Sequence record: PZ154895.1
Strand: one strand, 5' to 3'
From: a phage
Length of the DNA stretch: 64,000 bases
Below the pieces are notes generated by a model, which was not told the origin of the DNA, did not search any database, and worked only from the letters and a program-made list of their open reading frames with translations. Shown here piece by piece: positions 1-64,000 of this stretch (positions within the stretch are counted from its first letter, which is position 1; every line of letters starts with the position of its first letter). Position numbers and translations under genes: made by a program.

Positions 1-2
1 AA

Positions 3-314
3 TGGCTCAATAAGCATTCAAGTATTAAAAAGGAAATGCTTAGAATTGACGCGCAGAAAAAAGTTGCTCTTAAAGCTAAATTAGACTACTACTCGGGACG
101 AGGAGATGGTGATGAATTTAGTATGGATCGTTATGAAAAATCAGAAATGAAGACAGTTCTATCAGCTGATAAGGACGTTTTAAAAGTTGATACTTCATTA
201 CAATATTGGGGAATTTTATTGGATTTCTGTAGCGGAGCTCTTGATGCTATTAAATCACGCGGATTTGCTATTAAGCATATTCAAGACATGCGAGCATTTG
301 AGGCTGGAAAATAA
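3..314 (+). CDS. uvsY: UvsY recombination mediator, C-terminal part (5' end lies outside window)
   Basis: ORF open to window start; translation WLNKHSSIKKEMLRIDAQKKVALKAKLDYYSGRGDGDEF... matches the remembered T4 UvsY C-terminal region. Confidence 0.85.
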   Translation, partial: WLNKHSSIKKEMLRIDAQKKVALKAKLDYYSGRGDGDEFSMDRYEKSEMKTVLSADKDVLKVDTSLQYWGILLDFCSGALDAIKSRGFAIKHIQDMRAFEAGK

Positions 315-538
315 TGAAATATAGCATTGATGATGCTTTTAATTATGAAGAAGAATTTGAAACGGAAATTCAATTCTTAATGAAAAAGTATAATCTCAAG
401 CGTCAGGATATTCGTATCCTGGCCGACCACCCATGCGGTGAAGATGTACTTTATATTAAAGGAAAATTTGCCGGATATCTTGATGAATATTTTTATTCTA
501 AAGATATGGGTATTGATATGCATATGAGAGTTATATAA
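314..538 (+). CDS. hypothetical small protein (uvsY.-1 position)
   Basis: 74-aa ORF, ATGA overlap with uvsY stop; position as in T4. Confidence 0.5.
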   Translation: MKYSIDDAFNYEEEFETEIQFLMKKYNLKRQDIRILADHPCGEDVLYIKGKFAGYLDEYFYSKDMGIDMHMRVI

Positions 539-541
539 ATA
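534..541 (+). promoter_or_regulatory. late promoter motif TATAAATA
   Basis: exact T4 late -10 consensus about 25 nt upstream of the 567 ORF. Confidence 0.5.
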
Positions 542-566
542 GATATATAATTTAGAGGAGACAATC

Positions 567-734
567 ATGTCAGATAAGATTTGTGTTGTCTGTAAAACTC
601 CAATCGATTCTGCATTGGTTGTTGAAACAGACAAAGGTCCTGTACATCCTGGGCCTTGTTATAATTACATTAAAGAACTACCAGTTTCAGAAAGTTCGGA
701 AGAACAATTAAATGAAACACAACTTTTGCTATAG
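567..734 (+). CDS. hypothetical small Cys-containing protein (uvsY.-2 position)
   Basis: 55-aa ORF MSDKICVVCKTP..., preceded by GAGGAG SD and a TATAAATA late-promoter motif; below the ORF-track size cutoff. Confidence 0.4.
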   Translation: MSDKICVVCKTPIDSALVVETDKGPVHPGPCYNYIKELPVSESSEEQLNETQLLL

Positions 735-789
735 TGTGACCTTTAGTCTATAGTTTTGGCCCTTCCTTTTTGGTTGGGCCTTTTTTAAT

Positions 790-1032
790 TTAAAAGCTTT
801 CTTCTACTTCATCGTCTGAATCTTCTAATTCAGCTCTTTTTCCTGCCAAAGCATCTCTCACAGAGATGTCATCAGTATCTTTTAATTCAGTTTCTTTAAC
901 TCTTTTCTTATAATAAGCTTCAAGTTCTTCTAGACCTTCTAATGTTTGGCAAGAGGCAATTTTACCCATAAATTCATCAATAGAAGCTTCATAAAGAAAT
1001 TGTTTAAATTCTAGTAACATCTTTTTCTCCAA
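790..1032 (-). CDS. uvsW.1: UvsW.1 small protein
   Basis: 80-aa ORF immediately downstream of uvsW on the same strand, acidic C-terminus; T4 synteny. Confidence 0.65.
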   Translation of the reverse strand: MEKKMLLEFKQFLYEASIDEFMGKIASCQTLEGLEELEAYYKKRVKETELKDTDDISVRDALAGKRAELEDSDDEVEESF

Positions 1033-1045
1033 AGGGCCGAAGCCC

Positions 1046-2554
1046 TTATAAATTAACTGTTTTCATTACGTAATTAAATTTTTCATCTGCGTAGCGTTGA
1101 ATACGATCAATGCCGTGTTTTAAAAGATAGTTCAAATGAACGTATTTCTTTTTCGTATTAGCAGATTTTGGCTTAACACCGCAATCATCTATGAGGTCCC
1201 AGACCGTTGCGATTGTTTTAGAACCATGCTTACGTAATACGCGACCTATTGTTTGCAATACAATAATTTTAGATTTAACACCGTGCGCTAAAACAACGTG
1301 ATGCAGATTTTTAACTGAAATACCAGTAGAAAATACACCATAACTAGCTACTATAATTATTCCTTTACCGTTTTCAGCTAAGGTTTTCATTATATTGCGG
1401 GTTTCAGTATCAACTTCCCCTGATACGTAATAAACTTTATCGTATTCATTTTTAATTAAATCGAAAATAGCTTTACCGTGCGATACGTGTTTAAACATGA
1501 CAAAAGCGTTTTCATCTTTTTGTGCAAGTTTAATAGCTAATTTAGCGATCCATTTATTTCTTTTACTGAGCCCAGTAATAATTTTTATTTCTTCTTGGTA
1601 AGTTTTTCCCTTTAATTTAGTAGTGAACTCATCAGGATAGCGAAGAAAAATACTATTAATTTTTAACTCAGTTACTTGTCCATCTTCCATTAATTTAGAA
1701 GTCGTTACTGGCTTAAATATTTCACCAAACATTCCAACATACTGCATGATATTGGCTTTGCCATCACGTAATGAACCGGACAAACCGAATTTGAACATGC
1801 AGTTATTTAAACCTGATATGATAGATGAAATACTTTTTCCTGTAGCAAGATGGCATTCATCATTCATCATCATTCCAAACTGTGAGAACCATTCTTTTGG
1901 TTGTTTTACTACAGTTTGCCATGTACCAACAACGACTGGCGCATCATTTTTATATTTATCATCTTTTGATGCTCCACCGCCAATTTTCTTTATCATTGCA
2001 TGACTGAATAAACGATAGTCAACAAAGTCATCAGCCATCTGAGTTGTCAGAGCAGTTGTTGGAACAATGATAAGAATTTTACCTTCATAATTTTCCAAAT
2101 AATATCGAGCAAGCAAAGCTTGAATTAAAGATTTACCTGCGGATGTTGGAAGATTAAGAATTCTACGACGATTAACTAATCCTTCGAACACTGCATCTTT
2201 TTGATACCAGTGCGGTTCAATTCTTTTATTTCCTGAATAGATTTCTAATTTAGAAAGCCATTCATCAAAATCTTTTCTTGATAATTCTTCTTTTTCGTTA
2301 ATCTGTGGGTCAATCCAGGCTTTATAGCCAAAGTTATCACAGAACTTTTTAATTTGCCCGACTAAGCCGAATGGAAGAAGGCGATTATAATCTAAAAGAC
2401 GGATTCGTCCATCCCAGTTGCCATATCTGAAGCGAGGATTAAACCTATATCCATCGGCCTCAAACGAAAAGAAATCTCTTAATTCGTGGAACGTGCTCTC
2501 TTCACAATCGATGCGTACATGACTGAAGTCGTGAAAATGTACTTTAATATCCAT
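1046..2554 (-). CDS. uvsW: UvsW RNA-DNA and DNA-DNA helicase (SF2)
   Basis: 502 aa; helicase motifs (NLPTSAGKS Walker A, DECH box); size and position as T4 uvsW. Confidence 0.9.
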   Translation of the reverse strand: MDIKVHFHDFSHVRIDCEESTFHELRDFFSFEADGYRFNPRFRYGNWDGRIRLLDYNRLLPFGLVGQIKKFCDNFGYKAWIDPQINEKEELSRKDFDEWLSKLEIYSGNKRIEPHWYQKDAVFEGLVNRRRILNLPTSAGKSLIQALLARYYLENYEGKILIIVPTTALTTQMADDFVDYRLFSHAMIKKIGGGASKDDKYKNDAPVVVGTWQTVVKQPKEWFSQFGMMMNDECHLATGKSISSIISGLNNCMFKFGLSGSLRDGKANIMQYVGMFGEIFKPVTTSKLMEDGQVTELKINSIFLRYPDEFTTKLKGKTYQEEIKIITGLSKRNKWIAKLAIKLAQKDENAFVMFKHVSHGKAIFDLIKNEYDKVYYVSGEVDTETRNIMKTLAENGKGIIIVASYGVFSTGISVKNLHHVVLAHGVKSKIIVLQTIGRVLRKHGSKTIATVWDLIDDCGVKPKSANTKKKYVHLNYLLKHGIDRIQRYADEKFNYVMKTVNL

Positions 2555-2556
2555 AA

Positions 2557-3174
2557 TTATGCCTTACTAAATTTGCCTTTAGAGTCTCTTTTCATGAGAC
2601 GACCTTTAATAAATCCGTCGGGAATAATACCGTCTGGTTGTATTAATTTATTTATTGCTCCATTATTGACCCAAAAAGTTCCTGTGGTAGTCGGTTTGAC
2701 TTTACATCCTTTTCTGGACTTTCTATTAAAATGAACCATCCCTTTTACAAATCCTTCTGGAACAAGTTCTCCAGGTTTAATAAAAATATTTTTAGTTCCA
2801 TTAGTGTAACAAGTTGTACCTAATACCGTGCCCGGTGAGTTTTCAAATCTCTTAGCGGAAGATTCTTTCATCTTTGCTATAACCTCTGCAGTCATAACAA
2901 TTCCACCAATTCCACCAGGTTTCATATTATAATAATTTTTGCTTTTTATTAGTTCAGGAGTTATAATTTCTTCTTCATACATGTACGCTTCTTCGGAAGT
3001 TTTAAACTCTTTTAGTATTGTTCTAGAGAAATTCTTTTCACCATATTTCTTTATAGCCTGCTGAATTGCCTTACCGGAACCAAGGTAGCCATCATTCAAG
3101 TCATCAGTAGAGTGTTTTCCTATATACTTTTTACCATTTATTAGATTTGTCGTTTCATATACAAAGTGATACAT
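2557..3174 (-). CDS. segE: GIY-YIG homing endonuclease SegE
   Basis: 205 aa; N-terminal GIY-YIG motif (HFVYETTNLINGKKYIGKH); located between uvsW and inh as in T4. Confidence 0.8.
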   Translation of the reverse strand: MYHFVYETTNLINGKKYIGKHSTDDLNDGYLGSGKAIQQAIKKYGEKNFSRTILKEFKTSEEAYMYEEEIITPELIKSKNYYNMKPGGIGGIVMTAEVIAKMKESSAKRFENSPGTVLGTTCYTNGTKNIFIKPGELVPEGFVKGMVHFNRKSRKGCKVKPTTTGTFWVNNGAINKLIQPDGIIPDGFIKGRLMKRDSKGKFSKA

Positions 3175-3202
3175 ACTATTTTCCGAGTAATAAATATATC
3201 TA

Positions 3203-3210
3203 TATTTATA
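3203..3210 (-). promoter_or_regulatory. late promoter motif TATAAATA (minus strand), upstream of segE
   Basis: exact motif on minus strand about 30 nt upstream of segE start. Confidence 0.45.
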
Positions 3211-3223
3211 CTGAGGAAATATT

Positions 3224-3904
3224 ATGATAGATAAAGATTATATTGCAGAGCTGAAGGCTCTTGATGATAATAAAGAAGCTAAGGCTAAATTAGCTGAATA
3301 TGCTGAACAGTTTGGTATAAAGGTCAAAAAGAATAAATCTTTTGATAATATCGTTAATGATATTGAAGAAGCCCTCCAGAAGCTCGCTAGTGAACCTATG
3401 CCAGAGACTGATGGGTTATCTATTAAAGACTTAATCAATGCTGCTGATGCTGCAGAGGGATTAAAATATGACGATGAAGAAGTCAATCCAGAGGCAGCAC
3501 TTCTGATTGATTCTCCGGTTAAATCTGATATTAAAATTGAAGTAGTCGAAACGGATAAAATTCCTGAAAATACCGATGTTTTGATTGAAGATACTCCTTT
3601 TGTTGAAGAAAAATTCGAACAGGCTGTAGCTGAGATTATTGAATCTGAAAAGCCGTCTGTATTTACTCTTCCGGAAAACTTTAGTCCGAATCTTCAGTTG
3701 ATTGGAAAAAATCCAGGATTCTGCACTGTTCCTTGGTGGATTTACCAGTGGATTGCTGAAACTCCGGATTGGAAATCTCACCCAACTAGTTTTGAACACG
3801 CGTCGGCACACCAAACTTTATTTAGCTTAATTTACTACATTAATCGTGACGGATCAGTTCTAATTCGTGAAACACGCAATTCTTCTTTCGTAACATTAAA
3901 ATAA
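3224..3904 (+). CDS. inh: Inh, inhibitor of prohead protease gp21
   Basis: 226 aa, size and position next to hoc as in T4. Confidence 0.7.
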   Translation: MIDKDYIAELKALDDNKEAKAKLAEYAEQFGIKVKKNKSFDNIVNDIEEALQKLASEPMPETDGLSIKDLINAADAAEGLKYDDEEVNPEAALLIDSPVKSDIKIEVVETDKIPENTDVLIEDTPFVEEKFEQAVAEIIESEKPSVFTLPENFSPNLQLIGKNPGFCTVPWWIYQWIAETPDWKSHPTSFEHASAHQTLFSLIYYINRDGSVLIRETRNSSFVTLK

Positions 3905-3913
3905 GGATAACTT

Positions 3914-5044
3914 ATGGCTTTTACAGTTGATATAACTCCTAAAACACCTACTGGAGTTATAGATCAGACTCAGCAGTTTACTGCTACACCCAGTGGTCAA
4001 ACTGGAGATGGACCTATTACATATGCTTGGACTGTAGACGATGTTCCACAGGATGGAGCTGAAGCAACTTTTAGTTATGTACTAAAAGGACCTGCCGGTC
4101 AAAAGACTATTAAAGTAGTTGCAACAAACACAGTTCCAGATACTGATGCTGAAACAGCAGAAGCTACTACAACTATCACAGTTCAAAATAAGACACAGAC
4201 AACTACCTTAGCTGTAACTCCTGATAGTCCTGCTGCTGGAGTGATTGGAACTCCTGTTGAATTTACTGCTGCTTTAGCTTCTCAACCATCAGGCGCATCT
4301 GCTACGTATCAATGGTATGTTGATGACTCTCAGGCTAGTGGGGAAACTAACTCTACATTTAGCTATACTCCAACTACAAGTGGAGTAAAAAGAATTAAAT
4401 GCGTAGCTCAAGTAACAGCGACAGATTACGATACAAAAGAAGTTACTTCTAATGAAGTATCACTGACTGTTAATAAGAAGACAATGAATCCACAGGTTAC
4501 ATTGACTCCTCCTTCTATTAACGTTCAGCAATATGCTTCGGCTACATTTACTGCTAATGTCACTGATGCCCCGGAAGAAGCGCAAATTACATATTCATGG
4601 AAGAAAGATTCTTCTCCTGTAGAAGGGTCAACTAATGTATACACCGTTGATACATCATCTATTGGAAGTCAAACTATTGAAGTTACTGCAACTGTTACCG
4701 CTACTGATTATGATAGCAAAACTATCACAGCAGAAGGTCAAGTTCAGGTAACTGATAAAGTTGCTCCAGAACCAGAAGGTGAATTACCTTATGTTCATCC
4801 TCTTCCACATCGCACTTCAGCTTATATCTGGTGTGGTTGGTGGGTTATGGATGAAATCCAAAAAATGACCGAAGAAGGTAAAGATTGGAAAACTGAAGAA
4901 CCAGATAGTAAATACTACTTACATCGTTACACTCTTCAGAAGATGATGAAAGACTATCCAGAAGTTGATGTTCAAGAATCGCGTAATGGATACATCATTC
5001 ATAAAACTGCTTTAGAAACTGGTATCATCTATACCTATCCATAA
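3914..5044 (+). CDS. hoc: Hoc, highly immunogenic outer capsid protein (Ig-like repeats)
   Basis: 376 aa; repeated Ig-like segments (TYAWTVDD, YQWYVDD, YSWKKD); size identical to T4 Hoc. Confidence 0.85.
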   Translation: MAFTVDITPKTPTGVIDQTQQFTATPSGQTGDGPITYAWTVDDVPQDGAEATFSYVLKGPAGQKTIKVVATNTVPDTDAETAEATTTITVQNKTQTTTLAVTPDSPAAGVIGTPVEFTAALASQPSGASATYQWYVDDSQASGETNSTFSYTPTTSGVKRIKCVAQVTATDYDTKEVTSNEVSLTVNKKTMNPQVTLTPPSINVQQYASATFTANVTDAPEEAQITYSWKKDSSPVEGSTNVYTVDTSSIGSQTIEVTATVTATDYDSKTITAEGQVQVTDKVAPEPEGELPYVHPLPHRTSAYIWCGWWVMDEIQKMTEEGKDWKTEEPDSKYYLHRYTLQKMMKDYPEVDVQESRNGYIIHKTALETGIIYTYP

Positions 5045-5048
5045 TCTC

Positions 5049-5070
5049 AGGGGCTTCGGCCCCTTTCTTC
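5049..5070 (+). terminator. intrinsic terminator after hoc
   Basis: GC hairpin aggggcttcggcccct followed by T-run. Confidence 0.7.
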
Positions 5071-5132
5071 ATTTTGAAAGCACACAAAACATAGTCAGAA
5101 AACGATGTATATAATGGCACCAACTCGATAAC

Positions 5133-5348
5133 ATGAGATTGATTATGAGAACTGAGGTTGTGGTGTTTACACTCCATGAGTCTGGAAAGTCATTCATTGA
5201 AATTGCTCGTGAATTGAACTTACAGGCGAAAGAAGTGGCTGTATTATGGGCTCGAGCTATGACTGCTAAGAATAAATTTGAGACTCGAGAAAAAGTTGTC
5301 TATAGAAAAAGACATATTAATAAGAAGGTGAAAAATGGAACAGTATGA
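5133..5348 (+). CDS. hypothetical small protein with helix-turn-helix-like segment
   Basis: 71-aa ORF; HESGKSFIEIARELNLQAKEV resembles an HTH; T4 24.2/24.3 position. Confidence 0.45.
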   Translation: MRLIMRTEVVVFTLHESGKSFIEIARELNLQAKEVAVLWARAMTAKNKFETREKVVYRKRHINKKVKNGTV

Positions 5349-5613
5349 TCTTTATGAAAATGAATCTTTTGCTAATCAATTACGCGAAAAAGCACTTAAA
5401 AGTAAACAGTTTAAGCTAGAGTGTTTTATTAAAGATTTTTCGGAACTTGCTAATAAAGCAGCTGAACAAGGTAAAACATATTTTAGTTATTATTGTACTG
5501 CTCGCGATAAATTGATTACTGAAGAAATTGGTGATTGGCTGAGAAAAGAAGGATTTAGCTTTAAAGTCAATAGTGATCAGCGTGATGGTGATTGGTTAGA
5601 AATTACATTTTGA
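5335..5613 (+). CDS. hypothetical protein
   Basis: 92-aa ORF overlapping previous stop; T4 24.2/24.3 position. Confidence 0.45.
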   Translation: MEQYDLYENESFANQLREKALKSKQFKLECFIKDFSELANKAAEQGKTYFSYYCTARDKLITEEIGDWLRKEGFSFKVNSDQRDGDWLEITF

Positions 5614-5622
5614 GGATTAATT

Positions 5623-6627
5623 ATGTTTAAAAAGTATAGCAGTCTTGAAAATCATTACAATTCTAAATTCATTGAAAAACTTTACAGTTTAGGATTGACT
5701 GGCGGCGAATGGGTAGCTCGTGAAAAGATTCATGGCACAAATTTCTCATTGATTATTGAGCGTGATAAAGTAACTTGTGCTAAACGAACTGGTCCTATTC
5801 TTCCTGCTGAAGATTTCTTTGGGTATGAAATTATTTTGAAGAATTATGCTGATTCCATTAAAGCAGTACAAGATATTATGGAAACTTCAGCGGTTGTATC
5901 TTATCAAGTTTTTGGCGAATTCGCTGGACCTGGCATTCAGAAGAATGTCGATTATGGTGATAAAGATTTTTATGTATTTGACATTATTGTTACTACCGAA
6001 AGTGGTGATGTAACTTATGTCGATGATTATATGATGGAATCATTCTGTAATACATTCAAATTTAAAATGGCTCCACTTTTGGGTCGTGGTAAATTTGAAG
6101 AGCTGATTAAATTGCCAAATGATTTAGATTCTGTCGTCCAGGATTATAATTTTACGGTAGACCATGCTGGATTAGTTGATGCAAATAAATGCGTTTGGAA
6201 TGCTGAAGCAAAAGGCGAAGTATTTACCGCTGAAGGATATGTATTGAAACCTTGTTATCCTTCTTGGCTGCCTAATCGCAATCGTGTAGCCATCAAATGC
6301 AAGAACTCTAAATTTAGTGAAAAGAAAAAGTCTGATAAGCCTATTAAAGCTAAAGTTGAGTTGTCAGAAGCTGATAATAAATTGCTGGGAATTTTAGCTT
6401 GTTACGTTACACTGAACCGAGTAAATAACGTTATTTCTAAAATTGGTGAAATTGGTCCAAAAGATTTTGGAAAGGTGATGGGACTAACGGTTCAAGATAT
6501 TTTGGAAGAAACTTCTCGCGAAGGTATTACTCTAACTCAAGCAGATAATCCTTCTTTGATTAAAAAGGAATTAGTTAAAATGGTACAAGATGTACTTCGT
6601 CCGGCTTGGATTGAATTGGTAAGTTAA
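5623..6627 (+). CDS. rnlB: RNA ligase 2
   Basis: 334 aa; ligase lysine-adenylation motif KIHGTN; size as T4 Rnl2. Confidence 0.9.
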
Positions 6628-6633
6628 ATAAAA

Positions 6634-6651
6634 AGGGACCTTTTGGTCCCT
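6634..6651. terminator. bidirectional intrinsic terminator between rnlB and gene 24
   Basis: hairpin agggacc-tttt-ggtccct flanked by A-run and T-run, between convergent genes. Confidence 0.7.
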
Positions 6652-6656
6652 TTGTT

Positions 6657-7940
6657 TTATTCATCAACGATAATTTTTGGTAATTTAACACCTAATAAAA
6701 CAGACAAATCTGAACGACCCGCCATTTTATCCATGTCTCCACCATCAATTATTCTTGCTTCTTTTTCATCTTTTGCTACAGTGTAAGGATTTGCAGATAA
6801 AGCATATCTAACCAATAAACCGATAGATGGTTGTAAGCTTTCTGGATCAACTACAACTTTAAATGCACCTACATGTTCAGGGTCATCTAAGTCAAGACCT
6901 TCTGTATACGGAGCATAGAAAATTGATCCGACAATTTCTTTTTCACCAATATTTTCTACTACGCCAACGATTACATAATCTAATGGGCTGTTAGTATCGC
7001 AATAAAGCGGTAAACCATTAGCTAAGAACCCATAGGCATTTTGTGAAAGATATTTATCATCTTCTGGTTTATGTTTTAACCAACCTGATGCAGCAAGAAT
7101 CGCAGCGGCACGAGCTGAAGCAACACAGAACGTTGCTGTATAAGTTGATTCTTTTTGGATATGTGAAACCATTTCACATACCATTCGGTATAATGAACGA
7201 CCAGCTTCAGGTGCAGATGCATAACTCAAATCAATGAATCCAGTATCAGTAATTCCTGTAACTTTATAGCGTTTTGATACTGTAATCAAAGATTGCAGAA
7301 TATCTTTATTGATTTCATCCGCCATTTCAGTTGCAAGCAAATCTTCCAAGAAATTAGGAGCATCGAATCCATTTGCTTCTAAATCTTGTGCTAATTCAAC
7401 TGTAATGCCAGTTTTAAGTTTACGAGATTTAACTGCGGTTTGCCATTTATTAATCTGGAATCTAGCATCAGCAATTTCGCTATCAGAGCTTTCAAATTTG
7501 CTCGTTGACGCTGCATCAGAAAATAGACGAACCTTTAAAAGAACAATTGCAATCTGAAGAGCTAATTCTAAATCGCTTTCTTCAATGGTAGCAAATGGTG
7601 TATCTTCTAATACTTTATAAACGATATTATTATATTTGAATAAATCGCCTTTATTGAGAGTTAATTTAGACTCTTCTGTTAATTCTGTGATTTGTTCTCG
7701 GTCTACATACCCAGCTTCGCCAGCGTAAGTAGCACCAGTTTTAAACGTAAATTCGTTATCTGGGTTAAGGTATTTGATACCATAAAAAGCAGCAACAGGT
7801 TGATTAGTTCTTTGCGTTGCTACAATGTCAGAATATATTAATTTAGTGGTAGCGCGAGTCAAAGCAACGAGATTTGGGCGACCGATTGAGTTGCTATTCG
7901 TTGTGGTTGATTCGCGCAGAAGTTCGTTGATTTTAGCCAT
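6657..7940 (-). CDS. 24: gp24 head vertex protein
   Basis: 427 aa; gp23-like fold, size and position as T4 gp24. Confidence 0.9.
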   Translation of the reverse strand: MAKINELLRESTTTNSNSIGRPNLVALTRATTKLIYSDIVATQRTNQPVAAFYGIKYLNPDNEFTFKTGATYAGEAGYVDREQITELTEESKLTLNKGDLFKYNNIVYKVLEDTPFATIEESDLELALQIAIVLLKVRLFSDAASTSKFESSDSEIADARFQINKWQTAVKSRKLKTGITVELAQDLEANGFDAPNFLEDLLATEMADEINKDILQSLITVSKRYKVTGITDTGFIDLSYASAPEAGRSLYRMVCEMVSHIQKESTYTATFCVASARAAAILAASGWLKHKPEDDKYLSQNAYGFLANGLPLYCDTNSPLDYVIVGVVENIGEKEIVGSIFYAPYTEGLDLDDPEHVGAFKVVVDPESLQPSIGLLVRYALSANPYTVAKDEKEARIIDGGDMDKMAGRSDLSVLLGVKLPKIIVDE

Positions 7941-7967
7941 TGTATTTTCCTTGTTGAAATATAATAC

Positions 7968-7975
7968 TATTTATA
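7968..7975 (-). promoter_or_regulatory. late promoter TATAAATA for gene 24
   Basis: exact motif on minus strand upstream of gene 24 start. Confidence 0.65.
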
Positions 7976-8039
7976 AAGTTATTTACAAGACCAAAGTAAT
8001 ATGATATTATATTCATATACAAATGGAGTGGTGGTTAAA

Positions 8040-8702
8040 ATGAAATATTTAATATATCAAATTACTAATATCATCAATGGAAAAATTTACATCGGAGCTC
8101 ATGCTACTCTTGACGAAAACGATGGTTATATGGGTTCTGGCGTAAACATCAAAAAATCCATCAAAAAATATGGTATTCATAACTTTAAAAAAGAAATTCT
8201 TTATTCTTTCTCCTCATCTGAGGAGATGTATAAAATGGAAGCTTTACTAGTCAATGAGGAATTCGTTATGAGAACTGATACTTATAATGCTGCTATTGGT
8301 GGTAGAGGAAATCCAGTTATAGTTCATTTGCAAGATCCTTCATATCGTAATATGTTATCAATGCGAACAAAAGAAGGAATGACTGTGGAAGCTAAACGAA
8401 AAATATCAAAGGCAAAAACAGGCGTTAAGCAATCTGATGAAACTATCGCGAAGCGAGTTAAAGGGCGCAATGAATATTATAAAACACATGTTCATCCACG
8501 AAAAAATAAACCTATATCGATTTCACATCGTAAAGCTATTTCTGAAAAACTTAGCGGTATTAAAAAATTTATTCCAATATGTATAAAGGGTGTCAAATTT
8601 GATAATCCTGATTACGCAGCGGAGCATTTTAAAGTTAGTCCTAAAACTATTCGCAATTGGATAAATGCGGATGATATGCCTGATTGCTATCGTATAAAAT
8701 AG
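8040..8702 (+). CDS. segD: GIY-YIG homing endonuclease SegD
   Basis: GIY-YIG motif (KYLIYQITNIINGKIYIGAH); between genes 23 and 24 as in T4; start chosen at MKYLIY with GGAG SD. Confidence 0.8.
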   Translation: MKYLIYQITNIINGKIYIGAHATLDENDGYMGSGVNIKKSIKKYGIHNFKKEILYSFSSSEEMYKMEALLVNEEFVMRTDTYNAAIGGRGNPVIVHLQDPSYRNMLSMRTKEGMTVEAKRKISKAKTGVKQSDETIAKRVKGRNEYYKTHVHPRKNKPISISHRKAISEKLSGIKKFIPICIKGVKFDNPDYAAEHFKVSPKTIRNWINADDMPDCYRIK

Positions 8703-8707
8703 AAAAA

Positions 8708-8725
8708 GGGAACCCGAAGGTTCCC
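8708..8725. terminator. bidirectional intrinsic terminator between segD and gene 23
   Basis: hairpin gggaacc-cgaa-ggttccc flanked by A/T runs, between convergent genes. Confidence 0.7.
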
Positions 8726-8751
8726 TAAAATTGTGTTTCTATCGTTAGAGA

Positions 8752-10317
8752 TTAGATACCTTTAACATATACACGTCTAAAGTAAGCGTTTTTACCAAGG
8801 CTATTCAGAATAGAAGGCATACCGCTCTGGATGCGAGAAGCCGGAGCCTGAGCAGCGGATTCTGCAAATGGGTTGATACCGATACCGTAACGAGTTTTGA
8901 ATCCCATTACTGGTTGGAAGTTCTTCGGATCGGAACCACGCAGCGGAGTCAGAGCTACATATGGAGCATAGTAAATACCAGCATCCATTTCGTTCGGACC
9001 TTTATAACCTACAGTGAAATAATCCTGTTTAGCATACTGGTCGATATATACACGGTATTTACCACCCAGAACACCAGCAAATACTGACTTGGTAGTATCA
9101 GTGTTGAAGCCGGTAGCCAGACCCTGTGCAGCATAAGAAATGCCAGTATCAACTGAAGCCAGAACGTTAACTACGTTACGGGAAGCGATAATGAAGTTAC
9201 CTTCACCACGACCGGTCTGACGAGCAATTTCAACTGCTTCTTTGTCAATCTGGAACAACAGAGCTTTAAAGGATTCACCCGCCCAGCGAGCACCACGAAT
9301 ATCAATCGGATCCTGGAAGTCAAATACACCAGCTTTAGAACCTGGAGTCAGGGTCATACCAGATTTACCAACCTGAGCTGAGTAGTTAATCCAATCAACA
9401 ACTTCGCGGTTGATTTCCAACATGATTTCGGTAGCCAGAATACCAGACAGTTCAGCATCAGCATCCATACCGTGAACAGCGCGGAGGTCTTGTGCTAATT
9501 CGATAGAGTAAGCAGCTTTCAGCTGACGAGATTTAGCTTCGATAACTTGTTTATCGATACGGAAGCCCATTTCATTCCACGGGTTATCGGTAGAACCATT
9601 GAAACCTTCCTGGAGTTCAGCGATAGAAGTAGCCATACCTTCAGCGATTTCTACCAGTGCACCAGCTTCCATTTGTTTCTTAATTTCAGCATCTAATTTA
9701 GCTGCGTCAGATGCACTAGCATCGATTGTTACTTGAACAGAAGCCTGCAGATACACAGTACCAGTGTCCTGGAAGAAGTGAGTATAGATATCACCTACTG
9801 TGGTTTGTGTGCTAGCAGCCAGAGCTGTGAATTTCTTAGCAGCACCCTGACCAGAGAACATTGCATCCGGGCCATACATTGGGTGGAATGCTTCTTTAGC
9901 GCCGGCAGCAATTGGGTCTTTACCGTATACAGCACGCAGTGCGAATACCTGACCGGTCGGGCTATTCATCGGCTGAACACCGCAAATATCGAAAGCAATC
10001 AGGTTAGGAATAGCACGACGTACCATACCCATAACAGCTGGGCCAATCTGAGTTACTGCGCCAGAAGTCTGACCTGCAGCGATGTTAGTAGCATTGTAAC
10101 CGTGGTCACCACCGATTTCAGCTTCTGTTAAGAAAGAACCGAACGCCTGAGCGATTTTTTCGTCTTTGTACTCTGGAGCTGTCTGGAAATCTTTTTCCTG
10201 GTTTTCAAAGATTTTAGCGATAATCGCTTGTTTGCTATTAGCAATTTCCGGTAAACCTTCACCTTCCAGTAATGGCTTCCATTTGTTCAAAAGTTCAGCT
10301 TTAGTTTTGATAGTCAT
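8752..10317 (-). CDS. 23: gp23 major capsid protein
   Basis: 521 aa; N-terminus MTIKTKAELLNKWKPLLEGEG recognised as T4-type gp23. Confidence 0.97.
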   Translation of the reverse strand: MTIKTKAELLNKWKPLLEGEGLPEIANSKQAIIAKIFENQEKDFQTAPEYKDEKIAQAFGSFLTEAEIGGDHGYNATNIAAGQTSGAVTQIGPAVMGMVRRAIPNLIAFDICGVQPMNSPTGQVFALRAVYGKDPIAAGAKEAFHPMYGPDAMFSGQGAAKKFTALAASTQTTVGDIYTHFFQDTGTVYLQASVQVTIDASASDAAKLDAEIKKQMEAGALVEIAEGMATSIAELQEGFNGSTDNPWNEMGFRIDKQVIEAKSRQLKAAYSIELAQDLRAVHGMDADAELSGILATEIMLEINREVVDWINYSAQVGKSGMTLTPGSKAGVFDFQDPIDIRGARWAGESFKALLFQIDKEAVEIARQTGRGEGNFIIASRNVVNVLASVDTGISYAAQGLATGFNTDTTKSVFAGVLGGKYRVYIDQYAKQDYFTVGYKGPNEMDAGIYYAPYVALTPLRGSDPKNFQPVMGFKTRYGIGINPFAESAAQAPASRIQSGMPSILNSLGKNAYFRRVYVKGI

Positions 10318-10335
10318 TTGTGTTAACCTTTAAAA

Positions 10336-11145
10336 TTAGAAACGAGATGCGACTTTCGCATATACACTTACAATATCTTCTGCACCAGGTGCAGCTTTAT
10401 CTTCTACAGCTTCAGTGACGAAATTTAGTCCGGCTGCTTCAGTATCAGGAGTATTTATACCCTCAGTAATAGTGCTTTCATCTTTATTAGACTTCTTCAC
10501 CATTTCTACGATGGCACTCAATTTATTTGAGAATTCATCTGAATAATCCATACCTTCGACCAGAGCAGAGACTTTTTCTTTTTGAGACTCAGTCAGATCT
10601 TTAGTACTTTCGCTCAATGCCACTTCACGCTGCACATAATTGATATATGCGTCGCGCATATTGAGTTCTTCGAACAGACGAGCTGATTCTTCTTTATGTT
10701 CTTGCAGCTCTTCTTCCATTTCAGCCACAACATCAACTGATTCTTCTGGAACAACAACGTTGTGTTCAACAAAGAGCTCTTTTAATCCACCAAGCATGGA
10801 TTCAAACAGTTCGGCTTTGATGCCTTTATCAACTGCTAATTTATTTTCAGCGAGCCATTCTTTCGCAAGATGGTCGATGAATTTAGAAGCTTGCTCAGCG
10901 ATTTTCTTCTCAGCTTTTTCTTCGGCTTCTTCTTTATTTTTTTCTACTTCTTCTTCTGCTTTTTCAGCAATTTTAGCGATATGAGATTCAGCTAATTTAA
11001 CGGCGTGCTGCTTGACGGTAGCTTCGAATACAGTGCCGAAAGTTTCTTTTGCTTCCGGAGAAATATTAACTGATTCGAAAATACTATCAAGAGCAACGGA
11101 AGCATCAATTTTTTGCGCTTCAGCAATCAGTTGTTCTTTAAGCAT
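10336..11145 (-). CDS. 22: gp22 prohead core scaffold protein
   Basis: 269 aa, highly charged coiled-coil; T4 synteny. Confidence 0.85.
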   Translation of the reverse strand: MLKEQLIAEAQKIDASVALDSIFESVNISPEAKETFGTVFEATVKQHAVKLAESHIAKIAEKAEEEVEKNKEEAEEKAEKKIAEQASKFIDHLAKEWLAENKLAVDKGIKAELFESMLGGLKELFVEHNVVVPEESVDVVAEMEEELQEHKEESARLFEELNMRDAYINYVQREVALSESTKDLTESQKEKVSALVEGMDYSDEFSNKLSAIVEMVKKSNKDESTITEGINTPDTEAAGLNFVTEAVEDKAAPGAEDIVSVYAKVASRF

Positions 11146-11172
11146 TTTGTAGTCCTGTTGTTTAGATAATAA

Positions 11173-11180
11173 TATTTATA
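11173..11180 (-). promoter_or_regulatory. late promoter TATAAATA for gene 22
   Basis: exact motif on minus strand upstream of gene 22 start. Confidence 0.6.
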
Positions 11181-11814
11181 ACGCTTTTTTCATGGCCTCT
11201 GCGAGAGCCATATAGGCGTCATCGGCACTTGTATCGGCTTCCGCCGTCTGTGATTCGGTAATTTCCTTAGGAGTTACCCATGCATCTGGAGCACTTGGAC
11301 CCCATACTGCATCAACACCTACAGTTAATTTGAATCCTTCGTTTACGATACGATAACCTTTATTTGTGTCAGTCAATGAACCTAATCCACGAGAAGAAAC
11401 TCCTGGAATCCATCCGGCACGAATATTAGCTGCTAATTTATCTCCAGGACCGTGGTCACCTTCAATAACACGAGCTCGTCCGTATACGTCATTTCCTTTC
11501 CACCACATATCTTCTATAATGATAGCGGCTTGCATCGGGTCAACATTAGCGCGTGGAGGATGATTTAATTCTCCGAGAGCTTGTTTAGTTAAAACTTGCT
11601 CATTAATATAGTCTTTTACCGCTTTTTCTAATATGCGTTTTGGATAAAGACGTTTATTTCTATTGACGACTTCTGCTTGCATGAATATTCCTTCGATGTA
11701 TAAACCCGGTTTTAAACCTAAGTCTTTTCCATCGTGGGATTCAAGCATTGGCACACCATCAATAATTTCGCCAGGTTGACCCCAAGTTTCAATTAGTAAT
11801 TGGGGTTCATTCAT
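11176..11814 (-). CDS. 21: gp21 prohead core protease
   Basis: 212 aa; T4 synteny and size. Confidence 0.9.
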   Translation of the reverse strand: MNEPQLLIETWGQPGEIIDGVPMLESHDGKDLGLKPGLYIEGIFMQAEVVNRNKRLYPKRILEKAVKDYINEQVLTKQALGELNHPPRANVDPMQAAIIIEDMWWKGNDVYGRARVIEGDHGPGDKLAANIRAGWIPGVSSRGLGSLTDTNKGYRIVNEGFKLTVGVDAVWGPSAPDAWVTPKEITESQTAEADTSADDAYMALAEAMKKAL

Positions 11815-12239
11815 TAGCTTAATCCTAATGCTTTACGGCGTTTAAGAGCTTTTTTACGCTTACGCTGAGCACGAGATTGACCTGCTGGATTGGCAATCTT
11901 CGTTTTGGTAGCTTTGCGAGCAATTTGTCTACGTTTTGCTTTAGACAGCCCAGTGGTTTGAAATGCATTACGTTCGCGTGTTTTGCGGTCTTTAGTACGT
12001 GTAATTTCACCACGAGCTGAAACATGCTTAACAATGAATTCATTTAACGGCATATTTTCATTAATAGAAGCTAATGCAACTGCTAAATCAGTTTCATCAT
12101 CAAGCATATTCTCGATAATTGTATTTATATCGTCTTTATTTAAAGCAGAAGACAATTCGTCAAAGCGACCCTGTGCTTCAGGAATAAGTGCTTCGACATT
12201 CTCGAGAACTAATTCATGAGTTTCAGGGATCAGAAGCAT
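11814..12239 (-). CDS. 68: gp68 prohead core protein
   Basis: 141 aa basic C-terminus; T4 synteny. Confidence 0.75.
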
Positions 12240-12483
12240 TATTCATCATCCTCGTCTTCGTCATCTTCGTCAGAGTCTTTGTCTTTTTTGTCGTCTTTAT
12301 CATCACTATCTTCGTCTTCATCATCCTCGTCTTCAGGTTCTTCACCTTCGATTAAGAAATTACGAGCGATAGCGATTTTTTCTTCTTTAATTAAATCAAT
12401 CGTTCTTGCAGCCATGGCTTCAGCAAATAATTTACGAGCGGCTACGAGGTCGTTTGATTTAATAGCTTCAATTAAACCTTCCA

Positions 12484-12484
<1 letters not shown>
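12239..12484 (-). CDS. 67: gp67 prohead core protein
   Basis: 81 aa with poly-acidic tail; T4 synteny. Confidence 0.75.
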
Positions 12485-14109
<1,625 letters not shown>

Positions 14110-14141
14110 TTAAGCAGGATGGGGATTTCTCCCCATTCATT

Positions 14142-14633
14142 TTATTCCCAATAATCGAGAGCGAGAGTTACTTCAAAGGTTTGAATTTCATTGTTTGAAT
14201 CCCAATCTAATTGAAGTTCACCCACGTTAGTAGGCCACAGGCCTTTAATTTCGACTTCTTTTGTTACAGTTTTAGCGTCACGAGCATATTGGCGAACAAC
14301 AGCGCTCTTTTTATACTCTGCTGGTTTTCCACCAGTAATTTCGTTCCCTTGCCCAGCAGCAATGCTTTGCCAATCAACAAACTTCTGGCGAGCATCATGT
14401 GCCTCATCGTTCATTACTGTAATAGTCCAGTCATCGAATGTACGATCGCCTGCTACGTTAATTTTACGGTTCATAAATCCGACTGGAATTTTTTCTACAA
14501 TACCAGCTGGTAAAGCAGTGGCTTTACATTGAAACGTAAAATTTTGTCCAAGATAAGAAATTTCTACTTGGAATAAGTTAGGTCGAGCAAAATCACCAGA
14601 TTCAAACGCTCGTGTTACATCATCTACAAACAT
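14142..14633 (-). CDS. 19: gp19 tail tube protein
   Basis: 163 aa; size and position as T4. Confidence 0.9.
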   Translation of the reverse strand: MFVDDVTRAFESGDFARPNLFQVEISYLGQNFTFQCKATALPAGIVEKIPVGFMNRKINVAGDRTFDDWTITVMNDEAHDARQKFVDWQSIAAGQGNEITGGKPAEYKKSAVVRQYARDAKTVTKEVEIKGLWPTNVGELQLDWDSNNEIQTFEVTLALDYWE

Positions 14634-14647
14634 ATTAGCCTCTGTAG

Positions 14648-14655
14648 TATTTATA
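14648..14655 (-). promoter_or_regulatory. late promoter TATAAATA for gene 19 (second copy at 14707-14714)
   Basis: exact motif on minus strand upstream of gene 19 start. Confidence 0.6.
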
Positions 14656-14749
14656 TCCCTATGTTTAACCTAGGGCATATAGAATTAAAGAATTAAGGAT
14701 ATAGTGTATTTATATGGCCTGCCGAAACAGGCCTTTAGAATGCACCGTA

Positions 14750-16729
14750 TTAACCTGCAAGACCAGTTAACTCATCGAAATCTGCACCAGTAGCAGTTGC
14801 TACGAAGTTCAAGGTAATGTAGTTAATGCTTCTAGCCGGTTGGATGTAGAATGTTGCAACAAACTCATTTCTATCAATTACTGACGGAGTGTTATTTGTT
14901 GTATCGCAAACTACACGATATTCATAAATTCCACCGAGAGCTTTAATTCCCTGTAAGTATTGGGCAGTTTCTGTGCGGAATGATGAACGAGTAAACGCGT
15001 TGTTTAATTCGAACAAACGATATTTTGAACTACGTCCGATATTCGTTTTCAACATATTAAACAGACGACGAACGTTAATACGATCAAATGGAGAAGGAAC
15101 AGAAGTAGCTGTTTTATCACCATACAATACGTAACCATCACCACCTGTACCGGTTACCGGGTTGATAGCTTCTTGGTATAAACGATCGCGCTGCGCCTGG
15201 CGAGTTTCAATAGCAAGTTTAATAACGTTAAGAATCTGGCCACGATTATAACCAGCTGGAGACATCCAAGTCTGAGAAACGTTATCGGTTCTTGCACATA
15301 AACCAGCAATATCAGCTGCTAATGGAACCCAGCGATTTACATCATTATATTTGTCATACTGATATTTGTAGTTACCATCAATTGCTGCGTAGGTTGAACT
15401 GATATTAAAGTTATTATCAGTGTATGAACCTGCTGCAGTTCTCCAATTGACTAAGTTATCAACAGCACGAGTTACAGGAATTCCAACTACAGTTTCACGC
15501 GGTGGTGAGCACAATACCAAGCAATCTTGGCGAGCATCCCCGATTGAAACAACATGTTTTTGGACAGTAGATGCTGTTTCTAAAGATTCACCGGCACAAG
15601 AGCCAGCAATAAACAACTGAACATCAACGGATTCACGGTCAGCAAAGAAGTCCCAAGCTTCCATCAAATCTCCTGCTGTTACTTCAGCATTTGATGATAA
15701 TCCGCCAGACAGAGTTAAAATTCCAGAGAAGCCTTCTGGCCAGTTTTGTGCAGTTGCGAAAATATATTCTGAACCACCTTTTGCGAAAAAGTCATCAATA
15801 TAGATGTTACTATCGTAAATATCTTTTTCACCACGCTTTGTTGAAAGAACAACGCTTTGAACAATAGCATCATTGCGACGAACTATAATAGCGTATTGTG
15901 AATCAGTTTGTGGTCCATATCCAAACACTGCTTTGGCAGTAGATGCGCGTGTTCCGCCACCTGGATAAATTGGGAGTAATGCAGAAGCACCTTTTGCGTA
16001 GTCAGCTTTAGATACGATTTCAATTTCGATTTTATCGCCCAACTCACCTGGATAAAGAGCTACTACTCCTGGAATTCCATATTTTTCAAGATTTGTTTGA
16101 AATTCAACCGCTGTCATGGCAGCTTCAGCATTTTCAATTTCAGCTAATAAAATACCAGAATCAGTAATAATTTTTCCAAGGGTTATTACTGCAGCTAAAC
16201 CAGAGGAAGACGAAGAAATTTCCGCGGTCCAGTTAGAACCTAATGCTGGATATTCACCAACTTCTTTCGCTTTAGCGATAATTTTTGCGGTAGGAATATT
16301 AATTTTCTTAATTTTTCCATCAGCATCTACTTCGGTAATTTTACCTTCCGTTTCAATGTCTTCTGAAACATACTTAACTGTGATTTTATCTCCAACCGCG
16401 TAGTTACTACCTGGGGTAGAAATAGTGTATTCAATATTACCAGCAATCGGAGATGAGTTTTTAGCGGTATCTCTATCGACAGCACGCACAACTCGCAAAT
16501 CATTTCCATATTGTAAGAAATTCATTGCAGACATAAAATAATCAGCAGTTTCAGCTGTAGGTTGACCAAAAGTATTAACTAAATCTACTTCATTTGTAAC
16601 CTGTTTGATCTGAAAAGCAGGACCCCACTGGAATTTACCGGCCAAAGCTGCTGTACCAGTAGAGTTATTAACCACGGTGCTTTGAACCGTAGTTTCTTTG
16701 AGCTCAATGCCCGGAGATAATAAAGTCAT
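14750..16729 (-). CDS. 18: gp18 tail sheath protein
   Basis: 659 aa; size and position as T4. Confidence 0.92.
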   Translation of the reverse strand: MTLLSPGIELKETTVQSTVVNNSTGTAALAGKFQWGPAFQIKQVTNEVDLVNTFGQPTAETADYFMSAMNFLQYGNDLRVVRAVDRDTAKNSSPIAGNIEYTISTPGSNYAVGDKITVKYVSEDIETEGKITEVDADGKIKKINIPTAKIIAKAKEVGEYPALGSNWTAEISSSSSGLAAVITLGKIITDSGILLAEIENAEAAMTAVEFQTNLEKYGIPGVVALYPGELGDKIEIEIVSKADYAKGASALLPIYPGGGTRASTAKAVFGYGPQTDSQYAIIVRRNDAIVQSVVLSTKRGEKDIYDSNIYIDDFFAKGGSEYIFATAQNWPEGFSGILTLSGGLSSNAEVTAGDLMEAWDFFADRESVDVQLFIAGSCAGESLETASTVQKHVVSIGDARQDCLVLCSPPRETVVGIPVTRAVDNLVNWRTAAGSYTDNNFNISSTYAAIDGNYKYQYDKYNDVNRWVPLAADIAGLCARTDNVSQTWMSPAGYNRGQILNVIKLAIETRQAQRDRLYQEAINPVTGTGGDGYVLYGDKTATSVPSPFDRINVRRLFNMLKTNIGRSSKYRLFELNNAFTRSSFRTETAQYLQGIKALGGIYEYRVVCDTTNNTPSVIDRNEFVATFYIQPARSINYITLNFVATATGADFDELTGLAG

Positions 16730-16757
16730 TTTTAATCCTCTTTAATATGCTTTAATA

Positions 16758-19898
<3,141 letters not shown>

Positions 19899-19939
19899 GA
19901 TTTCTCCTAATCTGGGCTTTAATTAGTTTATAATATTTA

Positions 19940-21641
<1,702 letters not shown>

Positions 21642-21654
21642 TTAAAAATCCTTT

Positions 21655-21670
21655 GGGGCCTTACGGCCCC
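21655..21670 (-). terminator. terminator hairpin between wac and gene 13
   Basis: hairpin ggggcc-ttac-ggcccc with T-rich tract on minus strand. Confidence 0.5.
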
Positions 21671-21673
21671 ATG

Positions 21674-23137
21674 TTATGCTGGTGATAAAAAGGTAGAAAG
21701 TAATACCCATTCGCCGTCTTTACGAACGTAAGCTTGACCATCTTTTGGAGCTTCAGGAATATAACCTGCTTCTTGTAGAGCTTGAACATCACCTTGCAGA
21801 GAAGATATACTGCCTTTGGCTGTATTCACTTCTTGCGTAACTGATGCAATGTTGGTTTCGTTAGTTTTTATTGAGTTGGTTAATCCACGTTCTTCAACAG
21901 TTGAACCATTTGGATTAGTTCCATTTACTAAAGTATTTAACGCTACAACTTGCCCTTTAATTCCTGCGCTGTTATTACCAATCTCTACTTGTAGGTTTTG
22001 AACATCGTTGTTCAAGCTTGAAACAGAAGTTTCAATTGTAGAAACTCGGTTTAAAAGAGACCCAGGAGGAGAAGGTTGTCCACCGCTAGAATCAGTTCCA
22101 ACAATTTGGTTTAACCACGAAACATTCGCTCTTAAACCAGATGAAGTGTTTTCACCGACGATTCCATTTAGAGCTTCGATTGAAGTTGTGTTATCTTTGA
22201 TTTGGCCTTTAATACTCGAAGGAATATCATCTGAACCAATGGAAGTTTCAATAACGGTTAAACGCTGTTTAATACCTCCACTTTGATTTAGCTCTAAATT
22301 AATAGATGCAATATTATCAGTGTTTGTATTAACATTCGTAATAATCGAATTATTTCCTGGATATCCTATTGAGGTCTTAATAGCACTAATGTCAGATTCA
22401 ACTGTTGTCTGTTTAGTGTCAATTTCATTTAAGCGACTGTAAACAGTTTGTGAAAACGATGGTGGTTTAGGTCCAAGTTCTTCGCGAAGATTACCAACTT
22501 CAATAGTCAAAGAACCTACGTCAGATTCAATAAATTTTGTTTCTAATTCGCTTAAACGTATTCCCTGTGAAGTAATGACATCAGTATTATTAATAATGCG
22601 ATGCTTCATTCCTGTGCTAGGATTTCCTACAACAGGAAGACCATTAATATCTTGACCCGTGTATTGTCCAAGTTCACGCTTTATCCATAGTAAATCATTT
22701 CTGATCGTTCTGTATACAGAGTTGGCCTCGGAGTTAAATGGACCAATATCAGCAAGAATGCTGTCAACTGTACTATTGGTTCCATTTAATATTTCTGTAT
22801 GTTCACTGGTTAGCGTTTTAAGGTCAGAAATATCCTTTTTATTGATACTTATTTGGGCCAAAGCTTCAATATCACCAGATACATCTAAGATACCCTGAAT
22901 TGTTTTAATATCACTATTTGCGGTTTCTAAAGATGTTTTAAGTATTCCAATGTTTTTATCAAGAACTTCAACATTTCTTAGTACAGAAACTGTAGGTCTA
23001 TTCATTGAGCCTTCACTTCCATACTGTGTGTCAGCTCCTAATATTTCTTCGCCGTTTTTAATCCAGGAAATGCGGCTCTGGCCCTCTGCAGGAGGGCCGT
23101 CAACGAATGGTAAGTCATTCAGTACAATATCTGTCAT
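21674..23137 (-). CDS. wac: fibritin (whisker antigen control)
   Basis: 487 aa; long coiled-coil with Ser/Thr/Asn-rich heptads; T4 synteny. Confidence 0.9.
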
Positions 23138-24717
23138 TCTTTTACCTTAATTATGTAGTTTAAAGAAATGTTCCATGGACGTGTTTCATTTCCAATTAAT
23201 TCAGGACGATTTAGTGTATATTTGGAATTTCGTTGTGATGCTGGGTCAATTTCATATCCATCATTGGTAAAGTATGAACGGTTATCCCAGTCAAGTCCTT
23301 TACGTGTACCAACAAAATTTGATCTACGGGTATTACCGAATGCTCCAGAATCATCATGCTCACCAAATCCGCCAGCGTGTTTATGATAAGACATCTGCTG
23401 TTTTTGTACTTCGCCAACATATCCACCGGTACAACCTACACCTAATCTAGGCTTACCAAATTGGTCATTACCATTAACGTTTGGATTTGTTAAGTGAGAG
23501 CCACGACCAGAGCCACGAACAAAAAGACCACGCATATCAGGTAATCCAGGATTTGATGAGCTTCCGCCGTATCTTGTTCCAATTCTAGAAGCATATAACG
23601 GACAATCTGATGCTGAAACAGTTCCACCATGACAGAAGCGCCAAGCATCACTAGGAAGGCTATCAGCCGCCCACATCATAATAGCTCCGACAGGAATAGT
23701 TCTATCTATTTCATTTTGCGTTACAACACGCTTACCTTGAATATAACCACCGGTCATGTTAACTGTTCCGGTAATATTTGCTCCACCTGAAGCTATTGTA
23801 AGCGTATTATTAATGCGAAGTGTTCCATTAATCGTTTGACCACCTCTTTGGTGGATAACGTCAGCATTCCAAGCTAATGCCGATGAAGCATCGCCTCCGC
23901 TCTGTGAACCGGCGGTTGTAGTTAATTTAACTACGCCTCTCATTGACGTTGTAGAACCGCGACCATTAAGAGTTGCACCAGTAACAGCAACAGAAGCATT
24001 ATTCGAGTTAACTTCTGATTGCGTTCCTAATTTAATTACGCCTTTATATTCTTCAGTAGCAGTAGAATTCATTAATGTATAAGGAGAAATTGCATAGCCT
24101 TCTCTTAAAGTTCCTTGACGAACTTGAGCTACTGTTGCTAATTGAACAACACCTTGGTCAGATTCGGTAGCTGTGGTTTCAGAAGGAGCAATTTGCGCAA
24201 TTAATTTAATAGCTAACTGTTGTGTTTTTAACGGAGTCATTGCAGTAGTATCATCAGCACCTGCCAATGCTTGCGGCAATGACGAAATTTTAATAACTCC
24301 ATTCTTTGATTCAGTTGAAACACGAGTTTCAAAGGCATTATTAAGGGCAACAGTAAATTTAGCAGGAGTTATAGAAGATTCATTATTAACTCCGGCAATT
24401 GCTTCATCATTGGTTGAATATCTTGTTAATCCGTAAACAGTTTCAGTTGCGTTTGGATAAGATAATCTTGTTGCCAACGTTGCTGGTGTAACTGCTTTGG
24501 TATTATCAGTTCCGTCGATAACTTCCTGTTCAGTGGCAAGAAATAAAATTCCCTTTGTTGTTGATGATGCATCAGGAACTCCATTTACACCAGCAGGAGA
24601 AATGGCTGCTATAGCAGCCTGAACATCAGTAATCTCTGCTGGAAAATTTGTGCCAGTTGGATCAAATTTTACATAGCGAGATTCATTAGAAACGTGTTGG
24701 TATGTATTATTACTCAT
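23134..24717 (-). CDS. 12: gp12 short tail fiber
   Basis: 527 aa; T4 synteny and size. Confidence 0.9.
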
Positions 24718-25373
24718 GCTGTTCTCTCAAAATGATAAAGTACTATTGGAGTTTGCTGATTATCTAAAGTTACAGTTTGTGCACCAAGCAAATTCCATGT
24801 GCCATATCCAGGCTTAGATTCTGAAATAATTTCTTGGGAAATAGTTATTCCATATGTGGAATATGTGCTTAATACATGTTTCTGATTATCTAAATAAGTA
24901 ACTTCTAATTTACTACCATCGGTTGGATGGTCTTTATATGAATTGATAGCAGTAAATGACGCAATAGCTTCTTGTAGAGCAACACGAACTTTGGCGACAA
25001 ACTCAATAGCTGTCATTCCGGTTGTTGCTGAAACTGGAAGACCGAATACTAATACAGTAACAGGAGAACCAGGAGGAAGCGAATCATCTGTTACAGTTCC
25101 CGAAAATGCCCAATAATCAGTTTGAGAAACACCCTCAGGAGAAACACCAGTTTTATTAGTAATAATTGTACCAACGTCTTTTATAGAAAAATTATGAACG
25201 TCATTAATAGCTGATTCTACGTTTGGTTCATAAAATCCTTTCGCTAATTGAGAAATTGTCACTGACCCAACTGATTGACGATTCATTACATCGATGTCAC
25301 CAGTTTTAGGTCTAAAACCAAGAAAATCGGCTAAGCGGGAAATAACTCCCGCTTTATTATTAAGTAAACTCAT
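24714..25373 (-). CDS. 11: gp11 baseplate wedge, short tail fiber attachment
   Basis: 219 aa from [10 protein letters not shown] (start adjusted, TAATG overlap with gene 10 stop). Confidence 0.85.
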
Positions 25374-27181
25374 TATGCAATCCTTATCCAACGATAAACT
25401 GTAATATATGGTTGAATGTTAGTTATTGATGTTGGCGGAGTGTGAGTAGAGTTAGTAGATGCTTTAGCTTCACGGTATTTCGTGTAAACTGGACCGGATT
25501 CATCTGGATCGTATTGACATCCACCAACAATGACTGATCCATTTTCATCAACTATTAGAACTTCTTCATCTGTCTCAGTTGCAGGAAGATTAGCATTTTC
25601 CAATGTAACAGAAGTAGAACCGCCTGTTCCACCCGCCGTATGTGAAGGATTTCCACCCGAATCTAAATCGTTATTATTTAGAGCAAAGTTAGGGTCCGAA
25701 ATATCTTCATTCCATCCAACTAAAACTTTTCCTTGCCCAAATAATTTCCATGAGCCGAATCCCATATATGTAACAGGGTTATTTGGATTAACAGCGTTTT
25801 CATATATAGTTCCAATAGGATAAATCGTATCAAAGATATTTGAAACAGCATTAAATTCGCGTTGATAGGATTGAACTGCTTCTACATTTGGCCAACCAAT
25901 TTTATCGAAGTCTGTTAAATTTACATCACCAGAAATATCTACTCCTGGTCCTTGCGATACATAGAGATTATCAGTTTCATCAATAATCTCGTCTTTTGTT
26001 AATAATGTACCTAAATCATTATTAAACCAGGTGATATTGATAATGTCGCCATGCTCAAATACTCTATCGAAATGTAAAATTTCCGGTATGCCGTTTTCAT
26101 CAGTTTCAACTGAATAGTCGGTATGAGACTGTTCCCAAGTTCCACCTAAAACAGAGCATTCTACTTCATCGTCTGAATCTGCACCGACACAATGAAATAA
26201 TGGCATTCCAACTGTTCCAGCCAATTCTTGTAAAATTCCATTAAAACGAACCTCAAGAGAATTAGGATTAATAGGTTCACCTGGAATTAATCCAAAAGCT
26301 GAAAACGGAATTGATTTCATTGTTGATAAATCAGTAACGTAAATGCTTCCTTCTAAAGAAGTCTTTGACGTTAATTTTGAATCTAACACTCTAATTTGAC
26401 GTCTTGTATATGAACTTCTCCACTGTGATACGCCATCCATAAATGTTTCAATTTGAACAGTATCACCAATATTACAAGGCTGTCTTAATCGAATATTAAA
26501 TCCATCAAGAGGAACTAATTCGCCTTCATTTTCGCCCGGAGAGCCAAAATCACTGTTTTCACTAAATACATCGCCGTAATACAATTCGTTACCACGATGT
26601 TTTACTCTGATGTTATTTACATTATAACTAGTTCCACGGAAAACATCTAAAAAGTCTGTTTGTCCTTGGACTTCGACTAAAAATTCTTTACGAGCTACAT
26701 TACTAATGTCTGAACTGGTAATTTTGTCAATTTGTTTATTTTTGACATATTCCCAACGTCCTGGGGCGCAATACACTAATTCCAAATCGCTGAATTGAAC
26801 ATTAATTTCAACTGGTACTGCAGACCCTTTAATTGTATCGCCGGAAGCAGCTACTAATGTAACTGGGTTGACGTTCCATGTAGCAAATACGTCTCTAGCT
26901 CTAATTACCTTGTTGTAATCATTGACAGTTCCTTTTGGAAGATTTATAGTCACTCTTCCAGAAGAGGTATTAATAGCGTATGATTTTCCCCACTCAGCTT
27001 TTAATGTTTGACCAGATGAAGCATCATAAGTTTTCCAGGCACCGGCTGAATATGGAACATCTCCATCACCAAGCTCGTAATAAAGCTCATCAAAGTTTTC
27101 ATTTATTTTTATACCACCTTTACGCAGGTAGTCACCGGTACCATCATCAACAACATTACCGATATTAATATTTTGTTTCAT
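25373..27181 (-). CDS. 10: gp10 baseplate wedge protein
   Basis: 602 aa; T4 synteny and size. Confidence 0.9.
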
Positions 27182-28047
27182 TATTGAGCCACCCCGATTT
27201 TCTGCGTAGCGATAACTTTAACTGCTGCTCTCATACCGACAGTTGAAGAACTTATAGTCGCCGTTACATAATTTTCTTTAATACTAAATGCAATATTAGC
27301 GATTTCGTCTTCTTCGGTTTCATTCCCAACTCGCATGACAGCATATTCAGAAGAAATGACCTCTGAATTAACAGTATCCACAAGAATATTTATTTCTGCC
27401 GTTTTAATTTTTCTTCCATCTACCGATTGACATGTAACTAACAATTTAGCCATGTTATATTCAGTACGATGAAATAGTGGAATATCAACTGATCCGGATG
27501 TAGAAATATTCCATGTACCTTCAGCAGGTGATTCCTTTTGTCCAAACATACTTTCAATAGAATAATTCCAAACTGATGTAGAATTATCAGATGAAATACA
27601 ACGTAAAGTTACTTTACTATATGGGCTAGTTACTACTAAATTACCAGAAACACCTTTAATTGAATCAATCGCTTGAATCGTTAAAGGATTAGTAACTGAT
27701 ATAGATCCATTTGAGTTAATAAATTCAACGCAATCACCAAGTTCGCCTCTTTCAATGATAACTTTAACACCTACAGTAGAGGTATCAATATCATGTCTAG
27801 TGCCAACTTTTACTGGAGTTGCGTACTCTGCAATAGAGTGTTTTTGATAATATCCAGTAGCATGGATAATTTGGCCATCTGCTCCAGTTCCATTTGCTAC
27901 TGCCATTTTACGTTGATCGCCAAACGCATTATAAATTGCGTTAAAATCACTATTAATTTTATTACCACCGTCGAATAAGATATCACCAGTAGAAGCGTTA
28001 CCAATTTCGCCGGTATCAATCAATTTCTTTGGTTCTTGAATGAACAT
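27181..28047 (-). CDS. 9: gp9 baseplate wedge, long tail fiber socket
   Basis: 288 aa; T4 synteny and size. Confidence 0.9.
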   Translation of the reverse strand: MFIQEPKKLIDTGEIGNASTGDILFDGGNKINSDFNAIYNAFGDQRKMAVANGTGADGQIIHATGYYQKHSIAEYATPVKVGTRHDIDTSTVGVKVIIERGELGDCVEFINSNGSISVTNPLTIQAIDSIKGVSGNLVVTSPYSKVTLRCISSDNSTSVWNYSIESMFGQKESPAEGTWNISTSGSVDIPLFHRTEYNMAKLLVTCQSVDGRKIKTAEINILVDTVNSEVISSEYAVMRVGNETEEDEIANIAFSIKENYVTATISSSTVGMRAAVKVIATQKIGVAQ

Positions 28048-28071
28048 AGCTGTTTCCTTATGAGTTTATAG

Positions 28072-28079
28072 TATTTATA
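28072..28079 (-). promoter_or_regulatory. late promoter TATAAATA for gene 9
   Basis: exact motif on minus strand upstream of gene 9 start. Confidence 0.6.
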
Positions 28080-28087
28080 AAGAAAAA

Positions 28088-28106
28088 GGGAGCCCATGGG
28101 CTCCCT
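28088..28106 (-). terminator. intrinsic terminator after gene 8
   Basis: hairpin gggagccc/gggctccc followed by T-run on minus strand. Confidence 0.65.
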
Positions 28107-28110
28107 TAAG

Positions 28111-29115
28111 TTAAAATGTAAACAGAATATTGATTTCTTCTGTTTGATCCATTGCCATGATAATAGGTGGCCTATTTTCCATATAAATCATTTCGCCCGA
28201 ATGCCTCATTAAATCTTCCGGATCATAATAATCCTTTTCAGCTTTAACGTTTGGGTCATTTGGATGAGCTTTAGCTTCAAGAGGATTCGTGATTATTGAT
28301 ATTTGTCTAAATCCTTTATTTCCCGGCAATGCAGCTTCAGGAAAATAAACTGAATCTAAATATGCTTTAAAACGAATAGTATTTGCCTTAACCCGGTAAA
28401 TTAATCCAAAATCATCTTGCTGCCATGTGAGATTATCTTCATATCCCCATCTAGTCGGGTCTTCTTTTAATTCCTCAGGCCAAGGAACCACGATATATTC
28501 ATTCGTGCATCTATTTATAGACACATCAGGCGGAATCTCAAAAAGATATTCCCAAACATATCCGTCTCCAGGTTCAATTGTTCCTTCCGCGTCTCCTCGA
28601 CCTTCAGGAGGAGTCATTGACCTAGCAGAAGGAGTCCATTTTCCACCTAACTTAAGGCATTCATCCTTATTAGTTAAAGACTCAATTGAACACATTCCGG
28701 TATCAGGAACATCTAAACAACGATATACTAACCAGCCTGCGCCTGATTCGGTAGCATTGTAAGGAGCTGAGTTACATACTACAATATCGTTAATTCTAAA
28801 TGTGTATGGATCCGGATATCTAGTATCTCCCCAATCTCGACGAGGAATAACTGCATCAAGCATAGATGGAAGAACCTTCACGGTTCCCATCATATGAGTC
28901 CACATGTCAGTTACACCTAATACAGAATCGGTGGGATAAGGTGGGGCAAATCCCACCTCATTTTCATTTGATGACCATGGTTCTGATCTTCCAAATGTGA
29001 TAAAGATAGTGTTTTTATCCGGACCATTTCCAATTGAATTATAAAAATTCAACATTTTTTCTGTTCTAAATTTTGAAGTAACTATCGCACGATAGATAAC
29101 ACTTGAATCATTCAT
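28111..29115 (-). CDS. 8: gp8 baseplate wedge protein
   Basis: 334 aa; T4 synteny and size. Confidence 0.88.
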   Translation of the reverse strand: MNDSSVIYRAIVTSKFRTEKMLNFYNSIGNGPDKNTIFITFGRSEPWSSNENEVGFAPPYPTDSVLGVTDMWTHMMGTVKVLPSMLDAVIPRRDWGDTRYPDPYTFRINDIVVCNSAPYNATESGAGWLVYRCLDVPDTGMCSIESLTNKDECLKLGGKWTPSARSMTPPEGRGDAEGTIEPGDGYVWEYLFEIPPDVSINRCTNEYIVVPWPEELKEDPTRWGYEDNLTWQQDDFGLIYRVKANTIRFKAYLDSVYFPEAALPGNKGFRQISIITNPLEAKAHPNDPNVKAEKDYYDPEDLMRHSGEMIYMENRPPIIMAMDQTEEINILFTF

Positions 29116-32100
29116 CTATTTTAACCTGTGTTGGATTTTCAGGGTCTCTTGGATTTCCTATATTATCTTTTAGACGTTTATTAACTAAATCCCTAAATTG
29201 TGCAAATGTTGTTCCAGATGCATCGAATAAAGGACTCATTAATTTACGTCGTTCAGATGGCAATTGACCTTGAAATATTGAATTATTATTTTCAGCATTA
29301 TAGTCATCAGGAAGAGGATATTTTACACCAGCCATTGGGCCAGGTTCATAAATTGCTTCACCTGTTACCGAATCATGCTCAATTTCACCGGTTGGAGTCA
29401 ATTTAGCTACTCTATCAGCATATTCAGTAGGCAATCCAGAATCCCATTTATAGTTTTTGTATTTATTAATTATAGTCTCTGTATGTTTAAGAGTTAAACC
29501 AACATTAATAAACATTGTTAAAAGAGTAATTGCTATAAATCCAAATCCTACTGGATGAACAAAACGAATAACGTCAGATTTCCAGCGAGAAGAAGGTAAA
29601 TTGGATTTAATTTTCATTACATAATATGACCGACTTCTATTAATATAGTCTATATTATTTTGAAGCAAATCCTTCCCTTTAACCCCGCGAATAATTTCGC
29701 CTTCAAAACTAGGGAGTCTTTCTGCTTTAACTTCTTGACCAGCAATTAATCTTCCCAAAAGATTATGAATAGTTACGGTCCACTGCAATTTACCGTTAGA
29801 ATAGCTTCTTTCTATATAAGTAACATTACATCTTCCTGTGGCTGTATAAATCGTTTGTCCTACTAAGTCTTCAGTCAAAGAATCAGATTGAACGATTATA
29901 TCATATTCAGTACCAGCCCCAGATTCAATTTCAATTTCAACTTCTTCATTATAAAGAACTTTAAAAAGAAATTTGTATGATGCTTCAATTCCTTTAGTAG
30001 AATAAAAATCATAGCTACGTGATTCGAAAAATCTTGCAACAGCATCACGTTTGTCAGCATTTAAATAAATGTTTCTTTTATATATCTCTGACCACAAATA
30101 TTCCCATGCATGCTCTTCTCGTGGATATTTGTTACGAATTAAATTTCGTAAATTGTTATACTGAGTTCCATATCCATCAGAAAGATACTGAATATATGCT
30201 TCGCAAAATGCCTCAAAATTTGAATCCTGTAGCAAATAAGAATCAGGCATCATTGTGCCAATCAATGGTCTTAAATCTGGGTCAGCTAATCCACGTTCTT
30301 CTTCAGGCGACCAAGGAGTTTCATGCTCTTGGTTTTGTAAAAATGCTTTTAAAAATACTTCAGTTGGTTTCCAAATAATTTCTACTGTATCTCTAACACG
30401 ATAGTTAAAATCATAGTAAGAAATTATTTCACCAGAGGCTTTATAGAAAAGCATCCCAGATGCATATTTTTTAAATCCAGTGAATTTAACATTTGGCATT
30501 ACTATAGTGCAATCGCCATCGTCCCAGTATTCATGAACTAATCTATCTGGTGATGTTTCCGGAATATTTTCTATAACTTTAGTGTATTTTAAATCAGCAT
30601 AAACTACTACAACCCTATCAGAGTTGTTTATCCAACAACGTGTGTTAGATTTTTTAGACCAGTTAAAGAATGGTTCAGAGTAGTATTTCATCGGCTGAGG
30701 AGTAAAAGTTTCCCAATCAGAATTTTCATCTGCTATAAATGCCATCATATGATAATGCTTATCAGCTAACCATTCACGAGGAAATTCATATTTAACAGCA
30801 CCGATTAACTGATATTTCGCCGCAGTTTCAGCGTCATTAACAACGTTATCACTTAAAAATTTAAAATTACTCGAAGATAGAGAAACTAATTTACCGTCAG
30901 TTGACATACTAGCATATCCAGGTTGAATACGTCTTCTTTCTTCTTCAGTGTTGCCAAAAACTCTTTTCCATGTTTTTGTGTCATGATTTAAAACATATAT
31001 TCCTTTATCAGCAGAATCAATTATTTTTGATGTTCTAGGATTAGCATTTAGTGTTTCAACTTCACCAATAATAAGAGCAAAAACTTTATCACCGACAGAA
31101 TCCATTTTATAGCATACTGCTTTAGGATTTCCAGTTATAGTCATTGTATCAGGTTCAAAAAGTCTTTCCGAATATGTTGGAGATAATGGATCAGAATCTA
31201 TAGGTGCATTACTCGTTTTTATGTATCTAACTTTGTCTCTGGCGACAACGTAAATGTAATCATCGGTGCAAGTAATAGCTTCTGCAATGCGATATACATT
31301 CGCTGGCAAAGTTGCGTAAGTTGCAAAAATTTCTACATCAAATCCTAAATGTAATTGGTCGCCAAGTTTAGCGAATGTTATATCCTGAGAACTAAATCTG
31401 ACATCGTCAGCTGACCATCTAACATCAGTCGATTTGCGGCCATAGAAAATCTTGTCGTATCCTAGAACGTATGTTGTGTTCGCAGATTGGTAATATACTG
31501 TCTTAGATAAAGGATATCCTACGCGGTCATTGAAGAGCTTTACAGCTTTCCAAGTTTGTCCTTTATCATTGGATACTTTAACTACAGGTTGATAACGCTC
31601 AAAAAGGTATAAAATCCCTTCTGATTCCATCAAATAAACTCGGTTAATATCCTTACATACTTGCTGAATAGAACCTTGTATTTCATGATACTCATTTTCA
31701 CCAATAATAAAATTACTTATTGATGAAACGTCAACATATGACGGGCTGAATTGAAATGATTCATTCATCAATGCAGCCATTATAGTGTCATTATTAAAAT
31801 TGACATAATCAGAATTATTAAGAGTAAATTTTTCCTGAATGAATTTATTAGCTAATTGCATTTCAATCATGTTTTGAAATGTATAAGCATTTGTAGCAAA
31901 AGTTTCAAACTCTTCGGTATAAATCCAATCAGACTGCTCAAAATCTTGCGCAGCAGTAGCTACTCTGATAATGTATGATGTCAATGGGTCAGCATCATCA
32001 AAAAAGAAGCTATTATTTGCAGTATATCCTAAGTTAATCCATCTGTATTGATTACTCGGGAGATTTTCCCCCGAGTTTGTTTTTGTCTCAGCGATTTCTA

Positions 32101-32206
32101 CAAAATAGTAGAAATTAGCACCAACGTCATCCCAGCGTACTTGCACCTGATTTGCGGATAACTTGGAAATTCTGAGACTAGTGACTGAAGGTGCTTTTAC
32201 TGTCAT
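29108..32206 (-). CDS. 7: gp7 baseplate wedge initiator
   Basis: 1032 aa; T4 synteny and size. Confidence 0.9.
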   Translation of the reverse strand: MTVKAPSVTSLRISKLSANQVQVRWDDVGANFYYFVEIAETKTNSGENLPSNQYRWINLGYTANNSFFFDDADPLTSYIIRVATAAQDFEQSDWIYTEEFETFATNAYTFQNMIEMQLANKFIQEKFTLNNSDYVNFNNDTIMAALMNESFQFSPSYVDVSSISNFIIGENEYHEIQGSIQQVCKDINRVYLMESEGILYLFERYQPVVKVSNDKGQTWKAVKLFNDRVGYPLSKTVYYQSANTTYVLGYDKIFYGRKSTDVRWSADDVRFSSQDITFAKLGDQLHLGFDVEIFATYATLPANVYRIAEAITCTDDYIYVVARDKVRYIKTSNAPIDSDPLSPTYSERLFEPDTMTITGNPKAVCYKMDSVGDKVFALIIGEVETLNANPRTSKIIDSADKGIYVLNHDTKTWKRVFGNTEEERRRIQPGYASMSTDGKLVSLSSSNFKFLSDNVVNDAETAAKYQLIGAVKYEFPREWLADKHYHMMAFIADENSDWETFTPQPMKYYSEPFFNWSKKSNTRCWINNSDRVVVVYADLKYTKVIENIPETSPDRLVHEYWDDGDCTIVMPNVKFTGFKKYASGMLFYKASGEIISYYDFNYRVRDTVEIIWKPTEVFLKAFLQNQEHETPWSPEEERGLADPDLRPLIGTMMPDSYLLQDSNFEAFCEAYIQYLSDGYGTQYNNLRNLIRNKYPREEHAWEYLWSEIYKRNIYLNADKRDAVARFFESRSYDFYSTKGIEASYKFLFKVLYNEEVEIEIESGAGTEYDIIVQSDSLTEDLVGQTIYTATGRCNVTYIERSYSNGKLQWTVTIHNLLGRLIAGQEVKAERLPSFEGEIIRGVKGKDLLQNNIDYINRSRSYYVMKIKSNLPSSRWKSDVIRFVHPVGFGFIAITLLTMFINVGLTLKHTETIINKYKNYKWDSGLPTEYADRVAKLTPTGEIEHDSVTGEAIYEPGPMAGVKYPLPDDYNAENNNSIFQGQLPSERRKLMSPLFDASGTTFAQFRDLVNKRLKDNIGNPRDPENPTQVKIDE

Positions 32207-34185
32207 TGTGATATAGGCTCCAAATCGATAGTTAAGTATTGTGGACGTAAGTCATTTTCAAATACAATCAATGAACCATCGCGAGTAAAGATAACATCAT
32301 CGGTTGGGTCAGAATATAATTCAATAGTCTGAACTTCAAATTTTTCAGATGTTAAATTAATTTTAGCGATATTCCAGTAAATCACATCAGCTGGATAATT
32401 TATTTCACCGATAACATAGTATTTGTCGCGTCCATCAGAATTTGCTAATTTATTAAAATCGTTGCCTGTATATGGCTGAATGTTTTCATTTTCTGTAACA
32501 TCGCCAGAAGCAAATGGACCAATAATAACTTTACCAATTCCTTTAGAATCTCGGTCTGTTGATACTATACGAACGTCATATAATACATCTTCTTCTAAAC
32601 CAGTATCAGGATTTACAACCTTTCGTCCGGAATTAAATGAAAACGTATTAGATTCCATAGAACGATCTTTTATTTGATTATTGTATTTAATACCCGCTTC
32701 AGGCGTTTTATAGAAGTTTTGTACTTCACGTACTATTTGAATTGTCGCCGATGAGCCAATGATAGAATGATCTGCATCATCTACATATGTCAACATCTTA
32801 GATTTAGCGAAAGATGAGTTAAAAATTTCTACATCTTCGGTATAATAACGATCAATTTTATCAATTATTTGACCTTCGAGCCACTGCTCAGATTCTTGCA
32901 GCTTATTTAAAGCATATGTGACTTTTAAATTAGTCTTAATAAAAAGATAATTAGGAGAAATAATTGATGGCGTAATAGGAGCTAAATTATAGTCTTTGAG
33001 ATAATTTTTAATATCTTCGCGTTGTACAGTAGTTAAATACAGCCCTGATTTAGGTTTAGCAGCAATAAATGCATAACCAGGTTTAGTAGAATCAGTAAAA
33101 GTCTGAACTGCCTGAATAATAGAACCAAATCTCTCTGAAACGAATGTATCATAGTCAGTCGCAGTTACGCATCGTTGCTGGGTTTCACGTTTAATAGTAC
33201 CCAATTCGCGAATACGCTCAATATCTTCTGGATCACCGCCGCCATCTGCCCCAACAAAATCTGGGTCATCGTTTGGATTTTCATTAATATTGATGACAGT
33301 TATATTTGTTAATGTATCTGCGTATGAAAATCCGACTGCGCCATTCGCATCCGCGCCGTTAGTACTGATGTACTCAATAACAATCGTAGAGTTTTGGGTA
33401 GGCTTAAGACCTCCAATATAATTAGCAGTCAATGCTCCTTCTGCCGCGTTAACAGAAATCTCACCTTCACCAAAATAAAATTCAGTATTTCCATCAATAG
33501 TTTCACGCATGTAGTAAATTGTTGATGTAGAACCAGCATGAACCATTGACTTTCTTGTCCAGTTAATCCATTCTGCTCCATCAACATACAGCTTAACTTG
33601 GTTTCTATCTATATTTTTGTCATAAATGATAATAGGTGTTAATTTATCATAAACGATTTCAGTTCTTACTATACGTCCCTGGGCCAATTTTAAACGTGGA
33701 AAATATTGGTTATTTTTATCACGAATAGCAATAACATCTTCGGTAGAGACAAAGTTATAAGGATTAACAGAAGTATCCTTTGCATATGCTAAAAAGCGAG
33801 TACCACGAGGAATAGTAATGTAATTTCTATTCAATGCGTCTGTACAAGTTAGCATAATTTCAGTTTGAGCAGCTGATTTTGAAGTAGGTAAATATCCATT
33901 ATCTTGTGCAGCTTGAACTACTGAACTACGTAAGTTAGCAGTACGCATAAAGCTTTCATACACGGCAGCATTACCAAACTGCTGAATGTATAATGTGTTA
34001 TAAGCCAAAAGGTCGCACAGAACGTTTAATCTTGAGCCTTCAAAATCATAATCCAAAAATTCGTTTTGACCATTAAGCCATTCAATGAGGTTTTGTTTTA
34101 TTTCAGCAAATGTACCCCCGACGAATATCTCGGGAATAGCATTTGCTGTTCTTGTTAATTGATAATTTACAGGGGTATTTGCCAT
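32203..34185 (-). CDS. 6: gp6 baseplate wedge protein
   Basis: 660 aa; T4 synteny and size. Confidence 0.9.
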   Translation of the reverse strand: MANTPVNYQLTRTANAIPEIFVGGTFAEIKQNLIEWLNGQNEFLDYDFEGSRLNVLCDLLAYNTLYIQQFGNAAVYESFMRTANLRSSVVQAAQDNGYLPTSKSAAQTEIMLTCTDALNRNYITIPRGTRFLAYAKDTSVNPYNFVSTEDVIAIRDKNNQYFPRLKLAQGRIVRTEIVYDKLTPIIIYDKNIDRNQVKLYVDGAEWINWTRKSMVHAGSTSTIYYMRETIDGNTEFYFGEGEISVNAAEGALTANYIGGLKPTQNSTIVIEYISTNGADANGAVGFSYADTLTNITVININENPNDDPDFVGADGGGDPEDIERIRELGTIKRETQQRCVTATDYDTFVSERFGSIIQAVQTFTDSTKPGYAFIAAKPKSGLYLTTVQREDIKNYLKDYNLAPITPSIISPNYLFIKTNLKVTYALNKLQESEQWLEGQIIDKIDRYYTEDVEIFNSSFAKSKMLTYVDDADHSIIGSSATIQIVREVQNFYKTPEAGIKYNNQIKDRSMESNTFSFNSGRKVVNPDTGLEEDVLYDVRIVSTDRDSKGIGKVIIGPFASGDVTENENIQPYTGNDFNKLANSDGRDKYYVIGEINYPADVIYWNIAKINLTSEKFEVQTIELYSDPTDDVIFTRDGSLIVFENDLRPQYLTIDLEPISQ

Positions 34186-34193
34186 TTTAAATC

Positions 34194-34487
34194 CTATTTA
34201 ATGAATACTTTAGATGATGCCTGAGCCACAGTATCACCGCATGATATTGGATCAGCCATTTGAACAGCTTTCTTTCCAGTGACATATACCTTAGAAGTTC
34301 TAGGTTGTGTCACTCCGCCATGTGTTTCATATGGCTTTTTAATTTCTGTATGTTCTGTAATTGGATCACCTGCTACGAGAACAGCAATTCCTCCGGTGAA
34401 TACTTTACTTTGTGTGGCATTCACAACTGTTGGAGGCCACGCTTCATGGCCAGCAGTAACACACTTATCATAACTTAATCCTGACAT
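34194..34487 (-). CDS. 5.4: gp5.4 PAAR-type spike tip protein
   Basis: 97 aa, Cys/His-containing small beta protein directly downstream of the gp5 spike genes. Confidence 0.8.
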
Positions 34488-35045
34488 TTATGGCCTCTCA
34501 TACACATAGCTTCTCAATTTATTAGCCCAACGACTCCAATTTCCAACTATAGTTTTTGTATAATTTTTAACAAGAGTTTTTCTTATTGGAGCAGGAGGAT
34601 CAGTTGGTTCAGTAGTATCAGAAGATGACCTAGAATTACTGCCAGAACCTCCAGATTCACTTTGTTCTTGGTAGTCATATATTAATGTTACTTCGTAAGT
34701 GAATGTCTTCTGGAGGTTTTGAGGAGCTTTCCATAGATATAACTGAGTATTAGAATCAGTTGGAAGGTCTTCCCATGAAGCAGCAGTTTTAAATTCATTA
34801 TCTAAACGATATTTCAATGCGTCATTTCCAAATCCAAACACAGATTCATACGTTCCATATAAACGATTTTTTTCTACTAAAACCCCAGGAGTTTCTTCGT
34901 AACTAGTTATATTTATAGATACTAACGTTTCACCCGTTTCTAATTGAGCGGTAAAGGTGACGTCGATAGAAGAACCTTCCATGGATTCTCCTAAATCAGC
35001 GCTCATTGGAAGTATATTAGCCAATGTCAATCCTCGATCCATCAA
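34488..35045 (-). CDS. 5.1: gp5.1-like protein
   Basis: 185 aa between 5 and 5.4; T4 synteny. Confidence 0.6.
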
Positions 35046-36744
35046 TTGTGTATTGACCAGATGAAATAGAACTCATAGATGCCATTTTTTCTGTCCAATC
35101 ACCACCAACGTCCCAATCAACTGTCCCAGCAACTTTCCAAGAAAGATTTCCATTTACTGTATTAGTTTGATTTCCTTCAACTAAAGTGGTAGCATCCCCT
35201 TTAACTGTAATGTCAGCATTACCTTCAACTACAATAGTAACATTACCTTTGACTAGGATAGTTCCATTACCTTCAACTGTCTTAGTTTCATCGCCACGCA
35301 CAAATATTGTATTGCTTCCATCTATTTGGTGAAGACGATTATCCATGTTGTAATAAATTTCTGATCCACCGACGTTAGTCTTTTTATCGCCGGCTACTAA
35401 AAAATTACCGTCAGCATTTGTTATATCATACAAATTATCAACAGTTTTTCTTGTTCTTCTTCCTGATGGTGATACTTCCTCATACGTTCCAGTCGGATGA
35501 ACTAATCTGTATCGTTCTTGCCCAGGGGTATCATCAAATTCCTGAATATGACCGCTTTCAGTTTCCATTGTGTGAACATACGGATATTCACCTTTATATG
35601 AAGAAACAGGTTCTTTGAATAAAATTCTCGAATCATTCGGAATAGGAGGGTCAGCCGGGTCAGAAGACTTTGCTACAGTAGCAGCCATTGCTGACAAAGA
35701 CCTAGCTGGCGTTTTCACTTCAATACCGTATGATTCCAAATTCCCTGTAAGAATAATCATGGTAACACGGGATGCACGGCCTTTTGTTTGTTGATACCAC
35801 AATGAATCGCGTCCGGCTTTATATGCTTTTTCCCAATCTCCGGCTAACATAGCAGTTAACATTGTGTTAAATTTAGCTACACCGCCAACGCCCATTTGAA
35901 ATGCCATATTTTCTAACGCCATTTGACGAGAACGATTAACTGCCTGCCAAACTGGGCCAACTTTAGAATGTGATTTAATGTCACGTTGCATATCAGCCAA
36001 ATCACGTTCAAATAAAGCTACCGCTTCTTCCATTGTAATGGAACCTGGATTTCCGGTAATTTCACGACCAACTTGTTTTGATAAAACTTTATTAATTTGG
36101 GCCATATCACGAACTGGCTGCTTCATGATAAGATGACCAATACCAATTGTCGGATATCCTTCGGTATCCCAATAAACTTTTAGTCTTAATCCTTCATCAC
36201 GGCGAAGCATTTCAGCCATTGACATATTTGGATTATCATCAGTTGGAATCTCTGATAGTGGTCTATCATCGGGATTTATCGCAGTATCTAAATTGCTATC
36301 TTGGATAATATTAGAAGACGAATCATATCCTACTTCTCCGCCTTGGTTTAATACGTTAGTATCATTTCCTAGACGTCTAGGATACTGACCAGTTGGGTCA
36401 GAAAATCCTTCAAGTCTATTAGGTTTTTCGCGAACTATTCCGCCATACGTGCCAAGGACAATTCCGTTAGTTTTCCATTTGTCTAAAAAATGACCATAAA
36501 CTCTAGTTCCTTCTACCGGACCAGTAACGGAGCCTCCAATTCCAGACATTGCTGCAGAAGTTATAGGTTGAATAACTGACATCCATGGTAATTTATCAGT
36601 TGGAATACCCATTACGTCGCCTTGCGCTCTTTGAGGTGGATGCAGACCAACTACACGAACACGAACACGACCTAATTTTAATGGGTCCATTCTATCTTCA
36701 ACAACACCAACAAACCAATTAAGGTTATTACTTATCATTTCCAT
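35017..36744 (-). CDS. 5: gp5 baseplate hub subunit with tail lysozyme domain
   Basis: 575 aa; internal T4-lysozyme-like segment DTEGYPTIGIGHL; C-terminal VxGxxxxx beta-helix repeats. Confidence 0.92.
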   Translation of the reverse strand: MEMISNNLNWFVGVVEDRMDPLKLGRVRVRVVGLHPPQRAQGDVMGIPTDKLPWMSVIQPITSAAMSGIGGSVTGPVEGTRVYGHFLDKWKTNGIVLGTYGGIVREKPNRLEGFSDPTGQYPRRLGNDTNVLNQGGEVGYDSSSNIIQDSNLDTAINPDDRPLSEIPTDDNPNMSMAEMLRRDEGLRLKVYWDTEGYPTIGIGHLIMKQPVRDMAQINKVLSKQVGREITGNPGSITMEEAVALFERDLADMQRDIKSHSKVGPVWQAVNRSRQMALENMAFQMGVGGVAKFNTMLTAMLAGDWEKAYKAGRDSLWYQQTKGRASRVTMIILTGNLESYGIEVKTPARSLSAMAATVAKSSDPADPPIPNDSRILFKEPVSSYKGEYPYVHTMETESGHIQEFDDTPGQERYRLVHPTGTYEEVSPSGRRTRKTVDNLYDITNADGNFLVAGDKKTNVGGSEIYYNMDNRLHQIDGSNTIFVRGDETKTVEGNGTILVKGNVTIVVEGNADITVKGDATTLVEGNQTNTVNGNLSWKVAGTVDWDVGGDWTEKMASMSSISSGQYTIDGSRIDIG

Positions 36745-37318
36745 AAGATTTCTCCATTATACGTATAAGGTCGTTCATAAATGAATTGATGTCTGATTTT
36801 GCTATTATTTTTATTTGACGAAGTTTTTCATTTTCAAGAACAGCAGCTTCATACGTATCGACCGCGGCAAGTGCTCCTTCATATTGAGGATATTTTCTAG
36901 CTTTATCGCCTTTGTCATACCAAACATATGGATTATCATCGTATGATATTAAATTATAAAATTTTTCACCGTTTTCATTCACATGATATACTATTTGGTC
37001 TCCACCTACGTTTTTGTATTTTTGTATAGATGCTTGATAAGCAGCTTCCTGCGAAGTAATCCATCCATAATACGGATCATAATTATCATTACACATCAAT
37101 AAAACCCAATACAACTGCGGATTTCCATATATAGTATTTGCTAATTCTTCCGGGCGTGGTGAACCTTTAATATAATAAGTGCGTAAGCGGTATCCCGCAA
37201 GAGCACGTTTGAAATAGTCTTTATAGTTTCTAAAAATATCTGTCATAGGAATAGTCGGCGCGTTTTTATTCACCGTTTTGGCCGCATATTCAATCGGATC
37301 AAAAAATGTAAAGAGCAT
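36728..37318 (-). CDS. 53: gp53 baseplate wedge protein
   Basis: 196 aa; T4 synteny and size. Confidence 0.85.
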   Translation of the reverse strand: MLFTFFDPIEYAAKTVNKNAPTIPMTDIFRNYKDYFKRALAGYRLRTYYIKGSPRPEELANTIYGNPQLYWVLLMCNDNYDPYYGWITSQEAAYQASIQKYKNVGGDQIVYHVNENGEKFYNLISYDDNPYVWYDKGDKARKYPQYEGALAAVDTYEAAVLENEKLRQIKIIAKSDINSFMNDLIRIMEKSYGNDK

Positions 37319-37331
37319 GGGCCCTCCTGTT

Positions 37332-37339
37332 TATAAATA
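37332..37339 (+). promoter_or_regulatory. late promoter TATAAATA for gene 4
   Basis: exact motif upstream of gene 4 in the divergent 53/4 intergenic region. Confidence 0.65.
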
Positions 37340-37346
37340 TATTATC

Positions 37347-37354
37347 TATTTATA
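37347..37354 (-). promoter_or_regulatory. late promoter TATAAATA for gene 53
   Basis: exact motif on minus strand upstream of gene 53. Confidence 0.65.
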
Positions 37355-37365
37355 AGGAGAATCCA

Positions 37366-37818
37366 ATGGCATATTCTGGAAAATGGGTTCCTAAAAATAT
37401 ATCAAAATATAGAGGTGACCCTAAAAAAATTACGTATAGATCAAATTGGGAAAAATTCTTTTTTGAATGGTTAGATAAAAATCCAGAAATTATTGCATGG
37501 GGTAGTGAAACAGCAGTAATTCCTTATTTTTGTAATGCAGAAGGGAAAAAACGTAGATACTTCATGGATATTTGGATGAAAGATTCTTCTGGACAAGAAT
37601 TTTTTATTGAAATAAAACCTAAAAAAGAAACACAACCACCAGTTAAACCAGCACATCTAACAACTGCAGCGAAGAAAAGATTTATGAATGAAATTTATAC
37701 ATATTCCGTTAATACTGACAAATGGAAAGCAGCACAAGCTTTAGCTGAAAAGCGTGGAATAAAATTTAGAATTCTAACAGAAGATGGATTACGAGCTCTT
37801 GGCTTTAAGGGGGCATAA
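37366..37818 (+). CDS. 4: gp4 head completion protein
   Basis: 150 aa; divergent from gene 53; T4 synteny. Confidence 0.85.
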
Positions 37819-38642
37819 TGGCTATTTTTCAAATAATTAATGAAAGCACTCCCCAAGTTCCAAAGGTTAAGCAATCATTAAACGAAAAGAAATGGATTCA
37901 GATAGGTCTTGAATACAAAAAGGCCAAAGCAAAAGGAATGACAGGAAAGCAATTTGCTGAAGAAAGAGGAATCAAATACTCTACGTTTACTTCAGCAATG
38001 TCAAAATATGCTTCAGGAATTAAAACAGCTGAAAAGATTCAAAAGCTTGAATCAAAACCAATGAATAAACTCAATAAGCAAGAAAGACAACTGCTTATGA
38101 TAAATTCATTCAGGCAAACATTGCGTGATAAAATTCGTAATGAAGGTGCAGCAATTAATAATAAAACTAGAAAGTGGTTTGCTGAAACTATTAAGCAAGT
38201 AAAAGGACATAAAGTTGTTCGCCCGCAGCCGGGACGAATATATGCTTTTGCTTATGATGCTAAACACAAAGAAACTCTTCCTTACTGGGATAAATTTCCT
38301 TTGATAATTTATCTTGGTTTAGGTAAACATAATTTAATGTACGGATTGAACTTGCACTATATTCCACCTAAAGCTCGTCAGCAATTTCTAGAAGAGCTTT
38401 TAAAGCAATATTCAAATACACCTACTATTACTAATAAAACGAAATTAAAAATTGATTGGAGTCAAGTGAAAGGATTTAGGGGTGCAGACCAAATGATTAA
38501 GGCATATATACCCGGTAATATTATGGGTAGCCTTGTTGAAATCGCCCCGAAAGACTGGGCGAACGTTGTGTTAATGCCACTTCAGCAGTTCGTTTCAAAA
38601 GGAAAACGTTTCTCTGCAAACAAAGTCTGGTCAAATATCTAA
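37818..38642 (+). CDS. 2: gp2 DNA end-protector protein
   Basis: 274 aa; T4 synteny and size. Confidence 0.85.
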
Positions 38643-38748
38643 TTCTATTATCTTCCATTCTTTTCTATTGTTTGTTCTAATTGGAATTGAATGGAAGGGA
38701 CTTAGACCCATTATACCACCAACATTTATAAAGCATTATGAGGAATAT

Positions 38749-39279
38749 ATGTCGCAAGCACTGCAACAAATTTTTAACCAAGCAAATACAACTAACTTTG
38801 TAGTATCAATACCACATAGTAATACTACATCTGCTTTTACTTTAAATGCTCAGTCAGTTCCTATTCCGGGAATTAGAATACCTGTTACTGATACCGTGAC
38901 TGGGCCGTTTGGACTAGGCCGAGCACAACGTCCAGGAGTTACATTTGAATACGATCCACTCATCGTGAGATTTATAGTTGATGAAGAGCTTAAGTCGTGG
39001 ATAGGAATGTATGAATGGATGCTAGGAACTAGTAACTATCTTACAGGTGAAAATACTGCCCAAAAAACAGGTCCTGAATACATTACGCTTTACATTTTAG
39101 ATAACAGTAAAACTGAAATCGTGATGTCAATAAATTTTTATAAGCCTTGGGTTTCTGACCTGTCTGAAGTAGAATTTAGCTACACGGAAGATTCAGACCC
39201 AGCTTTAGTATGTACAGCAACGATTCCTTATACGTATTTTCAAGTAGAAAAAGATGGTAAAATTATAGCAGAAGTTTAA
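38749..39279 (+). CDS. 3: gp3 tail completion and sheath stabilizer
   Basis: 176 aa from MSQALQQIF with GAGG SD (ORF-track start is an upstream in-frame extension). Confidence 0.85.
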   Translation: MSQALQQIFNQANTTNFVVSIPHSNTTSAFTLNAQSVPIPGIRIPVTDTVTGPFGLGRAQRPGVTFEYDPLIVRFIVDEELKSWIGMYEWMLGTSNYLTGENTAQKTGPEYITLYILDNSKTEIVMSINFYKPWVSDLSEVEFSYTEDSDPALVCTATIPYTYFQVEKDGKIIAEV

Positions 39280-39328
39280 TGCTTCAGTTTCATGTGTTAT
39301 AATCTTAACTAAATTTGAGGAGAAACAT

Positions 39329-40053
39329 ATGAAACTAATCTTTTTAAGTGGTGTAAAGCGTAGTGGAAAAGATACTACTGCAGATTTTATCATGAATAAT
39401 TATTCTGCAGTTAAATATCAACTTGCTGGTCCTATTAAAGATGCATTGGCTTATGCATGGGCTGTATTTGCAGCAAACACTGACTATCCTTGCTTAACTC
39501 GTAAAGAGTTTGAAGGAATTGACTATGATCGTGAGACTAATTTGAATTTGACTAAATTAGAAGTAATTACGATTATGGAACAAGCATTTTGCTATCTTAA
39601 TAGTAAAAGCCCAATTAAAGGCGTGTTTGTTTTTGATGACGAAGGAAAAGAATCAGTTACTTTCGTAGCATTTAACAAGATTGCTGACGTTATAAATAAT
39701 ATTGAAGATCAATGGTCAATCCGTCGTCTGATGCAAGCCCTAGGTACGGATTTGATTGTTAATAACTTCGACCGCATGTATTGGGTAAAATTATTTGCTT
39801 TAGATTATCTTGATAAATTTAACTCAGGTTATGATTATTATATCGTTCCTGATACTCGTCAAGATCATGAAATGGATGCGGCTAGGGCGATGGGTGCTAC
39901 AGTAATTCATGTAGTTCGTCCTGGTCAAAAATCCAATGATACTCATATTACAGAAGCTGGATTGCCAATTCATGATGGCGATTTAGTAATTACAAACGAC
40001 GGTTCTCTTGAAGAACTTTTTTCTAAAATTAAAAATACACTAAAGGTACTATA

Positions 40054-40054
<1 letters not shown>
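39329..40054 (+). CDS. 1: gp1 deoxynucleoside monophosphate kinase
   Basis: 241 aa; P-loop GVKRSGKDT; T4 synteny. Confidence 0.88.
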
Positions 40055-40751
<697 letters not shown>

Positions 40752-40754
40752 TTT

Positions 40755-40797
40755 CACAAAGTTGTTTACATGCTGATGAGGTAGTGATACTATTACC
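40755..40797 (+). promoter_or_regulatory. T4-type early promoter (-35 GTTTAC 40764-40769, extended -10 TGATACTAT)
   Basis: consensus motifs at correct spacing upstream of the CTS gene. Confidence 0.7.
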
Positions 40798-40823
40798 TCA
40801 TCAAAATTAATTAGGAAAATAAA

Positions 40824-41081
40824 ATGAAAACTTTCAAAGAGTTTGCTACAAAAACTACTATCACTGAATCTTCACACGGTATGGAAGTAAAGCTTGGAAT
40901 GGCTTTAGCTGAAGCTGAGCGTCTTTTATCTCGTATTAAAGAACTTGCTGCTGCAGTCGATCCTTCATCTTTTAAAGGAGACCAAACTAAAGTTAAAGCA
41001 CTTTTAGCATTATGCTCCGATGCAGGAGAAATTGCTAAAAATGGTTCTAAGATGAAGAAACGATTAGAAGATTTAAAATAA
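40824..41081 (+). CDS. internal-protein-like, capsid targeting sequence (CTS) bearing protein
   Basis: 85 aa; N-terminus MKTFKEFATK resembles the T4 IP capsid-targeting leader; ipI-locus position next to 57B. Confidence 0.55.
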   Translation: MKTFKEFATKTTITESSHGMEVKLGMALAEAERLLSRIKELAAAVDPSSFKGDQTKVKALLALCSDAGEIAKNGSKMKKRLEDLK

Positions 41082-41084
41082 TTT

Positions 41085-41127
41085 CACAAAGTTGTTTACA
41101 GAAGGGTAGTAGTGTGATACTATTACC
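41085..41127 (+). promoter_or_regulatory. T4-type early promoter (-35 GTTTAC 41094-41099, -10 TGATACTAT)
   Basis: near-duplicate of the promoter at 40755. Confidence 0.7.
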
Positions 41128-41151
41128 CTATCAACTACCGAGGAGAATAAA

Positions 41152-41337
41152 ATGAAACGTTGTGAATTAATTCGAAATGTTGCTATTGCAATTTCTGCTT
41201 CTGCATTTAGCTTTTCAATGTTTGTTGGATTTATATGTGGATTATTAACTACAGCAGAAAATGTGTTTTCACTTGTAGTAGCATTTTTAATTGGTTTAAT
41301 TGCTATCGTTATGGATAAAATTTCTAAAGGTGAATAA
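41152..41337 (+). CDS. small membrane protein (2 predicted TM helices)
   Basis: 61 aa, two long hydrophobic segments; GAGGAG SD. Confidence 0.45.
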   Translation: MKRCELIRNVAIAISASAFSFSMFVGFICGLLTTAENVFSLVVAFLIGLIAIVMDKISKGE

Positions 41338-41738
41338 TGAACGTTGAATACTATGTATATGCGGATTACGAAAATAATCCATCTAAAGATGAAGATAATC
41401 GTTTAGGTGTAGATGCTTTCGATTCCCCTGCAGCGGCATGGCAATGGGTTGAAAGAACCGATATTCCTTACCGTTATATTGAAGTGGTTGACCACGCAGG
41501 AAACAAGTATCCTAAGGAAGCATATGTTCCTTCCGGGAAGGTAAATTTCCTTTTGTTTGCAGGTGATAATTATTATCCACGTGGTGGGTATACTGATTTA
41601 ATTGCGAAAGCCTCCACTGAAGATGAACTTCGTGACATTATCAAAGAAAATGAAAACAAACCGATGTGTGGTTCTAATCGCTTTGATTGGTGGCAAATTG
41701 TAAATGCCAATACGCACACTATTGTTGATGAAGGTTGA
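41337..41738 (+). CDS. hypothetical protein
   Basis: 133-aa ORF, TAATG overlap with upstream ORF. Confidence 0.5.
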   Translation: MNVEYYVYADYENNPSKDEDNRLGVDAFDSPAAAWQWVERTDIPYRYIEVVDHAGNKYPKEAYVPSGKVNFLLFAGDNYYPRGGYTDLIAKASTEDELRDIIKENENKPMCGSNRFDWWQIVNANTHTIVDEG

Positions 41739-42028
41739 TAATGATTCTTTATGCGAAAGTATCATCCATTGAAAATGGATATAAATATGATCAAGAAGCA
41801 GCTAAAGCCTTGATTGATGATTATGGCATTTTAACATATTTTGAAGTTGAAAAGGTTTACATTGACCGTTCATCTTCTCAAGTTAAATTAGTGAAGGAAG
41901 ATCGTAAATTTAATACAGTAAATTTTGATTTCTTTATTGAAACAGAAAAAGGTCCTCTTGAATATGATATTTTCAAGAATCCTTTGGGTCTTGAATGCAT
42001 CGTAAATATGTATTATCATAAATGGTAA
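41735..42028 (+). CDS. hypothetical protein
   Basis: 97-aa ORF overlapping upstream stop. Confidence 0.5.
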   Translation: MIMILYAKVSSIENGYKYDQEAAKALIDDYGILTYFEVEKVYIDRSSSQVKLVKEDRKFNTVNFDFFIETEKGPLEYDIFKNPLGLECIVNMYYHKW

Positions 42029-42125
42029 ATATGCTTTAAGAATTATTTGTTATTATTAACTCATATCGCACTGATTAATACCCTCTATCATCAAGGGTTC
42101 TTGCTTAAGAGCCTTTGTTAATAAT

Positions 42126-42198
42126 TGGGAATTAGCCAAGTTGGTAAGGCACTGGATTTTGATTCCAGGATGCAAAGGTTCGAGTCCTTTATTCCCAG
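42126..42198 (+). tRNA. tRNA-Gln (anticodon UUG)
   Basis: manual cloverleaf: 7-bp acceptor tgggaat/attccca, anticodon loop ttTTGat, T-arm GGTTCGAGTCC. Confidence 0.75.
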
Positions 42199-42199
42199 C

Positions 42200-42286
42200 G
42201 CGAGAATGGTCAAATTGGTAAAGGCACAGCACTTAAAATGCTGCGGAATGATTTCCTTGTGGGTTCGAGTCCCACTTCTCGCACCA
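42200..42286 (+). tRNA. tRNA-Leu (anticodon UAA), type II
   Basis: acceptor gcgagaa/ttctcgc + CCA, anticodon loop ctTAAaa, long variable arm. Confidence 0.75.
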
Positions 42287-42291
42287 AATTT

Positions 42292-42365
<74 letters not shown>

Positions 42366-42411
42366 ATTTATGACTCGTCGTGAGACGCTCAGTTCTTTAT
42401 TAGGGACTGAT

Positions 42412-43020
42412 ATGCATTTTTATCTTTATAAAATAACAAATAAAATTAATAATAAAATTTATATTGGTGTGCATTCTACCGAAAATTTAGATGATGGATA
42501 TATGGGTTCTGGTAAATTATTAAAAAGAGCCCAAGACAAGTATGGTATAGAAAATTTTTCTAAAGAAATATTAGAGTATTTTGATGATAAAGAATCTATG
42601 CTTGAAGCCGAGAAAAATATTGTTACAGAAGAGTTTTTAAATAGACCAGATGTGTATAATTTAAAACTTGGCGGTGAAGGTGGATGGGACCACATAAATA
42701 ATTATCCTATGACAGATCAGCAACGCGAATTAATTTCATTGGGTGTTAAAAAGGCACATTCTAACGGAAAATTAAAAGGATGGTCTTCAAATGGATTAAT
42801 GAAGAATGGCTTTGCTGGTAAAACTCATTCTCAAGAAGCTAAACGTAAAATAGCAAAAGCAAACGAAGCAAAAGTTTCTGCGGATGAAAGAAAAAGAAGA
42901 ATAGAAATTTCTAAATTATATGATTTTTCTAAGCGTGGTGAATTATCTAAATATGCTAAGCATATTGGCGTAAGTCATACTCAAGCAAAAAGAATTCTAA
43001 ATCAAATTAACAATATATAA
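42412..43020 (+). CDS. segB: GIY-YIG homing endonuclease SegB (alternative start 42370)
   Basis: GIY-YIG motif HFYLYKITNKINNKIYIGVH; embedded in the tRNA cluster as in T4. Confidence 0.75.
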   Translation: MHFYLYKITNKINNKIYIGVHSTENLDDGYMGSGKLLKRAQDKYGIENFSKEILEYFDDKESMLEAEKNIVTEEFLNRPDVYNLKLGGEGGWDHINNYPMTDQQRELISLGVKKAHSNGKLKGWSSNGLMKNGFAGKTHSQEAKRKIAKANEAKVSADERKRRIEISKLYDFSKRGELSKYAKHIGVSHTQAKRILNQINNI

Positions 43021-43026
43021 ATATTT

Positions 43027-43116
43027 GGAGGCGTGGCAGAGTGGTTTAATGCACCGGTCTTGAAAACCGGCAGTCGCTCCGGCGACTCATAGGTTCAAAT
43101 CCTATCGCCTCCGCCA
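43027..43116 (+). tRNA. tRNA-Ser (anticodon UGA), type II
   Basis: acceptor ggaggcg/cgcctcc + CCA, anticodon loop ctTGAaa, long variable arm. Confidence 0.7.
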
Positions 43117-43121
43117 GTTTT

Positions 43122-43197
43122 GCTGATTTAGCTCAGTAGGTAGAGCAACTCACTTGTAATGAGAAGGTCGGCGGTTCGATCCCGTCAATCAGCACCA
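43122..43197 (+). tRNA. tRNA-Thr (anticodon UGU)
   Basis: acceptor gctgatt/aatcagc + CCA, anticodon loop ctTGTaa, T-arm GGTTCGATCC. Confidence 0.7.
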
Positions 43198-43198
43198 A

Positions 43199-43273
43199 GG
43201 CCCTGTAGCTGGAAGGTTCAAGCAAGCGACTCATAATCGCCAGATGGTGGTTCAATTCCACCCAGGGCCACCA
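43199..43273 (+). tRNA. tRNA with CAU anticodon (Ile-lysidine type or Met)
   Basis: acceptor ggccctg/cagggcc + CCA, anticodon loop ctCATaa; T4 carries an Ile tRNA of this type. Confidence 0.6.
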
Positions 43274-43282
43274 AATTAATTT

Positions 43283-43369
43283 GGGGAGTTATCCCGTAGA
43301 GGTAGCGGTGTGGACTGTAAATTCATTGTCATTGCGACTCGGGTGGTTCGACTCCATCACTCCCCACCA
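43283..43369 (+). tRNA. tRNA-Tyr (anticodon GUA), type II
   Basis: acceptor ggggagt/actcccc + CCA, anticodon loop ctGTAaa, long variable arm; manual fold, less certain. Confidence 0.5.
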
Positions 43370-43373
43370 ATTT

Positions 43374-43448
43374 GGATGTGTAGCTCAATGGCAGAGCGAT
43401 CGCCTGTTAAGCGATTGGTTATAGGTTCGAATCCTATCACGTCCGCCA
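43374..43448 (+). tRNA. tRNA-Asn (anticodon GUU)
   Basis: acceptor ggatgtg/cacgtcc + CCA, perfect anticodon stem atcgc/gcgat with loop ctGTTaa. Confidence 0.6.
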
Positions 43449-43452
43449 AATC

Positions 43453-43528
43453 CGAGGCATAGCTCAGAAGGAAGAGCAAGGACCTTCTAAGTCCTAGGTC
43501 GTAGGTTCGATCCCTACTGCCTCGACCA
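43453..43528 (+). tRNA. tRNA-Arg (anticodon UCU)
   Basis: acceptor cgaggca/tgcctcg + CCA, anticodon stem aggac/gtcct with loop ctTCTaa, T-arm GGTTCGATCC. Confidence 0.7.
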
Positions 43529-43544
43529 ATTAAGTGAGGAAAAT

Positions 43545-43895
43545 ATGAAAGGTAATGTTTATTTAGTAGTTCATGATTTAACATTCTATTTTAATCACAA
43601 TGACACTGTTATTTCTGAACGTGTAATTAATTTGCTTTATCAGCATGCAGATTATGTTTATGTCGAAAACGAATATGGTCATTGGCAATTTCTCAAAAAT
43701 CGTTCATTTGGTTTAGATGGTTACGAATACTTTGAACGTAAAGACCTTTTAGATAAAATTCCGTTATCTACACAATATCAAAATCATAAGTCTTTACATA
43801 AATGCCGTCAAATTCGAAATGCTGAATCTGCGTATGAAGCAATTGATTTATGGCGTAAACGCCGTGAACAGATTGATGCTTTAAAAGAATACTAA
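43545..43895 (+). CDS. hypothetical protein
   Basis: 116-aa ORF starting 17 nt after tRNA-Arg with GAGGA SD. Confidence 0.5.
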   Translation: MKGNVYLVVHDLTFYFNHNDTVISERVINLLYQHADYVYVENEYGHWQFLKNRSFGLDGYEYFERKDLLDKIPLSTQYQNHKSLHKCRQIRNAESAYEAIDLWRKRREQIDALKEY

Positions 43896-44229
43896 GAAAC
43901 CGGGTAGCTACCGGTAAGTCGTCGGACTGATGTTCCCTGCGTAAGGACTGGTCTTAATAAATCTTTACGATTTGTTAATATCCCCTTACATCACAGCAGA
44001 AACGGCGCACCGAATTATCGATTCGAGGAAATATCTTTGCCGTAAGCCGAGTAGCGTTTTTGACGGAACGTTCGGATATGGTCGAGATATGGCCTTTTAA
44101 AAATATTGAGTAGCGTCAACTGCTTAATAACCGGGTTCGAATCCCGGCGTTTCGTACAAACACTTGCCTTAGCAGGTGGAACCCCGACAAGGTTGCCGCA
44201 AGGCTTAGCCCCAACCGAAAGGTTGGGGC
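43896..44229 (+). ncRNA. structured small-RNA locus (T4 rnaC/rnaD-like species 1 and 2 candidate)
   Basis: about 330 nt without a credible ORF, tRNA T-arm-like CCGGGTTCGAATCCCGG, ends in a strong intrinsic terminator; T4 has stable RNAs at the equivalent position. Confidence 0.35.
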
Positions 44230-44234
44230 TTTTT
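44208..44234 (+). terminator. intrinsic terminator ending the structured-RNA locus
   Basis: hairpin gccccaacc-gaaa-ggttggggc followed by TTTTT. Confidence 0.75.
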
Positions 44235-44236
44235 AG

Positions 44237-44244
44237 TATAAATA
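44237..44244 (+). promoter_or_regulatory. late promoter TATAAATA for the CTS gene at 44285
   Basis: exact motif about 40 nt upstream of the ATG. Confidence 0.55.
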
Positions 44245-44284
44245 TAGTAGTATATTAAATCTACGAATTAAAACAGGAAATAAG

Positions 44285-44758
44285 ATGAAATCATATGCTC
44301 AATTTTTAAATGAAGCGGTGTTAAATGAAGCATCTAGCACCGAAATTCAAGCTGTCGCAAAAGCAGCCATTGCAGCGGGTAAATATTCCTATAAAGATGC
44401 TTCTGACGAATCACGATTCCAATTTGCTCGCGACATGAAAGCAGAAGGATTTACGGGAAATGCGGTTAGTATGGCCTGGAAAAGTTTAGTTGCTACTGGT
44501 GCTGCTTTTGCAAAGGCTTCGGGTAAACCTGCTCCTAAAGCAGATCCTAAAGCTACACAAGAAAAAAATATTGTTAAAGGAATTATCGCTAAGTATGAAG
44601 CTATCCTTAAAGAGCTTTTAGTAATCAAAACCGAAGGCCAAAAGTTAGCCCGTGCCTATAGTTTCAAAGATAATCCACATGTTCACTCTCTTGAGTATGT
44701 TGAAGACATCCAAAAAATTATTAAAGACCGCATTTGGTCTGCTAAACAAATCAAATAA
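44285..44758 (+). CDS. internal-protein-like CTS-bearing protein
   Basis: 157 aa; N-terminus MKSYAQFLNE|AVLNE|A with two L-x-E protease-type sites; own late promoter and terminator. Confidence 0.55.
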   Translation: MKSYAQFLNEAVLNEASSTEIQAVAKAAIAAGKYSYKDASDESRFQFARDMKAEGFTGNAVSMAWKSLVATGAAFAKASGKPAPKADPKATQEKNIVKGIIAKYEAILKELLVIKTEGQKLARAYSFKDNPHVHSLEYVEDIQKIIKDRIWSAKQIK

Positions 44759-44766
44759 CATTCTTA

Positions 44767-44793
44767 ACCCCGACCAAAAGGTTGGGGCTTTTT
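44767..44793 (+). terminator. intrinsic terminator after the CTS gene
   Basis: hairpin ccccgacc-aaaa-ggttgggg followed by T-run. Confidence 0.7.
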
Positions 44794-44919
44794 GGTATCT
44801 AGGCCTTTCCGCGCCTCTCTAGGCATCATTTAGTTTATACACTTTATAATATATTATCCTATCCTTTAATTGCCCATCCCTTCCCTAGAATTCCCTAAAA
44901 CTTTTAAAAAAAAATTTTT

Positions 44920-44962
44920 CACAAAACTGTTTACATCTCTGTTCTTCCGTGGTACTATACAA
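44920..44962 (+). promoter_or_regulatory. T4-type early promoter (-35 GTTTAC 44929-44934, -10 TGGTACTATAC)
   Basis: consensus motifs; A/T-rich UP region. Confidence 0.7.
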
Positions 44963-45001
44963 CTATCAACTACTGATACAGAAAACAACTTGGAGAATGA
45001 A

Positions 45002-45265
45002 ATGGATAATTACGGCGAACTGTTCAACTTCTTTATGAAATGTGTTTCAGAAGATTTCGGTCGTACAGTGAATGATATTAAAGTTATCGGTCCTGACCAT
45101 CCGATGTTTGAAACTTACGCAGTAATGGGTAATGAAGACGGTCAGTGGTATACTGTAAAGGTTGTGATTAACATGTTCACAGCAGAAGGTTATGATAAAC
45201 TGTCTTCTAAAGTTTATCATGATAACGACGAAATCGCAGAAGAATATTTCAATAATATGAAATAA
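45002..45265 (+). CDS. hypothetical protein (e.8 position)
   Basis: 87 aa from MDNYGELF; the ORF-track N-terminal extension overlaps the early promoter so the start was moved to the ATG after the GGAG SD. Confidence 0.5.
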   Translation: MDNYGELFNFFMKCVSEDFGRTVNDIKVIGPDHPMFETYAVMGNEDGQWYTVKVVINMFTAEGYDKLSSKVYHDNDEIAEEYFNNMK

Positions 45266-45297
45266 GTTTACACAGGCTCATGATTGAGATATTATGA
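45260..45297 (+). promoter_or_regulatory. T4-type early promoter with overlapping inverted repeat
   Basis: -35 GTTTAC 45266-45271, -10 GATATTAT; inverted repeat caggctcat/atgagcctg spans the -10. Confidence 0.55.
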
Positions 45298-45320
45298 GCC
45301 TGTAATTTGAGGAGAACATT

Positions 45321-45656
45321 ATGAAACGTAACTTTAGTAAAGCTTTTTGTAATCGAAATTATTATCCCGAAGAGCTTTTTGAATCTAAGGAATTTAAAGA
45401 GTTTAACGAACGTTCTCAAAACATGCCTGTGCAGTGGGTATTGGATTATGCCAATCGTATCTTTGAAGGCGTGCGGGATATTTGTCCTGATGATGAAGCT
45501 CCTTATTTTAAAAAGGCTTGGGAACTTGCTAACCAAGCATATATCAATGCTTTAGAATTTTCTAAAGGCACTGACGATGATTTTACTTTATTGGCTATCA
45601 ATGATGCCGTTATCGAAGCCATTGACATCTTTATCGATGAGCTAGACGAAGAATAA
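45321..45656 (+). CDS. hypothetical protein (e.7 position)
   Basis: 111-aa ORF with GAGGAG SD after an early promoter. Confidence 0.5.
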   Translation: MKRNFSKAFCNRNYYPEELFESKEFKEFNERSQNMPVQWVLDYANRIFEGVRDICPDDEAPYFKKAWELANQAYINALEFSKGTDDDFTLLAINDAVIEAIDIFIDELDEE

Positions 45657-45690
45657 GTTTACAATCTATTAGAAACGTGATATTATCTAA
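45650..45690 (+). promoter_or_regulatory. T4-type early promoter
   Basis: -35 GTTTAC 45657-45662, -10 GATATTAT. Confidence 0.6.
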
Positions 45691-45713
45691 TTATATCAAC
45701 CTAAGGAAATACT

Positions 45714-46307
45714 ATGAACACACTGAAGAAAATTGTTGAGTTTATTCGCACTAAACTTGGTTCTGCTATGGCTAAAAATTTATCTGTTGAAGAACAGTAT
45801 ACTGCTGCAGCAGCAAAACTACTTGATAAAATTAAAGACCTAAAAACTGCTTCTGTTAAATCTATTAATGAAGAAAAACGTATTCGTGAACTTGTTGTTG
45901 AAAAGAATCGACAGGCCGAATCAAAAGAGCGTGAAATTCGTAAACTTCTTTCCGAAGGTCAAGATGTAACAATGCATGCTAAACTTGGTTTACTATATCG
46001 TCGAACAGCTGAGCAGTTGACTACTAAAGCTGACGGTTATGCTGAAATGCGAATTGAAATCGCCAAGAAAGTAGTTGAGTTAGATGATGCTCGCCAAGAA
46101 CTTGCAGTTAAATTGGAATATATCCGTGAAACTCGTGCAGCAAATGCCCTTGGAATTAGTACTGCCGATGATGTAGTTGAAATCGCAGCGCTGACTAAGG
46201 TTGATATTGAAGATACCCTTGCTCGAGTTGAAACCTTTAACGGTAATATTTCCGGGGTTGAAACTACCTCTGCCGATGTCCAGGAATATATTAATTCTCT
46301 GAAATAA
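45714..46307 (+). CDS. coiled-coil protein (e.6 position)
   Basis: 197 aa, almost entirely heptad-like charged helix; followed by a terminator hairpin. Confidence 0.55.
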
Positions 46308-46312
46308 TGATA

Positions 46313-46328
46313 AGGGGCTTCGGCCCCT
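46313..46328 (+). terminator. terminator-like hairpin after the coiled-coil gene
   Basis: hairpin aggggcttcggcccct; downstream T-run weak. Confidence 0.45.
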
Positions 46329-46348
46329 ATTACTTGGAGTAAATAGGA

Positions 46349-46957
46349 ATGAAAATGCAAAGTGATTTCAATTCAATGTTTGAAGAGTTCCAAAGACAGG
46401 TTGATGTTCCAGATCAATTATTAAATGCTCTTAAACGTATGGCAGAAGGACGTAATTACTATTGGGGGTCTTCATATGAAACTGATGAAAGTCTTTCTGG
46501 AAGATTTTCTAGAGGTAAAAAGTCTTTAATACGTCCTGGAATACTTATTAACAGTATTGAATCAATTCATTCATTGACGTGTGATTTTGATGTTGAATTT
46601 ACTGATTTCATTTCTCCTGAATGGACAGTATGTTATTTAAACGACGATTTTGATTATCTCGGTGTTTATAGTTTAAGTGACGCATGGTTTAAACGTAACT
46701 TACAAAAGTCAAATTTATTCTATATTGATACTACAGTAAAATTTCAGGGAAAGAAATATTTCTTTACTCTTATAGTTGATTCTGAAACGAAACATGAAAA
46801 TAAACGTATTCTTAGTAAAAGGAATATCTTGAATATTGTTGATGATCTTTTTGATAAATTCGTGGAAAATCCTAGTTTTGAAAGCGATTTATTACTAGAA
46901 AAATTTGTTAAGGAATGTAGAGAATATGTCAAAGCCATCACTATACCTTCCAAGTAA
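46349..46957 (+). CDS. hypothetical protein, C-terminal FVKECR motif (e.5 position)
   Basis: 202-aa ORF; C-terminus shares a motif with the three downstream membrane proteins. Confidence 0.5.
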   Translation: MKMQSDFNSMFEEFQRQVDVPDQLLNALKRMAEGRNYYWGSSYETDESLSGRFSRGKKSLIRPGILINSIESIHSLTCDFDVEFTDFISPEWTVCYLNDDFDYLGVYSLSDAWFKRNLQKSNLFYIDTTVKFQGKKYFFTLIVDSETKHENKRILSKRNILNIVDDLFDKFVENPSFESDLLLEKFVKECREYVKAITIPSK

Positions 46958-47318
46958 ACCTTTGAAGTATGAATTAAAGCGCCAGCTAATTTCTACTGAT
47001 GTATTAATAGGTCCTGTTATACTCATATCATTTGTAATTCTATTGATTATTGGAGGTGTTTTAGATGTTATGACTGATATTGATTCTGGCGAAATACTTG
47101 TGTTAATGCTAATTCTTCCATTAATAGTTCCACTTTTATTAGTACCTGTAAATTGGATAGGATATTGGTATCAAGGAAGACATTATCGTAAACGTGTACG
47201 TGATTGGAAAGCACAGTGTAAAAAGATTAAAAAGGAACACCAGCTTAAACTTGCTGAGTATGAATTTAATGAAATTATGAAATTTGTTAAGGAATCACGA
47301 TGCAAAAGCCAAAACTAA
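46905..47318 (+). CDS. small membrane protein, paralog family (e.4 position)
   Basis: 137 aa; two hydrophobic helices then basic tail ending FVKESRCK. Confidence 0.5.
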   Translation: MLRNVENMSKPSLYLPSKPLKYELKRQLISTDVLIGPVILISFVILLIIGGVLDVMTDIDSGEILVLMLILPLIVPLLLVPVNWIGYWYQGRHYRKRVRDWKAQCKKIKKEHQLKLAEYEFNEIMKFVKESRCKSQN

Positions 47319-47662
47319 ATAAAGTCAAATATTCGTTCCCCGAGGCACTATTAATTCTTGCTGTGTCAGTATTTGCAGCTCTTGCTGGTAGTCTTATTGG
47401 ATTGTTAATTGACTGTATTATTTTAAACATCGATGGTTCAGCAATTATAACAGAGGTTTGGAGTGAACTTCGTTTTACTATAGCGATTACATTATTTTCA
47501 TTCTTTGGTACCATGCTATATTTTCATTATGATAATTTTAAAATAAATTGGCAAAGAAAAAAGGATTACAAAATACAATTAAAGGAATATAATAACTACA
47601 TGTCTTATATTGAAAAAGAATCAATGGAAGAGTTTGTGAGTGATTGTAGGAAAATTAAATGA
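47300..47662 (+). CDS. small membrane protein, paralog family (e.3 position)
   Basis: 120 aa; two hydrophobic helices; C-terminus FVSDCRKIK. Confidence 0.5.
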   Translation: MQKPKLNKVKYSFPEALLILAVSVFAALAGSLIGLLIDCIILNIDGSAIITEVWSELRFTIAITLFSFFGTMLYFHYDNFKINWQRKKDYKIQLKEYNNYMSYIEKESMEEFVSDCRKIK

Positions 47663-48147
47663 TTTTAAAAACTCGTTGGTATGATTTAGATGATGGGGAC
47701 GATGGCATTTCAGTTGATAGAGTTGACTGGAATGGCTGTTCCGAAGATATGAAAAATTTGCTGATTAGGGAGTTTAGAATGGGATATCAACCAGTTAAGC
47801 CATCTACTGCAACAGATGATAAATTCGTGTGTATTCATAATGGTCGCGCTAAATTAACGAACGCTGATTGGTTCACAGATAAGATTATGATTCTGTGGTA
47901 TATTATTAGTTTTCCTGTGACATCATTTGTATTTTGCTTCTTTGGAGAAAGTCCAGTAGGCAGAACGGGAGATTGGATTCTTTTAATCATACTTGTTAAT
48001 ATTTTTACAGCAGCAGTACTATCAGGAATATGGTGCGTGTTCATTGAAATGCCATGGCGTTTACGTAGGCAGCAAAAGATTTTTGATGAAAAGAAATATA
48101 CTCAAAATTTAAATAATTTTATCACCGAATGCAGGAAATTAAAATGA
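47659..48147 (+). CDS. small membrane protein, paralog family (e.2 position)
   Basis: 162 aa; two hydrophobic helices; C-terminus FITECRKLK. Confidence 0.5.
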   Translation: MILKTRWYDLDDGDDGISVDRVDWNGCSEDMKNLLIREFRMGYQPVKPSTATDDKFVCIHNGRAKLTNADWFTDKIMILWYIISFPVTSFVFCFFGESPVGRTGDWILLIILVNIFTAAVLSGIWCVFIEMPWRLRRQQKIFDEKKYTQNLNNFITECRKLK

Positions 48148-48584
48148 AAACATTATCAGCTGGTATTATCTTTATGACAGAAGATAAAGATTTATTCATG
48201 GGACGGGTTACTGGTTCTCGTAAGCCTGGAATGATGGCACATCGCTGGGATATTCCAAAAGGCCGTGTAGAAAATTCTGATTTGAGCGCACTAGATGCAG
48301 CACGAAGAGAATGCTTAGAAGAGACCGGTTTTAGCAATTATAATCCAGACCTTCTAGAAGACCTAGGTGTATTTAAATATTCTAGTAATAAAGACTTACA
48401 GTTGTTTTATTATACGATTCCAGTAGAGCATGAGATGTTTAGAAATTGCCATTGTGAGTCTTATTTTGAAAATAAAGATGGCGTTATGATTCCAGAAATG
48501 GATGCTTTTGCTCTTATTCCTCGTACTCAGTGGCAATATGTGATGGGTCCTTCACTTTACCGAATAATGAACAGCCTCTTTTAA
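48129..48584 (+). CDS. nudE: Nudix hydrolase NudE (e.1)
   Basis: 151 aa; Nudix box GRVENSDLSALDAARRECLEETGF; immediately upstream of e. Confidence 0.8.
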   Translation: MQEIKMKTLSAGIIFMTEDKDLFMGRVTGSRKPGMMAHRWDIPKGRVENSDLSALDAARRECLEETGFSNYNPDLLEDLGVFKYSSNKDLQLFYYTIPVEHEMFRNCHCESYFENKDGVMIPEMDAFALIPRTQWQYVMGPSLYRIMNSLF

Positions 48585-48587
48585 TTT

Positions 48588-48608
48588 ATAAATACCTTCT
48601 ATAAATAC
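48588..48608 (+). promoter_or_regulatory. tandem late promoters (two TATAAATA copies) for e
   Basis: TATAAATA at 48588-48595 and 48601-48608 upstream of the lysozyme ATG. Confidence 0.65.
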
Positions 48609-48620
48609 TTAGGAGGTATT

Positions 48621-49109
48621 ATGAATATATTTGAAATGTTACGTATAGATGAAGGTCTTAGACTGACTTTATACAAAGACACTGAAGGCTTTTGGACGAT
48701 TGGCATAGGCCATTTAGTAACAAAGAACCCGTCTTTAGCCGTAGCTAAAGCTGAACTTGACAGAATGATCGGACGTAAATGCAACGGTACAATTACCCTT
48801 GATGAGGCTGAAAAGCTATTTAATGAAGACGTTGATAAAGCCGTTCGCGGAATCTTGGGTAATGCTAAACTTAAACCGGTATATGATTCTTTAGATGCAG
48901 TTCGTCGATGTGCGTTGGTCAATATGGTCTTCCAAATGGGCGTAGCAGGCGTCGCTGGTTTTACTAATTCTCTTCGTATGCTTCAACAGAAACGTTGGGA
49001 CGAAGCGGCAGTAAATCTAGCCCAATCTAAATGGTATCGTCAGACACCTAATCGCGCGAAACGCGTAATCTCAACATTTAAAACAGGAACTTGGAAAGCG
49101 TATATATGA
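48621..49109 (+). CDS. e: endolysin (T4-type lysozyme)
   Basis: 162 aa; [15 protein letters not shown]...[13 protein letters not shown] recognised as T4 lysozyme family, roughly 80 percent identical to T4 E as recalled. Confidence 0.95.
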
Positions 49110-49387
49110 AAACATATAGTGAATTTTTATCAGAATCTATTCTTAACGAAGCTACTGACACATTTGCAACTAAGTTAGGTGCAGCTTTGGTTGAAGCCGA
49201 AAGTCTATTAGCACGTATTTCTGAACTTGCTAGTAAGATAGATACTCGCAAATTTGAACGTACCAGCGATATCGTTAAGCTTGAAGCCTTGTTGCGTATG
49301 TGCGATAAACCAGAAGAAATCGCTAAGAACGGCTCGCTAATGAAACAACGTCTTGAAAAATATATTTCAGGCGCTTCAGAAAAATAG
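49106..49387 (+). CDS. internal-protein-like CTS-bearing protein (IPII-like size)
   Basis: 93 aa from [10 protein letters not shown]|SILNE|A; ATGA overlap with e stop; position between e and denV where T4 has ip genes. Confidence 0.55.
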
Positions 49388-49422
49388 TGTTTACTTCCTC
49401 CAAGGACTTTGATACTATACAT
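49383..49422 (+). promoter_or_regulatory. T4-type early promoter upstream of denV
   Basis: -35 GTTTAC 49389-49394, -10 TGATACTATAC. Confidence 0.7.
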
Positions 49423-49445
49423 TCATCAACTACTTGGAGGAAGTT

Positions 49446-49862
49446 ATGACTCGTATCAATTTAACACTTGTTTCTGAACTGACCGACCAACATCTTATGG
49501 CTGAGTATCGTGAATTGCCGCGTGTTTTTGGTATAGTTCGTAAACATGCGGCAAATGGTAAGCGGGTTAAAGATTTTAAAATATCTTCCGAGTTTATTTT
49601 AGGCTCTGGTCATGTTACGTTCTTTTACGATAAGTTAGAATTTTTGCGAAAGCGCCAATCAGACATTATAACGGAATGCTTAAAACGTGGGTTTAGTATA
49701 AAAGATACTGAAGTTCCTGACATCAGCGATATTCCAGCAGAATGGAAAAACGATTATAATCCATGCAAATCAGCTATTAAATTGAGTCAACAACGACTCG
49801 ATGAAAAAATTTTAATGAAGCCACACTGGTACAAGTATTACGGCAAAAATATTTACATTTAA
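49446..49862 (+). CDS. denV: endonuclease V, pyrimidine-dimer DNA glycosylase
   Basis: 138 aa from [29 protein letters not shown], recognised as T4 EndoV family; GGAGG SD. Confidence 0.92.
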
Positions 49863-49871
49863 AGGAAACAT

Positions 49872-50345
49872 ATGAAAACATATCAAGAATTTATCACTGA
49901 AGCAGCTATTAATTCTCAAATTATTGCTGAATCTTTTACTGATCTTTTGAAATTTAAAAAAGGACAGAAAATTACTGCTGTATTAGATGATGGTACAGAA
50001 GTTGAGATGGATGTACAAGGATATAATTATGCAGTAGATGGAAAACTGTATAATAAATCTCATGCTAAATTTGATTCATTTGACGACTTTGTTAATACAG
50101 TTGAAGATGAAAAAACTCGTAGATCCATTGCAACTGGCGATGCTAAGGTTCTTATGGCACACGGTCATGAACGTATTCGCGCTAAACAGAATAAAATGGG
50201 CGAAGATAATTTCGCATTAGTTGGTTATCAATCTGGTAAGCAAACTTATGGCTATCAGCGTACTGCTACCATGTATAATAAAAATGGTAAAATCGCTTTC
50301 GTGAATAGCAAAGGCTCTATTCAGTACGTCAAATCATTCAAATAA
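49872..50345 (+). CDS. internal-protein-like CTS-bearing protein
   Basis: 157 aa; N-terminus MKTYQEFITE|AAINSQIIAE|S closely matches the canonical T4 IP leader MKTYQEFIAE. Confidence 0.55.
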   Translation: MKTYQEFITEAAINSQIIAESFTDLLKFKKGQKITAVLDDGTEVEMDVQGYNYAVDGKLYNKSHAKFDSFDDFVNTVEDEKTRRSIATGDAKVLMAHGHERIRAKQNKMGEDNFALVGYQSGKQTYGYQRTATMYNKNGKIAFVNSKGSIQYVKSFK

Positions 50346-50498
50346 GCAAATAAGAAATATGGGAACAAGCTGGACCTCATGATTCTATGAGGGATTCCCG
50401 CCAACCTGTAATAAGGTCGAGCCCAAGTGCGGTAATGGGTAAATACAGAAATGGACAATTCATGCGCCATGGAATGGCCCAAATTTAGAGAGAATAAA

Positions 50499-51038
50499 AT
50501 GAGAACATTTTTAACTGGTCCTTATCTATCCCTGATGAATGCTTTTACACACCATTCTGATGCTAGAGTAGAAGAAATTTGTAAAAACGATTATATCCCA
50601 CCATTTGAAGACTTACTTAAGCAGTATTGCACACTTCGTTTAGATGGTGGCAGACAATCCGGTAAATCAACTGCTGTGACTAACTTTGCTGCTAATTGGC
50701 TGTATGATGGTGGAACAGTTATTGTTCTTTCTAATACTTCAGCTTACGCTAAAATTTCTGCGGGCCACATTAAAAAAGAATTTTCTCGTTATTCTGGCGA
50801 TGATATTCGATTCCGCTTATTTACCGATTCTGTCCGTAGTTTTATTGGCAATAAAGGAAGCAAGTTCAGAGGTTTATCGCTTTCTCGAATTTTGTATATA
50901 ATCGATGAGCCTGTTAAATCTCCTGATATGGATAAAATTTACGATATTCATATTGAAACTGTGCAACACTGCTGCAATAGTAAATGCTGTACTGGTGGTA
51001 TTACTCGTCCACAGTTTTTCGTAATCGGAATGCAATGA
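50499..51038 (+). CDS. small P-loop NTPase with C-terminal Cys cluster
   Basis: Walker A DGGRQSGKST, Walker B ILYIIDEP, C-terminal CCNSKCC; start chosen at MRTFL (alternative 50451). Confidence 0.55.
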   Translation: MRTFLTGPYLSLMNAFTHHSDARVEEICKNDYIPPFEDLLKQYCTLRLDGGRQSGKSTAVTNFAANWLYDGGTVIVLSNTSAYAKISAGHIKKEFSRYSGDDIRFRLFTDSVRSFIGNKGSKFRGLSLSRILYIIDEPVKSPDMDKIYDIHIETVQHCCNSKCCTGGITRPQFFVIGMQ

Positions 51039-51364
51039 TGACAGATACGCAACTTTTCGAATATCTTTATTTTTCGCCAAAAACTATTAAAAATAAATTG
51101 GTGAATCATTTTGAAATTTTGGCAAATAACAACGTCTTGAGCGAATTTTATCCTAAGCAATACAAATTACAAAAAGGCGTATTCAAAGGATGCAGAGTTT
51201 TGTGCACTGCTCCTAATGCAAAGTTAATGAATAAAATTCCATATTTTACCATGGAATTTATTGATGGACCTTTTAAAGGACTAATTACCCAAAGTTTAAT
51301 GGCATATGATTCTGAGCCATTTTTAATTAAAGAGCAATCTTGGATAAATTTATTTTCTAATTGA
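51035..51364 (+). CDS. hypothetical protein
   Basis: about 109 aa from MMTDTQLF, overlaps upstream stop. Confidence 0.45.
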   Translation: MMTDTQLFEYLYFSPKTIKNKLVNHFEILANNNVLSEFYPKQYKLQKGVFKGCRVLCTAPNAKLMNKIPYFTMEFIDGPFKGLITQSLMAYDSEPFLIKEQSWINLFSN

Positions 51365-51370
51365 GGTTAT

Positions 51371-51733
51371 ATGAAAGCATATCAAATTCTTGAAGGCACA
51401 CATAAAGGTACTATTTATTTTGAAGACGGTATTCAAGCACGAATTATTGTCTCTAAAACTTTTAAAGAGGACTCTTTTGTAGACCCGGAAATTTTCTACG
51501 GTTTGCATGCCCGTGAAATTGAAATTGAAACACAACCTACAGTTAAAATTGAAGGTGGTCAACACTTGAACGTTAACGTTCTGCGTCGCGAAACTCTGGA
51601 AGATGCAGTTAAGCATCCGGAAAAATATCCGCAGCTGACCATCCGTGTATCAGGTTATGCAGTTCGCTTTAACTCTCTGACTCCGGAACAGCAGCGCGAC
51701 GTTATTGCTCGTACCTTTACTGAGAGTTTGTAA
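51371..51733 (+). CDS. GrcA/YfiD-like autonomous glycyl radical cofactor
   Basis: 120 aa; C-terminal half [55 protein letters not shown] carries the glycyl-radical RVSGY motif, near-identical to enterobacterial GrcA as recalled. Confidence 0.85.
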
Positions 51734-51954
51734 TGGCAAAGATAATTATTGAAGGTTCTAAAGATGTGCTAAATGCTTTCGCCGAATGGTTTAGTAATTC
51801 AGGCGAGCAGCAATTTAATGAAGCGTGGACCATGGGTGATATTGATGGAATTTATCCTACGACAGAAATTTCTGTTCAAGGATATGGCATTCATGAACCT
51901 ATTCGTTTAGTTGAATATGATTTATGTACTGGTGAGGAAGTAAAATATGATTGA
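51733..51954 (+). CDS. hypothetical small protein
   Basis: 73-aa ORF, ATGG overlap with upstream stop. Confidence 0.4.
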   Translation: MAKIIIEGSKDVLNAFAEWFSNSGEQQFNEAWTMGDIDGIYPTTEISVQGYGIHEPIRLVEYDLCTGEEVKYD

Positions 51955-52213
51955 AGATATTAAGGGTTATAAGCCACATACTGAAGAGAAAATCGGTAAA
52001 GTGAATGCTATCAAAGACGCTGAAGTTCGTTTAGGACTTATCTTTGATGCTTTATATGATGAATTCTGGGAAGCACTGGATAATTGTGAAGACTGTGAAT
52101 TCGCAAAGAATTATGCTGAAAGCCTCGATCAGTTAACTATTGCTAAAACTAAACTCAAAGAAGTCAGTATGTGGGCTTGTCGCGCAGTGTTTCAACCAGA
52201 GGAAAAATATTAA
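51947..52213 (+). CDS. hypothetical small acidic helical protein
   Basis: 88-aa ORF; vs.3-vs.8 region of T4. Confidence 0.4.
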
Positions 52214-52491
52214 TGGCTCAATTAAGCGCAGGGTTTGGTTATGAGTATTATACTGCCCCTCGTCGTGTATCTGTTGCTCCTAAGAAAATTCAAAGTCTTG
52301 ATGACTTCCAGGAAGTAGTCCGTAAAGCTTTCCAGGACTATGCACGTTATCTTAAAGAAGATTCACAGGACTGTCTCGAAGAAGATGAAATTGCTTACTA
52401 TGAGCAGCGTCTTGAACAGCTCAAAAACCTACATGAGGTTCGTGCAGAAGTTTCAAAGTCTATGAATAAATTGATTAGATTTAAAGAATAA
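52213..52491 (+). CDS. hypothetical small protein
   Basis: 92 aa from MAQLSAGF with GAGGAA SD. Confidence 0.4.
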
Positions 52492-52525
52492 CTGTTTACT
52501 TTTCCTCTTGACTGTGGTATAATTT
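52488..52525 (+). promoter_or_regulatory. T4-type early promoter upstream of regB
   Basis: -35 GTTTAC 52494-52499, -10 TGGTATAAT. Confidence 0.7.
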
Positions 52526-52550
52526 TTCTATCAGTTAAGAGGAGAATAAC

Positions 52551-53012
52551 ATGACTATCAACACAGAAGTTTTTATCCGTCGAAATAAGCTCCGTCGTCA
52601 CTTTGAGTCGGAGTTTCGTCAAATTAACAATGAGATTCGTGAGGCATCAAAAGCAGCAGGGGTCTCATCGTTTCATCTAAAATATTCTCAGCATCTTCTT
52701 GATCGTGCAATTCAACGGGAGATTGATGAGACATATGTTTTTGAATTATTCCATAAAATAAAAGACCATGTTTTAGAAGTTAATGAATTCCTGAGTATGC
52801 CTCCGCGTCCTGACATTGACGAGGATTTTATTGATGGGGTTGAATATCGTCCTGGGCGTTTAGAAATCACAGATGGAAATCTTTGGCTTGGATTTACAGT
52901 TTGTAAACCTAATGCGAAGTTCAAAGACCCGTCGCTTCAATGCAGGATGGCAATTATTAACAGTCGTCGTTTACCAGGAAAGGCTTCTAAAGCAGTAATT
53001 AAAACTCAATGA
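52551..53012 (+). CDS. regB: RegB site-specific endoribonuclease
   Basis: 153 aa, exactly the T4 RegB size, own early promoter, position between denV and tk. Confidence 0.65.
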   Translation: MTINTEVFIRRNKLRRHFESEFRQINNEIREASKAAGVSSFHLKYSQHLLDRAIQREIDETYVFELFHKIKDHVLEVNEFLSMPPRPDIDEDFIDGVEYRPGRLEITDGNLWLGFTVCKPNAKFKDPSLQCRMAIINSRRLPGKASKAVIKTQ

Positions 53013-53019
53013 GGTAAGC

Positions 53020-53565
53020 ATGAGAAAAGCACTACTCGCTGGTCTATTGGCCATTTCAATGATGGCGCATAGCTCCGAGCATACTTTCAGTAATGTCCAA
53101 CTCGATAACATGCGTTACGCGTATCAATTCGGGGAACAATTTTCTAAGGATGGAAAATATAAAACACACAAAAATATCCACAAGAGCGGATTAGGTCATA
53201 TAATGGCTGCTATTTTATGGCAAGAAAGCTCTGCCGGAGTTAATTTAAAATCTAAACCAAAGCATCATGCCTACGGAATGTTCCAAAATTATTTGCCAAC
53301 TATGCGAGCAAGAGTTAAGGAACTTGGTTATAATATGACTGATGCTGAAATAAAAAGAATGTTGAATAAACGGTCCAATTCAGCTTCCTGGGCGTACATT
53401 GAACTTTCTTATTGGTTAAATATACATAAGGGTGATATAAGAAAAGCTATATCCTCTTATAACTCGGGATGGAATGTTAAAGCTGGTTCTAAATATGCTT
53501 CTGAAGTCCTAGAAAAGGCTAACTACCTTAAAAATAATAAACTTTTGGAAATAGTAAATGACTAA
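53020..53565 (+). CDS. secreted protein with signal peptide, lytic-transglycosylase-like
   Basis: 181 aa; N-terminal signal peptide MRKALLAGLLAISMMAHS; AILWQESSAG resembles a lytic transglycosylase catalytic-Glu motif. Confidence 0.5.
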   Translation: MRKALLAGLLAISMMAHSSEHTFSNVQLDNMRYAYQFGEQFSKDGKYKTHKNIHKSGLGHIMAAILWQESSAGVNLKSKPKHHAYGMFQNYLPTMRARVKELGYNMTDAEIKRMLNKRSNSASWAYIELSYWLNIHKGDIRKAISSYNSGWNVKAGSKYASEVLEKANYLKNNKLLEIVND

Positions 53566-53899
53566 AATTTTGGTTTTATGTATAGGATTAATTTCATTTT
53601 CTGCGTTAGCAAATACATCATATACTGAAATTAGAGAGTATGTAAACCGTACTGCCGCGGATTATTGCGGGAAAAATAAAGCATGCCAAGCTGAATTTGC
53701 GCAGAAATTAATATATGCATATAAAGACGGAGAAAGAGATAAATCAAGCAGATACAAGAACGATACTTTATTAAAACGATATGCTAAAAAGTGGAATACC
53801 TTAGAATGTTCAGTTGCGGAGGAGAAAGATAAAGCCGCCTGTCATTCAATGGTTGACCGTTTGGTAGATTCTTATAATCGAGGATTGAGTACTAGATGA
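53558..53899 (+). CDS. small secreted Cys-containing protein (signal peptide)
   Basis: 113 aa; signal peptide MTKILVLCIGLISFSALA; four Cys. Confidence 0.45.
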   Translation: MTKILVLCIGLISFSALANTSYTEIREYVNRTAADYCGKNKACQAEFAQKLIYAYKDGERDKSSRYKNDTLLKRYAKKWNTLECSVAEEKDKAACHSMVDRLVDSYNRGLSTR

Positions 53900-54375
53900 T
53901 TGTAAAATATATCAAGGGCGATATTGTCGCCCTATTTCTTCAAGGTAATATTATTGCGCACGGGTGCAACTGTTTTCATACTATGGGTTTAGGTGTAGCG
54001 GGTCAATTAGCAAGAGCCTATCCTAAAATTTTAGAAATAGATAAAACCACTACTGAGTACGGTTCTCGTGATAAATTAGGTGATATGTCTATTGTTTTTA
54101 AACATAATCCTGCAGGATTTGGTATATGCTATAACCTGTATACGCAATACGAACCGGGTCCTAATCTTGATTATGGTGCTTTAGTAAACTGCATGATAGA
54201 ATTAAATCTACAGGCAGAAACCCTTTTGTTTAAACCAGTAATTTACATTCCACGCATAGGTTGTGGTATTGCTGGCGGTGATTGGGATAAGGTTTCTAAA
54301 TTAATCGACATGTTTACTCCTGATATTGATTTAATAGTGGTGGATTATGAAAGTACATTACCCGCATCCGTTTGA
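53896..54375 (+). CDS. macro-domain-like protein (ADP-ribose binding/processing)
   Basis: 159 aa; GDIVALFLQGNIIAHGCNCFHTMGLGVAGQLA resembles the macro-domain N-terminal and Gly-rich loop motifs. Confidence 0.5.
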   Translation: MIVKYIKGDIVALFLQGNIIAHGCNCFHTMGLGVAGQLARAYPKILEIDKTTTEYGSRDKLGDMSIVFKHNPAGFGICYNLYTQYEPGPNLDYGALVNCMIELNLQAETLLFKPVIYIPRIGCGIAGGDWDKVSKLIDMFTPDIDLIVVDYESTLPASV

Positions 54376-54559
54376 TCCTAAAAATAAAGCGGAAATTATT
54401 CGACACTGGACCGAAACACGAGTAACTAAATGCCCTATAAAAAGTCAACACAATACCGATAAATGGTATATCGGCGAATATGTTGAATATACTTTTATAG
54501 ATAAAAATAAACGTAAACAGCATGTAGAAGAATATTGTTTAAAGGTGCAATGGTTATGA
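54347..54559 (+). CDS. hypothetical small protein
   Basis: 70-aa ORF overlapping neighbours; weak. Confidence 0.3.
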   Translation: MKVHYPHPFDPKNKAEIIRHWTETRVTKCPIKSQHNTDKWYIGEYVEYTFIDKNKRKQHVEEYCLKVQWL

Positions 54560-54741
54560 GTCTAAGCATTAGTCAGAAAAGTAGATTATTTGAGCTTATT
54601 CATGAGCTTTTGGATGAGCATACAGAAGCAAACACCTTTTATGATGAATACGGCCCGCTATCTCCCGAACAGCAGGAAGAATTTGCTGATCGGTTTGATA
54701 AGAAAGAAAATGAATTAATAGCTTATGTGAATACGCTTTAA
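54535..54741 (+). CDS. hypothetical small acidic protein
   Basis: 68-aa ORF directly upstream of tk. Confidence 0.35.
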   Translation: MFKGAMVMSLSISQKSRLFELIHELLDEHTEANTFYDEYGPLSPEQQEEFADRFDKKENELIAYVNTL

Positions 54742-54750
54742 GAAGGTGAT

Positions 54751-55332
54751 ATGGCGAGTTTAATTTTTACTTATGCAGCAATGAATGCTGGAAAATCTGC
54801 TTCTCTTTTGACTGCTGCACATAATTATAAAGAACGTGGAATGAGTGTATTAGTTCTTAAGCCTGCTATTGATACTCGCGATTCTGTCTGTGAAGTCGTT
54901 TCTCGCATTGGAATTAAGCAGGAAGCGAATATTATTACGGATGATATGGATATTTTTGAGTTCTATAAATGGGCTGAAGCACAAAAAGATATTCATTGTG
55001 TATTTGTAGATGAAGCCCAGTTTTTAAAAACTGAACAGGTGCATCAATTAAGCCGAATTGTTGATACATATAATGTTCCTGTTATGGCTTATGGACTAAG
55101 GACTGATTTCGCTGGAAAATTATTTGAAGGTTCTAAAGAACTTTTGGCGATTGCAGATAAACTTATTGAACTAAAAGCAGTTTGTCATTGTGGTAAAAAA
55201 GCTATTATGACAGCTCGATTAATGGAAGATGGAACACCAGTTAAAGAGGGTAATCAAATCTGTATTGGTGATGAAATTTATGTTTCTTTGTGTAGAAAAC
55301 ATTGGAATGAATTAACTAAAAAGCTCGGTTAG
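54751..55332 (+). CDS. tk: thymidine kinase
   Basis: 193 aa; P-loop AMNAGKSAS and C-terminal zinc-ribbon Cys pairs; size as T4 Tk. Confidence 0.9.
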   Translation: MASLIFTYAAMNAGKSASLLTAAHNYKERGMSVLVLKPAIDTRDSVCEVVSRIGIKQEANIITDDMDIFEFYKWAEAQKDIHCVFVDEAQFLKTEQVHQLSRIVDTYNVPVMAYGLRTDFAGKLFEGSKELLAIADKLIELKAVCHCGKKAIMTARLMEDGTPVKEGNQICIGDEIYVSLCRKHWNELTKKLG

Positions 55333-55341
55333 TGCAAAAGT

Positions 55342-55349
55342 TATAAATA
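55342..55349 (+). promoter_or_regulatory. late promoter TATAAATA upstream of the rI region
   Basis: exact motif about 25 nt upstream of the 55375 ORF. Confidence 0.55.
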
Positions 55350-55374
55350 GGTTTATCTAACTAAAGGGGTATAT

Positions 55375-55587
55375 ATGCTACAATTAACTGAAAAGCAACT
55401 TCGCAATCTTACTGTTCTTCAATTAGATGAAATTCGTAGGGAAGTTGGAAATATCATTTCAGCTTTGCGTCGAGAAGTATCACTCAACCAATCTCCGGCA
55501 GACTATACTAGATTGCGAAATTTTGAAAAATACCTTGATAAAGTTAAGGCCGTGCATCGGCATAAAGTAAATACAGGACAAAAATGA
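55375..55587 (+). CDS. hypothetical small protein (rI-adjacent)
   Basis: 70-aa ORF after a TATAAATA late promoter. Confidence 0.45.
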
Positions 55588-55599
55588 TAGGAGGCCTTT

Positions 55600-55893
55600 A
55601 TGGCCTTAAAAGCAACGGCATTATTTGCCATGCTAGGATTAGCGTTTGCTTTATCTCCACCAATTGAAGCGAATGTCGATCCTCATTTTGATAAATTTAT
55701 GGAATCTGGTATTAGACATGTTTATATGCTTTTTGAAAATAAAAGCGTAGAATCATCTGAACAGTTCTATAGTTTTATGCGAACGACCTATAAAAATGAC
55801 CCGTGCTCTTCCGATTTTGAATGTATAGAGCGAGGCGCGGAGATGGCACAATCATACGCTAGAATTATGAACATTAAATTGGAGACTGAATGA
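55600..55893 (+). CDS. rI: RI lysis-inhibition regulator (periplasmic antiholin)
   Basis: 97 aa with N-terminal signal-anchor MALKATALFAMLGLAFALSPPIEA; size and position next to tk as in T4. Confidence 0.7.
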   Translation: MALKATALFAMLGLAFALSPPIEANVDPHFDKFMESGIRHVYMLFENKSVESSEQFYSFMRTTYKNDPCSSDFECIERGAEMAQSYARIMNIKLETE

Positions 55894-56276
55894 AATTCAG
55901 CGACTTTTCACAAAGCGGAAAACCTTCAAAGGCAGATGAATACTTAGGTTTATTAATGGCTGCGCAAGCTTATTTTCATTCTGCGCATTTTGAAACTAAA
56001 AGTTATGCTAGACACAAAGCATACGATTTTATTTTCTCTGAGTTGCCAGATTTGATTGATAAATTTGGTGAGCAATATTTGGGGTATTCTGGTAGAAAAT
56101 ACACGCCGTCAATTCCGGATGCCAGTAAACTTCCTACCGACACAATTAAAATGATTGATCGTATACTAGACCAATCTAACAGCATTTACAAAGAAATGCC
56201 TCCAGCCATTCAAAGCACGATAGATGATATTACTGGAATGTTTTACCAGAGTAAGTATCTTCTTTCCCTCGAATAA
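55890..56276 (+). CDS. hypothetical protein (rI-adjacent)
   Basis: 128-aa ORF overlapping rI stop; followed by a terminator. Confidence 0.5.
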
Positions 56277-56280
56277 CATT

Positions 56281-56304
56281 AGTCTCCTTCGGGAGACTTT
56301 TTTC
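56281..56304 (+). terminator. intrinsic terminator after the rI-adjacent ORF
   Basis: hairpin agtctcc-ttcg-ggagact followed by TTTTTT. Confidence 0.75.
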
Positions 56305-56307
56305 ATT

Positions 56308-56347
56308 TTACCGGTTTACTTTCCATTTGAGCTGTGATACTATACAA
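56308..56347 (+). promoter_or_regulatory. T4-type early promoter
   Basis: -35 GTTTAC 56314-56319, -10 TGATACTATAC, immediately after a terminator hairpin. Confidence 0.7.
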
Positions 56348-56371
56348 CCATCAGATAAAGAGGAGAACATC

Positions 56372-56560
56372 ATGAAAATTGAAGCACTTAATCAAGAAGG
56401 AAATATCTACGTCATCATTAATGGTGATTTTTTCGTCGACATGGATGAAGTTACCAGTGAAGAACTTGAAGAACTTCTTAAGAAACGTTATGATATGTGT
56501 GATGAAGCTGCAACTCATATGGCGTGTGCAATATTCTCTCTTTCATATGTGGTGGAATAA
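56372..56560 (+). CDS. hypothetical small acidic protein
   Basis: 62 aa from MKIEALNQ with GAGGAG SD after an early promoter. Confidence 0.4.
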
Positions 56561-56763
56561 TGATTAGTATAGAACAAGCAGATAAAATTAAAGAATTGGT
56601 AGCTTTAATTCGCAAAGCAGACGAGGAACTTAGTGACTTTGCTTGGTTTTCGGCAGGCATTGCAAATAAAGGCGCTGAAGAACTTGAAGCTAAAGTTGAT
56701 AATGCTGTAGAAGCTTTAGATATGTTTCTTGATGAAATTATCGATCATAATACGAGAGTTTAA
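56560..56763 (+). CDS. hypothetical small protein
   Basis: 67 aa from [16 protein letters not shown] coupling. Confidence 0.4.
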   Translation: MISIEQADKIKELVALIRKADEELSDFAWFSAGIANKGAEELEAKVDNAVEALDMFLDEIIDHNTRV

Positions 56764-56765
56764 GT

Positions 56766-56960
56766 ATGCTAACACGTGAACAGTTTGAAAAAATCATTAA
56801 ATTAGCACGTGATATTGAAATAGATTCATACCAATTGGCAGTTGAGCATTGTGAAGGATATTCATACGATGGTATAGAAGCAGCTAAAAAGGATTTGGAT
56901 AAATCCAAAGCTAAGTTAGTTCAATATCTTGAAATGATTAGGTGGAATAATGAAAACTGA
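56766..56960 (+). CDS. hypothetical small protein
   Basis: 64-aa ORF. Confidence 0.4.
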   Translation: MLTREQFEKIIKLARDIEIDSYQLAVEHCEGYSYDGIEAAKKDLDKSKAKLVQYLEMIRWNNEN

Positions 56961-57123
56961 AAAGCAGATGTTTTTAATGAAGCTAATTGAAGAATATGCT
57001 AATGCAGTTTCTGACTATGAGTGTTCTTCTCGGGAAAGAGGTACAGCTTTCGCAAAGGAAGAAATGAAAATCATGGTTGATGCTCACACAAAGCTTCAGA
57101 ATTTTATTGAAAACGTCATTTAA
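56950..57123 (+). CDS. hypothetical small protein
   Basis: 57-aa ORF overlapping upstream stop; below the ORF-track cutoff. Confidence 0.35.
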   Translation: MKTEKQMFLMKLIEEYANAVSDYECSSRERGTAFAKEEMKIMVDAHTKLQNFIENVI

Positions 57124-57158
57124 TGGTTTACAAGTTGGCAAGGTTATGGTATAGTAAT
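57119..57158 (+). promoter_or_regulatory. T4-type early promoter
   Basis: -35 GTTTAC 57125-57130, -10 TGGTATAGT. Confidence 0.65.
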
Positions 57159-57290
57159 CTTGTCAACTGCCAAGGAGAAGAGAATGAAAGTTTTGTTTGT
57201 TGTGTATGTGATGATTCAATATAATTACCCGATGTTTACTTATAATCTGGTGAACAACATTATTGATATTATTCAAAGGAGTATGTAATT

Positions 57291-57848
57291 GTGGGTGAGT
57301 CGAAGAGAATCAATATGAAACGATTAGTATTAGAAGTTAGTCCGCTTTTTGGTGAATTGGCTATAGAAAAAGTAAATAACATGTATCGTTTGACACAAGA
57401 AGACGATATGCTGTATTTTACGCCTAGTGAAATCATTCATTTAACCCAAATTGAATATCCTTATACTGATAAAATAGTAAGCATCAATGATGAGCACAAA
57501 ATTCATTTTTATTCTTCATGCCCAGGATTTAATATTAACAGTGAGTCAATGTGTTTATCAGTTATCCATTGGGATAGTTTTATAGCTAAGATTAAATATT
57601 TTTATTATTCTAATGAAAGAAAACATAGTTTAAAATGGCTTAAAAATTGCAATGCTATTATTACTAACGCTTGCAATCAGAATGATGAAACTCTTTTAAA
57701 TGTATCAAAATGTTATGAAGAGGGAGATGTCTTAACTATTCGTCAAATTGACGATTTTCGATCACATATTGTTACATTTACCAAAGACGAAGCTATTGCG
57801 CTAAAGACTTATCTTGATTCTGTCATTCCAACTATGATTTCAAAGTGA
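57291..57848 (+). CDS. hypothetical protein, paralog A (GTG start)
   Basis: 185 aa; AGGAG SD 9 nt upstream of GTG; C-terminus LTIRQ...FTKDEAIALKTYLDSVIPTM homologous to the next ORF. Confidence 0.5.
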   Translation: MGESKRINMKRLVLEVSPLFGELAIEKVNNMYRLTQEDDMLYFTPSEIIHLTQIEYPYTDKIVSINDEHKIHFYSSCPGFNINSESMCLSVIHWDSFIAKIKYFYYSNERKHSLKWLKNCNAIITNACNQNDETLLNVSKCYEEGDVLTIRQIDDFRSHIVTFTKDEAIALKTYLDSVIPTMISK

Positions 57849-57854
57849 GGAAAT

Positions 57855-58376
57855 ATGTTTATTTCAAGTGAAAGCGGTTTAATTCGTGTTGAATTTAAAA
57901 ATGACATCTTCCTTATTCAAGGAGATGATATTATTAAAATGAGTTATGACGAAATCAAGAAAATTTGTCATGCTCTTGAAAGCCATGGAAAAGTAAATGC
58001 TACTATCGATATAGGTGATTTATGGGTGACACTTTATGAAGTATCCGAAGGATTTAACATTGAAGATGAAAATAACATCTTAGCTATTGATAAAAGAAGT
58101 GATTTGTTTGATGTGTTAAAAGTTTATGAACAGTCAAACGGTGGAAGAAAAGCTGCATTGATTTATCAAAAACCACATTCATGTGGAACTGCTTCAATCA
58201 TTTCAAATATTGAAGATGAAACTGATACTTATATGTGTGTTTTAAAGGCTGGTGGTGACCGTCATCCGGATTTTATTTCTATTCGTCAAAACAATGGAGA
58301 AATTTCATTATCAAAATCAGAAGCTGAAGCTATGATTAAGTATTTAACAACTGTTACACCTTCAATGAAAGGATAA
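57855..58376 (+). CDS. hypothetical protein, paralog B
   Basis: 173 aa; C-terminus ISIRQ...LSKSEAEAMIKYLTTVTPSM homologous to the previous ORF. Confidence 0.5.
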   Translation: MFISSESGLIRVEFKNDIFLIQGDDIIKMSYDEIKKICHALESHGKVNATIDIGDLWVTLYEVSEGFNIEDENNILAIDKRSDLFDVLKVYEQSNGGRKAALIYQKPHSCGTASIISNIEDETDTYMCVLKAGGDRHPDFISIRQNNGEISLSKSEAEAMIKYLTTVTPSMKG

Positions 58377-58378
58377 TT

Positions 58379-58840
58379 ATGATTATTAATGAAAGCTCTT
58401 GGCACTATAAATTATTCAAAATGTTTAATGATGAATGGAAACGACCTAAGACACTGTGCGCGTATTTTTGGTCTATTGTTATTCCTACATTTTTCGTTTC
58501 TTTTTTCGGATGTACTATACTCGCAGGTCTAACTATCATCTGTGCAGAAATCATACAGAAATGGCTTATTTTTGGTAGTTTATGGACTCTTATTCCATCA
58601 GCATTTATACTTGCCATTTTGCTTGTTTTACTTATTATTGGTTCATTTGTTATTCCTGCACAACTGCGTGAAAAATATAAAGATTATAAATGGAAAAAGG
58701 ATTATGCTTTACATGTAGAAAATATTGATAGGGCGTATAAAGGTTTACCTCCTATTCAACCTAAGAAATCTATTATCGTCGAATTTTTAAAAGCGCGTAA
58801 AGCTAAAGTATGTCCTGTTATTGAATATAAGGCTGAATGA
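58379..58840 (+). CDS. membrane protein (2-3 predicted TM helices)
   Basis: 153 aa with long hydrophobic segments; start 2 nt after previous stop. Confidence 0.5.
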   Translation: MIINESSWHYKLFKMFNDEWKRPKTLCAYFWSIVIPTFFVSFFGCTILAGLTIICAEIIQKWLIFGSLWTLIPSAFILAILLVLLIIGSFVIPAQLREKYKDYKWKKDYALHVENIDRAYKGLPPIQPKKSIIVEFLKARKAKVCPVIEYKAE

Positions 58841-59850
58841 TGAAAACAGTAATGAAAAGCTATTTTGGTAGTCATCTTTATGGAACTTCTACTCCAGAAT
58901 CTGATGTAGATTTTAAAGAAATCTTTGTTCCTCCTGCTCGCGATATTCTTATCGGAAATGTTAAAGAGCATATGAGTAAAAACACTAACAACACATCATC
59001 TAAAAACACTAAAGATGATATTGACCATGAACTATACAGTCTTAAGTATTTCTTTAAATTAGCAGCAGATGGTGAAACTGTAGCATTGGATATGCTCCAC
59101 ACTCCACCTGAGTTAGTGGTTAAATCTGATTTGCCTGATGTATGGAAGTTTATTCAAGACAATCGTTCTCGTTTTTATACGACTAACATGAAATCCTATT
59201 TAGGATATGTTCGCAAGCAAGCTTCTAAATATGGTGTTAAGGGTTCTCGTTTGGCCGCATTGCGTGATGTATTGAAAGTAGTTAATCAAATCCCTGATCA
59301 GTGGGTTGATTACCAAGAAGACGGTTCCATTAAGCAGCGTCGCACTAAAGTTGAAGATATTAAGCATCGTCTTCCAGAAAACGAGTTCTGTGAATGGGTG
59401 TTCCACAATCATGAGAAAACAGGCCCACAAACGTTCTATACTGTGTTGGGTCGTAAATATCAGACAACTCTTTCTCTTATTGAGCTTAAGCAGTCTTTGA
59501 ATAAACTTGATGCCGAATACGGTGAACGCGCTCGTAAGGCTGAAGCTAATGAGGGCATTGACTGGAAAGCTTTGAGTCATGCTTGTCGTGGTGGACTCCA
59601 ACTATTGGAAATTTACAAAACTGGTGACTTGGTTTATCCACTTAAAGATGCTCCATTTATTCTCGACGTGAAGTTGGGTAAACATCCATTTAAAACTGTT
59701 CAAGAGTTTTTGGAAGATGTGGTCGATCAAGTAGAAGCAGCATCCATTGAAGCTTCTAAGAACGGTATGCAGCAAAAAGTAGACATGGGTTTCTGGGATG
59801 ACTTCCTTGAGAGGGTTTATCTTGAAAACCACCGAAGTTATTATAAATGA
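58837..59850 (+). CDS. Pol-beta-superfamily nucleotidyltransferase-like protein
   Basis: 337 aa; N-terminal GSHLYGTSTPESDVDF fits the GS-x(9-13)-D-x-D NTase motif, with a candidate third acidic residue in VALDML. Confidence 0.55.
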   Translation: MMKTVMKSYFGSHLYGTSTPESDVDFKEIFVPPARDILIGNVKEHMSKNTNNTSSKNTKDDIDHELYSLKYFFKLAADGETVALDMLHTPPELVVKSDLPDVWKFIQDNRSRFYTTNMKSYLGYVRKQASKYGVKGSRLAALRDVLKVVNQIPDQWVDYQEDGSIKQRRTKVEDIKHRLPENEFCEWVFHNHEKTGPQTFYTVLGRKYQTTLSLIELKQSLNKLDAEYGERARKAEANEGIDWKALSHACRGGLQLLEIYKTGDLVYPLKDAPFILDVKLGKHPFKTVQEFLEDVVDQVEAASIEASKNGMQQKVDMGFWDDFLERVYLENHRSYYK

Positions 59851-59853
59851 TAG

Positions 59854-59879
59854 GGAGCCTTCGGGCTCCCTTTTTTTTT
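59854..59879 (+). terminator. intrinsic terminator after the nucleotidyltransferase gene
   Basis: hairpin gggagcc-ttcg-ggctccc followed by nine T. Confidence 0.8.
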
Positions 59880-59894
59880 GTTTAAAATGACGTC

Positions 59895-59936
59895 ACAAAG
59901 TTGTTTACTTCTATCGCAAAGCATATTATAATATAT
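59895..59936 (+). promoter_or_regulatory. T4-type early promoter
   Basis: -35 GTTTAC 59903-59908, -10 TATTATAAT, after a terminator hairpin. Confidence 0.65.
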
Positions 59937-59978
59937 GTGTAGTTAATTAATTGCTCTTTAAAAATTGAGGAGAATACA

Positions 59979-60269
59979 ATGCATATTTTAATGCAATGCC
60001 TTGGCAACAAAATTAATGATTTTAATCATAAGCGTGTTAATGATTACATTAAAGACAAACTTGAGATTAAAGACATACTTTTTAGAGGACTTACAATAGA
60101 GGAAGTGCTATCTTATAAGTTTGAAGTTAATAGGAGAATCAAATTTAAAAGAATAACTTCCTTTAGCAGTGAGTCTCATATAGCTGAAACGTTTGCAGCA
60201 GAACGCTATATGACTAATGCTTTAGTAGTGTTAAAAATGCAAACGTTTTCGACTATTCGACTGCTATGA
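59979..60269 (+). CDS. hypothetical protein
   Basis: 96-aa ORF with GAGGAG SD after an early promoter. Confidence 0.45.
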   Translation: MHILMQCLGNKINDFNHKRVNDYIKDKLEIKDILFRGLTIEEVLSYKFEVNRRIKFKRITSFSSESHIAETFAAERYMTNALVVLKMQTFSTIRLL

Positions 60270-60463
60270 TTGACATTTTAGAAAATTTAATCGCAATTGA
60301 AGAATCTGGCCAAACTGACGATGATAAGCTTAACAAGCTTTATGATAATCTTTGTATGGTAGATTATGAAAGAGAGTTTTTACTGCCAACTAATTCTGAG
60401 TTAATAGTTAAAAACATATATTTTGATAGCAAAAAGAACATGCATATAGTAGAAATGGAATAA
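60266..60463 (+). CDS. hypothetical small acidic protein
   Basis: 65-aa ORF overlapping upstream stop. Confidence 0.4.
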   Translation: MIDILENLIAIEESGQTDDDKLNKLYDNLCMVDYEREFLLPTNSELIVKNIYFDSKKNMHIVEME

Positions 60464-60495
60464 ATCGACACAAAGGGGGCTATGGTACTATACAA
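60460..60495 (+). promoter_or_regulatory. early-type promoter (-10 TGGTACTATAC, weak -35)
   Basis: -10 and leader identical to the 44950 promoter; -35 not consensus. Confidence 0.5.
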
Positions 60496-60528
60496 CTATC
60501 AACTACTGATACAGATTTGGAGAATAAA

Positions 60529-61497
60529 ATGAAAACTGTAACTATCAATAAGGGTATCTACTTTGGTAAAGAAATCTCTGGAACTTTTGAGCTCTTAGGC
60601 GAATGGTTCCCAGATAATGCTCCGGTAGATGCACAAGGAGATGGTAAAGTTTTTGTTGAAATTGACGGTAAACGTCGCGGTGTTTGGGTTTACAAATCAG
60701 ATATTTCATATGATGGTGTAAAAGTTGAAGAAGTTAAAGAATCGTATGAAGATATGAAAACCCGCATTAATAAAAGATTTAATGTTATGGGAATGATGAC
60801 GAACGGTATTATTAATGGAAATATTCGTTCATTAATTATCTCTGGCGCAGCAGGTATTGGTAAAACGTATTCTTTAGATAAAGCTTTAAATAAAGCAAAT
60901 GATATTGGATACATTGAATATAAAAGCATTAATGGTAAAATCTCTGGTATTGGTCTTTATGAGCAGCTTTGGAATAATCGTGAAGAGAATTCTGTCCTTT
61001 TGATTGATGATGTGGATGTTTTCTCTGATATGGACATTCTTAATCTTCTAAAAGCTGCTCTGGACACTGGAGAGACCCGTAAAGTCTGCTGGAGCACTGC
61101 GTCTTCTTACTTAGAAGAAAAAGGCATTGACCGTGAGTTTGAATTTAAAGGAACGATTGTTTTTATCACAAACGTTGACATTGACCGCGAATTAGACCGT
61201 GGTACTAAACTTGCTCCACATTTACAAGCATTAGTGTCCCGCTCAGTTTATTTGGATTTGGGTGTTCACACTAATGAAGAAATTATGGTCAGGGTTGAAG
61301 ATGTTATTCTTTCAACTGACATGATGCAAAAGCGTGGTCTTTCTGATGAAGAAACTTATAAAGCATTATCATGGATGAAAGTTAATGTTAATCGTTTACG
61401 CAATGTTTCACTGCGTACTGCTCTTTATCTTGCTGACTTTATTATGACCGACAAAAACGGTTGGGAAGAAATTGCTGAGGTTACTCTTCTGAAATAA
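60529..61497 (+). CDS. AAA+/P-loop ATPase
   Basis: 322 aa from MKTVTINKG; Walker A GAAGIGKT, Walker B VLLIDDVD; ORF-track start is an upstream TTG. Confidence 0.65.
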   Translation: MKTVTINKGIYFGKEISGTFELLGEWFPDNAPVDAQGDGKVFVEIDGKRRGVWVYKSDISYDGVKVEEVKESYEDMKTRINKRFNVMGMMTNGIINGNIRSLIISGAAGIGKTYSLDKALNKANDIGYIEYKSINGKISGIGLYEQLWNNREENSVLLIDDVDVFSDMDILNLLKAALDTGETRKVCWSTASSYLEEKGIDREFEFKGTIVFITNVDIDRELDRGTKLAPHLQALVSRSVYLDLGVHTNEEIMVRVEDVILSTDMMQKRGLSDEETYKALSWMKVNVNRLRNVSLRTALYLADFIMTDKNGWEEIAEVTLLK

Positions 61498-61598
61498 TTC
61501 ATAAGAGGACTTCTATGACAAAAAGGCAGTTCAGAAATAGATTATATGGACTGCCATTAAAAAGATGACTAGAATTAAACTGGTGAATGGAGGTAGTG

Positions 61599-61901
61599 AT
61601 GTTATACTCAAAGGCTCGTGAAATTTACGAAACTAAAATTAAAGAAGCAGTATTTCAGTTCGCAACGACAATGCGATGGACAAATGACTGGGAGTATTCA
61701 AAAAATCATAAGAAGCCCATGGTGACAAGAAAGGCTCATATGTTAGTGTTAATAGACCGTGAGCAGATTAAAGCCCGAGAAGCCCTCCAGAATCATAAAA
61801 AGGCTGCCTTTGAATGGTTTATGGATAACACTGCTCCTGAGACTAAGAAAGCAGTGAGCGCATGGTTCAGTGGAAAAAATTGTGAAAGAAGTTTCTTTTA
61901 G
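61599..61901 (+). CDS. hypothetical protein
   Basis: 100 aa from MLYSKAREIYE with GGAGG SD. Confidence 0.45.
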   Translation: MLYSKAREIYETKIKEAVFQFATTMRWTNDWEYSKNHKKPMVTRKAHMLVLIDREQIKAREALQNHKKAAFEWFMDNTAPETKKAVSAWFSGKNCERSFF

Positions 61902-61936
61902 TGGTTTACAAGACTGTTCCTCTGTGGTACTATACA
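61898..61936 (+). promoter_or_regulatory. T4-type early promoter
   Basis: -35 GTTTAC 61904-61909, -10 TGGTACTATAC. Confidence 0.7.
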
Positions 61937-61961
61937 ACTATCAACTACGGAGGAACAGAAA

Positions 61962-62489
61962 ATGAACGCTAAAGATATTTTCAACCTGGTAAATTACAAC
62001 GATGGTAAATTTAAATCTGAAGCACAAAGCAAGTTCTTTAACGACATCTCAATCGGAGGTGAAATCACTGTTGATGGAGGACAAATTTACAAATCCCGTT
62101 GGAACTGGATCGTTATTATTGATGAGATTGGTATTGTCGAAATTTACAAGAATACGAATAAAAATCGTACATTACACTGGTCTCGTGATACTAACGAACA
62201 GTACAAAAAAGATAAAGCATCTAAAATTTCTCGTGTAACTCAAGAAGATATTGAGTTTATCAAGAAAGATATTTTAATGTATGATAACTTAATTGCTGAA
62301 GAGCAAGCTGTTATTGATAAATTTGACGAGATTAAAGCTTCTCGTGAAATTCCTGATTTTATGAAAGAATCAGTAAATGAACGATACACTCTCATTTCAG
62401 AGCGTATTGAAACTTACAAAAAGCAAAGAGCTGAACGCCAAAATACTCTTCGGAAGTTTGAAGAACGGTTAAAGACGGTACTCGCATAA
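61962..62489 (+). CDS. hypothetical protein
   Basis: 175-aa ORF after an early promoter with GGAGG SD. Confidence 0.5.
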   Translation: MNAKDIFNLVNYNDGKFKSEAQSKFFNDISIGGEITVDGGQIYKSRWNWIVIIDEIGIVEIYKNTNKNRTLHWSRDTNEQYKKDKASKISRVTQEDIEFIKKDILMYDNLIAEEQAVIDKFDEIKASREIPDFMKESVNERYTLISERIETYKKQRAERQNTLRKFEERLKTVLA

Positions 62490-62544
62490 CCGCTTTATAC
62501 CAAGGATGGTATAATGGTTCTAAGCCCTTTTAATTGAGATTATT

Positions 62545-62952
62545 ATGAAACAGTTGATAATTAAAAGATTGAATTTATTGATATGTTGTTTATGTGTAGT
62601 AGTTGCATACGGTTATTACGCAATTAATGATTATATGCATTATAAAGATTATGATGTTACTGTAGTTAATACCATTACAGGAACACAAGGAAAGGGGTCT
62701 AGTTTATCGTTTATTGCCGTATATGAACTCAAAGACGGTTATAGATTTAGTGAATATATTTCCCCAGAGATGTATTTTTCAATAGAAAAGGGTGATAATA
62801 TTACTGTAAGTTTACGTCCTTTCGACGTAAAACAGACACTGTTTGATAATATTGTTTGGTTCTTTGGGATGGTATTAGTTCAATCCGTGTGTGGCGCTTA
62901 TGTAGTCTGTTCAATCATATTCTGTGTATTTAGTAAAATTGAAATTGAGTGA
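62545..62952 (+). CDS. membrane protein (N- and C-terminal TM helices)
   Basis: 135 aa with hydrophobic N- and C-terminal segments. Confidence 0.45.
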   Translation: MKQLIIKRLNLLICCLCVVVAYGYYAINDYMHYKDYDVTVVNTITGTQGKGSSLSFIAVYELKDGYRFSEYISPEMYFSIEKGDNITVSLRPFDVKQTLFDNIVWFFGMVLVQSVCGAYVVCSIIFCVFSKIEIE

Positions 62953-62959
62953 GGAAAAT

Positions 62960-63850
62960 ATGTCAGTAGTAATTAATAATGTCAATGCAGTAATTAAATC
63001 ATTAGTTAATAAAAAAATGATGAATGAATGGACTGTACTTCGCCGTGGAGAGCCAGATAAATTTTTTCATAGATTTAACCCAACTTTGGATTTGAATGTT
63101 ATCGACAAAGATGTTCATGCAGAAATTTTAGATAAGTTTAAAGTTGATATTGGATTTGGATTAGAAAAACATTTGCAGCGAACAACCGGGTCTGGAATGA
63201 GTTTATCTAATCGCATTATGAAAGCCCTTAATAAAATTGGAGCGTTGTCTCGTATTAATGCGAGCGAAATCCTTCGTAATTATAATAAAGGATATGACCT
63301 TTATGGTCGACTAATGCCAAAATTATCATTCGATCAAATGATTGCGGATTTGTGGGAAAATCAACGACGATTATTAGCATTGGGCGCTCGATTAGCTAAA
63401 GGTCTAGATAAACAAATGATTTTTAAGACCAATAATACAGAAGACCTTAAATGCTTTAAATTTAGTATTCGCGGAGATGATTATTACATCAGAGCTCGCT
63501 CTACAGATTATGTCAATATGGGTCATCATCTCTGTTTAGCTTTTGAAGTTTTAAAAGAAGCTGGAACACTAGAATATTCATCTGGTGCTAAATGCCCTAT
63601 TGGTTCAAGTTGTATTTTAATTTATCGCCCGGATGAATCCAGTTCAACTAAATTGCCTACAAAACCTGTACCAGTTCGTAGTAACGAAAAACATTCTGAA
63701 CAAATTGATTATTTTAATAAGCAGATTGAAGAGCTGAATATTTCTATTCAACAATATGACGATGAAATTTTCAGACTATCTGGACTGAGTAGTAAAGCTA
63801 AATCTGAGCGTGAAAAGTTAATTAAAATTGTTGATTTACTTAAATCTTAA
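62960..63850 (+). CDS. hypothetical protein
   Basis: 296 aa from MSVVINNVN with GAGGAA SD (ORF-track start is an upstream GTG). Confidence 0.5.
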   Translation: MSVVINNVNAVIKSLVNKKMMNEWTVLRRGEPDKFFHRFNPTLDLNVIDKDVHAEILDKFKVDIGFGLEKHLQRTTGSGMSLSNRIMKALNKIGALSRINASEILRNYNKGYDLYGRLMPKLSFDQMIADLWENQRRLLALGARLAKGLDKQMIFKTNNTEDLKCFKFSIRGDDYYIRARSTDYVNMGHHLCLAFEVLKEAGTLEYSSGAKCPIGSSCILIYRPDESSSTKLPTKPVPVRSNEKHSEQIDYFNKQIEELNISIQQYDDEIFRLSGLSSKAKSEREKLIKIVDLLKS

Positions 63851-63858
63851 GGAATACC

Positions 63859-64000
63859 ATGAAAACTCGTTCTCAAATTGAAGATATGGTTCGTAATGCC
63901 AGCTATACTCGTGATGTTATGACATTTTTGTGTGAAAATAATTTAGACCCTGATAAAGTTAATCGTGTTATTCATCACTTTAAGTATACGAATAGCAGTG
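63859..64000 (+). CDS. hypothetical protein, 5' part (continues beyond window)
   Basis: ORF open to window end, starts MKTRSQIEDMVRNAS. Confidence 0.35.
   Translation, partial: MKTRSQIEDMVRNASYTRDVMTFLCENNLDPDKVNRVIHHFKYTNSS

What the first reader, a model, noticed from the sequence alone, without database searches (positions are those of the whole stretch)
40824..50345. Four dispersed genes with an internal-protein capsid-targeting leader; number and placement differ from the T4 ipI/ipII/ipIII layout
ORFs at 40824, 44285, 49106 and 49872 all start with a T4 capsid-targeting-sequence-like leader ([40 protein letters not shown]) followed by L/I-x-E motifs of the kind cut by the gp21 prohead protease. 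Their mature parts share no obvious similarity with each other. In T4, internal proteins are injected with the DNA, and IPI* inhibits the GmrSD restriction system. This phage therefore probably packages a different set of injected effectors, including 157-aa proteins at positions where I recall no ip gene in T4 (between rnaC and e.8, and after denV). These are strong candidates for uncharacterised injected anti-defence proteins.
Basis: partly seen in the sequence, partly recalled or inferred. Interest (0 to 1): 0.7.

Follow-up and report, generated by a model that had tools for sequence, protein, structure and literature searches.

The report
T-even phage internal (injected) protein genes
Four genes in this T4-like phage carry the leader that loads proteins into the phage head for injection; three belong to named internal-protein families (Ip5, an Ip5 paralogue, Ip4), and the fourth belongs to a widespread family that every database record calls "hypothetical" and that lies outside the two classical internal-protein loci.

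Summary
The window is a Tequatrovirus of the RB51/AR1/ime09 type. The four ORFs and their leaders are real: the leader pattern occurs 4 times against 0.2 expected, always at an ORF start.

- 40824-41081 is Ip5, 95-99% identical to Ip5 of RB51, Bas37 and T2.
- 49872-50345 is Ip4, 100% identical to T2 IpIV.
- 49106-49387 is an Ip5 paralogue (49% identity, same PHROG). RefSeq annotates it as "internal head protein".
- 44285-44758 is "hypothetical protein" or unannotated in every record inspected, out of 512 phage records that match. It keeps the leader and an L-x-E cleavage site even in very divergent homologues. It has its own conserved late promoter. It is a 559-bp cassette absent from T4, flanked by a duplicated terminator hairpin, at a third locus (rnaC-e.8).

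The same four-gene layout exists in phage ime09. The window also encodes a gp21 prohead protease 99.5% identical to T4's.

Packaging and cleavage are well supported by inference. An anti-defence role rests on analogy: Ip1-3 block GmrSD variants and Bas37_0260 blocks McrBC. The only direct hint is unremarked transposon data in which Ip5 mutants are depleted 4-fold on E. coli CFT073.

This is mostly known biology, with one modestly new candidate.

The parts
40736..40829 (+). Upstream copy of a ~95-nt direct repeat (period 330 nt) holding a T4 early-type promoter (TTTACA-17-TACTAT at 40765-40793), a stem-loop, the Shine-Dalgarno sequence and ATGAAA
   Evidence: homologous to the T4 57B-ipI intergenic region
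40824..41081 (+). ip5: internal protein Ip5, in the ipI slot after 57B. The leader MKTFKEFATKTTITE resembles that of T4 IPI. Predicted cleavage after E15 gives a 70-aa mature protein of pI 9.2
   Evidence: 95% identical to RB51 Ip5, 98.8% to Bas37_0261, ~98% to T2 ip5; phrog_3499 E 2e-49
41066..41157 (+). Downstream copy of the same repeat (promoter at 41095-41123), which now drives trna.4
43895..44156 (+). rnaD (43895-44011) and rnaC (44018-44156), the left landmark of the third locus
   Evidence: blastn against T4 rnaD 87% and rnaC 98.6%
44204..44244 (+). Copy 1 of a 36-nt repeat, which is an intrinsic-terminator hairpin (44207-44230 plus a T-run), overlapping the T4 late promoter TATAAATA at 44237-44244, 48 nt upstream of the ATG
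   Evidence: the promoter is conserved in AR1, RB51, teqdroes, ime09 and Bas37
44285..44758 (+). Candidate internal protein of the RB32ORF132c / phrog_2280 family. The leader is MKSYAQFLNE|AVLNE|ASS. Predicted mature protein: 142 aa, pI 9.6, all-helical, two domains joined by a Pro/Lys-rich linker
44763..44798 (+). Copy 2 of the terminator-hairpin repeat (89% identical). T4 has a single copy at this position, so 44240-44798 is a 559-bp insertion or deletion relative to T4
48587..48607 (+). Two late promoters (TATAAATA at 48587 and 48600) upstream of gene e. They are the likely source of late transcripts for e, the ip5 paralogue, denV and ip4
   Evidence: inference: no strong + strand terminator lies between them and the ip genes
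48621..49109 (+). Gene e (lysozyme), 162 aa. Its last codons and stop were remodelled by the downstream ip cassette; the stop overlaps the ip start as ATGA
49106..49387 (+). Ip5 paralogue (93 aa) inserted between e and denV. The leader is [10 protein letters not shown]|SILNE|AT. Predicted mature protein: 78 aa, pI 8.1
   Evidence: 49% identical to Ip5, phrog_3499 E 1e-46. Identical copies occur in ime09, slur07, JS09, ST0 and others, annotated 'internal head protein'. Absent from RB51 and AR1
49872..50345 (+). ip4: internal protein Ip4 (Pfam DUF7412, phrog_3155), 9 nt after denV. The leader is MKTYQEFITE|AAINSQIIAE|SF. Predicted mature protein: 137 aa, pI 9.3
   Evidence: 100% identical to T2 IpIV and teqdroes Ip4. 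The 15 nt upstream of the ATG are identical to those of T4 ipII and ipIII. E10 and E20 are invariant across 13 homologues
11179..11814 (-). Gene 21, the prohead protease that would cleave the leaders. The core and portal genes 68, 67 and 20 lie next to it
   Evidence: tblastn: gp21 99.5% identical to T4 gp21 over 212 aa; gp20 99.4%; gp68 99%; gp67 100% over 47 aa

Best explanation
These are four internal-protein (IP) genes of a T-even phage. Each protein starts with a capsid-targeting sequence: an aromatic residue at position 4 and Phe at position 7, followed by L/I-x-E. This sequence binds the protein to the scaffolding core while the prohead assembles. The gp21 protease then removes the leader after the Glu. 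The small basic mature protein stays among the packaged DNA and is injected with it. Three of the genes belong to named IP families: Ip5 in the ipI slot, an Ip5 paralogue fused onto the end of gene e, and Ip4 after denV. The fourth (44285) belongs to a family that databases call 'hypothetical' but that has every sequence hallmark of an IP. It lies at a third locus, as a cassette with its own late promoter between duplicated terminator hairpins. The genes move as cassettes by recombination between repeated flanking regulatory sequences and the shared leader-coding DNA, which explains why number and placement vary between phages. The most likely role of the mature proteins is to inhibit host nucleases that attack the incoming modified DNA (type IV restriction systems), each one specific for a different enzyme. 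Shown here: gene identities, leader and cleavage motifs, promoters, repeats, and the cognate protease. Inferred: packaging, cleavage and injection of these particular proteins, most weakly for 44285, and the anti-defence role.
For: Identity: (Ip5 95-99%, Ip4 100% to T2 IpIV, paralogue E 6e-24).
Leader statistics. The residues experimentally required in T4 IPIII (4 and 7 for targeting, 8 and 10 for processing; PMC9026906) are Y/F4 and F7 in all four proteins, and L/I8 plus E10 in three. Ip5 resembles T4 IPI in having only the distal ITE site.
Protease and core: essentially identical to T4.
44285 family: M1, F7 and E15 are invariant in 8 sequences. Klebsiella and Yersinia homologues have shorter leaders that end exactly at the aligned L-x-E (MKFKEFLAE|ASS). 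Homologues at the edge of detection, among only 13 hits in 1.84 billion representatives (some matching Serratia and Cronobacter T4-like phages), still begin M-x-x-F/Y-x-x-F-L/V-x-E. The leader is disordered in the AlphaFold model while the body is folded. The late promoter TATAAATA is conserved in six phages. The mature pI is 9.6, like T4 IPs.
Cassette architecture: consistent with the PeSL-like elements described at IP loci (PMC2839356).
Function by analogy: Ip1, Ip2 and Ip3 each block one GmrSD variant (PMC12373910). A CTS-bearing protein in the ipI locus of Bas37 blocks McrBC (bioRxiv 10.1101/2025.11.20.689424).
Direct hint: transposon insertions in the Bas37 Ip5 orthologue are depleted on E. 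coli CFT073 (log2FC -2.09, adjusted p shown as 0.00000) but not on CFE299 or CFE303. That the sheet is the CFT073 one is inferred from sheet order.
Against: I found no virion proteomics or N-terminal sequence for any of the four proteins.
The 44285 family lies outside the two canonical IP loci, and the literature states that IP genes are absent elsewhere in T-even genomes.
The 44285 orthologue in Bas37 is non-essential and showed no conditional phenotype on CFT073 or CFE303.
ip4-10 gave no reproducible inhibition of eight active GmrSD systems.
T2, with identical Ip4 and near-identical Ip5, is restricted by CT596 GmrSD and by the UTI89 enzyme.
Only 44285 has its own late promoter within 150 nt. 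Ip5 has an early-type promoter, and the other two depend on read-through from the e late promoters.
Confidence: 0.75

Rival explanations
1. The proteins are packaged, but their main job is structural or physical: basic DNA-associated filler proteins that help core assembly, neutralise charge during packaging, or aid DNA ejection. They would not be specific anti-defence effectors.
For: All predicted mature forms are small and basic (pI 8.1-9.6). In T4, Lys residues of IPs contact DNA phosphates, and IPIII-/IP0 mutants show head-assembly aberrations. No target was found for ip4-10. Ip5 and the 44285 orthologue are dispensable on K-12.
Against: Every IP whose function has been solved (Ip1, Ip2, Ip3, Bas37_0260) is a specific type IV restriction inhibitor. 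Extreme sequence turnover with only the leader conserved fits an arms race better than a generic physical role. Ip5 mutants show a host-specific defect on CFT073 only.
Confidence: 0.2
2. The 44285 ORF is not an internal protein. Its N-terminus merely resembles a CTS, for example as a relic of recombination with an ip gene, and the protein acts in the cytoplasm of the infected cell late in infection.
For: It lies outside both canonical IP loci. It is flanked by GC-rich terminator hairpins, not by the early-promoter/stem-loop repeats of the IP loci. No record inspected annotates it as an IP. It has no phenotype in HIDEN-SEQ on the hosts seen.
Against: A relic would decay. Instead, the aromatic-4 / Phe-7 / L-x-E pattern persists in homologues so divergent that the rest of the protein is barely alignable. 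The leader length varies, yet it always ends at an L-x-E followed by a small residue. Expression from a conserved late promoter matches the time of prohead assembly. In Bas37 and ime09, a second CTS-like ORF (MKTYAEFLTEAAK...) sits next to it, which suggests this locus regularly hosts such genes.
Confidence: 0.2
3. Ip5 and its paralogue are processed not only at the leader but also at two internal L/I-x-E sites. This would yield short internal peptides like those derived from gp67, gp68 and gp22, rather than one folded effector.
For: Both paralogues, only 49% identical, keep [LI]-x-E at residues 28-30 (LAE / LVE) and 38-40 (IKE / ISE). gp21 has very few cleavage determinants beyond L/I-x-E.
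Against: These motifs lie in a Leu/Glu-rich stretch where they can arise by chance, and I did not test their significance. The host-specific phenotype of Ip5 mutants on CFT073 suggests a folded, specific protein.
Confidence: 0.1

Closest known systems
T2 internal proteins IpIV and Ip5 (also in T6, RB15, RB70, RB51, ime09); the T-even ip polymorphism of Repoila et al. 1994
   Same: The window's 49872 protein is 100% identical to T2 IpIV, and the 40824 protein is ~98% identical to T2 ip5. They sit in the same loci: the ipI slot, and downstream of e and denV. They have the same flanking repeated promoter/stem-loop elements.
   Different: T2 lacks denV, the Ip5 paralogue and the 44285 gene, and has Ip7 next to Ip5. 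The window has one gene in the ipI slot and an extra Ip5 paralogue fused onto the end of e.
T4 IPI/IPI*, IPII and IPIII (GmrSD inhibitors)
   Same: The leader is the same, and for Ip4 so are the 15 nt upstream of the start codon. They share the L/I-x-E processing motif, small basic mature proteins, and a near-identical protease and scaffolding core. The Ip5 leader is of the long IPI type.
   Different: There is no similarity beyond the leader, no solved homologue, and the targets are unknown. CT596 GmrSD and the UTI89 enzyme restrict T2 despite its Ip4 and Ip5. ip4-10 were negative against eight GmrSD systems.
Bas37_0260, the CTS-bearing McrBC inhibitor in the ipI locus of phage KarlGJung (HIDEN-SEQ preprint)
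   Same: It is an IP with a CTS in a closely related phage that also carries Ip5 (98.8% identical) and the 44285 orthologue (98.7% identical).
   Different: The window has no homologue of this 77-aa protein; only Ip5 occupies the ipI slot.
PeSL promoter/stem-loop cassettes of T4-type phages (Arbiol et al. 2010; Comeau et al. 2014)
   Same: A single ORF is bracketed by direct repeats of a regulatory element, and the related genome (T4) keeps one copy of the repeat at the empty site. That is exactly the topology proposed for PeSL-mediated excision and insertion.
   Different: At 44285 the repeat is a GC-rich intrinsic terminator and the cassette brings a late promoter, not an early promoter with a stem-loop. 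At the ipI slot the repeat is the T4 early-promoter analogue already noted by those authors.

Membership tests
T-even internal proteins (IPs) | N-terminal capsid-targeting sequence, with targeting residues at positions 4 (aromatic) and 7 (Phe) | tested here: met
   F/Y4 and F7 in all four proteins. The requirement is taken from IPIII mutagenesis summarised in PMC9026906.
T-even internal proteins (IPs) | gp21 cleavage motif L/I-x-E at the end of the leader, followed by a small residue | tested here: met
   ITE|S; LNE|A and LNE|A; LSE|S and LNE|A; ITE|A and IAE|S. The sites are conserved in the Ip4 family (E10 and E20 invariant) and in the 44285 family (E15 invariant).
T-even internal proteins (IPs) | Cognate prohead protease and scaffolding core encoded by the same phage | tested here: met
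   gp21 99.5%, gp68 99%, gp67 100% (partial) and gp20 99.4% identical to T4.
T-even internal proteins (IPs) | Gene located in one of the two hypervariable IP loci (the ipI slot, or the e/ipII-ipIII region) with repeated early-promoter/stem-loop flanks | tested here: inconclusive
   Met for 40824, 49106 and 49872. Not met for 44285, which lies between rnaC and e.8 and is flanked by terminator hairpins. Location is a habit of the family rather than a mechanistic requirement.
T-even internal proteins (IPs) | Synthesis at the time of prohead assembly (late transcription) | tested here: inconclusive
   44285 has a conserved TATAAATA 48 nt upstream. 49106 and 49872 lie downstream of the e late promoters with no strong terminator between. 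40824 has only an early-type promoter within 150 nt; the nearest upstream late motif on the + strand is at 39691. No expression data.
T-even internal proteins (IPs) | Small, basic mature protein | tested here: met
   7.5-15.5 kDa, pI 8.1-9.6, against 8-20 kDa and pI 9.0-9.7 for T4 IPI*, IPII* and IPIII*.
T-even internal proteins (IPs) | Physically present in the mature head in processed form, and injected with the DNA | not testable with these tools
   No proteomic report was found for these proteins. Ip4 and Ip5 carry the name 'internal head protein' from the 1994 T-even work, which I could not read.
Type IV restriction (GmrSD/McrBC) inhibitors among IPs | Sequence or fold similarity of the mature part to IPI*, IPII, IPIII or Bas37_0260 | tested here: not met
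Type IV restriction (GmrSD/McrBC) inhibitors among IPs | Demonstrated relief of restriction by a defined enzyme | not testable with these tools
   Published tests of ip4-10 were negative. T2 is restricted by CT596 GmrSD and by the UTI89 enzyme. The only positive hint is the depletion of Ip5 insertions on CFT073.

The most novel reading that the evidence does not exclude
The rnaC-e.8 interval is a third internal-protein locus that has gone unrecognised. Its resident 157-aa family (phrog_2280; 512 phage records, 'hypothetical' or unannotated in every record inspected; also seen in Klebsiella, Yersinia, Serratia and Cronobacter T4-like phages) would be a packaged, gp21-processed, injected effector delivered from a late-promoter cassette. 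Its target would be a host defence other than the GmrSD variants tested so far. Separately, Ip5 may neutralise a defence present in uropathogenic E. coli CFT073.
Probability: 0.5. Interest if true: 0.45.

Novelty: new member of a known kind. Interest (0 to 1): 0.3.

Why it matters
Internal proteins act before any phage gene is expressed. Every one with a solved function blocks a type IV restriction enzyme, so they help set host range in T4-like phages used for therapy and biocontrol.

Ip4 and Ip5 are old names whose targets are still unknown. Tying Ip5 to a phenotype on CFT073 gives a concrete experiment.

Recognising the 44285 family as a likely IP would add a widespread, cross-genus member to the injected arsenal. 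It would also correct the view that IP genes occur only at two loci.

None of this changes the known mechanism. It extends a catalogue.

Tried and rejected
- **Pfam and NCBIfam:** only Ip4 matches a family (DUF7412). The other hits are below threshold and meaningless.
- **PDB sequence search:** nothing significant for three of the proteins.
- **Rfam on the tRNA region:** only tRNAs. rnaC and rnaD were located by blastn against T4 instead.
- **Literature:** searches for virion proteomics of these proteins, for 'RB32ORF132c' and for 'Ip4 Ip5' found nothing useful. Repoila 1994, Bair 2007 and Rifat 2008 are not held, so I could not check whether the 44285 family is among the 'more than 30 IP variants' attributed to Comeau 2007.
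- **Rejected idea:** I first thought Ip5 might counter the IPI*-resistant 'UT' GmrSD. That enzyme is from UTI89, not CFT073, and it restricts T2, which carries Ip5.
- **Apparent Ip4-IPII similarity:** 27.6% over 98 aa, but the E-value comes from a 14-sequence database and is driven by the identical leader. I do not treat it as homology.
- **HIDEN-SEQ sheets:** sheets S6 to S8 were not read for these genes. In S4, only the Ip5 row was seen.

Full report
**What the window is**

The 11-kb region matches about 1,200 phage records. The best matches are Tequatrovirus genomes (vB_Eco_EL, CrRp10, teqdroes, slur07, RB51, AR1) at 93-95% nucleotide identity in several pieces. Gene order follows T4 read on its minus strand: 1, 57A, 57B, [ip], trna.4-.2, tRNAs with a seg-type endonuclease, rnaD, rnaC, e.8-e.2, nudE, e, denV, vs.8.

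**Checking the observation**

The four ORFs are present as described. The motif MK[STA][YF]xxF occurs four times in all six reading frames of the 64 kb, and each occurrence is the first residue of one of these ORFs. A looser pattern finds the same four. Three hundred first-order Markov simulations gave a mean of 0.21 hits, and 0.01 when a nearby [LIM]-x-E was also required. Each leader carries one or two L/I-x-E sites within the first 20 residues.

One statement is wrong. The mature parts of the 40824 and 49106 proteins are homologous: 48.8% identity over 84 residues (E 6e-24), and both match phrog_3499 'internal head protein' end to end.

**What each gene is**

- **40824-41081 is Ip5.** It is 95% identical to RB51 Ip5, 98.8% to Bas37_0261 and about 98% to T2 ip5. 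It sits in the T4 ipI slot.
- **49872-50345 is Ip4.** It is identical in all 157 residues to T2 IpIV and teqdroes Ip4. It matches Pfam DUF7412 (E 6e-96) and phrog_3155.
- **49106-49387 is an Ip5 paralogue.** Identical copies occur in ime09, slur07, JS09, ST0 and many others. RefSeq calls it 'internal head protein', and one record calls it ip5. RB51 and AR1 lack it.
- **44285-44758 is a homologue of RB32ORF132c (phrog_2280, function unknown).** tblastn finds it in 512 phage records. Every one of the 60 records displayed lists it as 'hypothetical protein' or carries no annotation at that position.

Phage ime09 has all four genes in the same positions, so the layout is not unique to this window. 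T4 has none of the four mature proteins and no ip gene at two of the positions.

**Machinery**

The window also encodes gp21, the prohead protease, at 11179-11814 on the minus strand. It is 99.5% identical to T4 gp21. The core and portal proteins gp68, gp67 and gp20 are 99-100% identical to T4. T4 genetics summarised in PMC9026906 shows three things:

- The first 10 residues of IPIII suffice for packaging.
- Residues 4 and 7 carry the targeting signal, and residues 8 and 10 the processing signal.
- gp21 cuts after Glu in L/I-x-E.

All four window proteins have an aromatic residue at 4 and Phe at 7. Three have L/I at 8 and Glu at 10. Ip5, like T4 IPI, lacks the proximal site and has ITE further on. 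The predicted mature proteins are 7.5-15.5 kDa with pI 8.1-9.6, the same range as T4 IPI*, IPII* and IPIII*.

**The fourth gene in detail**

1. Eight family members of 38-99% identity keep M1, F7 and E15 invariant.
2. Klebsiella (Jiaodavirus) and Yersinia homologues have leaders of different length that still end at the aligned L-x-E: MKFKEFLAE|ASSDV and MLEYSEFLKELFCE|ASISDV.
3. A profile search of 1.84 billion representative proteins finds only 13 relatives. The four most divergent full-length ones begin MLKFNEFLAE|G, MINFSDFLNE|G, MKSFSSFLNE|G and MISFNEFVDGNLITE|S. The third of these clusters with proteins of Serratia phages Muldoon and SP1 and Cronobacter phage VP8; the other three come from unnamed assemblies. 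A relic leader would not survive that much divergence.
4. AlphaFold (pLDDT 75) predicts a disordered leader (residues 5-15 below 50), a confident three-helix N-terminal domain, a Pro/Lys-rich linker and a long helical hairpin.
5. A perfect T4 late promoter, TATAAATA, lies 48 nt upstream of the start codon. It is conserved in AR1, RB51, teqdroes, ime09 and Bas37.
6. Compared with T4, the gene is a 559-bp insertion in the rnaC-e.8 spacer. It is bracketed by two copies (89% identical) of a 36-nt intrinsic-terminator hairpin, of which T4 keeps one. The RB51 annotators had noticed 'a 34 bp imperfect direct repeat'.
7. The gene is syntenic in a Klebsiella Jiaodavirus.

Against this, Arbiol et al. 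state that IP genes are confined to two loci and absent elsewhere in T-even genomes. No record I inspected calls this protein an IP. I could not read Repoila 1994 or Comeau 2007 to check their lists.

**How the genes move**

The Ip5 gene is framed by a repeat of about 95 nt with a 330-nt period. The repeat contains an early-type promoter (TTTACA-17-TACTAT), a stem-loop, the ribosome-binding site and ATGAAA. This corresponds to the PeSL-like elements described at IP loci.

The Ip5 paralogue was inserted exactly at the end of gene e. The lysozyme is 162 rather than 164 residues, and its stop overlaps the ip start as ATGA. Downstream, the normal e-denV spacer resumes.

The 15 nt upstream of Ip4 and its first 24 coding bases (eight codons) are identical to those of T4 ipII and ipIII. 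The leader-coding DNA itself is therefore a recombination substrate.

**Function**

All IPs with a solved role inhibit type IV restriction. Ip1, Ip2 and Ip3 each block a different GmrSD (PMC12373910). Bas37_0260, a 77-aa CTS protein in the ipI locus of a close relative, blocks McrBC. It has no homologue in this window.

For the proteins that are present here, published tests are negative. ip4-10 gave no reproducible effect on eight active GmrSD systems. T2, which carries identical Ip4 and near-identical Ip5, is restricted by CT596 GmrSD and by the UTI89 enzyme.

There is one unremarked positive datum. In the HIDEN-SEQ tables for Bas37, the first resampling sheet is K-12 versus CFT073 by the sheet order listed. 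In that sheet:

- Insertions in bas37_0261 (Ip5) drop from a mean of 263 to 61 (log2FC -2.09, adjusted p shown as 0.00000).
- Insertions in the upstream gene 57B drop by log2FC -1.56.
- On CFE299 and CFE303, Ip5 insertions are neutral (-0.01).
- The authors do not mention this gene in their text.
- A polar effect on bas37_0260 would have the opposite sign, because 0260 mutants are depleted on K-12.
- The 44285 orthologue (bas37_0244) is non-essential, and neutral on CFT073 and CFE303.

**Verdict**

The packaging and processing interpretation is well supported by sequence, and is already the accepted annotation for three of the genes. The anti-defence role is a reasonable inference without a known target.

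The polymorphism of ip genes in number, content and position has been known since 1994, so the finding as framed is largely known biology. Two things are new in a modest sense. First, a widespread protein family annotated as 'hypothetical' is best read as an internal protein carried at a third locus on a late-promoter cassette. Second, there is a testable lead that Ip5 matters on CFT073.

Noticed in passing
L009 (Bas37/KarlGJung MZ501089) 6529-7092, minus strand; ime09 L007 4512-5075; absent from the window: A second CTS-like ORF (187 aa, MKTYAEFLTEAAKLPSE..., RB69ORF149c-like) sits directly next to the 44285 orthologue in Bas37 and ime09. HIDEN-SEQ classes it 'Essential' (1 of 48 TA sites hit), which is odd for an internal protein. 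The window lacks it.
   Followed up: partly
window 45714-46307 (e.6) and 46349-46957 (e.5): In the HIDEN-SEQ sheet inferred to be K-12 vs CFT073, the Bas37 orthologues of e.6 and e.5 are the strongest conditionally essential genes in the stretch I read (log2FC -6.49 and -3.62).
   Followed up: partly
window 48621-49109 / 49106: The lysozyme gene e ends two codons early (162 aa; ...TWKAYI instead of ...TWDAYKNL), because the Ip5-paralogue cassette replaced its last codons. The stop and start overlap as ATGA, which suggests translational coupling.
   Followed up: yes
window 40824-41081 and 49106-49387, residues 28-30 and 38-40: Both Ip5 paralogues keep two internal [LI]-x-E motifs (LAE/LVE and IKE/ISE) that fit the gp21 consensus. 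Whether they are cut, giving short internal peptides, is unknown.
   Followed up: no
window 42126-43528: The tRNA cluster has nine genes (Gln, Leu, Gly, Ser, Thr, Met-CAU which is T4 tRNA-Ile, Tyr, Asn, Arg). It is split by a 216-aa seg-type homing endonuclease at 42370-43020. Compared with T4, it lacks tRNA-Pro and has Tyr and Asn.
   Followed up: no
window 43545-43895: A 116-aa ORF (RB69ORF150c-like; absent from T4) lies between tRNA-Arg and rnaD. It is another small cassette in this hyperplastic region.
   Followed up: no
L008 (Klebsiella phage KpV477) 3841-4231: In KpV477 the homologue of the 44285 family appears split or truncated: two short annotated ORFs of 54 and 78 aa, where other Klebsiella phages have 177 aa. 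This may be a frameshift or decay.
   Followed up: no

What the first reader, a model, noticed from the sequence alone, without database searches (positions are those of the whole stretch)
41152..42028. Three translationally coupled ORFs (membrane protein + two soluble proteins) between the CTS gene and the tRNAs
ORFs of 61, 133 and 97 aa are linked by overlapping stop/start codons (TAATG, ATGA) downstream of the early promoter at 41085. The first is a two-helix membrane peptide. The position corresponds to the hyperplastic ipI/tRNA.x region of T-even phages, where gene content is highly variable, so these are likely strain-specific accessory genes.
Basis: inference. Interest (0 to 1): 0.45.

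Follow-up and report, generated by a model that had tools for sequence, protein, structure and literature searches.

The report
Known T4 early genes trna.4, trna.3, trna.2
These three back-to-back small genes are the long-catalogued but still uncharacterised phage T4 early genes trna.4, trna.3 and trna.2; they occur in nearly all T-even phages rather than being strain-specific, and the last one sits beside tRNA genes in several unrelated phage groups, which hints at a tRNA-related job.

Summary
They are orthologues of T4 trna.4 (61 aa, 100% identical), trna.3 (133 aa, 65%) and trna.2 (95 aa from the conserved ATG at 41741, 96%). GenBank has annotated them since 1985 as ORF2-4 of X03016, with the same early promoter. 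All three are under purifying selection (dN/dS 0-0.25). The tight junctions are conserved across genera. In T4 the three are transcribed early, and Trna.2 and Trna.3 are detected as early proteins.

tblastn finds them in 763-805 phage records, which covers essentially every Tequatrovirus, Mosigvirus and Dhakavirus. So 'strain-specific' is wrong. The variable parts of this region are the neighbouring ip genes, the ORFs between trna.2 and the tRNAs, and the allele of trna.3.

No known fold or domain explains any of the three. One new lead came up. The Trna.2 family (Pfam PF27001) lies just upstream of, or inside, tRNA clusters in T4-like, jumbo and N4-like phages. In Vequintavirinae it lies directly upstream of a CCA-adding enzyme. 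This suggests a tRNA-linked function.

Verdict: already known genes, ordinary as a finding, function still open.

The parts
41095..41123 (+). Sigma-70-type early promoter (T4 PE1): TTTACA, 17 nt, TACTAT, with TG extension
   Evidence: Promoter scan. The same element is annotated as PE1 directly upstream of ORF2 in T4 record X03016, and the sequence is conserved in T4.
41103..41129 (+). 12-bp stem-loop overlapping the promoter spacer and -10. It corresponds to the 'potential IpI terminator' of X03016.
   Evidence: RNA fold of 41082-41151: -17.6 kcal/mol, z = -2.5. Annotated as a potential stem-loop in X03016. No T-run follows, and the terminator scan found none.
41152..41337 (+). trna.4: 61-aa two-helix membrane peptide (T4 NP_049748, UniProt P13322; phrog_1692)
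   Evidence: 100% identical to T4. phrog_1692 E 6e-35 over the full length. Hydropathy. dN/dS 0-0.22. Found in 791 phage records. In T4 the transcript is early and the protein was not detected.
41337..41738 (+). trna.3: 133-aa acidic soluble protein with two small alpha/beta domains (T4 NP_049747, P13323; phrog_1411; Pfam PF26894 Phage_T4_Y07C)
   Evidence: 65% identical to T4; the N-half is divergent and the C-half conserved. AF2 model pLDDT 85. dN/dS 0.04-0.25. Found in 763 records in discrete identity classes. The C-domain family has 565 clusters. Early protein in T4.
41741..42028 (+). trna.2: 95-aa acidic soluble protein (T4 NP_049746, P13324; phrog_2023; Pfam PF27001 Phage_T4_Y07B)
   Evidence: 96% identical to T4. 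dN/dS 0.13-0.47. Found in 805 records. Early protein in T4. Enriched in a DRT1 pull-down. Family-wide link to tRNA genes.
41780..41787 (+). TATAAATA motif inside trna.2, equivalent to the potential late promoter PL2 of X03016
   Evidence: Read from the sequence. The position matches X03016 2911-2918 relative to the ORF4 start. Function not tested here.
42030..42056 (+). Putative MotA-type middle promoter PM2 (TATGCTT box, then TATTAT) between the trna.2 stop and tRNA-Gln
   Evidence: Read from the sequence. The position matches PM2 of X03016 (3161-3167 and 3182-3187). Function not tested here.
42126..42365 (+). tRNA-Gln, tRNA-Leu and tRNA-Gly: the start of the tRNA cluster, downstream on the same strand with no terminator in between
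   Evidence: ARAGORN. No intrinsic terminator in 40700-42400.

Best explanation
The segment is the T4 early transcription unit PE1 -> trna.4 - trna.3 - trna.2, which runs on into the tRNA gene cluster.

Shown:
- The three ORFs are orthologues of the T4 genes.
- They are real protein-coding genes under purifying selection.
- They keep order, position and near-zero intercistronic spacing across several T-even genera.
- In T4 they are transcribed early, and Trna.2 and Trna.3 accumulate as early proteins.

Inferred:
- The host sigma-70 polymerase starts at PE1 right after infection.
- Ribosomes translate the three cistrons in a coupled way. Each start has its own Shine-Dalgarno element inside the end of the preceding ORF.
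- With no terminator, the same transcript continues into the tRNAs, so the three proteins are made together with the phage tRNA precursors.

Proteins:
- Trna.4 is a 6.6-kDa inner-membrane hairpin, with both ends predicted to face the cytoplasm.
- Trna.3 is an acidic two-domain protein. The C-terminal domain is conserved (motif F-L-F-A-G-x-x-Y-Y-P-x-G-G ... D-W-W-Q-I-V) and occurs on its own in many phages. The N-terminal domain is exchanged between lineages as discrete alleles.
- Trna.2 is an acidic 11-kDa protein whose family is physically tied to tRNA genes or tRNA-end enzymes in unrelated phages. I therefore propose that Trna.2 acts on or with tRNA, in maturation, repair or protection of the phage tRNA pool.

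The biochemical activity of all three remains unknown.
For: Identity:
- 100%, 65% and 96% identity to T4 trna.4, trna.3 and trna.2.
- Full-length PHROG matches.
- Same gene order as T4 and as the 1985 record X03016, which annotates ORF2-4, PE1, PL2 and PM2.

Coding and coupling:
- dN/dS is at most 0.25 for informative pairs. Junction gaps are -4 to +2 nt in five genera.

Expression:
- T4 omics classes trna.2 and trna.3 as early RNA and early protein. trna.4 is early RNA with the protein undetected.
- Promoter present and no terminator.

Distribution:
- 763-805 records against the dNMP kinase control.
- Synteny in JK08, JS10, mobillu, PWKp16 and CF-SP2.

Trna.2 link to tRNA:
- 15 of 20 loci from diverse lineages carry a same-strand tRNA gene within about 1.1 kb downstream, 9 of them within 100 nt.
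- These include two N4-like contigs with the virion RNA polymerase (31 nt), jumbo phages XbC2 and BF, Cronus-type phages (2 nt) and Serratia phage 4S (0 nt).
- Three Vequintavirinae loci have no nearby tRNA. There the gene sits directly upstream of a Cca-type CCA-adding enzyme (NF008137 E about 1e-120).
- One contig places it between a macro domain and an Rnl2-type RNA ligase.
- Internal control: two stand-alone relatives of the Trna.3 C-domain, in Ruegeria phage RpAliso and Geobacillus virus E3, have no tRNA within 4 kb.
Against: No function has been shown.
- Pfam, NCBIfam, PADLOC and PDB profile searches give nothing significant for any of the three.
- The Trna.2 model is unreliable (pLDDT 50).

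The tRNA link is guilt by association only.
- tRNA regions of large phages are insertion-prone.
- The T4-like loci share ancestry.
- A Trna.2-plus-tRNA-Asn cassette could have moved as a unit.
- One 4.5-kb contig shows no tRNA context.
- Trna.2 is acidic (pI 4.9), which is atypical for an RNA-binding protein.

Other gaps.
- Coupled translation and read-through into the tRNAs are inferred from sequence, not measured here.
- Trna.4 protein has not been detected in T4 proteomics.
Confidence: 0.8

Rival explanations
1. The three proteins are early host-takeover or counter-defence factors with no connection to tRNA. They would simply lie in an anti-defence neighbourhood: Acb1 and the internal head protein upstream, phage tRNAs downstream.
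For: - The window's 57B is Acb1 (PF23474, E 3e-60), and the next gene is an internal head protein (phrog_3499).
- Expression is early.
- Trna.2 was one of only two T4 proteins enriched with active DRT1 relative to an RT-dead control (PMC13275509).
- The Trna.3 N-domain is swapped between lineages as discrete alleles. Window versus T4 gives dS about 1.07, while the flanking genes give about 0.10. The window N-domain is nearly identical to that of Dhakavirus JS10. This pattern is common for proteins that meet variable host targets.
- An Acb2/Tad1-like gene lies near the Trna.2 homologue in jumbo-type contigs.
Against: - No similarity to any described anti-defence protein was found.
- The DRT1 authors did not follow up the pull-down.
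- This reading does not explain why Trna.2 homologues sit next to tRNAs in N4-like and jumbo phages and next to the CCA-adding enzyme in Vequintavirinae.
- The two readings overlap if the target is a tRNA-directed defence.
Confidence: 0.35
2. One reading: strain-specific accessory genes of a hyperplastic region, present in this phage and few others.
For: The surrounding interval does vary.
- Relatives carry one or two different ip genes.
- Zero to two extra ORFs lie between trna.2 and the tRNAs.
- The tRNA sets differ between genomes.
Against: - The ORFs are identical or near-identical to T4's own genes.
- They are found in 763-805 records.
- Synteny holds across at least five genera.
Confidence: 0.03
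3. The ORFs matter mainly in cis, as a translated leader that keeps transcription going into the untranslated tRNA cluster. Under this reading the protein sequences are of little importance.
For: - The ORFs lie on the same strand directly upstream of the tRNAs with no terminator.
- Trna.2-family genes end 0-97 nt before a tRNA in many phages.
Against: - Purifying selection acts on the amino-acid sequences.
- Motifs are conserved at 27-40% identity across unrelated phage families.
- Trna.2 and Trna.3 accumulate as proteins in T4.
- A separate middle promoter lies between trna.2 and the tRNAs.
- Vequintavirinae homologues are not next to tRNAs.
Confidence: 0.05
4. The three products form one membrane-anchored complex, with Trna.4 as the anchor. 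The coupling would then serve to fix their stoichiometry.
For: - Stop/start spacing is tight and conserved.
- The three genes co-occur in nearly the same set of genomes.
- N4-like contigs also carry a 57-aa two-helix peptide just upstream of the Trna.2 homologue.
Against: - In Roskildevirus-type genomes trna.2 is separated from the Trna.3-like gene by several tRNAs and ORFs.
- Vequintavirinae and jumbo phages have Trna.2 homologues without detectable Trna.4 or Trna.3 neighbours.
Confidence: 0.12

Closest known systems
Phage T4 trna.4 (NP_049748, UniProt P13322; ORF2 of X03016; phrog_1692)
   Same: Identical 61-aa sequence, the same position after PE1, and the same following gene.
   Different: Nothing at the protein level; 4 synonymous nucleotide differences. 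Function unknown in T4 as well.
Phage T4 trna.3 (NP_049747, P13323; ORF3 of X03016; phrog_1411; Pfam PF26894 Phage_T4_Y07C)
   Same: Same length class, position and two-domain layout. The C-terminal half is highly similar.
   Different: Only 65% identical overall. The window carries a different N-domain allele, 92-97% identical to that of phages such as WG01, JS10/IME08 and JK08.
Phage T4 trna.2 (NP_049746, P13324; ORF4 of X03016; phrog_2023; Pfam PF27001 Phage_T4_Y07B)
   Same: 96% identical, the same position 97 nt before tRNA-Gln, and the same internal TATAAATA motif.
   Different: Four amino-acid changes. No function has been assigned to the family. The T4 protein co-purified with DRT1.
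Stand-alone 'YYPxGG ... WWQIV' small phage proteins (phrog_17649, phrog_4811, phrog_5638 and 565 clusters at 50% identity)
   Same: They share the whole C-terminal domain of Trna.3, including the invariant F, G, Y, GG, D and W positions.
   Different: They are 60-80 aa single-domain proteins, sometimes fused to an HTH domain. They occur in phages of Gram-positive and marine hosts and are not near tRNAs. All are uncharacterised.

Membership tests
T4 trna.4 / phrog_1692 | Full-length sequence match to the family | tested here: met
   100% identity to T4 NP_049748 over 61 aa. phrog_1692 E 6e-35, residues 1-61 of 61.
T4 trna.4 / phrog_1692 | Position directly downstream of the early promoter PE1 and upstream of trna.3 | tested here: met
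T4 trna.3 / phrog_1411 / Pfam PF26894 (Phage_T4_Y07C) | Full-length sequence match to the family | tested here: met
   phrog_1411 E 8e-56, residues 4-133. 65% identity to T4. All close relatives carry precomputed PF26894. The family name appears. PF26894 is absent from the local Pfam copy, so it was not scored directly.
T4 trna.2 / phrog_2023 / Pfam PF27001 (Phage_T4_Y07B) | Full-length sequence match to the family | tested here: met
   phrog_2023 E 8e-48, residues 1-95 of 95. 96% identity to T4. Relatives carry PF27001. The model is not in the local Pfam copy.
Small two-helix inner-membrane phage peptides (topological class, not a homology family) | Two hydrophobic segments of about 17-23 residues, a short loop and charged termini | tested here: met
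   Kyte-Doolittle windows above 1.6 span residues 10-58 with a dip at TTAEN. Termini are MKRCELIR and DKISKGE. Membrane insertion itself cannot be tested here.
Variable-content ('hyperplastic') genes of T-even phages | Patchy presence/absence among closely related genomes | tested here: not met
   791, 763 and 805 records carry the three genes, against 504 + 182 records with dNMP kinase at 60% identity or more. The three are syntenic in five genera. Only the allele of trna.3 varies.
Known tRNA-binding, tRNA-processing or RNA-repair protein families | Recognisable domain or fold of such a family in Trna.2 | tested here: not met
   No Pfam, NCBIfam or PDB-profile hit was significant. The best were TusC E 0.055 and DUF5092 E 0.049, and neither is shared by other family members. 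A fold comparison was not possible because the model has pLDDT 50.
Known anti-phage defence proteins (PADLOC) | Match to a defence-system model | tested here: not met
   No hit at E up to 1 for any of the three. PADLOC holds defence proteins, not counter-defence proteins, so anti-defence families were not tested directly.

The most novel reading that the evidence does not exclude
Trna.2 (Pfam PF27001) is a dedicated phage tRNA factor. It would be a small acidic protein, co-expressed with phage tRNAs, that assists their end maturation or CCA repair, or shields the phage tRNA pool from tRNA-directed nucleases, for example as a decoy or inhibitor. This would explain its placement beside tRNA genes in T4-like, jumbo and N4-like phages, and beside a CCA-adding enzyme, a macro domain and an Rnl2 ligase elsewhere.
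Probability: 0.35. Interest if true: 0.6.

Novelty: already known. Interest (0 to 1): 0.22.

Why it matters
As a scan finding it adds little. The genes have been in GenBank since 1985, have Pfam and PHROG families named after them, and are conserved rather than strain-specific.

The residual value lies in the open question of what they do. T4 still has many early genes without a function, and this trio sits between two proven counter-defence genes and the phage tRNAs. The cross-lineage linkage of the Trna.2 family to tRNA genes and to a CCA-adding enzyme gives a concrete and cheap hypothesis to test. It bears on why phages carry tRNA clusters and how those tRNAs survive host tRNA decay and tRNA-targeting immunity. 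The discrete allele swapping of the Trna.3 N-domain marks that protein as a likely point of contact with a variable partner.

Tried and rejected
- **Domain searches.** Pfam, NCBIfam and PADLOC scans of the three proteins gave nothing significant. Scanning 47 Trna.2-family members one by one found no family shared by more than two members.
- **PDB profile searches.** Alignments A4, A5 and A8 gave no hit below E = 1.
- **Trna.2 structure.** The model is poor (pLDDT 50), so no fold search was run.
- **Internal duplication in Trna.3.** Pairwise alignment of the two halves is at chance level (z 0.09). The N-half profile against the close C-half profile gives nothing. Against the broad C-domain family it gives 59% probability and P 9e-5 over 50 in-register columns. 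This is suggestive only and is not claimed.
- **Trna.2 related to the Trna.3 domain.** Rejected.
- **Trna.3 C-domain family linked to tRNAs.** Rejected, because the two non-T4-like loci examined have no tRNA.
- **P0207.** This 2031-aa protein with nine partial matches looks like low-complexity repeats and was dropped.
- **The search for related loci.** Runs with alignments A6 and A8 failed for lack of a conserved stretch.
- **Literature.** No paper assigns a function to trna.3 or trna.4. The 2003 T4 genome review is not held.

Full report
**What is there.** The window interval 41152-42028 holds three same-strand ORFs with almost no spacing.
- ORF 1 runs 41152-41337 (61 aa).
- ORF 2 runs 41337-41738 (133 aa).
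- ORF 3 ends at 42028.

The second junction is GGT TGA TA ATG. The stop TGA lies at 41736-41738 and the conserved ATG at 41741. So there is a 2-nt spacer, not an ATGA overlap. The 97-aa length comes from a TTG at 41735, which is not conserved in relatives. The annotated product is 95 aa.

Each start is preceded by a Shine-Dalgarno-like element. A sigma-70-type promoter with a TG extension lies at 41095-41123 (TTTACA, 17 nt, TACTAT). No intrinsic terminator lies between 40700 and 42400. tRNA-Gln starts 97 nt after the third stop.

**Identity.** The surrounding genes are dNMP kinase (gene 1), gp57A, 57B, a short internal head protein with an MKTFKEF... leader, and then the tRNAs. This is the T4 gene order. 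The three ORFs align with T4 as follows:

| Window ORF | T4 gene | Identity |
|---|---|---|
| 41152-41337 | trna.4 | 100% |
| 41337-41738 | trna.3 | 65% |
| 41741-42028 | trna.2 | 96% |

They give full-length matches to phrog_1692, phrog_1411 and phrog_2023, all of unknown function. Relatives carry the Pfam families PF26894 (Phage_T4_Y07C) and PF27001 (Phage_T4_Y07B).

GenBank record X03016 for the T4 tRNA region already lists them as ORF2, ORF3 and ORF4. It also lists an early promoter PE1 directly upstream, a potential stem-loop overlapping PE1, a potential late promoter inside ORF4, and a middle promoter PM2 between ORF4 and tRNA-Gln. All of these sequence elements are present in the window:
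- PE1 at 41095-41123;
- a 12-bp hairpin at 41103-41129, which folds at z = -2.5;
- TATAAATA at 41780-41787;
- TATGCTT ... TATTAT at 42030-42056.

**Are they genes?** Yes. I compared the window with T4, JK08, JS10, mobillu and PWKp16 by Nei-Gojobori counts. Wherever dS was informative, dN/dS was 0-0.22 for trna.4, 0.04-0.25 for trna.3 and 0.13-0.18 for trna.2. The one outlier is 0.47, based on only six substitutions. The window and T4 copies of trna.4 differ by four synonymous and no non-synonymous changes. The junction spacing stays between -4 and +2 nt in Tequatrovirus, Dhakavirus and Mosigvirus.

In T4 itself, time-resolved RNA-seq and proteomics class trna.2 and trna.3 as early RNA and early protein. 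trna.4 is early RNA, and its 6.6-kDa product was not detected (PMC9697503).

**Distribution.** tblastn against 50,697 phage records gives these counts:

| Query | Records with a match |
|---|---|
| trna.4 | 791 |
| trna.3 | 763 |
| trna.2 | 805 |
| dNMP kinase (control) | 1639 in all; 504 at 90% or more; 182 at 60-80% |

So the trio is present in essentially all Tequatrovirus and its sister genera. It extends into Dhakavirus, Marfavirus, Gelderlandvirus and others, always between 57B/ip and the tRNAs. It is absent from roughly half of the wider T4-like set.

What does vary is:
- the ip gene or genes upstream;
- the zero to two ORFs between trna.2 and the tRNAs;
- the tRNA set itself.

**trna.3 is a mosaic.** Its identity histogram is discontinuous: 174 records at 90-99%, one at 80-90%, and 348 at 60-80%. 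Between the window and T4, trna.3 has dS about 1.07 and dN 0.27, while the flanking trna.4 and trna.2 have dS about 0.10. Conversely, the window's N-terminal half is nearly identical to that of Dhakavirus JS10 (dS 0.23, dN 0.006), although JS10's trna.4 and trna.2 are far more diverged. So the trna.3 allele, and its N-terminal domain in particular, has been exchanged between lineages.

**Trna.3 structure.** The AlphaFold model (pLDDT 85, pTM 0.49) shows two small beta-beta-alpha-beta(-beta) domains.
- BFVD returns only uncharacterised phage proteins.
- A profile search of 1.84 billion representatives shows that the C-terminal domain is a widespread stand-alone 60-80-aa phage protein: 565 clusters at E of 0.001 or better.
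- That family has invariant F, G, Y, GG, D and W positions.
- It appears as an extra ORF in Marfavirus and as a C-domain-only gene in Gelderlandvirus.

A distant relationship between the N- and C-domains is possible but weak.

**Trna.2 and tRNAs.** Sequence methods find nothing for Trna.2, and its model is unreliable. Its genomic company, however, is consistent. Using tblastn hits and the third protein-database search, I collected 20 loci and measured the distance to the nearest same-strand tRNA.

| Lineage | Context of the Trna.2 homologue |
|---|---|
| Tequatrovirus | 97 nt before the first tRNA |
| Serratia phage 4S | 0 nt before tRNA-Leu |
| Cronus-type phages | inside the cluster, 2 nt before tRNA-Lys |
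| Jumbo phages XbC2 and BF, and related contigs | inside the tRNA cluster |
| Two N4-like contigs with the giant virion RNA polymerase | 31 nt before tRNA-Asn |
| Three Vequintavirinae loci | no tRNA nearby; immediately upstream of a full-length Cca-type CCA addition/repair enzyme (in one case separated by a homing endonuclease and one small ORF) |
| One unassigned contig | between a macro-domain protein and an Rnl2-type RNA ligase |
| One 4.5-kb contig | no such context |

A rough prior helps to weigh this. Only about 1-2 genes in a hundred directly flank a tRNA cluster in such genomes. Recurrence in at least three unrelated lineages is therefore unlikely to be chance. I have not run a formal genome-wide control, and co-transfer of a gene-plus-tRNA cassette is an alternative explanation.

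A 2026 study found Trna.2, together with Inh, as the only T4 proteins enriched with active DRT1 relative to an RT-dead control. The authors did not pursue it (PMC13275509).

**Trna.4.** Hydropathy gives two helices, roughly residues 10-32 and 38-54. They are separated by TTAEN and flanked by MKRCELIR and DKISKGE. This fits a hairpin with both ends in the cytoplasm. The protein is identical in 429 records. Nothing else is known. N4-like contigs have an unrelated 57-aa two-helix peptide just before their Trna.2 homologue. This may be coincidence.

**Conclusion.** The finding is a correct description of a known, conserved T-even early gene trio, with minor coordinate and junction errors. The interpretation 'strain-specific' is refuted.

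Mechanism, as far as the evidence goes:
- Transcription is immediate-early from PE1.
- The three cistrons are translated in a coupled way.
- The transcript reads through into the tRNA cluster.

Trna.2 and Trna.3 are verified as early proteins in T4. The biochemical roles are unknown. The best-supported inference is a tRNA-linked role for Trna.2. The main rival is a tRNA-independent counter-defence role for the whole trio. Novelty of the object itself: none.

Noticed in passing
window 42370-43020 (+), between tRNA-Gly (42292-42365) and tRNA-Ser (43027-43116): A 216-aa GIY-YIG homing-endonuclease gene sits where T4 and JK08 have tRNA-Pro, and the whole 64-kb window has no tRNA-Pro. Its first ~115 residues are 83% identical to T4 SegB, but the C-terminal (DNA-binding) part is unrelated. 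T4 segB lies elsewhere in the cluster, between tRNA-Ile and tRNA-Arg.
   Followed up: partly
window 40824-41081 (+): The ipI slot holds an 85-aa internal head protein of a different type from T4 IPI (phrog_3499; called ip5 in phage JK08). Close relatives carry a second gene (ip6) that this window lacks. This is the genuinely variable part of the region.
   Followed up: partly
window 41337-41738; loci L003, L001: The trna.3 allele has been exchanged between lineages. The window's N-terminal half is almost identical to Dhakavirus JS10 (dS 0.23), while the same gene is at dS ~1.07 from T4. The flanking genes show the opposite pattern.
   Followed up: partly
window 41535-41735; L005 2687-2872; L010 3001-3213: The C-terminal domain of Trna.3 (FxLFAGxxYYPxGG ... 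DWWQIV) is a very widespread stand-alone small phage protein, with 565 clusters. Marfavirus has an extra copy inserted between trna.4 and trna.3, and Gelderlandvirus has a C-domain-only gene in the slot. No function is known.
   Followed up: partly
L013 6001-7554, L021 6001-7556, L012 2501-4835: In Vequintavirinae (PVP-SE1, a Mydovirus and a related contig) the Trna.2 homologue is directly upstream of a full-length Cca-type CCA addition/repair enzyme. In the Mydovirus an HNH-type endonuclease ORF and an 88-aa ORF are inserted between them.
   Followed up: partly
L018 5706-6385 and L019 355-1037 (N4-like contigs): A 57-aa, extremely hydrophobic two-helix peptide lies just upstream of the Trna.2 homologue, and tRNA-Asn starts 31 nt after it. 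The layout echoes trna.4 ... trna.2 ... tRNA in T4, without sequence similarity in the peptide.
   Followed up: no
L020 2940-6088: On an unassigned 7.5-kb phage contig the Trna.2 homologue overlaps the end of a macro-domain ORF (PF01661, E 1.9e-4, just under the cut-off). It lies four genes upstream of an Rnl2-type RNA ligase.
   Followed up: partly
window 40765-40793 and 41095-41123: Two near-identical early-promoter-like sites (TTTACA, 17 nt, TACTAT, TG-extended) precede the ip gene and trna.4. They match PE2 and PE1 of the T4 record. A 12-bp hairpin (41103-41129) overlaps the second one.
   Followed up: partly
window 43545-43895 (+): The 116-aa ORF immediately after tRNA-Arg has no Pfam match. 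T4 has the stable RNAs rnaD and rnaC at this position instead. This was not examined further.
   Followed up: no

Follow-up and report, generated by a model that had tools for sequence, protein, structure and literature searches.

Positions 43892-44235 of the window, that is, of the whole 64,000-nucleotide stretch of phage DNA analyzed here (record PZ154895.1), form the 3' (promoter-distal) end of the tRNA operon in a phage of the T2/T4 type (Tequatrovirus). This interval is directly orthologous to the T4 genes rnaD and rnaC, both already known. At the level of genome features, this is a routine placement of both genes in a T2/T4-type phage and a correct rediscovery. What is new is a covariation-supported structural model of rnaC, absent from Rfam and from the literature cited here, in which the minimum-free-energy fold and the covariation together predict that the RNA is a tRNA-shaped four-way junction. 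As a whole, identity as rnaD and rnaC, with biogenesis from the tRNA-operon precursor, is the best explanation of the interval, and we hold it with high confidence.

Between tRNA-Arg and rnaD, the window contains a 116-aa ORF (43545-43895, with its TAA stop at 43893-43895), after which about 340 nt without a credible ORF extend up to an intrinsic terminator. The order of the elements is as follows.

42126-43528, + strand: nine tRNA genes (ARAGORN)
43892-44012, + strand: rnaD (species 2 RNA) orthologue, by homology, about 120 nt
44013-44017, + strand: 5-nt spacer AAUUA between rnaD and rnaC
44018-44156, + strand: rnaC (species 1 RNA) orthologue, about 139 nt, with a conserved U-N-C-A tail that reaches 44158
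Between rnaC and the terminator, + strand: trailer of 50 nt
44161-44178, + strand: trailer hairpin CACUUGC-CUUA-GCAGGUG, kept in Tequatrovirus and Dhakavirus
44207-44235, + strand: intrinsic terminator closing the tRNA-operon transcript, with stem 44207-44230, loop GAAA and then TTTTT

The terminator, already called canonical in a first-pass annotation of the sequence, combines a G+C-rich hairpin (a 10-bp stem including 7 G-C pairs) with a U run, and the same terminator is annotated in Kha5h and G2133. The trailer hairpin shows a single G-C to G-U change and no covariation, and the trailer also holds AACCCCGACAAGGUUG, which duplicates part of the arms of the terminator. A T4 late-promoter consensus, TATAAATA, is found at 44237-44244, between the terminator and a 157-aa gene (44285-44758). 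Pfam gave no match for the two ORFs flanking the interval, and PHROGs assigned both solely to families of unknown function. The structure of the interval exceeds chance, with folding z-scores of -6.49 for 43892-44240 and -4.55 for rnaC (44018-44156), with 0 shuffles folding as well in either case; the value for rnaD (43892-44012) is -1.98. No tRNA or tmRNA was called by ARAGORN within the interval. An Rfam scan, which had been proposed as a check, returned no family at gathering score in the interval, with weak, chance-level matches at E up to 10 (tRNA-Sec, isrK, anti-hemB and terminator-only). No Rfam family exists for either gene.

A blastn search of the interval against 50,697 phage records matched 806 of them, nearly all T4-like phages of enterobacteria, and the annotated matches (RB10, Kha5h, T4 and T2L) carry the labels rnaC and rnaD. 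The alignment with T4 (NC_000866, where the counterparts are rnaD at 71053-71171 and rnaC at 70908-71046), RB10 and Kha5h is collinear, with a mean column identity of 95%, and the coordinates in the window were transferred from the annotation of RB10 and T2L and from the T4 alignment. The suggestion that rnaC/rnaD-type stable RNAs lie here next to the tRNAs is confirmed column by column by the alignment with the annotated genes of T4, RB10, Kha5h and T2L. The rnaC sequence is 98.6% identical to that of T4 over 141 nt (two substitutions) and has the same operon-end position, strand, trailer and terminator, so it is the same gene. Identity is lower for rnaD (86.6% to T4 and 67.8% to T2L) because its central arm is variable; the 5' 48 nt, the 3' 25 nt and the position right upstream of rnaC are common to the window, T4 and T2L. 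Across phages, an identity of 99% or more is reached by rnaC in 491 of 751 matching records and by rnaD in 5 of 735. Judged from these sequences, rnaC is far better conserved than its neighbor rnaD and the flanks. Many GenBank records leave the region unannotated or label it "hypothetical protein," and one labels part of rnaC "tRNA-Lys(ttt)."

The layout differs from that of T4 in one respect. In T4, rnaD directly follows tRNA-Arg with a 1-nt gap, and here the 116-aa ORF lies between them. T4 and RB10 lack this ORF after tRNA-Arg, whereas T2L has it, and the T2L record shows an order identical to that of the window: tRNA-Arg, a 351-nt ORF ("trna.2," 116 aa), rnaD (annotated as putative) overlapping the stop of the ORF, and rnaC. 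The ORF before rnaD is a known layout variant and no ground for exclusion. The 5' end of rnaD in the window, which overlaps the TAA stop, is placed by homology alone, and since rnaD does not abut tRNA-Arg, this end must be made differently from that in T4.

The primary transcript of the T4 tRNA cluster is the precursor of eight tRNAs and of the species I and II RNAs, and transcription stops at a terminator past the species I gene (PMC2330249). From the T4 literature we take it that processing of the long tRNA-operon precursor releases both RNAs, which then accumulate in stable form. They have been classed as late RNAs, in a study where the northern blot used an RNAC probe (PMC9697503). The first-pass statement that the function of such RNAs is open is in line with publications of 2010, 2022 and 2025, which call the roles of both unknown (PMC3014915, PMC9697503 and PMC12685909), and our literature search found no functional study of species 1 or 2 RNA, no decoy role and no link to Hfq. 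When the T4-like phage BW1 was evolved on the host ECOR34, an identical rnaD single-nucleotide polymorphism (SNP) appeared in all three lines (PMC12685909). This convergent SNP is the sole functional hint for either RNA that we found in the literature.

The anatomy of rnaD was analyzed on an alignment (A4) of 13 distinct sequences, with a consensus computed by RNAalifold. The elements in the window are the following.

43899-43915, + strand: hairpin P1, a 5-bp stem from A43899-U43915 to G43903-C43911 with a 7-nt loop, GUAGCUA
43918-43924 with 44003-44010, + strand: closing helix, 5' strand GUCGUCG with 3' strand CGGCG(C)AC
43938-43993, + strand: central arm with a hypervariable tip, whose basal pairs covary

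In the consensus fold, 97.4% of cells are paired, versus 92.7% in shuffles, and the 13 sequences hardly differ over the 5' 48 nt and the 3' 25 nt. P1 is the hairpin that had been read as ccgggtagctaccgg at 43900-43914, a position that proved exact. Its closing pair changes from A-U to G-C in 3 of the 13 sequences and to G-U in 1, and the remaining pairs are invariant and 100% paired. The closing helix is invariant throughout, so covariation neither supports nor contradicts it. In the central arm, 4 of the 8 basal pairs have changed on both sides, and the tip exists among phages in three unrelated versions (T4/window type, T2 type and dhaeg/L137 type). The 3' end reads ...CACCG in the window and ...CACCA in T4 and RB10. 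A tRNA-like reading of rnaD, prompted by the T4 ending, was rejected, as the RNA has no acceptor/T-arm geometry and consists of a 5' hairpin and a long irregular stem.

The two genes do not always travel together. The Dhakavirus phage dhaeg has rnaD, trailer and terminator, with rnaC precisely absent, and most other genera have rnaC without rnaD, from which it follows that rnaC and rnaD are independent modules. As for what rnaD might do, its conserved ends, its rapidly replaced arm and the convergent SNP on a natural host suggest a host-specific interaction.

For rnaC, we collected 22 distinct homologues from about ten phage genera, the window copy included (Tequatrovirus, Mosigvirus, Kanagawavirus, Moonvirus, Karamvirus, Tegunavirus, Gelderlandvirus, Winklervirus, Marfavirus and unclassified IMG/VR contigs). 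A first pattern scan of IMG/VR was too loose and returned mostly chance matches; two tighter patterns added 18 and then 4 true homologues. Scanning metagenomes gave two further Marfavirus-type copies and one chance match. The 22 homologues measure 140-143 nt, counted through the conserved CA. A covariance model built on them (R1), the window's own copy among its sequences, scores 157.5 bits at 44018-44158, the sole copy in the window. The same model matches ordinary bacterial tRNAs end to end but weakly, at about 20 bits and at most 23.5. A scan of bacterial genomes produced chance matches anchored on ordinary tRNA T-arms; none exceeded 23.5 bits with R1 and all were tRNA-sized, so they give no evidence of a cellular rnaC homologue.

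The structural model of rnaC, built on alignment A3 of the 22 sequences, has the following elements.

44019-44025 with 44148-44154, + strand: acceptor-like stem of 7 bp, 5' strand CGAUUCG with CGUUUCG
44026-44095, + strand: arm 1, in the D-arm position, about 65 nt, with a 3-bp base, an internal loop and a hairpin of about 22 bp
44060-44065, + strand: apical loop of arm 1, UUGACG, exact complement of the arm 2 loop CGUCAA at 44114-44119
44104-44129, + strand: arm 2, at the place of the anticodon arm, with a stem of 10 bp and a 6-nt loop, CGUCAA
44131-44147, + strand: T-arm, CCGGG-UUCGAAU-CCCGG, followed without a gap by the 3' strand of the acceptor-like stem

With this structure, 90.9% of cells are paired, versus 80.4% in shuffles and about 39% with slid partners. 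In the covariance analysis recommended at first pass, 31 of the 53 rnaC pairs have changed on both sides, a number reached by 0 of 500 shuffles, and compensatory changes are present in every helix. The T-arm, noticed earlier as the tRNA-like CCGGGTTCGAATCCCGG, is indeed there and belongs to rnaC, although it lies 2 nt to the left of the approximate position given for it (44133-44149). Its stem is 100% paired in the 22 sequences; both partners have changed in 2 of the 5 pairs, and CCGGG/CCCGG is replaced by CCUGG/CCAGG, CUUGG/CCAAG or CCAGG/CCUGG. In the acceptor-like stem, the third pair alternates between A-U and G-C (8 versus 14 sequences). Arm 1 starts from an invariant 3-bp base (AGG/CCU), followed by an internal loop (A12 A13/G74 G75), and 14 of its 20 pairs and 4 of 5 apical pairs have changed on both sides, as have 8 of the 10 pairs of arm 2.

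Two conserved features set the acceptor region apart. The middle of the acceptor-like stem contains a tandem U.U (44022-44023 opposite 44150-44151), kept in 21 of the 22 sequences; fHe-Yen9-01, where U-A and C-G replace it, is the sole paired case of the 22. The 3' tail is a conserved U-N-C-A, which reads UACA in the window and UCCA in the Marfavirus type alone. Both the tandem U.U and the tail are unusual for a tRNA helix, and rnaC conserves them. The 5' end annotated in T4 (U1) lies 1 nt upstream of the RNase P cut expected for a 7-bp acceptor stem.

The apical loops of the two arms are complementary in all the homologues: in each of the 22 sequences, all six pairs between the loops are standard, and two compensatory variants arose independently. 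Tegunavirus has UUGAUG/CAUCAA, and UUGGCG/CGCCAA is found in Marfavirus and in related contigs. The stems presenting the loops themselves covary, which establishes both hairpins as genuine and makes the pairing between them a kissing (loop-loop) contact. VPA32 has a longer complementarity, of 15 nt, and there the fold computed without pseudoknots favors the long-range helix. This 6-bp pairing may lock the fold or join molecules, and against a kiss within one molecule it can be said that the geometry of an arm of about 22 bp facing one of 10 bp is not obvious. A second contact can be glimpsed in the alignment. G75 and the T-loop C121 are invariant in the 22 sequences, and G74 changes to C solely in the two sequences where the T-loop U120 becomes G, a hint that the GG of arm 1 could contact the T-loop in the manner of G18/G19, if the long hairpin is a D-loop insertion. 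We grade this elbow contact as a hint because one or two evolutionary events underlie the covariation. The T-loop is non-canonical in two lineages (CIP9 and Virsaitis27), and for this reason T-loop-specific recognition cannot be universal.

The genomic position of rnaC is also that of a tRNA in other genera. In five of them, including Moonvirus, Karamvirus, Gelderlandvirus and Winklervirus, rnaC is located between two tRNA genes (phages Moon, Pet-CM3-4, Melville, Virsaitis27, VPA32 and CW742), starting 4-8 nt past the CCA of the upstream tRNA and ending 2-8 nt before the next tRNA. The spacer upstream of it, AAUUA in the window, is AAUUA, AACAA or AAUAA after the tRNA CCA elsewhere. With tRNAs so close on both sides, the ends of rnaC in those genera must be made by the enzymes that mature tRNAs. 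From this anatomy, we can propose that rnaC is excised and stabilized as a tRNA mimic. The 7-bp acceptor-like stem and the T-arm would form a 12-bp minihelix, a putative substrate for RNase P and the 3'-trimming enzymes. The body of the molecule would be a remodeled tRNA, with a 3-bp analogue of the D-stem and a hairpin of about 60 nt inserted in the D-loop, the GG being retained. Whatever activity rnaC has would be carried by the conserved non-tRNA arms and the loop-loop pairing.

As to that activity, our leading but tentative proposal, which we consider possible but short of probable, is a trans-acting role for rnaC: as a tRNA mimic that cannot be charged, it would bind or titrate a host or phage factor recognizing tRNAs. 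Candidate targets would be a processing or modification enzyme, or a tRNA-targeting defense nuclease. Phages are known to use tRNAs of their own to escape tRNA-targeting defense nucleases, and a decoy role of rnaC would fit with this. T4 mutants that lack the tRNA region grow on laboratory hosts, so whatever rnaC or rnaD does would be conditional. A more specific reading, rnaC as a mimic of tRNA-Lys (after a CUUUUAA run and the GenBank label tRNA-Lys(ttt)), was rejected, as the run is not conserved outside Tequatrovirus. The same restricted distribution, for the UUUU run that resembles the anticodon loop of tRNA-Lys, counts against the decoy idea.

Going one step further, rnaC could represent a distinct, uncatalogued class of phage tRNA mimic kept in at least 10 T4-like genera, with arms that pair loop to loop either between molecules (as dimers or rings, in the manner of the phi29 pRNA) or within one (locking a compact body), and serving as a non-chargeable decoy or sponge for a tRNA-recognizing host factor such as a tRNA-targeting defense enzyme, with rnaD as a second, host-specific module. 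In this complete form, we regard the scenario as speculative and rather unlikely.

Among the alternatives, the one that holds up best, though we think it improbable, is that rnaC and rnaD are evolutionary relics or processing spacers: degenerate tRNA genes that persist by virtue of their structure and merely aid the maturation of neighboring tRNAs. The tRNA shape of rnaC and its occupation of tRNA slots fit such an origin, as does the fact that neither RNA is universally required, given dhaeg without rnaC and most other genera without rnaD, and after 50 years no function is known. Against this, the near identity of rnaC across hundreds of records exceeds that of rnaD and of the flanks, and compensatory change, of a kind that a relic would not keep up, is abundant in the non-tRNA arms, their loop-loop pairing included. 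Furthermore, no tRNA that rnaC could aid lies downstream of it in Tequatrovirus, where it closes the series of genes ahead of the terminator.

It is much less likely that rnaC serves as a working adaptor that can be charged with an amino acid and enters the ribosome in the manner of a tRNA or tmRNA. The acceptor/T-arm minihelix is present: the 7-bp acceptor stem of rnaC stacks on a T-arm whose loop fits GTTCRANYC, and both helices covary. Moreover, the Marfavirus type ends in UCCA, from which the others (UACA) are one substitution away. However, the tail is not CCA in 19 of the 22 sequences and, being UACA and not NCCA, probably leaves rnaC without aminoacylation. There is no G3.U70 and no 7-nt anticodon loop, since the 6-nt loop of arm 2 would be fully engaged in the loop-loop pairing, and tRNA models recovered no cloverleaf (ARAGORN found none). 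With no anticodon loop and no encoded CCA, rnaC is probably not a decoder. RF00005 had no match in the interval, where the best tRNA-type score in Rfam was 16.6 bits for tRNA-Sec (cutoff, 47), and neither ARAGORN nor Rfam detected a tmRNA there, the tag reading frame being absent as well.

Hardly any weight can be given to the interval as a cis-acting leader or attenuator of the 157-aa gene downstream. The interval does lie upstream of that gene, and the partial copy of the terminator arms in the trailer could in principle compete with terminator folding, but the strong terminator and a separate late-promoter consensus intervene, T4 and RB10 have another gene (e.8) after the same RNAs, and tRNA genes come after rnaC in other genera. 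Least likely of all, the interval would encode small proteins of 32-50 aa (ORFs at 43972-44100, at 44106-44258 and on the opposite strand, in a region that many GenBank records mark as "hypothetical protein"), since all the listed ORFs begin with TTG, in keeping with the first-pass view that no credible ORF lies between the 116-aa gene and the terminator, curated records annotate the region as RNA, and the single-base indels (rnaC of 140-143 nt) and paired compensatory substitutions are an RNA signature.

The species 1 and species 2 stable RNAs have been known in phage T4 since the 1970s, which places rnaC and rnaD with the earliest non-coding RNAs known from phages, and they have no Rfam family. 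The model of rnaC provides handles for mutagenesis (the insertion at the D-loop position, the tandem U.U, the U-N-C-A tail and the covarying loop-loop pairing) and suggests tRNA mimicry against tRNA-directed host defenses as an idea worth testing.

Compared with a canonical tRNA, rnaC has in common the 7-bp acceptor stem on a 5-bp T-stem, the loop UUCGAAU, the four-way junction and the tRNA slot. It differs in that a hairpin of about 60 nt largely replaces the D-loop, the place of the anticodon arm is taken by a 10-bp arm that lacks an anticodon and has a loop of 6 nt, and the tandem U.U and the UACA tail are present. The tRNA-like domain of tmRNA, the module of the bacterial Y RNA YrlA and mascRNA are non-decoding and reuse the acceptor/T-arm shape, and some of them are processed by tRNA enzymes. 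As a non-decoding RNA with this same shape, rnaC resembles them, although none of their Rfam models matches it. Unlike tmRNA, it has no tag ORF or series of pseudoknots, and its ends lie in the acceptor stem, whereas those of YrlA lie in the Ro-binding helix. A parallel to the paired loops is the phi29 pRNA, which has no sequence or fold relationship to rnaC. To our knowledge, T4 packaging needs no RNA. The pRNA possesses two mutually complementary loops that covary across related phages and pair between molecules to form a ring on the packaging motor, and rnaC shows the same covarying loop-loop complementarity.

Escherichia phage dhaeg (Dhakavirus; homologous locus L011, 897-1095) keeps rnaD together with the trailer hairpin and terminator but lacks exactly rnaC, with the 3' end of rnaD (...GCGCACCGAA) joined directly to CACUUGCC.... 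This clean absence suggests that rnaC is a tRNA-like cassette open to insertion or deletion.

Marfavirus-type phages carry, ahead of rnaC, an element of ~55 nt (AAGGGGUGGAAAUAUCUUCAGG...CCCACUCCA), found in Klebsiella phage F48 (L156, ~440-495) and also in loci L152, L153, L160, and L162, which ends in CCA and whose two ends are able to pair in the fashion of an acceptor stem; it may be an rnaD analogue or a mini tRNA-like RNA. Directly upstream of rnaC, Erwinia phage Virsaitis27 (L009, 626-700) has an unannotated tRNA-like sequence with the acceptor pairing GGGAGUU...AGCUCCCACCA and an atypical T-loop, AUCGUUA. In the rnaC of Klebsiella phage VPA32 (L010, within 628-770), the tip of arm 1 is complementary to arm 2 over as many as 15 nt (AAAGUAGUUGACGCU with AGCGUCAACUACUUU). 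As the tops of the two hairpins are mutual reverse complements, an alternative long-range helix is suggested, or an inverted duplication as the origin.

Annotation of the rnaD/rnaC locus is inconsistent among public records. The majority leave it without annotation, in many rnaC and rnaD are covered by CDSs named "hypothetical protein", and one record labels part of rnaC in Escherichia phage vB_EcoM_G2133 (L012, 551-644) as tRNA-Lys(ttt).

Further features of the window
41780-41787, + strand: T4 late-promoter consensus TATAAATA, copy 1, upstream of the tRNA cluster
42370-43020, + strand: GIY-YIG homing-endonuclease ORF, 216 aa (Pfam GIY-YIG, SegE_GIY-YIG, NUMOD3; phrog_314)
43016-43023, + strand: late-promoter consensus, copy 2, within the endonuclease ORF's 3' end, just before tRNA-Ser
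43545-43895, + strand: ORF of 116 aa between tRNA-Arg and rnaD (phrog_3355, unknown function)
~44181-44196: partial terminator copy AACCCCGACAAGGTTG, in the rnaC trailer
44237-44244, + strand: late-promoter consensus, copy 3, directly after the terminator
44768-44787, + strand: terminator after the next gene, CCCCGACCAAAAGGTTGGGG, near-identical to the sequence at 44207-44230

Of these three + strand copies of the late-promoter consensus, the second could explain the late accumulation of rnaC and rnaD. The stop codon of the 116-aa ORF, which had no match in a Pfam search, overlaps the predicted 5' end of rnaD, so this end would have to be made otherwise than in T4. Both T4 and RB10 lack the ORF, with rnaD starting 1 nt after tRNA-Arg, whereas "trna.2" of T2L equals it in size and position. 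The gap between tRNA-Gly and tRNA-Ser, which holds tRNA-Pro in T4, RB10, Kha5h, and T2L, is taken up by the endonuclease ORF in the window, where no tRNA-Pro was found.

Follow-up and report, generated by a model that had tools for sequence, protein, structure and literature searches.

A stretch of 64,000 nucleotides of the phage sequence PZ154895.1 (the window) carries the same block of sequence upstream from three genes, the orthologues of T4 e.8, nrdC.10 and nrdC.8 (sites A, B and C). The block is the core, the start site and the first transcribed bases of T4-type early promoters (Pe). It is a real and already well described element: the T4 early promoters, their extended consensus, the RegB sites in their Shine-Dalgarno sequences and the shuffling of promoter-early stem-loop (PeSL) modules have all been published. 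The three copies most probably represent three such promoters, each from its core into the first transcribed bases, and belong to modules that recombination has exchanged or duplicated.

Searches of the window recovered the 32-mer of the original prediction at exactly two places, 44951-44982 and 60484-60515, on the + strand in both cases, and its first 23 nt exactly three times, the third copy being located at 61926-61948. No match was obtained in shuffled sequence for either of them (0 in 100 shuffles for the 32-mer), and no fourth copy of the 23-mer was found in the window when up to three mismatches were allowed. The identity between sites A and B was found to be 33 nt long (44950-44982 and 60483-60515), one base further 5' than first noted, and 24 nt, TGGTACTATACAACTATCAACTAC, are common to the three sites, with the site C copy at 61925-61948; the extra base brings the whole TGn extended -10 motif inside the identity. 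Past the block, sites A and B are separated by an indel of 6-7 nt and are then alike again from the Shine-Dalgarno to the ATG (TTGGAGAAT[G/A]AAATG). The upstream flanks and the downstream coding sequences of the copies showed no relation to one another. The early-promoter family is the largest direct-repeat family (D1) in the window.

The window belongs to a Tequatrovirus (T4-like), with 95-97% identity to Tequatrovirus genomes, and the same block is located upstream from e.8, nrdC.10 and nrdC.8 in T4 and in phage HY01; the downstream genes are as first described and are orthologues of these three. The reading of the block as promoter plus leader sequence was borne out as well. In the T4 record L13089 the depositors annotated block positions 3-8, TACTAT, as minus_10_signal and marked a suitably spaced -35 before it, and in Yersinia phage fPS-90 a paralogous copy of the block, with a terminator before it, is annotated as 'predicted early promoter'. 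With the -10 at block positions 3-8, the transcript should take in approximately 18 nt of the block, so that the identity would run past the -10 into the leader. All copies in the window and in T4 lie on the early-transcribed strand, and sites A, B and C, which are orthologous to T4 Pe, are followed by a Shine-Dalgarno and a start codon within about 25-45 nt.

At site A, the UP-like A/T-rich tract AAAACTTTTAAAAAAAAATTTTTCACAAAACT (44897-44928, + strand, as are all features given below) lies upstream of a -35 GTTTAC (44929-44934), whose orthologous T4 sequence is annotated as minus_35_signal in L13089; the sigma-70 hexamer TTTACA (44930-44935) has a 17-nt spacer. The block (44950-44982) comprises the TGn (44950-44952), the -10 TACTAT (44953-44958), the discriminator ACAACT, the predicted +1 A (44965) and the first 18 transcribed nt. 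A Shine-Dalgarno/RegB-type site, GGAGAATGAAA (44992-45002), leads into the 87 aa e.8 orthologue (45002-45265). At site B, the block (60483-60515) includes the TGn (60483-60485), the -10 TACTAT (60486-60491), the predicted +1 A (60498) and the leader, with no -35 left, and a Shine-Dalgarno (60519-60529) leads into the 322 aa nrdC.10 orthologue (60529-61497), whose P-loop/AAA Pfam matches are weak and under the curated cut-off. At site C, the -35 GTTTAC (61904-61909) begins 3 nt past the stop codon of the nrdC.9 orthologue, and the UP region is still coding sequence. The 24-nt block (61925-61948) holds the TGn, the -10 TACTAT (61928-61933), the predicted +1 A (61940) and the first 9 transcribed nt, and is followed by the Shine-Dalgarno GGAGGAACAGA (61949-61959) and the 175 aa nrdC.8 orthologue (61962-62489).

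The extended -10 of the three sites is therefore TGG TACTAT (TGn, then TAnnnT). The -35, GTTTAC(A/T), is present 17-18 nt before the -10 at sites A (44929) and C (61904) but is deleted at site B; the orthologous nrdC.10 site keeps it in HY01 and T4. The UP element (A/T-rich, approximately -40 to -60) is readily seen at site A (AAAAAAAAATTTTTCACAAAAC), less marked at site C and missing from site B, and an A/T tract of the site A type is also found upstream of T4 P_e.8 and of P_nrdC.10 in HY01 and T4. A strict pattern, GTTTAC-N10-14-TGGTANNATA, gave no matches, its spacing having been set too short; early promoters were found by other scans. The +1 A was placed by the usual 7-nt distance after the -10, and its position is a prediction because our literature search found no published map of T4 transcription starts.

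T4 early promoters have been described as UP/-35/TGn/-10 promoters with additional consensus regions (review PMC2988021). The consensus of 31 of them, TGTGGTAcTATA.AaCTATCAAcTA, itself reaches past the -10 to about +8, and block positions 1-22 match it. The idea that the block is simply the family-wide early consensus thus holds for these 22 nt and fails for the final 10 nt (CTGATACAGA), which define a sub-family of about 5-6 of the 31 T4 early promoters that also takes in motA and imm.1. In T4 the exact 32-mer occurs upstream of motA and e.8, and copies matching at 31 of 32 positions occur upstream of imm.1 and at 167086. A second promoter sub-family was observed in the window as a 35-nt UP/-35 repeat at 40736 and 41066.

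Comparison with relatives showed that these modules are replaced at otherwise conserved genes. In two close relatives (L021 and L022), the first 300 nt of nrdC.10 match the window at 97-99% identity, and all likeness ends about 10-13 nt upstream of the nrdC.10 ATG, which places the breakpoint at the Shine-Dalgarno. The interval between nrdC.11 and nrdC.10 has no insert in T4, a ModA-like gene in HY01 and in the window, two small ORFs in L021 and a different promoter in L022. In L021 and L027, other inserted ORFs stand under the control of the T4-type module, and other lineages (L038 and L056) have their own tandem identical copies of promoter plus leader. The replacements at nrdC.10 are clean cases in which near-identical phages supply one gene with interchangeable promoter/leader modules.

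The original prediction had offered a shared RNA-level regulatory element as one cause of the identity, and this was largely not borne out. The minimum free energies of the leaders were -0.6 to -4 kcal/mol, and the three leaders and the 18-nt core folded no better than shuffled sequences (z = 0.01 to 1.13), which led us to reject a structured leader RNA. An Rfam scan of positions 40000-64000 at gathering thresholds returned tRNAs only, with no match to the leaders. Inside the block, the T4 nrdC.10 copy lacks 3 nt and carries an A>G substitution, and the relatives described above have unrelated leaders. The sole RNA-level element known here is the putative RegB/S1 site in the Shine-Dalgarno, which lies outside the block, 3-10 nt downstream. 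RegB/S1 targets in early-gene Shine-Dalgarno sequences have the consensus GGAGRAYARAA (PMC1702504, PMC3014915), the optimal T4 site being GGAGAAUAAAA (Durand et al. 2006, PMC1702504). Site B (GGAGAATAAAA) matches the 11-mer and this optimal site exactly, site A has one mismatch and site C is a poor match; moderate RegB cleavage at the GGAG of T4 nrdC.8 was found experimentally (PMC1702504). The regB gene is present in the syntenic region of HY01.

It appears unlikely to us that the 18 bases of the block that are transcribed, AUCAACUACUGAUACAGA, are under selection as a cis-element instead of having been passively carried along by module duplication. A selected element of this kind could act in promoter escape, as an initial transcribed sequence, in the response to Alt or the shut-off of early promoters, or in the binding of a protein or a small RNA, and the genes that carry it (motA, imm.1, e.8 and nrdC.10) would form a co-regulated immediate-early subset. 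The 32-mer is present in 507 phage records, in 493 of them at 99% identity or more; in the e.8 promoters of eight orthologues, the block varied at one site of 33 and the adjacent spacer at 5 of 15, a difference that could reflect selection on the leader and not recombination. Moreover, the sub-family includes motA, a key regulator, and the extra consensus regions, Alt specificity and early-promoter shut-off are unexplained according to a review (PMC2988021). Against this stand, besides the lack of structure and of an Rfam family, the lesion inside the element in T4 nrdC.10, the entirely different leaders in front of nearly identical nrdC.10 coding starts, the different repeated leaders of other T4-like lineages, and site C, which has only the first 9 transcribed bases in common.

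The other proposal of the original prediction, a recent duplication that spread the cassette to new genes within this phage, would account for copies exact over 33 and 24 nt, but the presence of orthologous copies in T4 and HY01, at the very same genes, refutes it. The occurrence in 507 records, the unrelated flanks and coding sequences and the absence of any private gain (the only private change at the copies in PZ154895.1 is the deletion at site B) make it highly improbable.

The identity goes far beyond what the consensus predicts. The mean pairwise identity of the T4 early promoters in the 32-nt frame is 15.4/32, only 6 of 465 pairs reach at least 28/32, and the probability of an exact 32-nt match calculated from the family position weights is approximately 1e-11 (1e-6 for the last 10 nt alone); hence the copies share descent or exchange sequence. 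In some paralogous copies, such as those at T4 167086 and imm.1, the identity reaches into the first four codons, which promoter function cannot explain. Convergent selection towards the optimal early-promoter consensus alone, which fits the first 22 nt, was rejected on the position-weight calculation, with the scarcity of near-identical pairs and the identity within codons also against it, and we give it next to no credence.

Site B differs from its orthologues by a 61-bp deletion, which alignment with HY01 placed at 60480-60481. The nrdC.10 promoter has thereby lost its UP element, its -35 and most of its spacer, and the terminator before it has lost its 3' half and T-run. The deletion was absent from the 25 best-matching phage records, all of which align in two pieces, with 378-385 nt against 321 nt here; no clear repeat that would explain the junction was found in a search for microhomology at its ends. 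The region upstream holds an intrinsic terminator after the nrdC.11 orthologue (59852-59871, supported by the HY01 alignment), directly followed by an early promoter in a PeSL-type arrangement. This promoter, GTTTAC-N18-TATAAT (59903-59932, found by the promoter scan), precedes the ModA-like gene (59979-60463), which is absent from T4 and encodes 161 aa in HY01; in the window, the loss of 1 nt from a run of A near 60233 splits it into parts of 96 and 65 aa. In the window and in HY01 this gene is an insert relative to T4, with terminator and promoter modules on its flanks.

Since its -35 and UP element are gone, site B may have little or no promoter activity. With only the TGn/-10 and the leader remaining and the downstream terminator lost, most expression of the nrdC.10 orthologue probably comes from transcripts that start at the 59903 promoter and read through. 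For annotation, these results place three early transcription units in PZ154895.1 and draw attention to 59979-60481, where the ModA-like gene is frameshifted and a promoter/terminator module is damaged.

Under the recombining-module explanation, host sigma-70 RNA polymerase would recognise the UP element, the GTTTAC -35, the TGn and the TACTAT -10 immediately after infection and would most likely start at the A seven bases past the -10 (44965, 60498 and 61940). The product would be a short, G-poor, unstructured leader, AUCAACUAC..., leading into a GGAG Shine-Dalgarno that is presumably also the target of the phage RegB/S1 endoribonuclease, whose cleavage would shut off the early mRNAs. Promoter, leader and Shine-Dalgarno would form an exchangeable module, as in the PeSL model published for T4-type phages. 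Homologous recombination would duplicate the modules and swap them between genes, probably acting as the homogenising force, and selection for a very strong promoter would then keep them alike. The site B copy would be a truncated module of this kind.

The closest known counterparts are the T4 Pe of e.8 (msp1), nrdC.10, nrdC.8, motA and imm.1, which the sites resemble in sequence (32/32 at T4 e.8 and motA), gene position and strand, and in a common layout of UP element, GTTTAC -35, 17/18-nt spacer, TGn, TACTAT, short leader and GGAG Shine-Dalgarno. The differences are the loss of terminator, UP element, -35 and spacer at site B and, on the side of T4, the altered block of its own nrdC.10 copy. 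With the RegB/S1 target sites the window shares the exact 11-mer at 60519-60529 and the single-mismatch copy at 44992-45002; here the site stands 3' of the repeated block, and cleavage in PZ154895.1 is predicted from sequence only. Conserved sequences based on early promoters also flank the internal-protein (IP) loci of T-even phages (Repoila et al. 1994, as cited in PMC2839356 and PMC4122927); going by these citing papers, they are likewise repeats built on T4 early promoters and tied to gene shuffling, of another sub-family and at another locus.

The published PeSL cassettes differ from the present sites in several respects. No stem-loop lies directly upstream of site A (a terminator at 44768-44787, about 140 nt away, is the nearest) or of site C, so that these two are plain early promoters and not full PeSLs; site B is a degraded half-module whose upstream terminator, half deleted here, is intact in HY01 and T4. 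A 75-nt query for the chimeric junction of a natural B x C recombinant gave no full-length match in 50,697 phage records, the best coverage beginning inside the spacer. The likenesses are the repeated modules of terminator, AT-rich tract, early promoter and Shine-Dalgarno in hyperplastic regions, and their position next to gene insertions or replacements between close relatives. Sites A and C fit the consensus TTTACW-N17-TAYWAT of the PeSLs of the T4/PST pair (Comeau et al. 2014, PMC4122927). In PeSL mini-circles the crossovers fall in the stretch from the -10 to the Shine-Dalgarno/ATG (Arbiol et al. 2010, PMC2839356), the same span that the block covers here, and the swapped leaders with their breakpoint at the Shine-Dalgarno appear to fit this published model of PeSL shuffling.

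Exact searches of the window identified the 32-mer GGTACTATACAACTATCAACTACTGATACAGA in two copies, at 44951-44982 and 60484-60515, both on the + strand, and a third copy of its first 23 nt at 61926-61948; these copies are located upstream of the e.8, nrdC.10 and nrdC.8 orthologues (sites A, B and C, respectively). The 32-mer was absent from 100 of 100 dinucleotide-preserving shuffles. The original prediction of a 32-nt repeat at two sites with a 23-nt third copy is confirmed. Exact identity between sites A and B covers 33 nt, one base further 5' than first noted, and the 24-mer TGGTACTATACAACTATCAACTAC is common to all three sites. On the 3' side of the block, sites A and B differ by a short indel, after which their similarity resumes at TTGGAGAAT and continues up to the ATG. 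A search of the window yielded no additional copies at up to three mismatches. Among the direct repeats in the window, those of this promoter family form the largest group; other families consist of UP/-35 segments, Shine-Dalgarno/ATG segments and terminators.

Between 44000 and 64000 the window shows 95-97% identity to Tequatrovirus genomes, e.g. Escherichia phage HY01, and its + strand is the early-transcribed one (the minus strand in the T4 record). Synteny and sequence identified the three downstream genes, all on the + strand, as orthologues of T4 e.8 (45002-45265), nrdC.10 (60529-61497; Pfam similarity to P-loop/AAA is weak) and nrdC.8 (61962-62489). Elsewhere in the window, a cluster of nine tRNA genes (Gln, Leu, Gly, Ser, Thr, Met, Tyr, Asn, Arg) at 42126-43528 is interrupted by a GIY-YIG-like ORF (42370-43020); compared with the eight tRNAs of T4, Pro and Ile are missing, and Met, Tyr and Asn are present. 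Two terminator hairpins (44204-44239 and 44763-44798), 89% identical, lie on either side of a 157-aa ORF (44285-44758), an arrangement that resembles a gene cassette delimited by duplicated terminators.

The window was scanned for promoters with the pattern GTTTAC-N16-18-TAnnnT. Approximately eleven + strand matches were found at 40-62 kb, sites A and C among them, each followed by a Shine-Dalgarno sequence and an ATG. At sites A and C the block begins at the TGn of the extended -10, with TACTAT at block positions 3-8. In the T4 record L13089 (msp1 = e.8), exactly these bases carry the annotation of a -10 signal, and the annotated -35 is spaced as expected; in Yersinia phage fPS-90, a paralogous copy is labelled a predicted early promoter and has a terminator 5' of it. 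Because the usual distance is 7 nt, we infer that transcription starts at an A in each copy (44965, 60498 and 61940), which would make the transcribed part about 18 nt long in the 32-mer and 9 nt long in the 23-mer. With the -10 annotated in L13089 and the predicted start inside the block, the reading of the repeat as promoter plus leader was upheld. A second promoter sub-family was also observed, with the 35-nt UP/-35 segment AGATTTAAAATAATTTCACAAAGTTGTTTACA at 40736-40770, 41066-41100 and 59875-59909; the first two copies are 97% identical and 330 bp apart.

Recent cassette duplication, one of the two explanations proposed for the repeat, was not supported: the block precedes the e.8, nrdC.10 and nrdC.8 genes of T4 and HY01 as well, the T4 nrdC.10 copy being distinguished by an A>G substitution and by the loss of 3 nt (ACTACT to ACT), and megablast of the 32-mer matched 507 phage records at 1050 places, with 1-4 near-exact copies per genome. 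The finding is real, but not new: these are members of the known T4 early-promoter family, in orthologous positions.

Thirty-one early promoters were extracted from the whole assembled T4 genome and anchored on the -10. Their consensus, TGTGGTAcTATA.AaCTATCAAcTA, extends through the start site as far as about +8, so that the first ~22 nt of the block fall within it. In agreement, a review describes T4 early promoters as UP/-35/TGn/-10 promoters that have further consensus regions (PMC2988021). The last 10 nt of the block (CTGATACAGA) are the mark of a sub-family. The exact 32-mer occurs upstream of T4 motA and e.8, 31 of its 32 nt are found in the imm.1 upstream region and at T4 position 167086, and the copy with a deletion upstream of T4 nrdC.10 also belongs to this sub-family. 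In the block frame, the mean pairwise identity of the 31 promoters was 15.4/32, and only 6 of the 465 pairs reached at least 28/32. Given the family position weights, two promoters drawn independently would be identical with a probability of ~1e-11. Convergence on the consensus is therefore insufficient, and the copies are related by descent or by sequence exchange. In some paralogues, identity continues through the Shine-Dalgarno sequence into the first four codons.

The T4 promoter at 167086 (NC_000866, ~167086-166996; loci L007/L008 of our comparison) is located downstream of denB and drives an unannotated 8-codon ORF, MKIAEIEL*, which overlaps the ndd.6 start and whose first four codons are those of the imm.1 start. 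Together, promoter and ORF resemble what would remain of a promoter duplicated along with the 5' end of a gene.

Site B has been altered locally. Relative to HY01, a 61-bp deletion between 60480 and 60481 has taken away the terminator 3' half and the T-run, and has left the nrdC.10 promoter without its UP element, its -35 and most of its spacer. Nothing but TGn/-10 and leader remains of the module at site B, which is therefore truncated. None of the best 25 matching phage records shares this deletion, all aligning in two pieces. Judging from the sequence, the nrdC.10 orthologue is probably transcribed mainly via read-through from the promoter at 59903. The ModA-like gene (59979-60463, + strand), which T4 lacks and which encodes 161 aa in HY01, is here broken into parts of 96 and 65 aa, one A being lost from an A6 run near 60233. 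This frameshift could be real decay (pseudogenisation) or a homopolymer sequencing error.

Ten e.8 and 37 nrdC.10 loci were gathered from viral contigs. An early promoter was found at every nrdC.10 orthologue, with promoter and leader varying by lineage. Over the first 300 nt of nrdC.10 coding sequence, loci L021 and L022 match the window at 97-99% identity; upstream, identity is at background from ~10-13 nt 5' of the ATG, where GGAGAATAAA has its 5' edge. Thus at least three unrelated promoter/leader modules serve one gene in near-identical phages. T4-type modules occur at other inserted ORFs (L021 at 696, L027 at 1167), and L038 (1141, 1434) and L056 (1167, 1431) have their own tandem identical or near-identical promoter and leader copies. 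The nrdC.11-nrdC.10 interval is empty in T4 and holds the ModA-like gene in HY01 and this phage, with terminator and promoter modules on both flanks.

In locus coordinates, the stretches concerned are L021:696-1500 and L022:1435-1500; L021 contains two additional small ORFs, both with an early promoter of their own. L038 and L056 are more distant T4-like contigs, in which the tandem copies, including the Shine-Dalgarno sequence, are ~265-293 bp apart and surround small ORFs just upstream of nrdC.10; their leaders are lineage-specific.

A shared RNA-level element had been suggested as the other explanation, with structure prediction of the leader as a check. The three leaders and the 18-nt core folded no better than shuffles (-0.6 to -4 kcal/mol; z 0.01 to 1.13), and an Rfam scan of 40000-64000 returned tRNAs only. 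The sole known RNA-level signal is in the Shine-Dalgarno sequences, a short way 3' of the block: these are targets of the phage endoribonuclease RegB with S1. The optimal T4 RegB/S1 site is GGAGAAUAAAA and the general consensus GGAGRAYARAA (PMC1702504, PMC3014915). Site B has the exact 11-mer of the optimal site (60519-60529), site A has one mismatch to the general consensus, and the GGAG of T4 nrdC.8, the site C counterpart, is reported to be cleaved moderately by RegB (PMC1702504). A leader predicted to be free of structure would fit the requirement of RegB for single-stranded RNA.

The transcribed part of the block could also be a functional element in its own right, as suggested by the eight orthologous e.8 promoters, in which 1/33 sites vary in the block versus 5/15 in the adjacent spacer. 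Purifying selection on start region and leader could account for this low variation, as could homogenisation. We therefore give this explanation a small probability; the deletion that T4 carries inside the transcribed part and the free replacement of the leader in close relatives argue against it.

The early-promoter modules can be compared with the promoter-early stem-loop cassettes (PeSLs) of T4-type phages. Crossovers of sequenced PeSL mini-circles lie between the -10 and the Shine-Dalgarno/ATG (PMC2839356), and PeSLs of the T4/PST pair have the consensus TTTACW-N17-TAYWAT (PMC4122927). Exchange of such modules would explain why the copies have remained identical. Limiting this recombination reading, no natural B x C recombinant junction was found in 50,697 phage records. 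Unlike PeSLs, sites A and C have no stem-loop directly upstream, and so are plain early promoters, not full PeSLs. The pattern of module replacement is that described as PeSL-mediated modular shuffling, and the block is repeated as part of this known class of recombining regulatory modules.

Follow-up and report, generated by a model that had tools for sequence, protein, structure and literature searches.

A conserved C-terminal motif in the e.5, e.4, e.3 and e.2 proteins of a Tequatrovirus and its possible role as a docking tag

Four consecutive overlapping open reading frames of a T4-like phage encode proteins that terminate in nearly the same few amino acids. This raises the question of whether the common ending is an accident, a consequence of how the DNA is arranged, or a peptide that is maintained for its own sake. 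The window (the whole stretch of DNA analyzed, 64,000 nt, PZ154895.1) is from a Tequatrovirus, and by sequence the four open reading frames are T4 e.5, e.4, e.3 and e.2 (PHROGs 2607, 2604, 2330 and 2203). They are found in the e–tRNA region, known in T4-like phages as a classic hyperplastic block made up of small early genes, and the gene order between e.6 and nudE is the same as in T4. The features of the locus are:

45714–46307, + strand, e.6, coiled-coil-like and conserved, the upstream edge of the array (T4 annotation)
46313–46328, + strand, G+C-rich hairpin GGGGCTTCGGCCCC between e.6 and e.5, annotated as a terminator in phage Lutter
46349–46957, + strand, e.5, a soluble protein of 202 aa with an α/β core and a C-terminal helix
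46877–46942, + strand, C-terminal helix of e.5 (aa positions 177–198)
46926–47318, + strand, e.4, 130 aa, with a predicted basic cytoplasmic tail
47300–47662, + strand, e.3, 120 aa, with a predicted cytoplasmic tail
47659–48147, + strand, e.2, 162 aa, with a conserved N-domain (aa positions 1–75, predicted cytoplasmic) followed by two transmembrane (TM) helices, TM1 and TM2, and the tail
48144–48584, + strand, nudE (Nudix hydrolase), the downstream end of the block

Each of the four proteins has a full-length PHROG match: e.5 to phrog_2607 (E = 7.5e-109, residues 1–202), e.4 to phrog_2604 (1.2e-70), e.3 to phrog_2330 (1.9e-57) and e.2 to phrog_2203 (1.1e-79). T4 e.5, e.4 and e.3 (NP_049741–NP_049738 with e.2) are orthologues of the same order and length, with 78–97% aa identity. 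The case of e.2 is different: it is intact here, with 162 aa, the C-terminal motif and the two TM helices all present, whereas the T4 reference has two frameshifts and an annotated length of 102 aa. Orthologues of e.2–e.5 are named in the databases as hypothetical or predicted membrane proteins, with scattered and spurious entries such as 'sulfurtransferase' and 'host specificity protein'. PF26876 is given for e.5 homologues in the precomputed annotation of the protein database; a scan of e.5 against a Pfam copy produced no match. The neighboring e.6 has tblastn matches in 1107 phage records and shows no match in Pfam, and sequence searches of the PDB with e.5 and e.6 found nothing. A PspA-like assignment of e.6 was dropped, as Pfam support is absent at E ≤ 1.

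The overlaps at e.5/e.4, e.4/e.3 and e.3/e.2 are 32, 19 and 4 nt, and that at e.2/nudE is 4 nt (ATGA), with nudE translationally coupled to e.2. The e.4 start is most likely ATG 46926 rather than TTG 46905, since the former agrees with the T4 annotation and gives the N-terminus MSKPSLYLPSKP, which is kept in other genera. There are σ70-like promoters upstream of the array, and no late TATAAATA box is present on the + strand from 44.3 to 48.58 kb. The genes e.5, e.4, e.3 and e.2 are pre-replicative and translationally coupled.

The common ending of all four proteins is Φ-x-x-F-[VI]-x-x-[CS]-R. The C-terminal ends are ...FVKECREYVKAITIPSK in e.5, ...FVKESRCKSQN in e.4, ...FVSDCRKIK in e.3 and ...FITECRKLK in e.2, and the motifs are located as follows:

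46904–46921, + strand, e.5 motif FVKECR (residues 186–191; F186, C190, R191)
47283–47300, + strand, e.4 motif FVKESR, a weak copy; its K-E codons AAGGAA are the Shine-Dalgarno sequence of e.3
47633–47650, + strand, e.3 motif FVSDCR
48118–48135, + strand, e.2 motif FITECR; the AGGAAA after it is the Shine-Dalgarno sequence for the nudE ATG at 48144

With so short a motif, a chance likeness of four C-termini has to be considered, and plain pairwise alignment of e.5 with the others is not significant (z 0.1–0.8). However, a hidden Markov model (HMM) of the tail, trained solely on tails from other genera and searched against the 532 six-frame open reading frames of the window, places e.2, e.5 and e.3 at ranks 1–3 (E = 4e-4 to 2.5e-3), with the FVKESR copy of e.4 at rank 8 (E = 4.9). 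A six-frame search of the window finds the strict pattern F[IV]xxC[RK] three times, each time in these genes. It also occurs three times in a 123 kb scan of T4, where it is confined to e.5, e.3 and e.2. The motif is kept in orthologues from more than 10 genera. On the strict-pattern scans, the HMM ranking and the conservation data a chance origin is rejected, its probability being negligible, and the tandem array with a common C-terminal motif that the earlier note described is confirmed.

Conservation is clearest in e.5. An alignment from seven genera, with 17–46% identity, has M1, P63, N98, F186, C190 and R191 as its invariant residues, and a 42-sequence alignment shows no variation at N98, C190 and R191 and has F186 in ≥90%. 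Only 25 relatives of e.5 were detected when 1.84 billion representatives were searched exhaustively with HMMER, and F-[VI]-x-x-C-R is present in all 19 of the distant representatives that reach the C-terminus. As judged by these alignments, the motif is old, and across the Straboviridae no other element of the soluble e.5 family is as well conserved. The protein has no TM helix (Kyte-Doolittle maximum 0.87). The AlphaFold model has a pLDDT of 86.2 overall, and 86–97 in the core, which is predicted with confidence and is without a solved relative; the motif helix (177–198) has only 66–70. The model is indirect evidence that the terminal helix may be exposed, and the peak hydrophobic moment of the tail, which falls on LLEKFVKECREYVK, is taken in the same sense.

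Conservation of a peptide at the end of a gene can also arise from constraints on the nucleotides, with no function of the protein being involved. The last codons are the initiation region of the next gene (U-rich leader, AAGGAA or AGGAAA, spacer) and thus could yield similar peptides. In the proteins with two TM helices the F codon of the motif is always 17–26 nt before the next ATG, with AAG-GAA (K-E) or AGG-AAA (R-K) serving as the Shine-Dalgarno sequence, and about 10% of the C-termini at coupled junctions contain a KE or RK dipeptide. The overlap of the motif with the ribosome-binding site of the next gene had been missed in the earlier note. The e.5 family behaves differently. In several genera 32–106 nt separate its motif from the start codon that follows, and a distinct Shine-Dalgarno sequence comes after the motif. 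Overall, the distance from motif to next start codon spans 17–106 nt. The motif is outside any ribosome-binding site in 44RR, PG7, Kosakonia 305 and SP18, and unrelated genes or intergenic gaps come after tagged proteins. Its codons vary synonymously (TGT/TGC; AGA/AGG/CGT/CGC/CGG/CGA; TTT/TTC), and there are replacements that are conservative for the amino acid yet require two nucleotide changes (F/W; AGA/CGT). In a control set of 70 junctions that are tightly coupled and have a Shine-Dalgarno sequence, the motif is found only in the tails of e.4, e.3 and e.2, i.e. in none of the other 67. A ribosome-binding site as the sole cause is rejected on the codon and distance data of the e.5 family and on the 70-junction control, and an origin of the motif purely in nucleotide constraint is highly improbable. 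These comparisons show selection of the motif at the protein level. Nucleotide-level selection contributes in the two-TM proteins, as indicated by the fixed distance of 17–26 nt and by the K-E codons that form the Shine-Dalgarno sequence. In the membrane proteins the tag codons thus appear to double as a ribosome-binding site for the gene that follows, a case of dual coding.

The same bases are also part of repeated DNA at the gene junctions:

46901–46943, + strand, junction repeat copy 1, the end of e.5 and the start of e.4, AAATTTGTTAAGGAAT...ATG.CAAAGCCA
47280–47317, + strand, junction repeat copy 2, the end of e.4 and the start of e.3

The e.5/e.4 and e.4/e.3 junctions of the window have an identical 16-nt core. 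The e.5/e.3 junction of phage dhabil is chimeric, an exact composite of two SP18 junctions, e.5/e.4 and e.4/e.3, and RB69 has approximately 3.5 kb between e.3 and e.2 that is absent from T4-type genomes. Copy number, which the earlier note proposed to compare across T-even genomes, does differ between genomes, and this is due to the presence of repeats at gene junctions. As judged by the junction alignments, gene units are gained and lost by recombination in repeats of about 20–40 nt that lie across each junction. Such data would also suit a motif that is only a recombination scar or cassette boundary, where the peptide hitch-hikes on repeated DNA: the repeats cover the end of each gene together with the opening codons of its downstream neighbor, 16 nt are identical between two junctions of the window, and the chimeric dhabil junction and the RB69 difference are in keeping with it. 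But the motif DNA has diverged across genera while the amino acids are kept, and in e.5, at 17–46% identity, no residues are better conserved than F, C and R. In addition, a stretch of 18 nt whose codons are degenerate offers little for recombination between genera to act on. A scar is therefore very unlikely to account for the motif; more probably, recombination exploits the repeats rather than creating the conservation.

e.4, e.3 and e.2 each display two hydrophobic segments by Kyte-Doolittle hydropathy. The predicted helices are:

47016–47072, + strand, e.4 TM1 (aa 31–49)
47094–47150, + strand, e.4 TM2 (aa 57–75)
47351–47422, + strand, e.3 TM1 (aa 18–41)
47474–47527, + strand, e.3 TM2, weaker (aa 59–76)
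47884–47943, + strand, e.2 TM1 (aa 76–95)
47974–48042, + strand, e.2 TM2 (aa 106–128)

In the three proteins the loops are acidic, whereas K/R residues abound in both terminal segments, which by the positive-inside rule places both termini in the cytoplasm (N-in, C-in). Two TM helices with cytoplasmic termini are thus predicted for e.4, e.3 and e.2, in agreement with the paired helices and basic cytoplasmic tail that had been proposed for three of the four open reading frames. The N-domain of e.2 is conserved in alignments with JS98, fDHCT2 and KLB31. Among 37 e.3 homologues F, D, C, R and K of the motif are invariant; a word-indexed search for e.3 homologues returned only close relatives (≥65% identity). 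In two-TM homologues the motif Cys is often replaced by V, M, I or S. This, together with the degenerate e.4 copy, suggests that the tag may differ in its job among the two-TM proteins.

The extent of homology between the four families was analyzed with hhalign. All five comparisons align C-terminal columns only (16–34). The e.4–e.3 pair gives 96% (E = 4.4e-9) over 34 columns and e.2–e.3 gives 84% (E = 7.9e-6), with e.5–e.3 and e.5–e.2 at E of about 5e-4 and e.2–e.4 at E = 2e-3. Except for e.4–e.3, only 16–19 motif columns are covered, and there are no cross-matches between the PHROGs of the four genes. These profile alignments show the cytoplasmic tails of e.4 and e.3 to be truly paralogous. 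As homology between families is confined to the tail, the description of the array as a paralog family is partly right. It applies to the e.4 and e.3 tails and not to all four, since e.5 is a soluble α/β protein that has the terminal helix alone in common with the others. The description of the family as diversifying also stands in part. dN/dS is 0.18–0.50 for e.4, e.3 and e.2 and 0.10–0.37 for e.5, above the 0.03–0.13 of the flanking e.6, nudE and e (e.6 alone, 0.03–0.07), and allelic forms in RB69 and JK45 are only 38–54% identical. The genes thus evolve fast, but gene-wide dN/dS is less than 1, short of what would indicate positive selection.

The motif is not limited to the four families. 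It is present within 25 residues of the C-terminus in at least eight otherwise unrelated small proteins of the hyperplastic region of T4-like phages. Carriers include RB69 ORF133 (FIKECRGK), three two-TM proteins and a 117-aa protein of PG7, soluble proteins of about 92–95 aa in R3_1, CF1 and Kosakonia 305, a 102-aa protein of pKp20 and an 80-aa protein of ZPAH1. Of 50 strict matches in 148 k six-frame residues, about 45 are ≤25 aa from a coding-strand C-terminus. The tag, as these pattern matches show it, recurs C-terminally on several otherwise unrelated two-TM and small soluble proteins in the e.6-to-e region. Its wide occurrence on many other families had also been overlooked in the earlier note. 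An exact-pattern scan of IMG/VR with FIKECRK codons gave 13 loci, four of them T4-like e.2/e.3 and the rest out-of-frame noise, a result that does not bear on the spread of the tag outside T4-like phages. All sampled genomes with tagged two-TM proteins also have e.5. In 44RR and EBPL e.5 is found without tagged two-TM proteins, which means that a mutual complex is not obligatory. An example of the tag peptide is ESDLLLEKFVKECREYVKA.

Retention of the motif across T4-like phages, on many small proteins that are otherwise unrelated, points to a common docking tag. Each of the four proteins ends in a short amphipathic helix with Φ-x-x-F-[VI]-x-x-C-[RK], and in the proposed mechanism this helix would be exposed to the cytoplasm and act as a portable tag for docking or association. 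It would tie soluble e.5 and a variable set of two-TM anchors (N-in, C-in) to one another, so that they form a hetero-oligomer at the inner membrane, or alternatively would bring them all to a single partner from the phage or the host. The module would be accessory and dispensable in laboratory hosts. The divergent bodies (TM hairpins, the e.2 N-domain and the e.5 core) would probably have host-specific functions, with the tag as their common address. The lack of a phenotype in knock-down and insertion screens counts against this mechanism. We hold this docking reading tentatively, at somewhat less than an even chance.

The tail could instead be something other than a docking site for a partner, i.e. 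a degradation signal read by FtsH, ClpXP or Lon, or an amphipathic helix for membrane targeting. A degradation signal would limit the early proteins in time, and a targeting helix would bring e.5 directly to the membrane. The C-terminal location, the basic ends (CRKIK, CRKLK, VRRK) and the predicted cytoplasmic position of the tail are compatible with both, as is the high hydrophobic moment over the motif (0.52–0.69). Known C-terminal degrons are usually terminal, whereas this motif is 0–25 residues from the C-terminus. Targeting helices keep amphipathicity and not particular residues, but in this motif Cys and Arg hardly vary, and the mean hydrophobicity of the segment is negative. Either function is considered unlikely.

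The earlier note had suggested superinfection exclusion, holin modulation or membrane-localized anti-defense functions, with a different target possible for each variant. The genes would then be diversifying small inner-membrane paralogs with targets of their own, and the tail an inherited remnant. Two-TM topology, early expression, raised dN/dS, divergent alleles and variable copy number are all in keeping with this. In published T4 knock-down and insertion screens e.2–e.5 are non-essential and without fitness effect in laboratory conditions, as would be expected of conditional accessory genes. A search of the literature for gene names and motif strings gave no functional study, the genes being mentioned in screen tables only. 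However, the proteins show no similarity to Imm, Sp or holin/antiholin families (Pfam, PHROGs and NCBIfam) or to PADLOC defense/counter-defense models at E ≤ 1, and the NCBIfam scan gave nothing meaningful. The tail is the best-conserved part and not a decaying remnant. Moreover, e.5 and several tagged proteins are soluble and unrelated, and thus the tail is not simply inherited in one paralog family. We regard this explanation as distinctly unlikely.

A broader form of the docking reading is that a guild of early proteins (e.5, several two-TM proteins and small soluble proteins, at least eight families) plugs into one hub by means of the tag. This is rather doubtful, and the candidate hubs, the conserved neighbor e.6 or a host inner-membrane machine, are speculative. 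If true, it would constitute an unrecognized modular effector-docking system at the membrane of the infected cell, with cassettes swapped via repeats that encode the tag. A docking signal would reveal a phage membrane complex or hub and account for the joint movement and diversification of these genes. The conserved peptide common to soluble and membrane proteins is the first concrete experimental handle on these genes: a tag of 6–10 residues can be mutated, can be used as bait and defines which proteins belong together. The locus is also a clear example of dual coding, with a peptide motif and a ribosome-binding site on the same bases, and it shows coding repeats driving gene gain and loss.

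The array resembles the hyperplastic regions of T4-type phages in that gene-sized units with short flanking repeats are gained and lost (dhabil vs. SP18; T4 vs. RB69). In the published cassette model the repeat is an intergenic promoter or stem-loop; here it is within coding sequence and encodes a conserved peptide. The fold of NuoC/Nqo5, the 30-kDa subunit of respiratory complex I, was also considered for comparison. Imm and Sp (superinfection exclusion), and rI, rIII and T (lysis inhibition), are likewise small early inner-membrane or membrane-associated T4 proteins that are non-essential in the laboratory, and Imm has two TM helices, but Pfam, PHROG and NCBIfam scans gave no sequence similarity to any of them, and none of these carries the tag in a whole-T4 scan. 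The capsid-targeting sequence of the T4 internal proteins, MKTYQEF[IL]xE|A, is cut by the gp21 protease after [LI]-x-E, and there is a striking local likeness of the type F-[IL]-x-E-[small] between e.2 (NFITEC) and ipII of the window (EFITEA). However, the capsid-targeting sequence is N-terminal and on late/structural proteins, whereas the e tag is C-terminal and on early proteins, three of which are membrane-embedded. Position 4 of the tag across the family is E, D, Q, N, Y, M, F, H, L, S or K (e.g. FVKMCR, FVKYCR, FIKHCR, FVDQCR). Identity with the capsid-targeting sequence or a gp21 cleavage site is rejected, since the required Glu is not conserved and the terminus is the wrong one. The analogy is one of principle: both are short amphipathic addresses on otherwise unrelated phage proteins.

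By its sequence the window is a segment of a Tequatrovirus genome, and bases 45600-48700 display 94-96% identity to phages such as vB_EcoM-UFV13 and G8. The T4 record serves to identify four consecutive open reading frames; the conserved gene e.6 precedes them, and nudE, the lysozyme gene (e), a gene for an internal protein and denV follow.

Open reading frames of the array
46349-46957: e.5
46926 (probable ATG start): e.4, the second open reading frame
47300-47662: e.3
47659-48147: e.2

The four proteins have a C-terminal motif in common, Φ-x-x-F-[VI]-x-x-[CS]-R on a short helix. This feature is genuine and had not been described before, and it belongs to genes that are annotated but uncharacterized. 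The C-termini are as the earlier note read them. The strict pattern F[IV]xxC[RK] has three occurrences across all six frames of the 64-kb window and another three in 123 kb of T4; each of them lies in e.5, e.3 or e.2. A tail HMM trained solely on tails from phages of other genera places e.2, e.5 and e.3 at ranks 1-3 of 532 six-frame window ORFs (E 4e-4 to 2.5e-3). A chance resemblance of the C-termini is thus refuted. The claim that all four carry the motif stands with the reservation that the e.4 copy, FVKESR, is degenerate (rank 8, E 4.9). The ending of e.7 (45321-45656), ...IDIFIDELDEE, is F-I-x-E-like, has no Cys-Arg as in the tag and receives a poor tail-HMM score; it is probably unrelated.

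Hydropathy predicts two TM helices each in e.4, e.3 and e.2, the weakest being the second of e.3, and shows no hydrophobic helix in e.5. The inter-helix loops of the 2-TM proteins are acidic with 0-1 K/R and the termini are K/R-rich; the predicted topology is therefore N-in, C-in with a cytoplasmic tail.

The earlier note regarded the four genes as a paralog family, and this holds only in part. Each belongs to its own PHROG, with no cross-hits. Plain pairwise alignment backs the pairs e.4-e.3 (z 4.6) and e.3-e.2 (z 4.4) and gives no support for e.5 with any of the three. In all five comparisons of family alignments, the aligned columns are exclusively C-terminal.

hhalign comparisons of family alignments
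e.4-e.3: 96%, E 4.4e-9, 34 columns (cytoplasmic tail)
e.2-e.3: 84%, E 7.9e-6, 19 columns
e.2-e.4: 14%, E 2e-3, 16 columns
e.5-e.3: 31%, E ~5e-4, 17 columns
e.5-e.2: 32%, E ~5e-4, 16 columns

Paralogy of e.4 and e.3 thus holds for the tails at least, and the two also have in common an N-terminal M-x-K-P-x-L and a D-rich end of TM1, but e.2 and e.5 have the tag alone in common.

The gene e.6, present in 1107 phage records, was used as an anchor for reading the downstream genes in 15 further genomes of about a dozen genera. Nearly all encode an e.5-like soluble protein ending F-[VI]-x-x-C-R. Morganella phage vB_Mm5 is the exception; the strict motif is absent there and only the partial variants FVRDCF and FVISCY are present.

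C-terminal motif of e.5-like proteins
Gaprivervirus and Dhakavirus: FIAECRE
Kanagawavirus: FVDQCR
Jiaodavirus: FIKYCRE
Moonvirus: FINLCR
Marfavirus: FIKHCRE
Aeromonas 44RR: FVDYCRR
Aeromonas ZPAH1: FIKKCR, FVRKCR
Pseudotevenvirus: FIHSCKK

At 17-46% identity the invariant columns of the e.5 alignment are M1, P63, N98, F186, C190 and R191. Searched exhaustively with HMMER, 1.84 billion representative proteins yielded only 25 e.5 relatives, and the motif is found in 19/19 of those that include the C-terminus; N98, C190 and R191 are invariant in a 42-sequence alignment. Synonymous variation is seen in the motif codons, 22 to 106 nt separate the F codon from the next start codon, and several genera have a separate Shine-Dalgarno sequence after the motif. 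Selection on e.5 therefore acts on the peptide, and these alignments show an old motif conserved at the protein level. The e.5 homologue of Enterobacter phage PG7 (locus L010, 4656-5320) lies in three reading-frame segments (frame 0 to 2 to 0) and is annotated as two short ORFs, with the C-terminal tail FINYCRGQ unannotated; it is either a pseudogene or the result of assembly errors.

The structure model of e.5 from a shallow alignment is poor (pLDDT 59.9), and after addition of distant relatives it reaches pLDDT 86.2 and pTM 0.81. It displays an α/β core (pLDDT 86-97) and, after it, two C-terminal helices; the final helix (177-198) bears the motif at a pLDDT of only 66-70. The family's most conserved residues are therefore on the part of the model that is placed with least confidence, which would fit an intermolecular role.

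In the membrane proteins the motif codons also serve the next gene. In e.4, e.3, e.2 and their homologues a relaxed motif, [FW]-[IVL]-x-x-[CVMSI]-[RK], is always 17-26 nt upstream of the next ATG, and the downstream Shine-Dalgarno sequence is formed by K-E codons (AAGGAA or AAGGAG) or R-K codons (AGGAAA). This overlap, which the earlier note does not mention, makes a pure ribosome-binding-site artefact a serious rival. It is nevertheless unlikely, as in 70 tightly coupled junctions that have a Shine-Dalgarno sequence (the window plus 100 kb of T4) KE and RK dipeptides are fairly common (7 each) but the motif is found only in the e.4, e.3 and e.2 tails. Likewise, the substitutions F/W, I/V/L and R/K, together with the use of both families of Arg codons, are conservative at the level of the peptide and not of the RNA. 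We conclude that peptide and ribosome-binding constraints both act on the same bases.

The tag is also found on other families. A strict-pattern scan of all fetched loci (148,000 six-frame residues) gives 50 matches; about 45 of them are no more than 25 residues from the C-terminal end of an ORF on the coding strand of the e.6-to-e region.

Other tagged proteins
RB69 ORF133: 101 aa, two TM helices, FIKECRGK
Enterobacter phage PG7: three consecutive 2-TM proteins
Three genera: soluble protein family of ~92-95 aa
A Klebsiella phage: 102-aa protein between nudE and e
PG7: 117-aa protein
An Aeromonas phage: 80-aa protein

In RB69 about 3.5 kb of other genes separate e.3 from ORF133/e.2, so the tagged genes are non-contiguous and the four-in-a-row order of the window is a T4-type compaction. 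Every surveyed genome with tagged 2-TM proteins also has an e.5 gene, and e.5 occurs without such proteins in 44RR and EBPL; selection of the genomes by e.6 makes the sample uninformative on dependence on e.6. A second tandem family, absent from the window and T4, is directly downstream of e.3 in many genera. Its 2-5 members are small (65-105 aa), acidic and soluble, and each has G-x-W-[VIL]-S-S-S-x-x-C as its extreme C-terminus (fetched loci L003 3231-4025; L004 3984-5252; L007 5522-6103; L008 5710-6545; L010 5302-5828; L012 6066-6604; L016 5567-6371; L023, RB69 ORF136-139).

The genes e.5-e.2 are fast-evolving under overall purifying selection.

dN/dS (Nei-Gojobori, against T4, Lutter and JK45)
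e.6: 0.03-0.07
nudE: 0.05-0.13
e: 0.10-0.12
e.5: 0.10-0.37
e.4: 0.18-0.36
e.3: 0.34-0.50
e.2: 0.29

Some Tequatroviruses (JK45) carry RB69-type alleles whose identity to the window's is only 46% (e.5), 54% (e.4) and 38% (e.3), beside an e.6 that is 88% identical. Gene junctions are short direct repeats that reach from the tail-coding end of each gene into the opening codons of its successor; those at 46901-46943 and 47280-47317 have AAATTTGTTAAGGAAT and ATG.AAAAGCCA in common. In Dhakavirus dhabil, which has no e.4, the e.5/e.3 junction is an exact chimera of Gaprivervirus SP18 junctions, its left half being that of e.5/e.4 and its right half that of e.4/e.3. Unit gain and loss by recombination in the repeats is thus directly visible. 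That the motif is purely a recombination scar is less likely, as the amino acids are conserved over diverged DNA. The T4 reference e.2 (NC_000866, record 67491-67960) is annotated as 102 aa, and its frame shifts out and back within ~35 codons, with TM2 and the FITECRKLK tail readable after the break. An intact 162-aa e.2 is found in the window and in most relatives listed in the tblastn sample. The T4 copy is either a pseudogene or reflects errors in the old sequence.

The overlaps from e.5 through nudE are 32, 19, 4 and 4 nt, and the genes are therefore translationally coupled. The TTG at 46905, taken by the earlier note as the e.4 start, is probably not used; the T4 annotation has the ATG equivalent to 46926, and the N-terminus MSKPSLYLPSKP is kept in RB69/JK45, SP18 and a Klebsiella phage. 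The start of nudE is ambiguous, 48129 versus 48144. In T4 the annotated start is the upstream ATG (MQEIKMKTL...). The one at 48144 is preceded by a good Shine-Dalgarno sequence (AGGAAA, 7 nt upstream), overlaps the e.2 stop (ATGA), and agrees with the start used in phage Lutter and with N-termini in JS98 and pKp20.

Sigma70-like promoters are upstream of e.7 and of e.6, and a G+C-rich hairpin is 3′ of e.6. The late-promoter box TATAAATA is absent from the coding strand at 44.3-48.58 kb, and two such boxes immediately precede gene e. Because of these promoter types the e-block is most likely pre-replicative. The e.6 sequence (45714-46307) is conserved far beyond its neighbours (99% within Tequatrovirus, 24-58% in Aeromonas/Morganella phages), is predicted to be mostly helical or coiled-coil, and has no match in Pfam or PDB. 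The basis of its label in many records, "host specificity protein", is not visible.

The reading with the best support takes the terminal helix for a portable docking or association tag in the cytoplasm; that it binds, and what it binds, we infer. Through it e.5, which is soluble, and the 2-TM anchors, whose set varies, would be tied to one another or to a common partner. The genes would make up a fast-evolving accessory module that gains and loses members through recombination within the repeats encoding the tag. A degron is also plausible, as is a helix that targets the membrane directly. The exclusion, holin-control and anti-defence roles proposed earlier are guesses that find neither support nor contradiction here. 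Pfam, NCBIfam and PADLOC scans gave no informative match, and in the library searched no paper discussing e.5-e.2 or the motif was found. Two genome-wide T4 studies list e.2-e.6 as function unknown (PMC11879866; bioRxiv 10.1101/2025.11.20.689424). Knock-down of these genes has no fitness effect according to supplementary files 8 and 15 of the former, and they are non-essential in the insertion screen of the latter (supplementary file 7). The tag provides a concrete experimental handle on a T4 gene block without assigned function.

Upstream of e.8 is a 157-aa ORF (44285-44758, + strand), preceded by a late-promoter box at 44237; T4 has no such gene there. Similar N-termini are found at 49106 and 49872 (MKTYQEFITEA). 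The N-terminus of the 157-aa ORF, MKSYAQFLNEAVLNEA, resembles the capsid-targeting sequence of internal head proteins.
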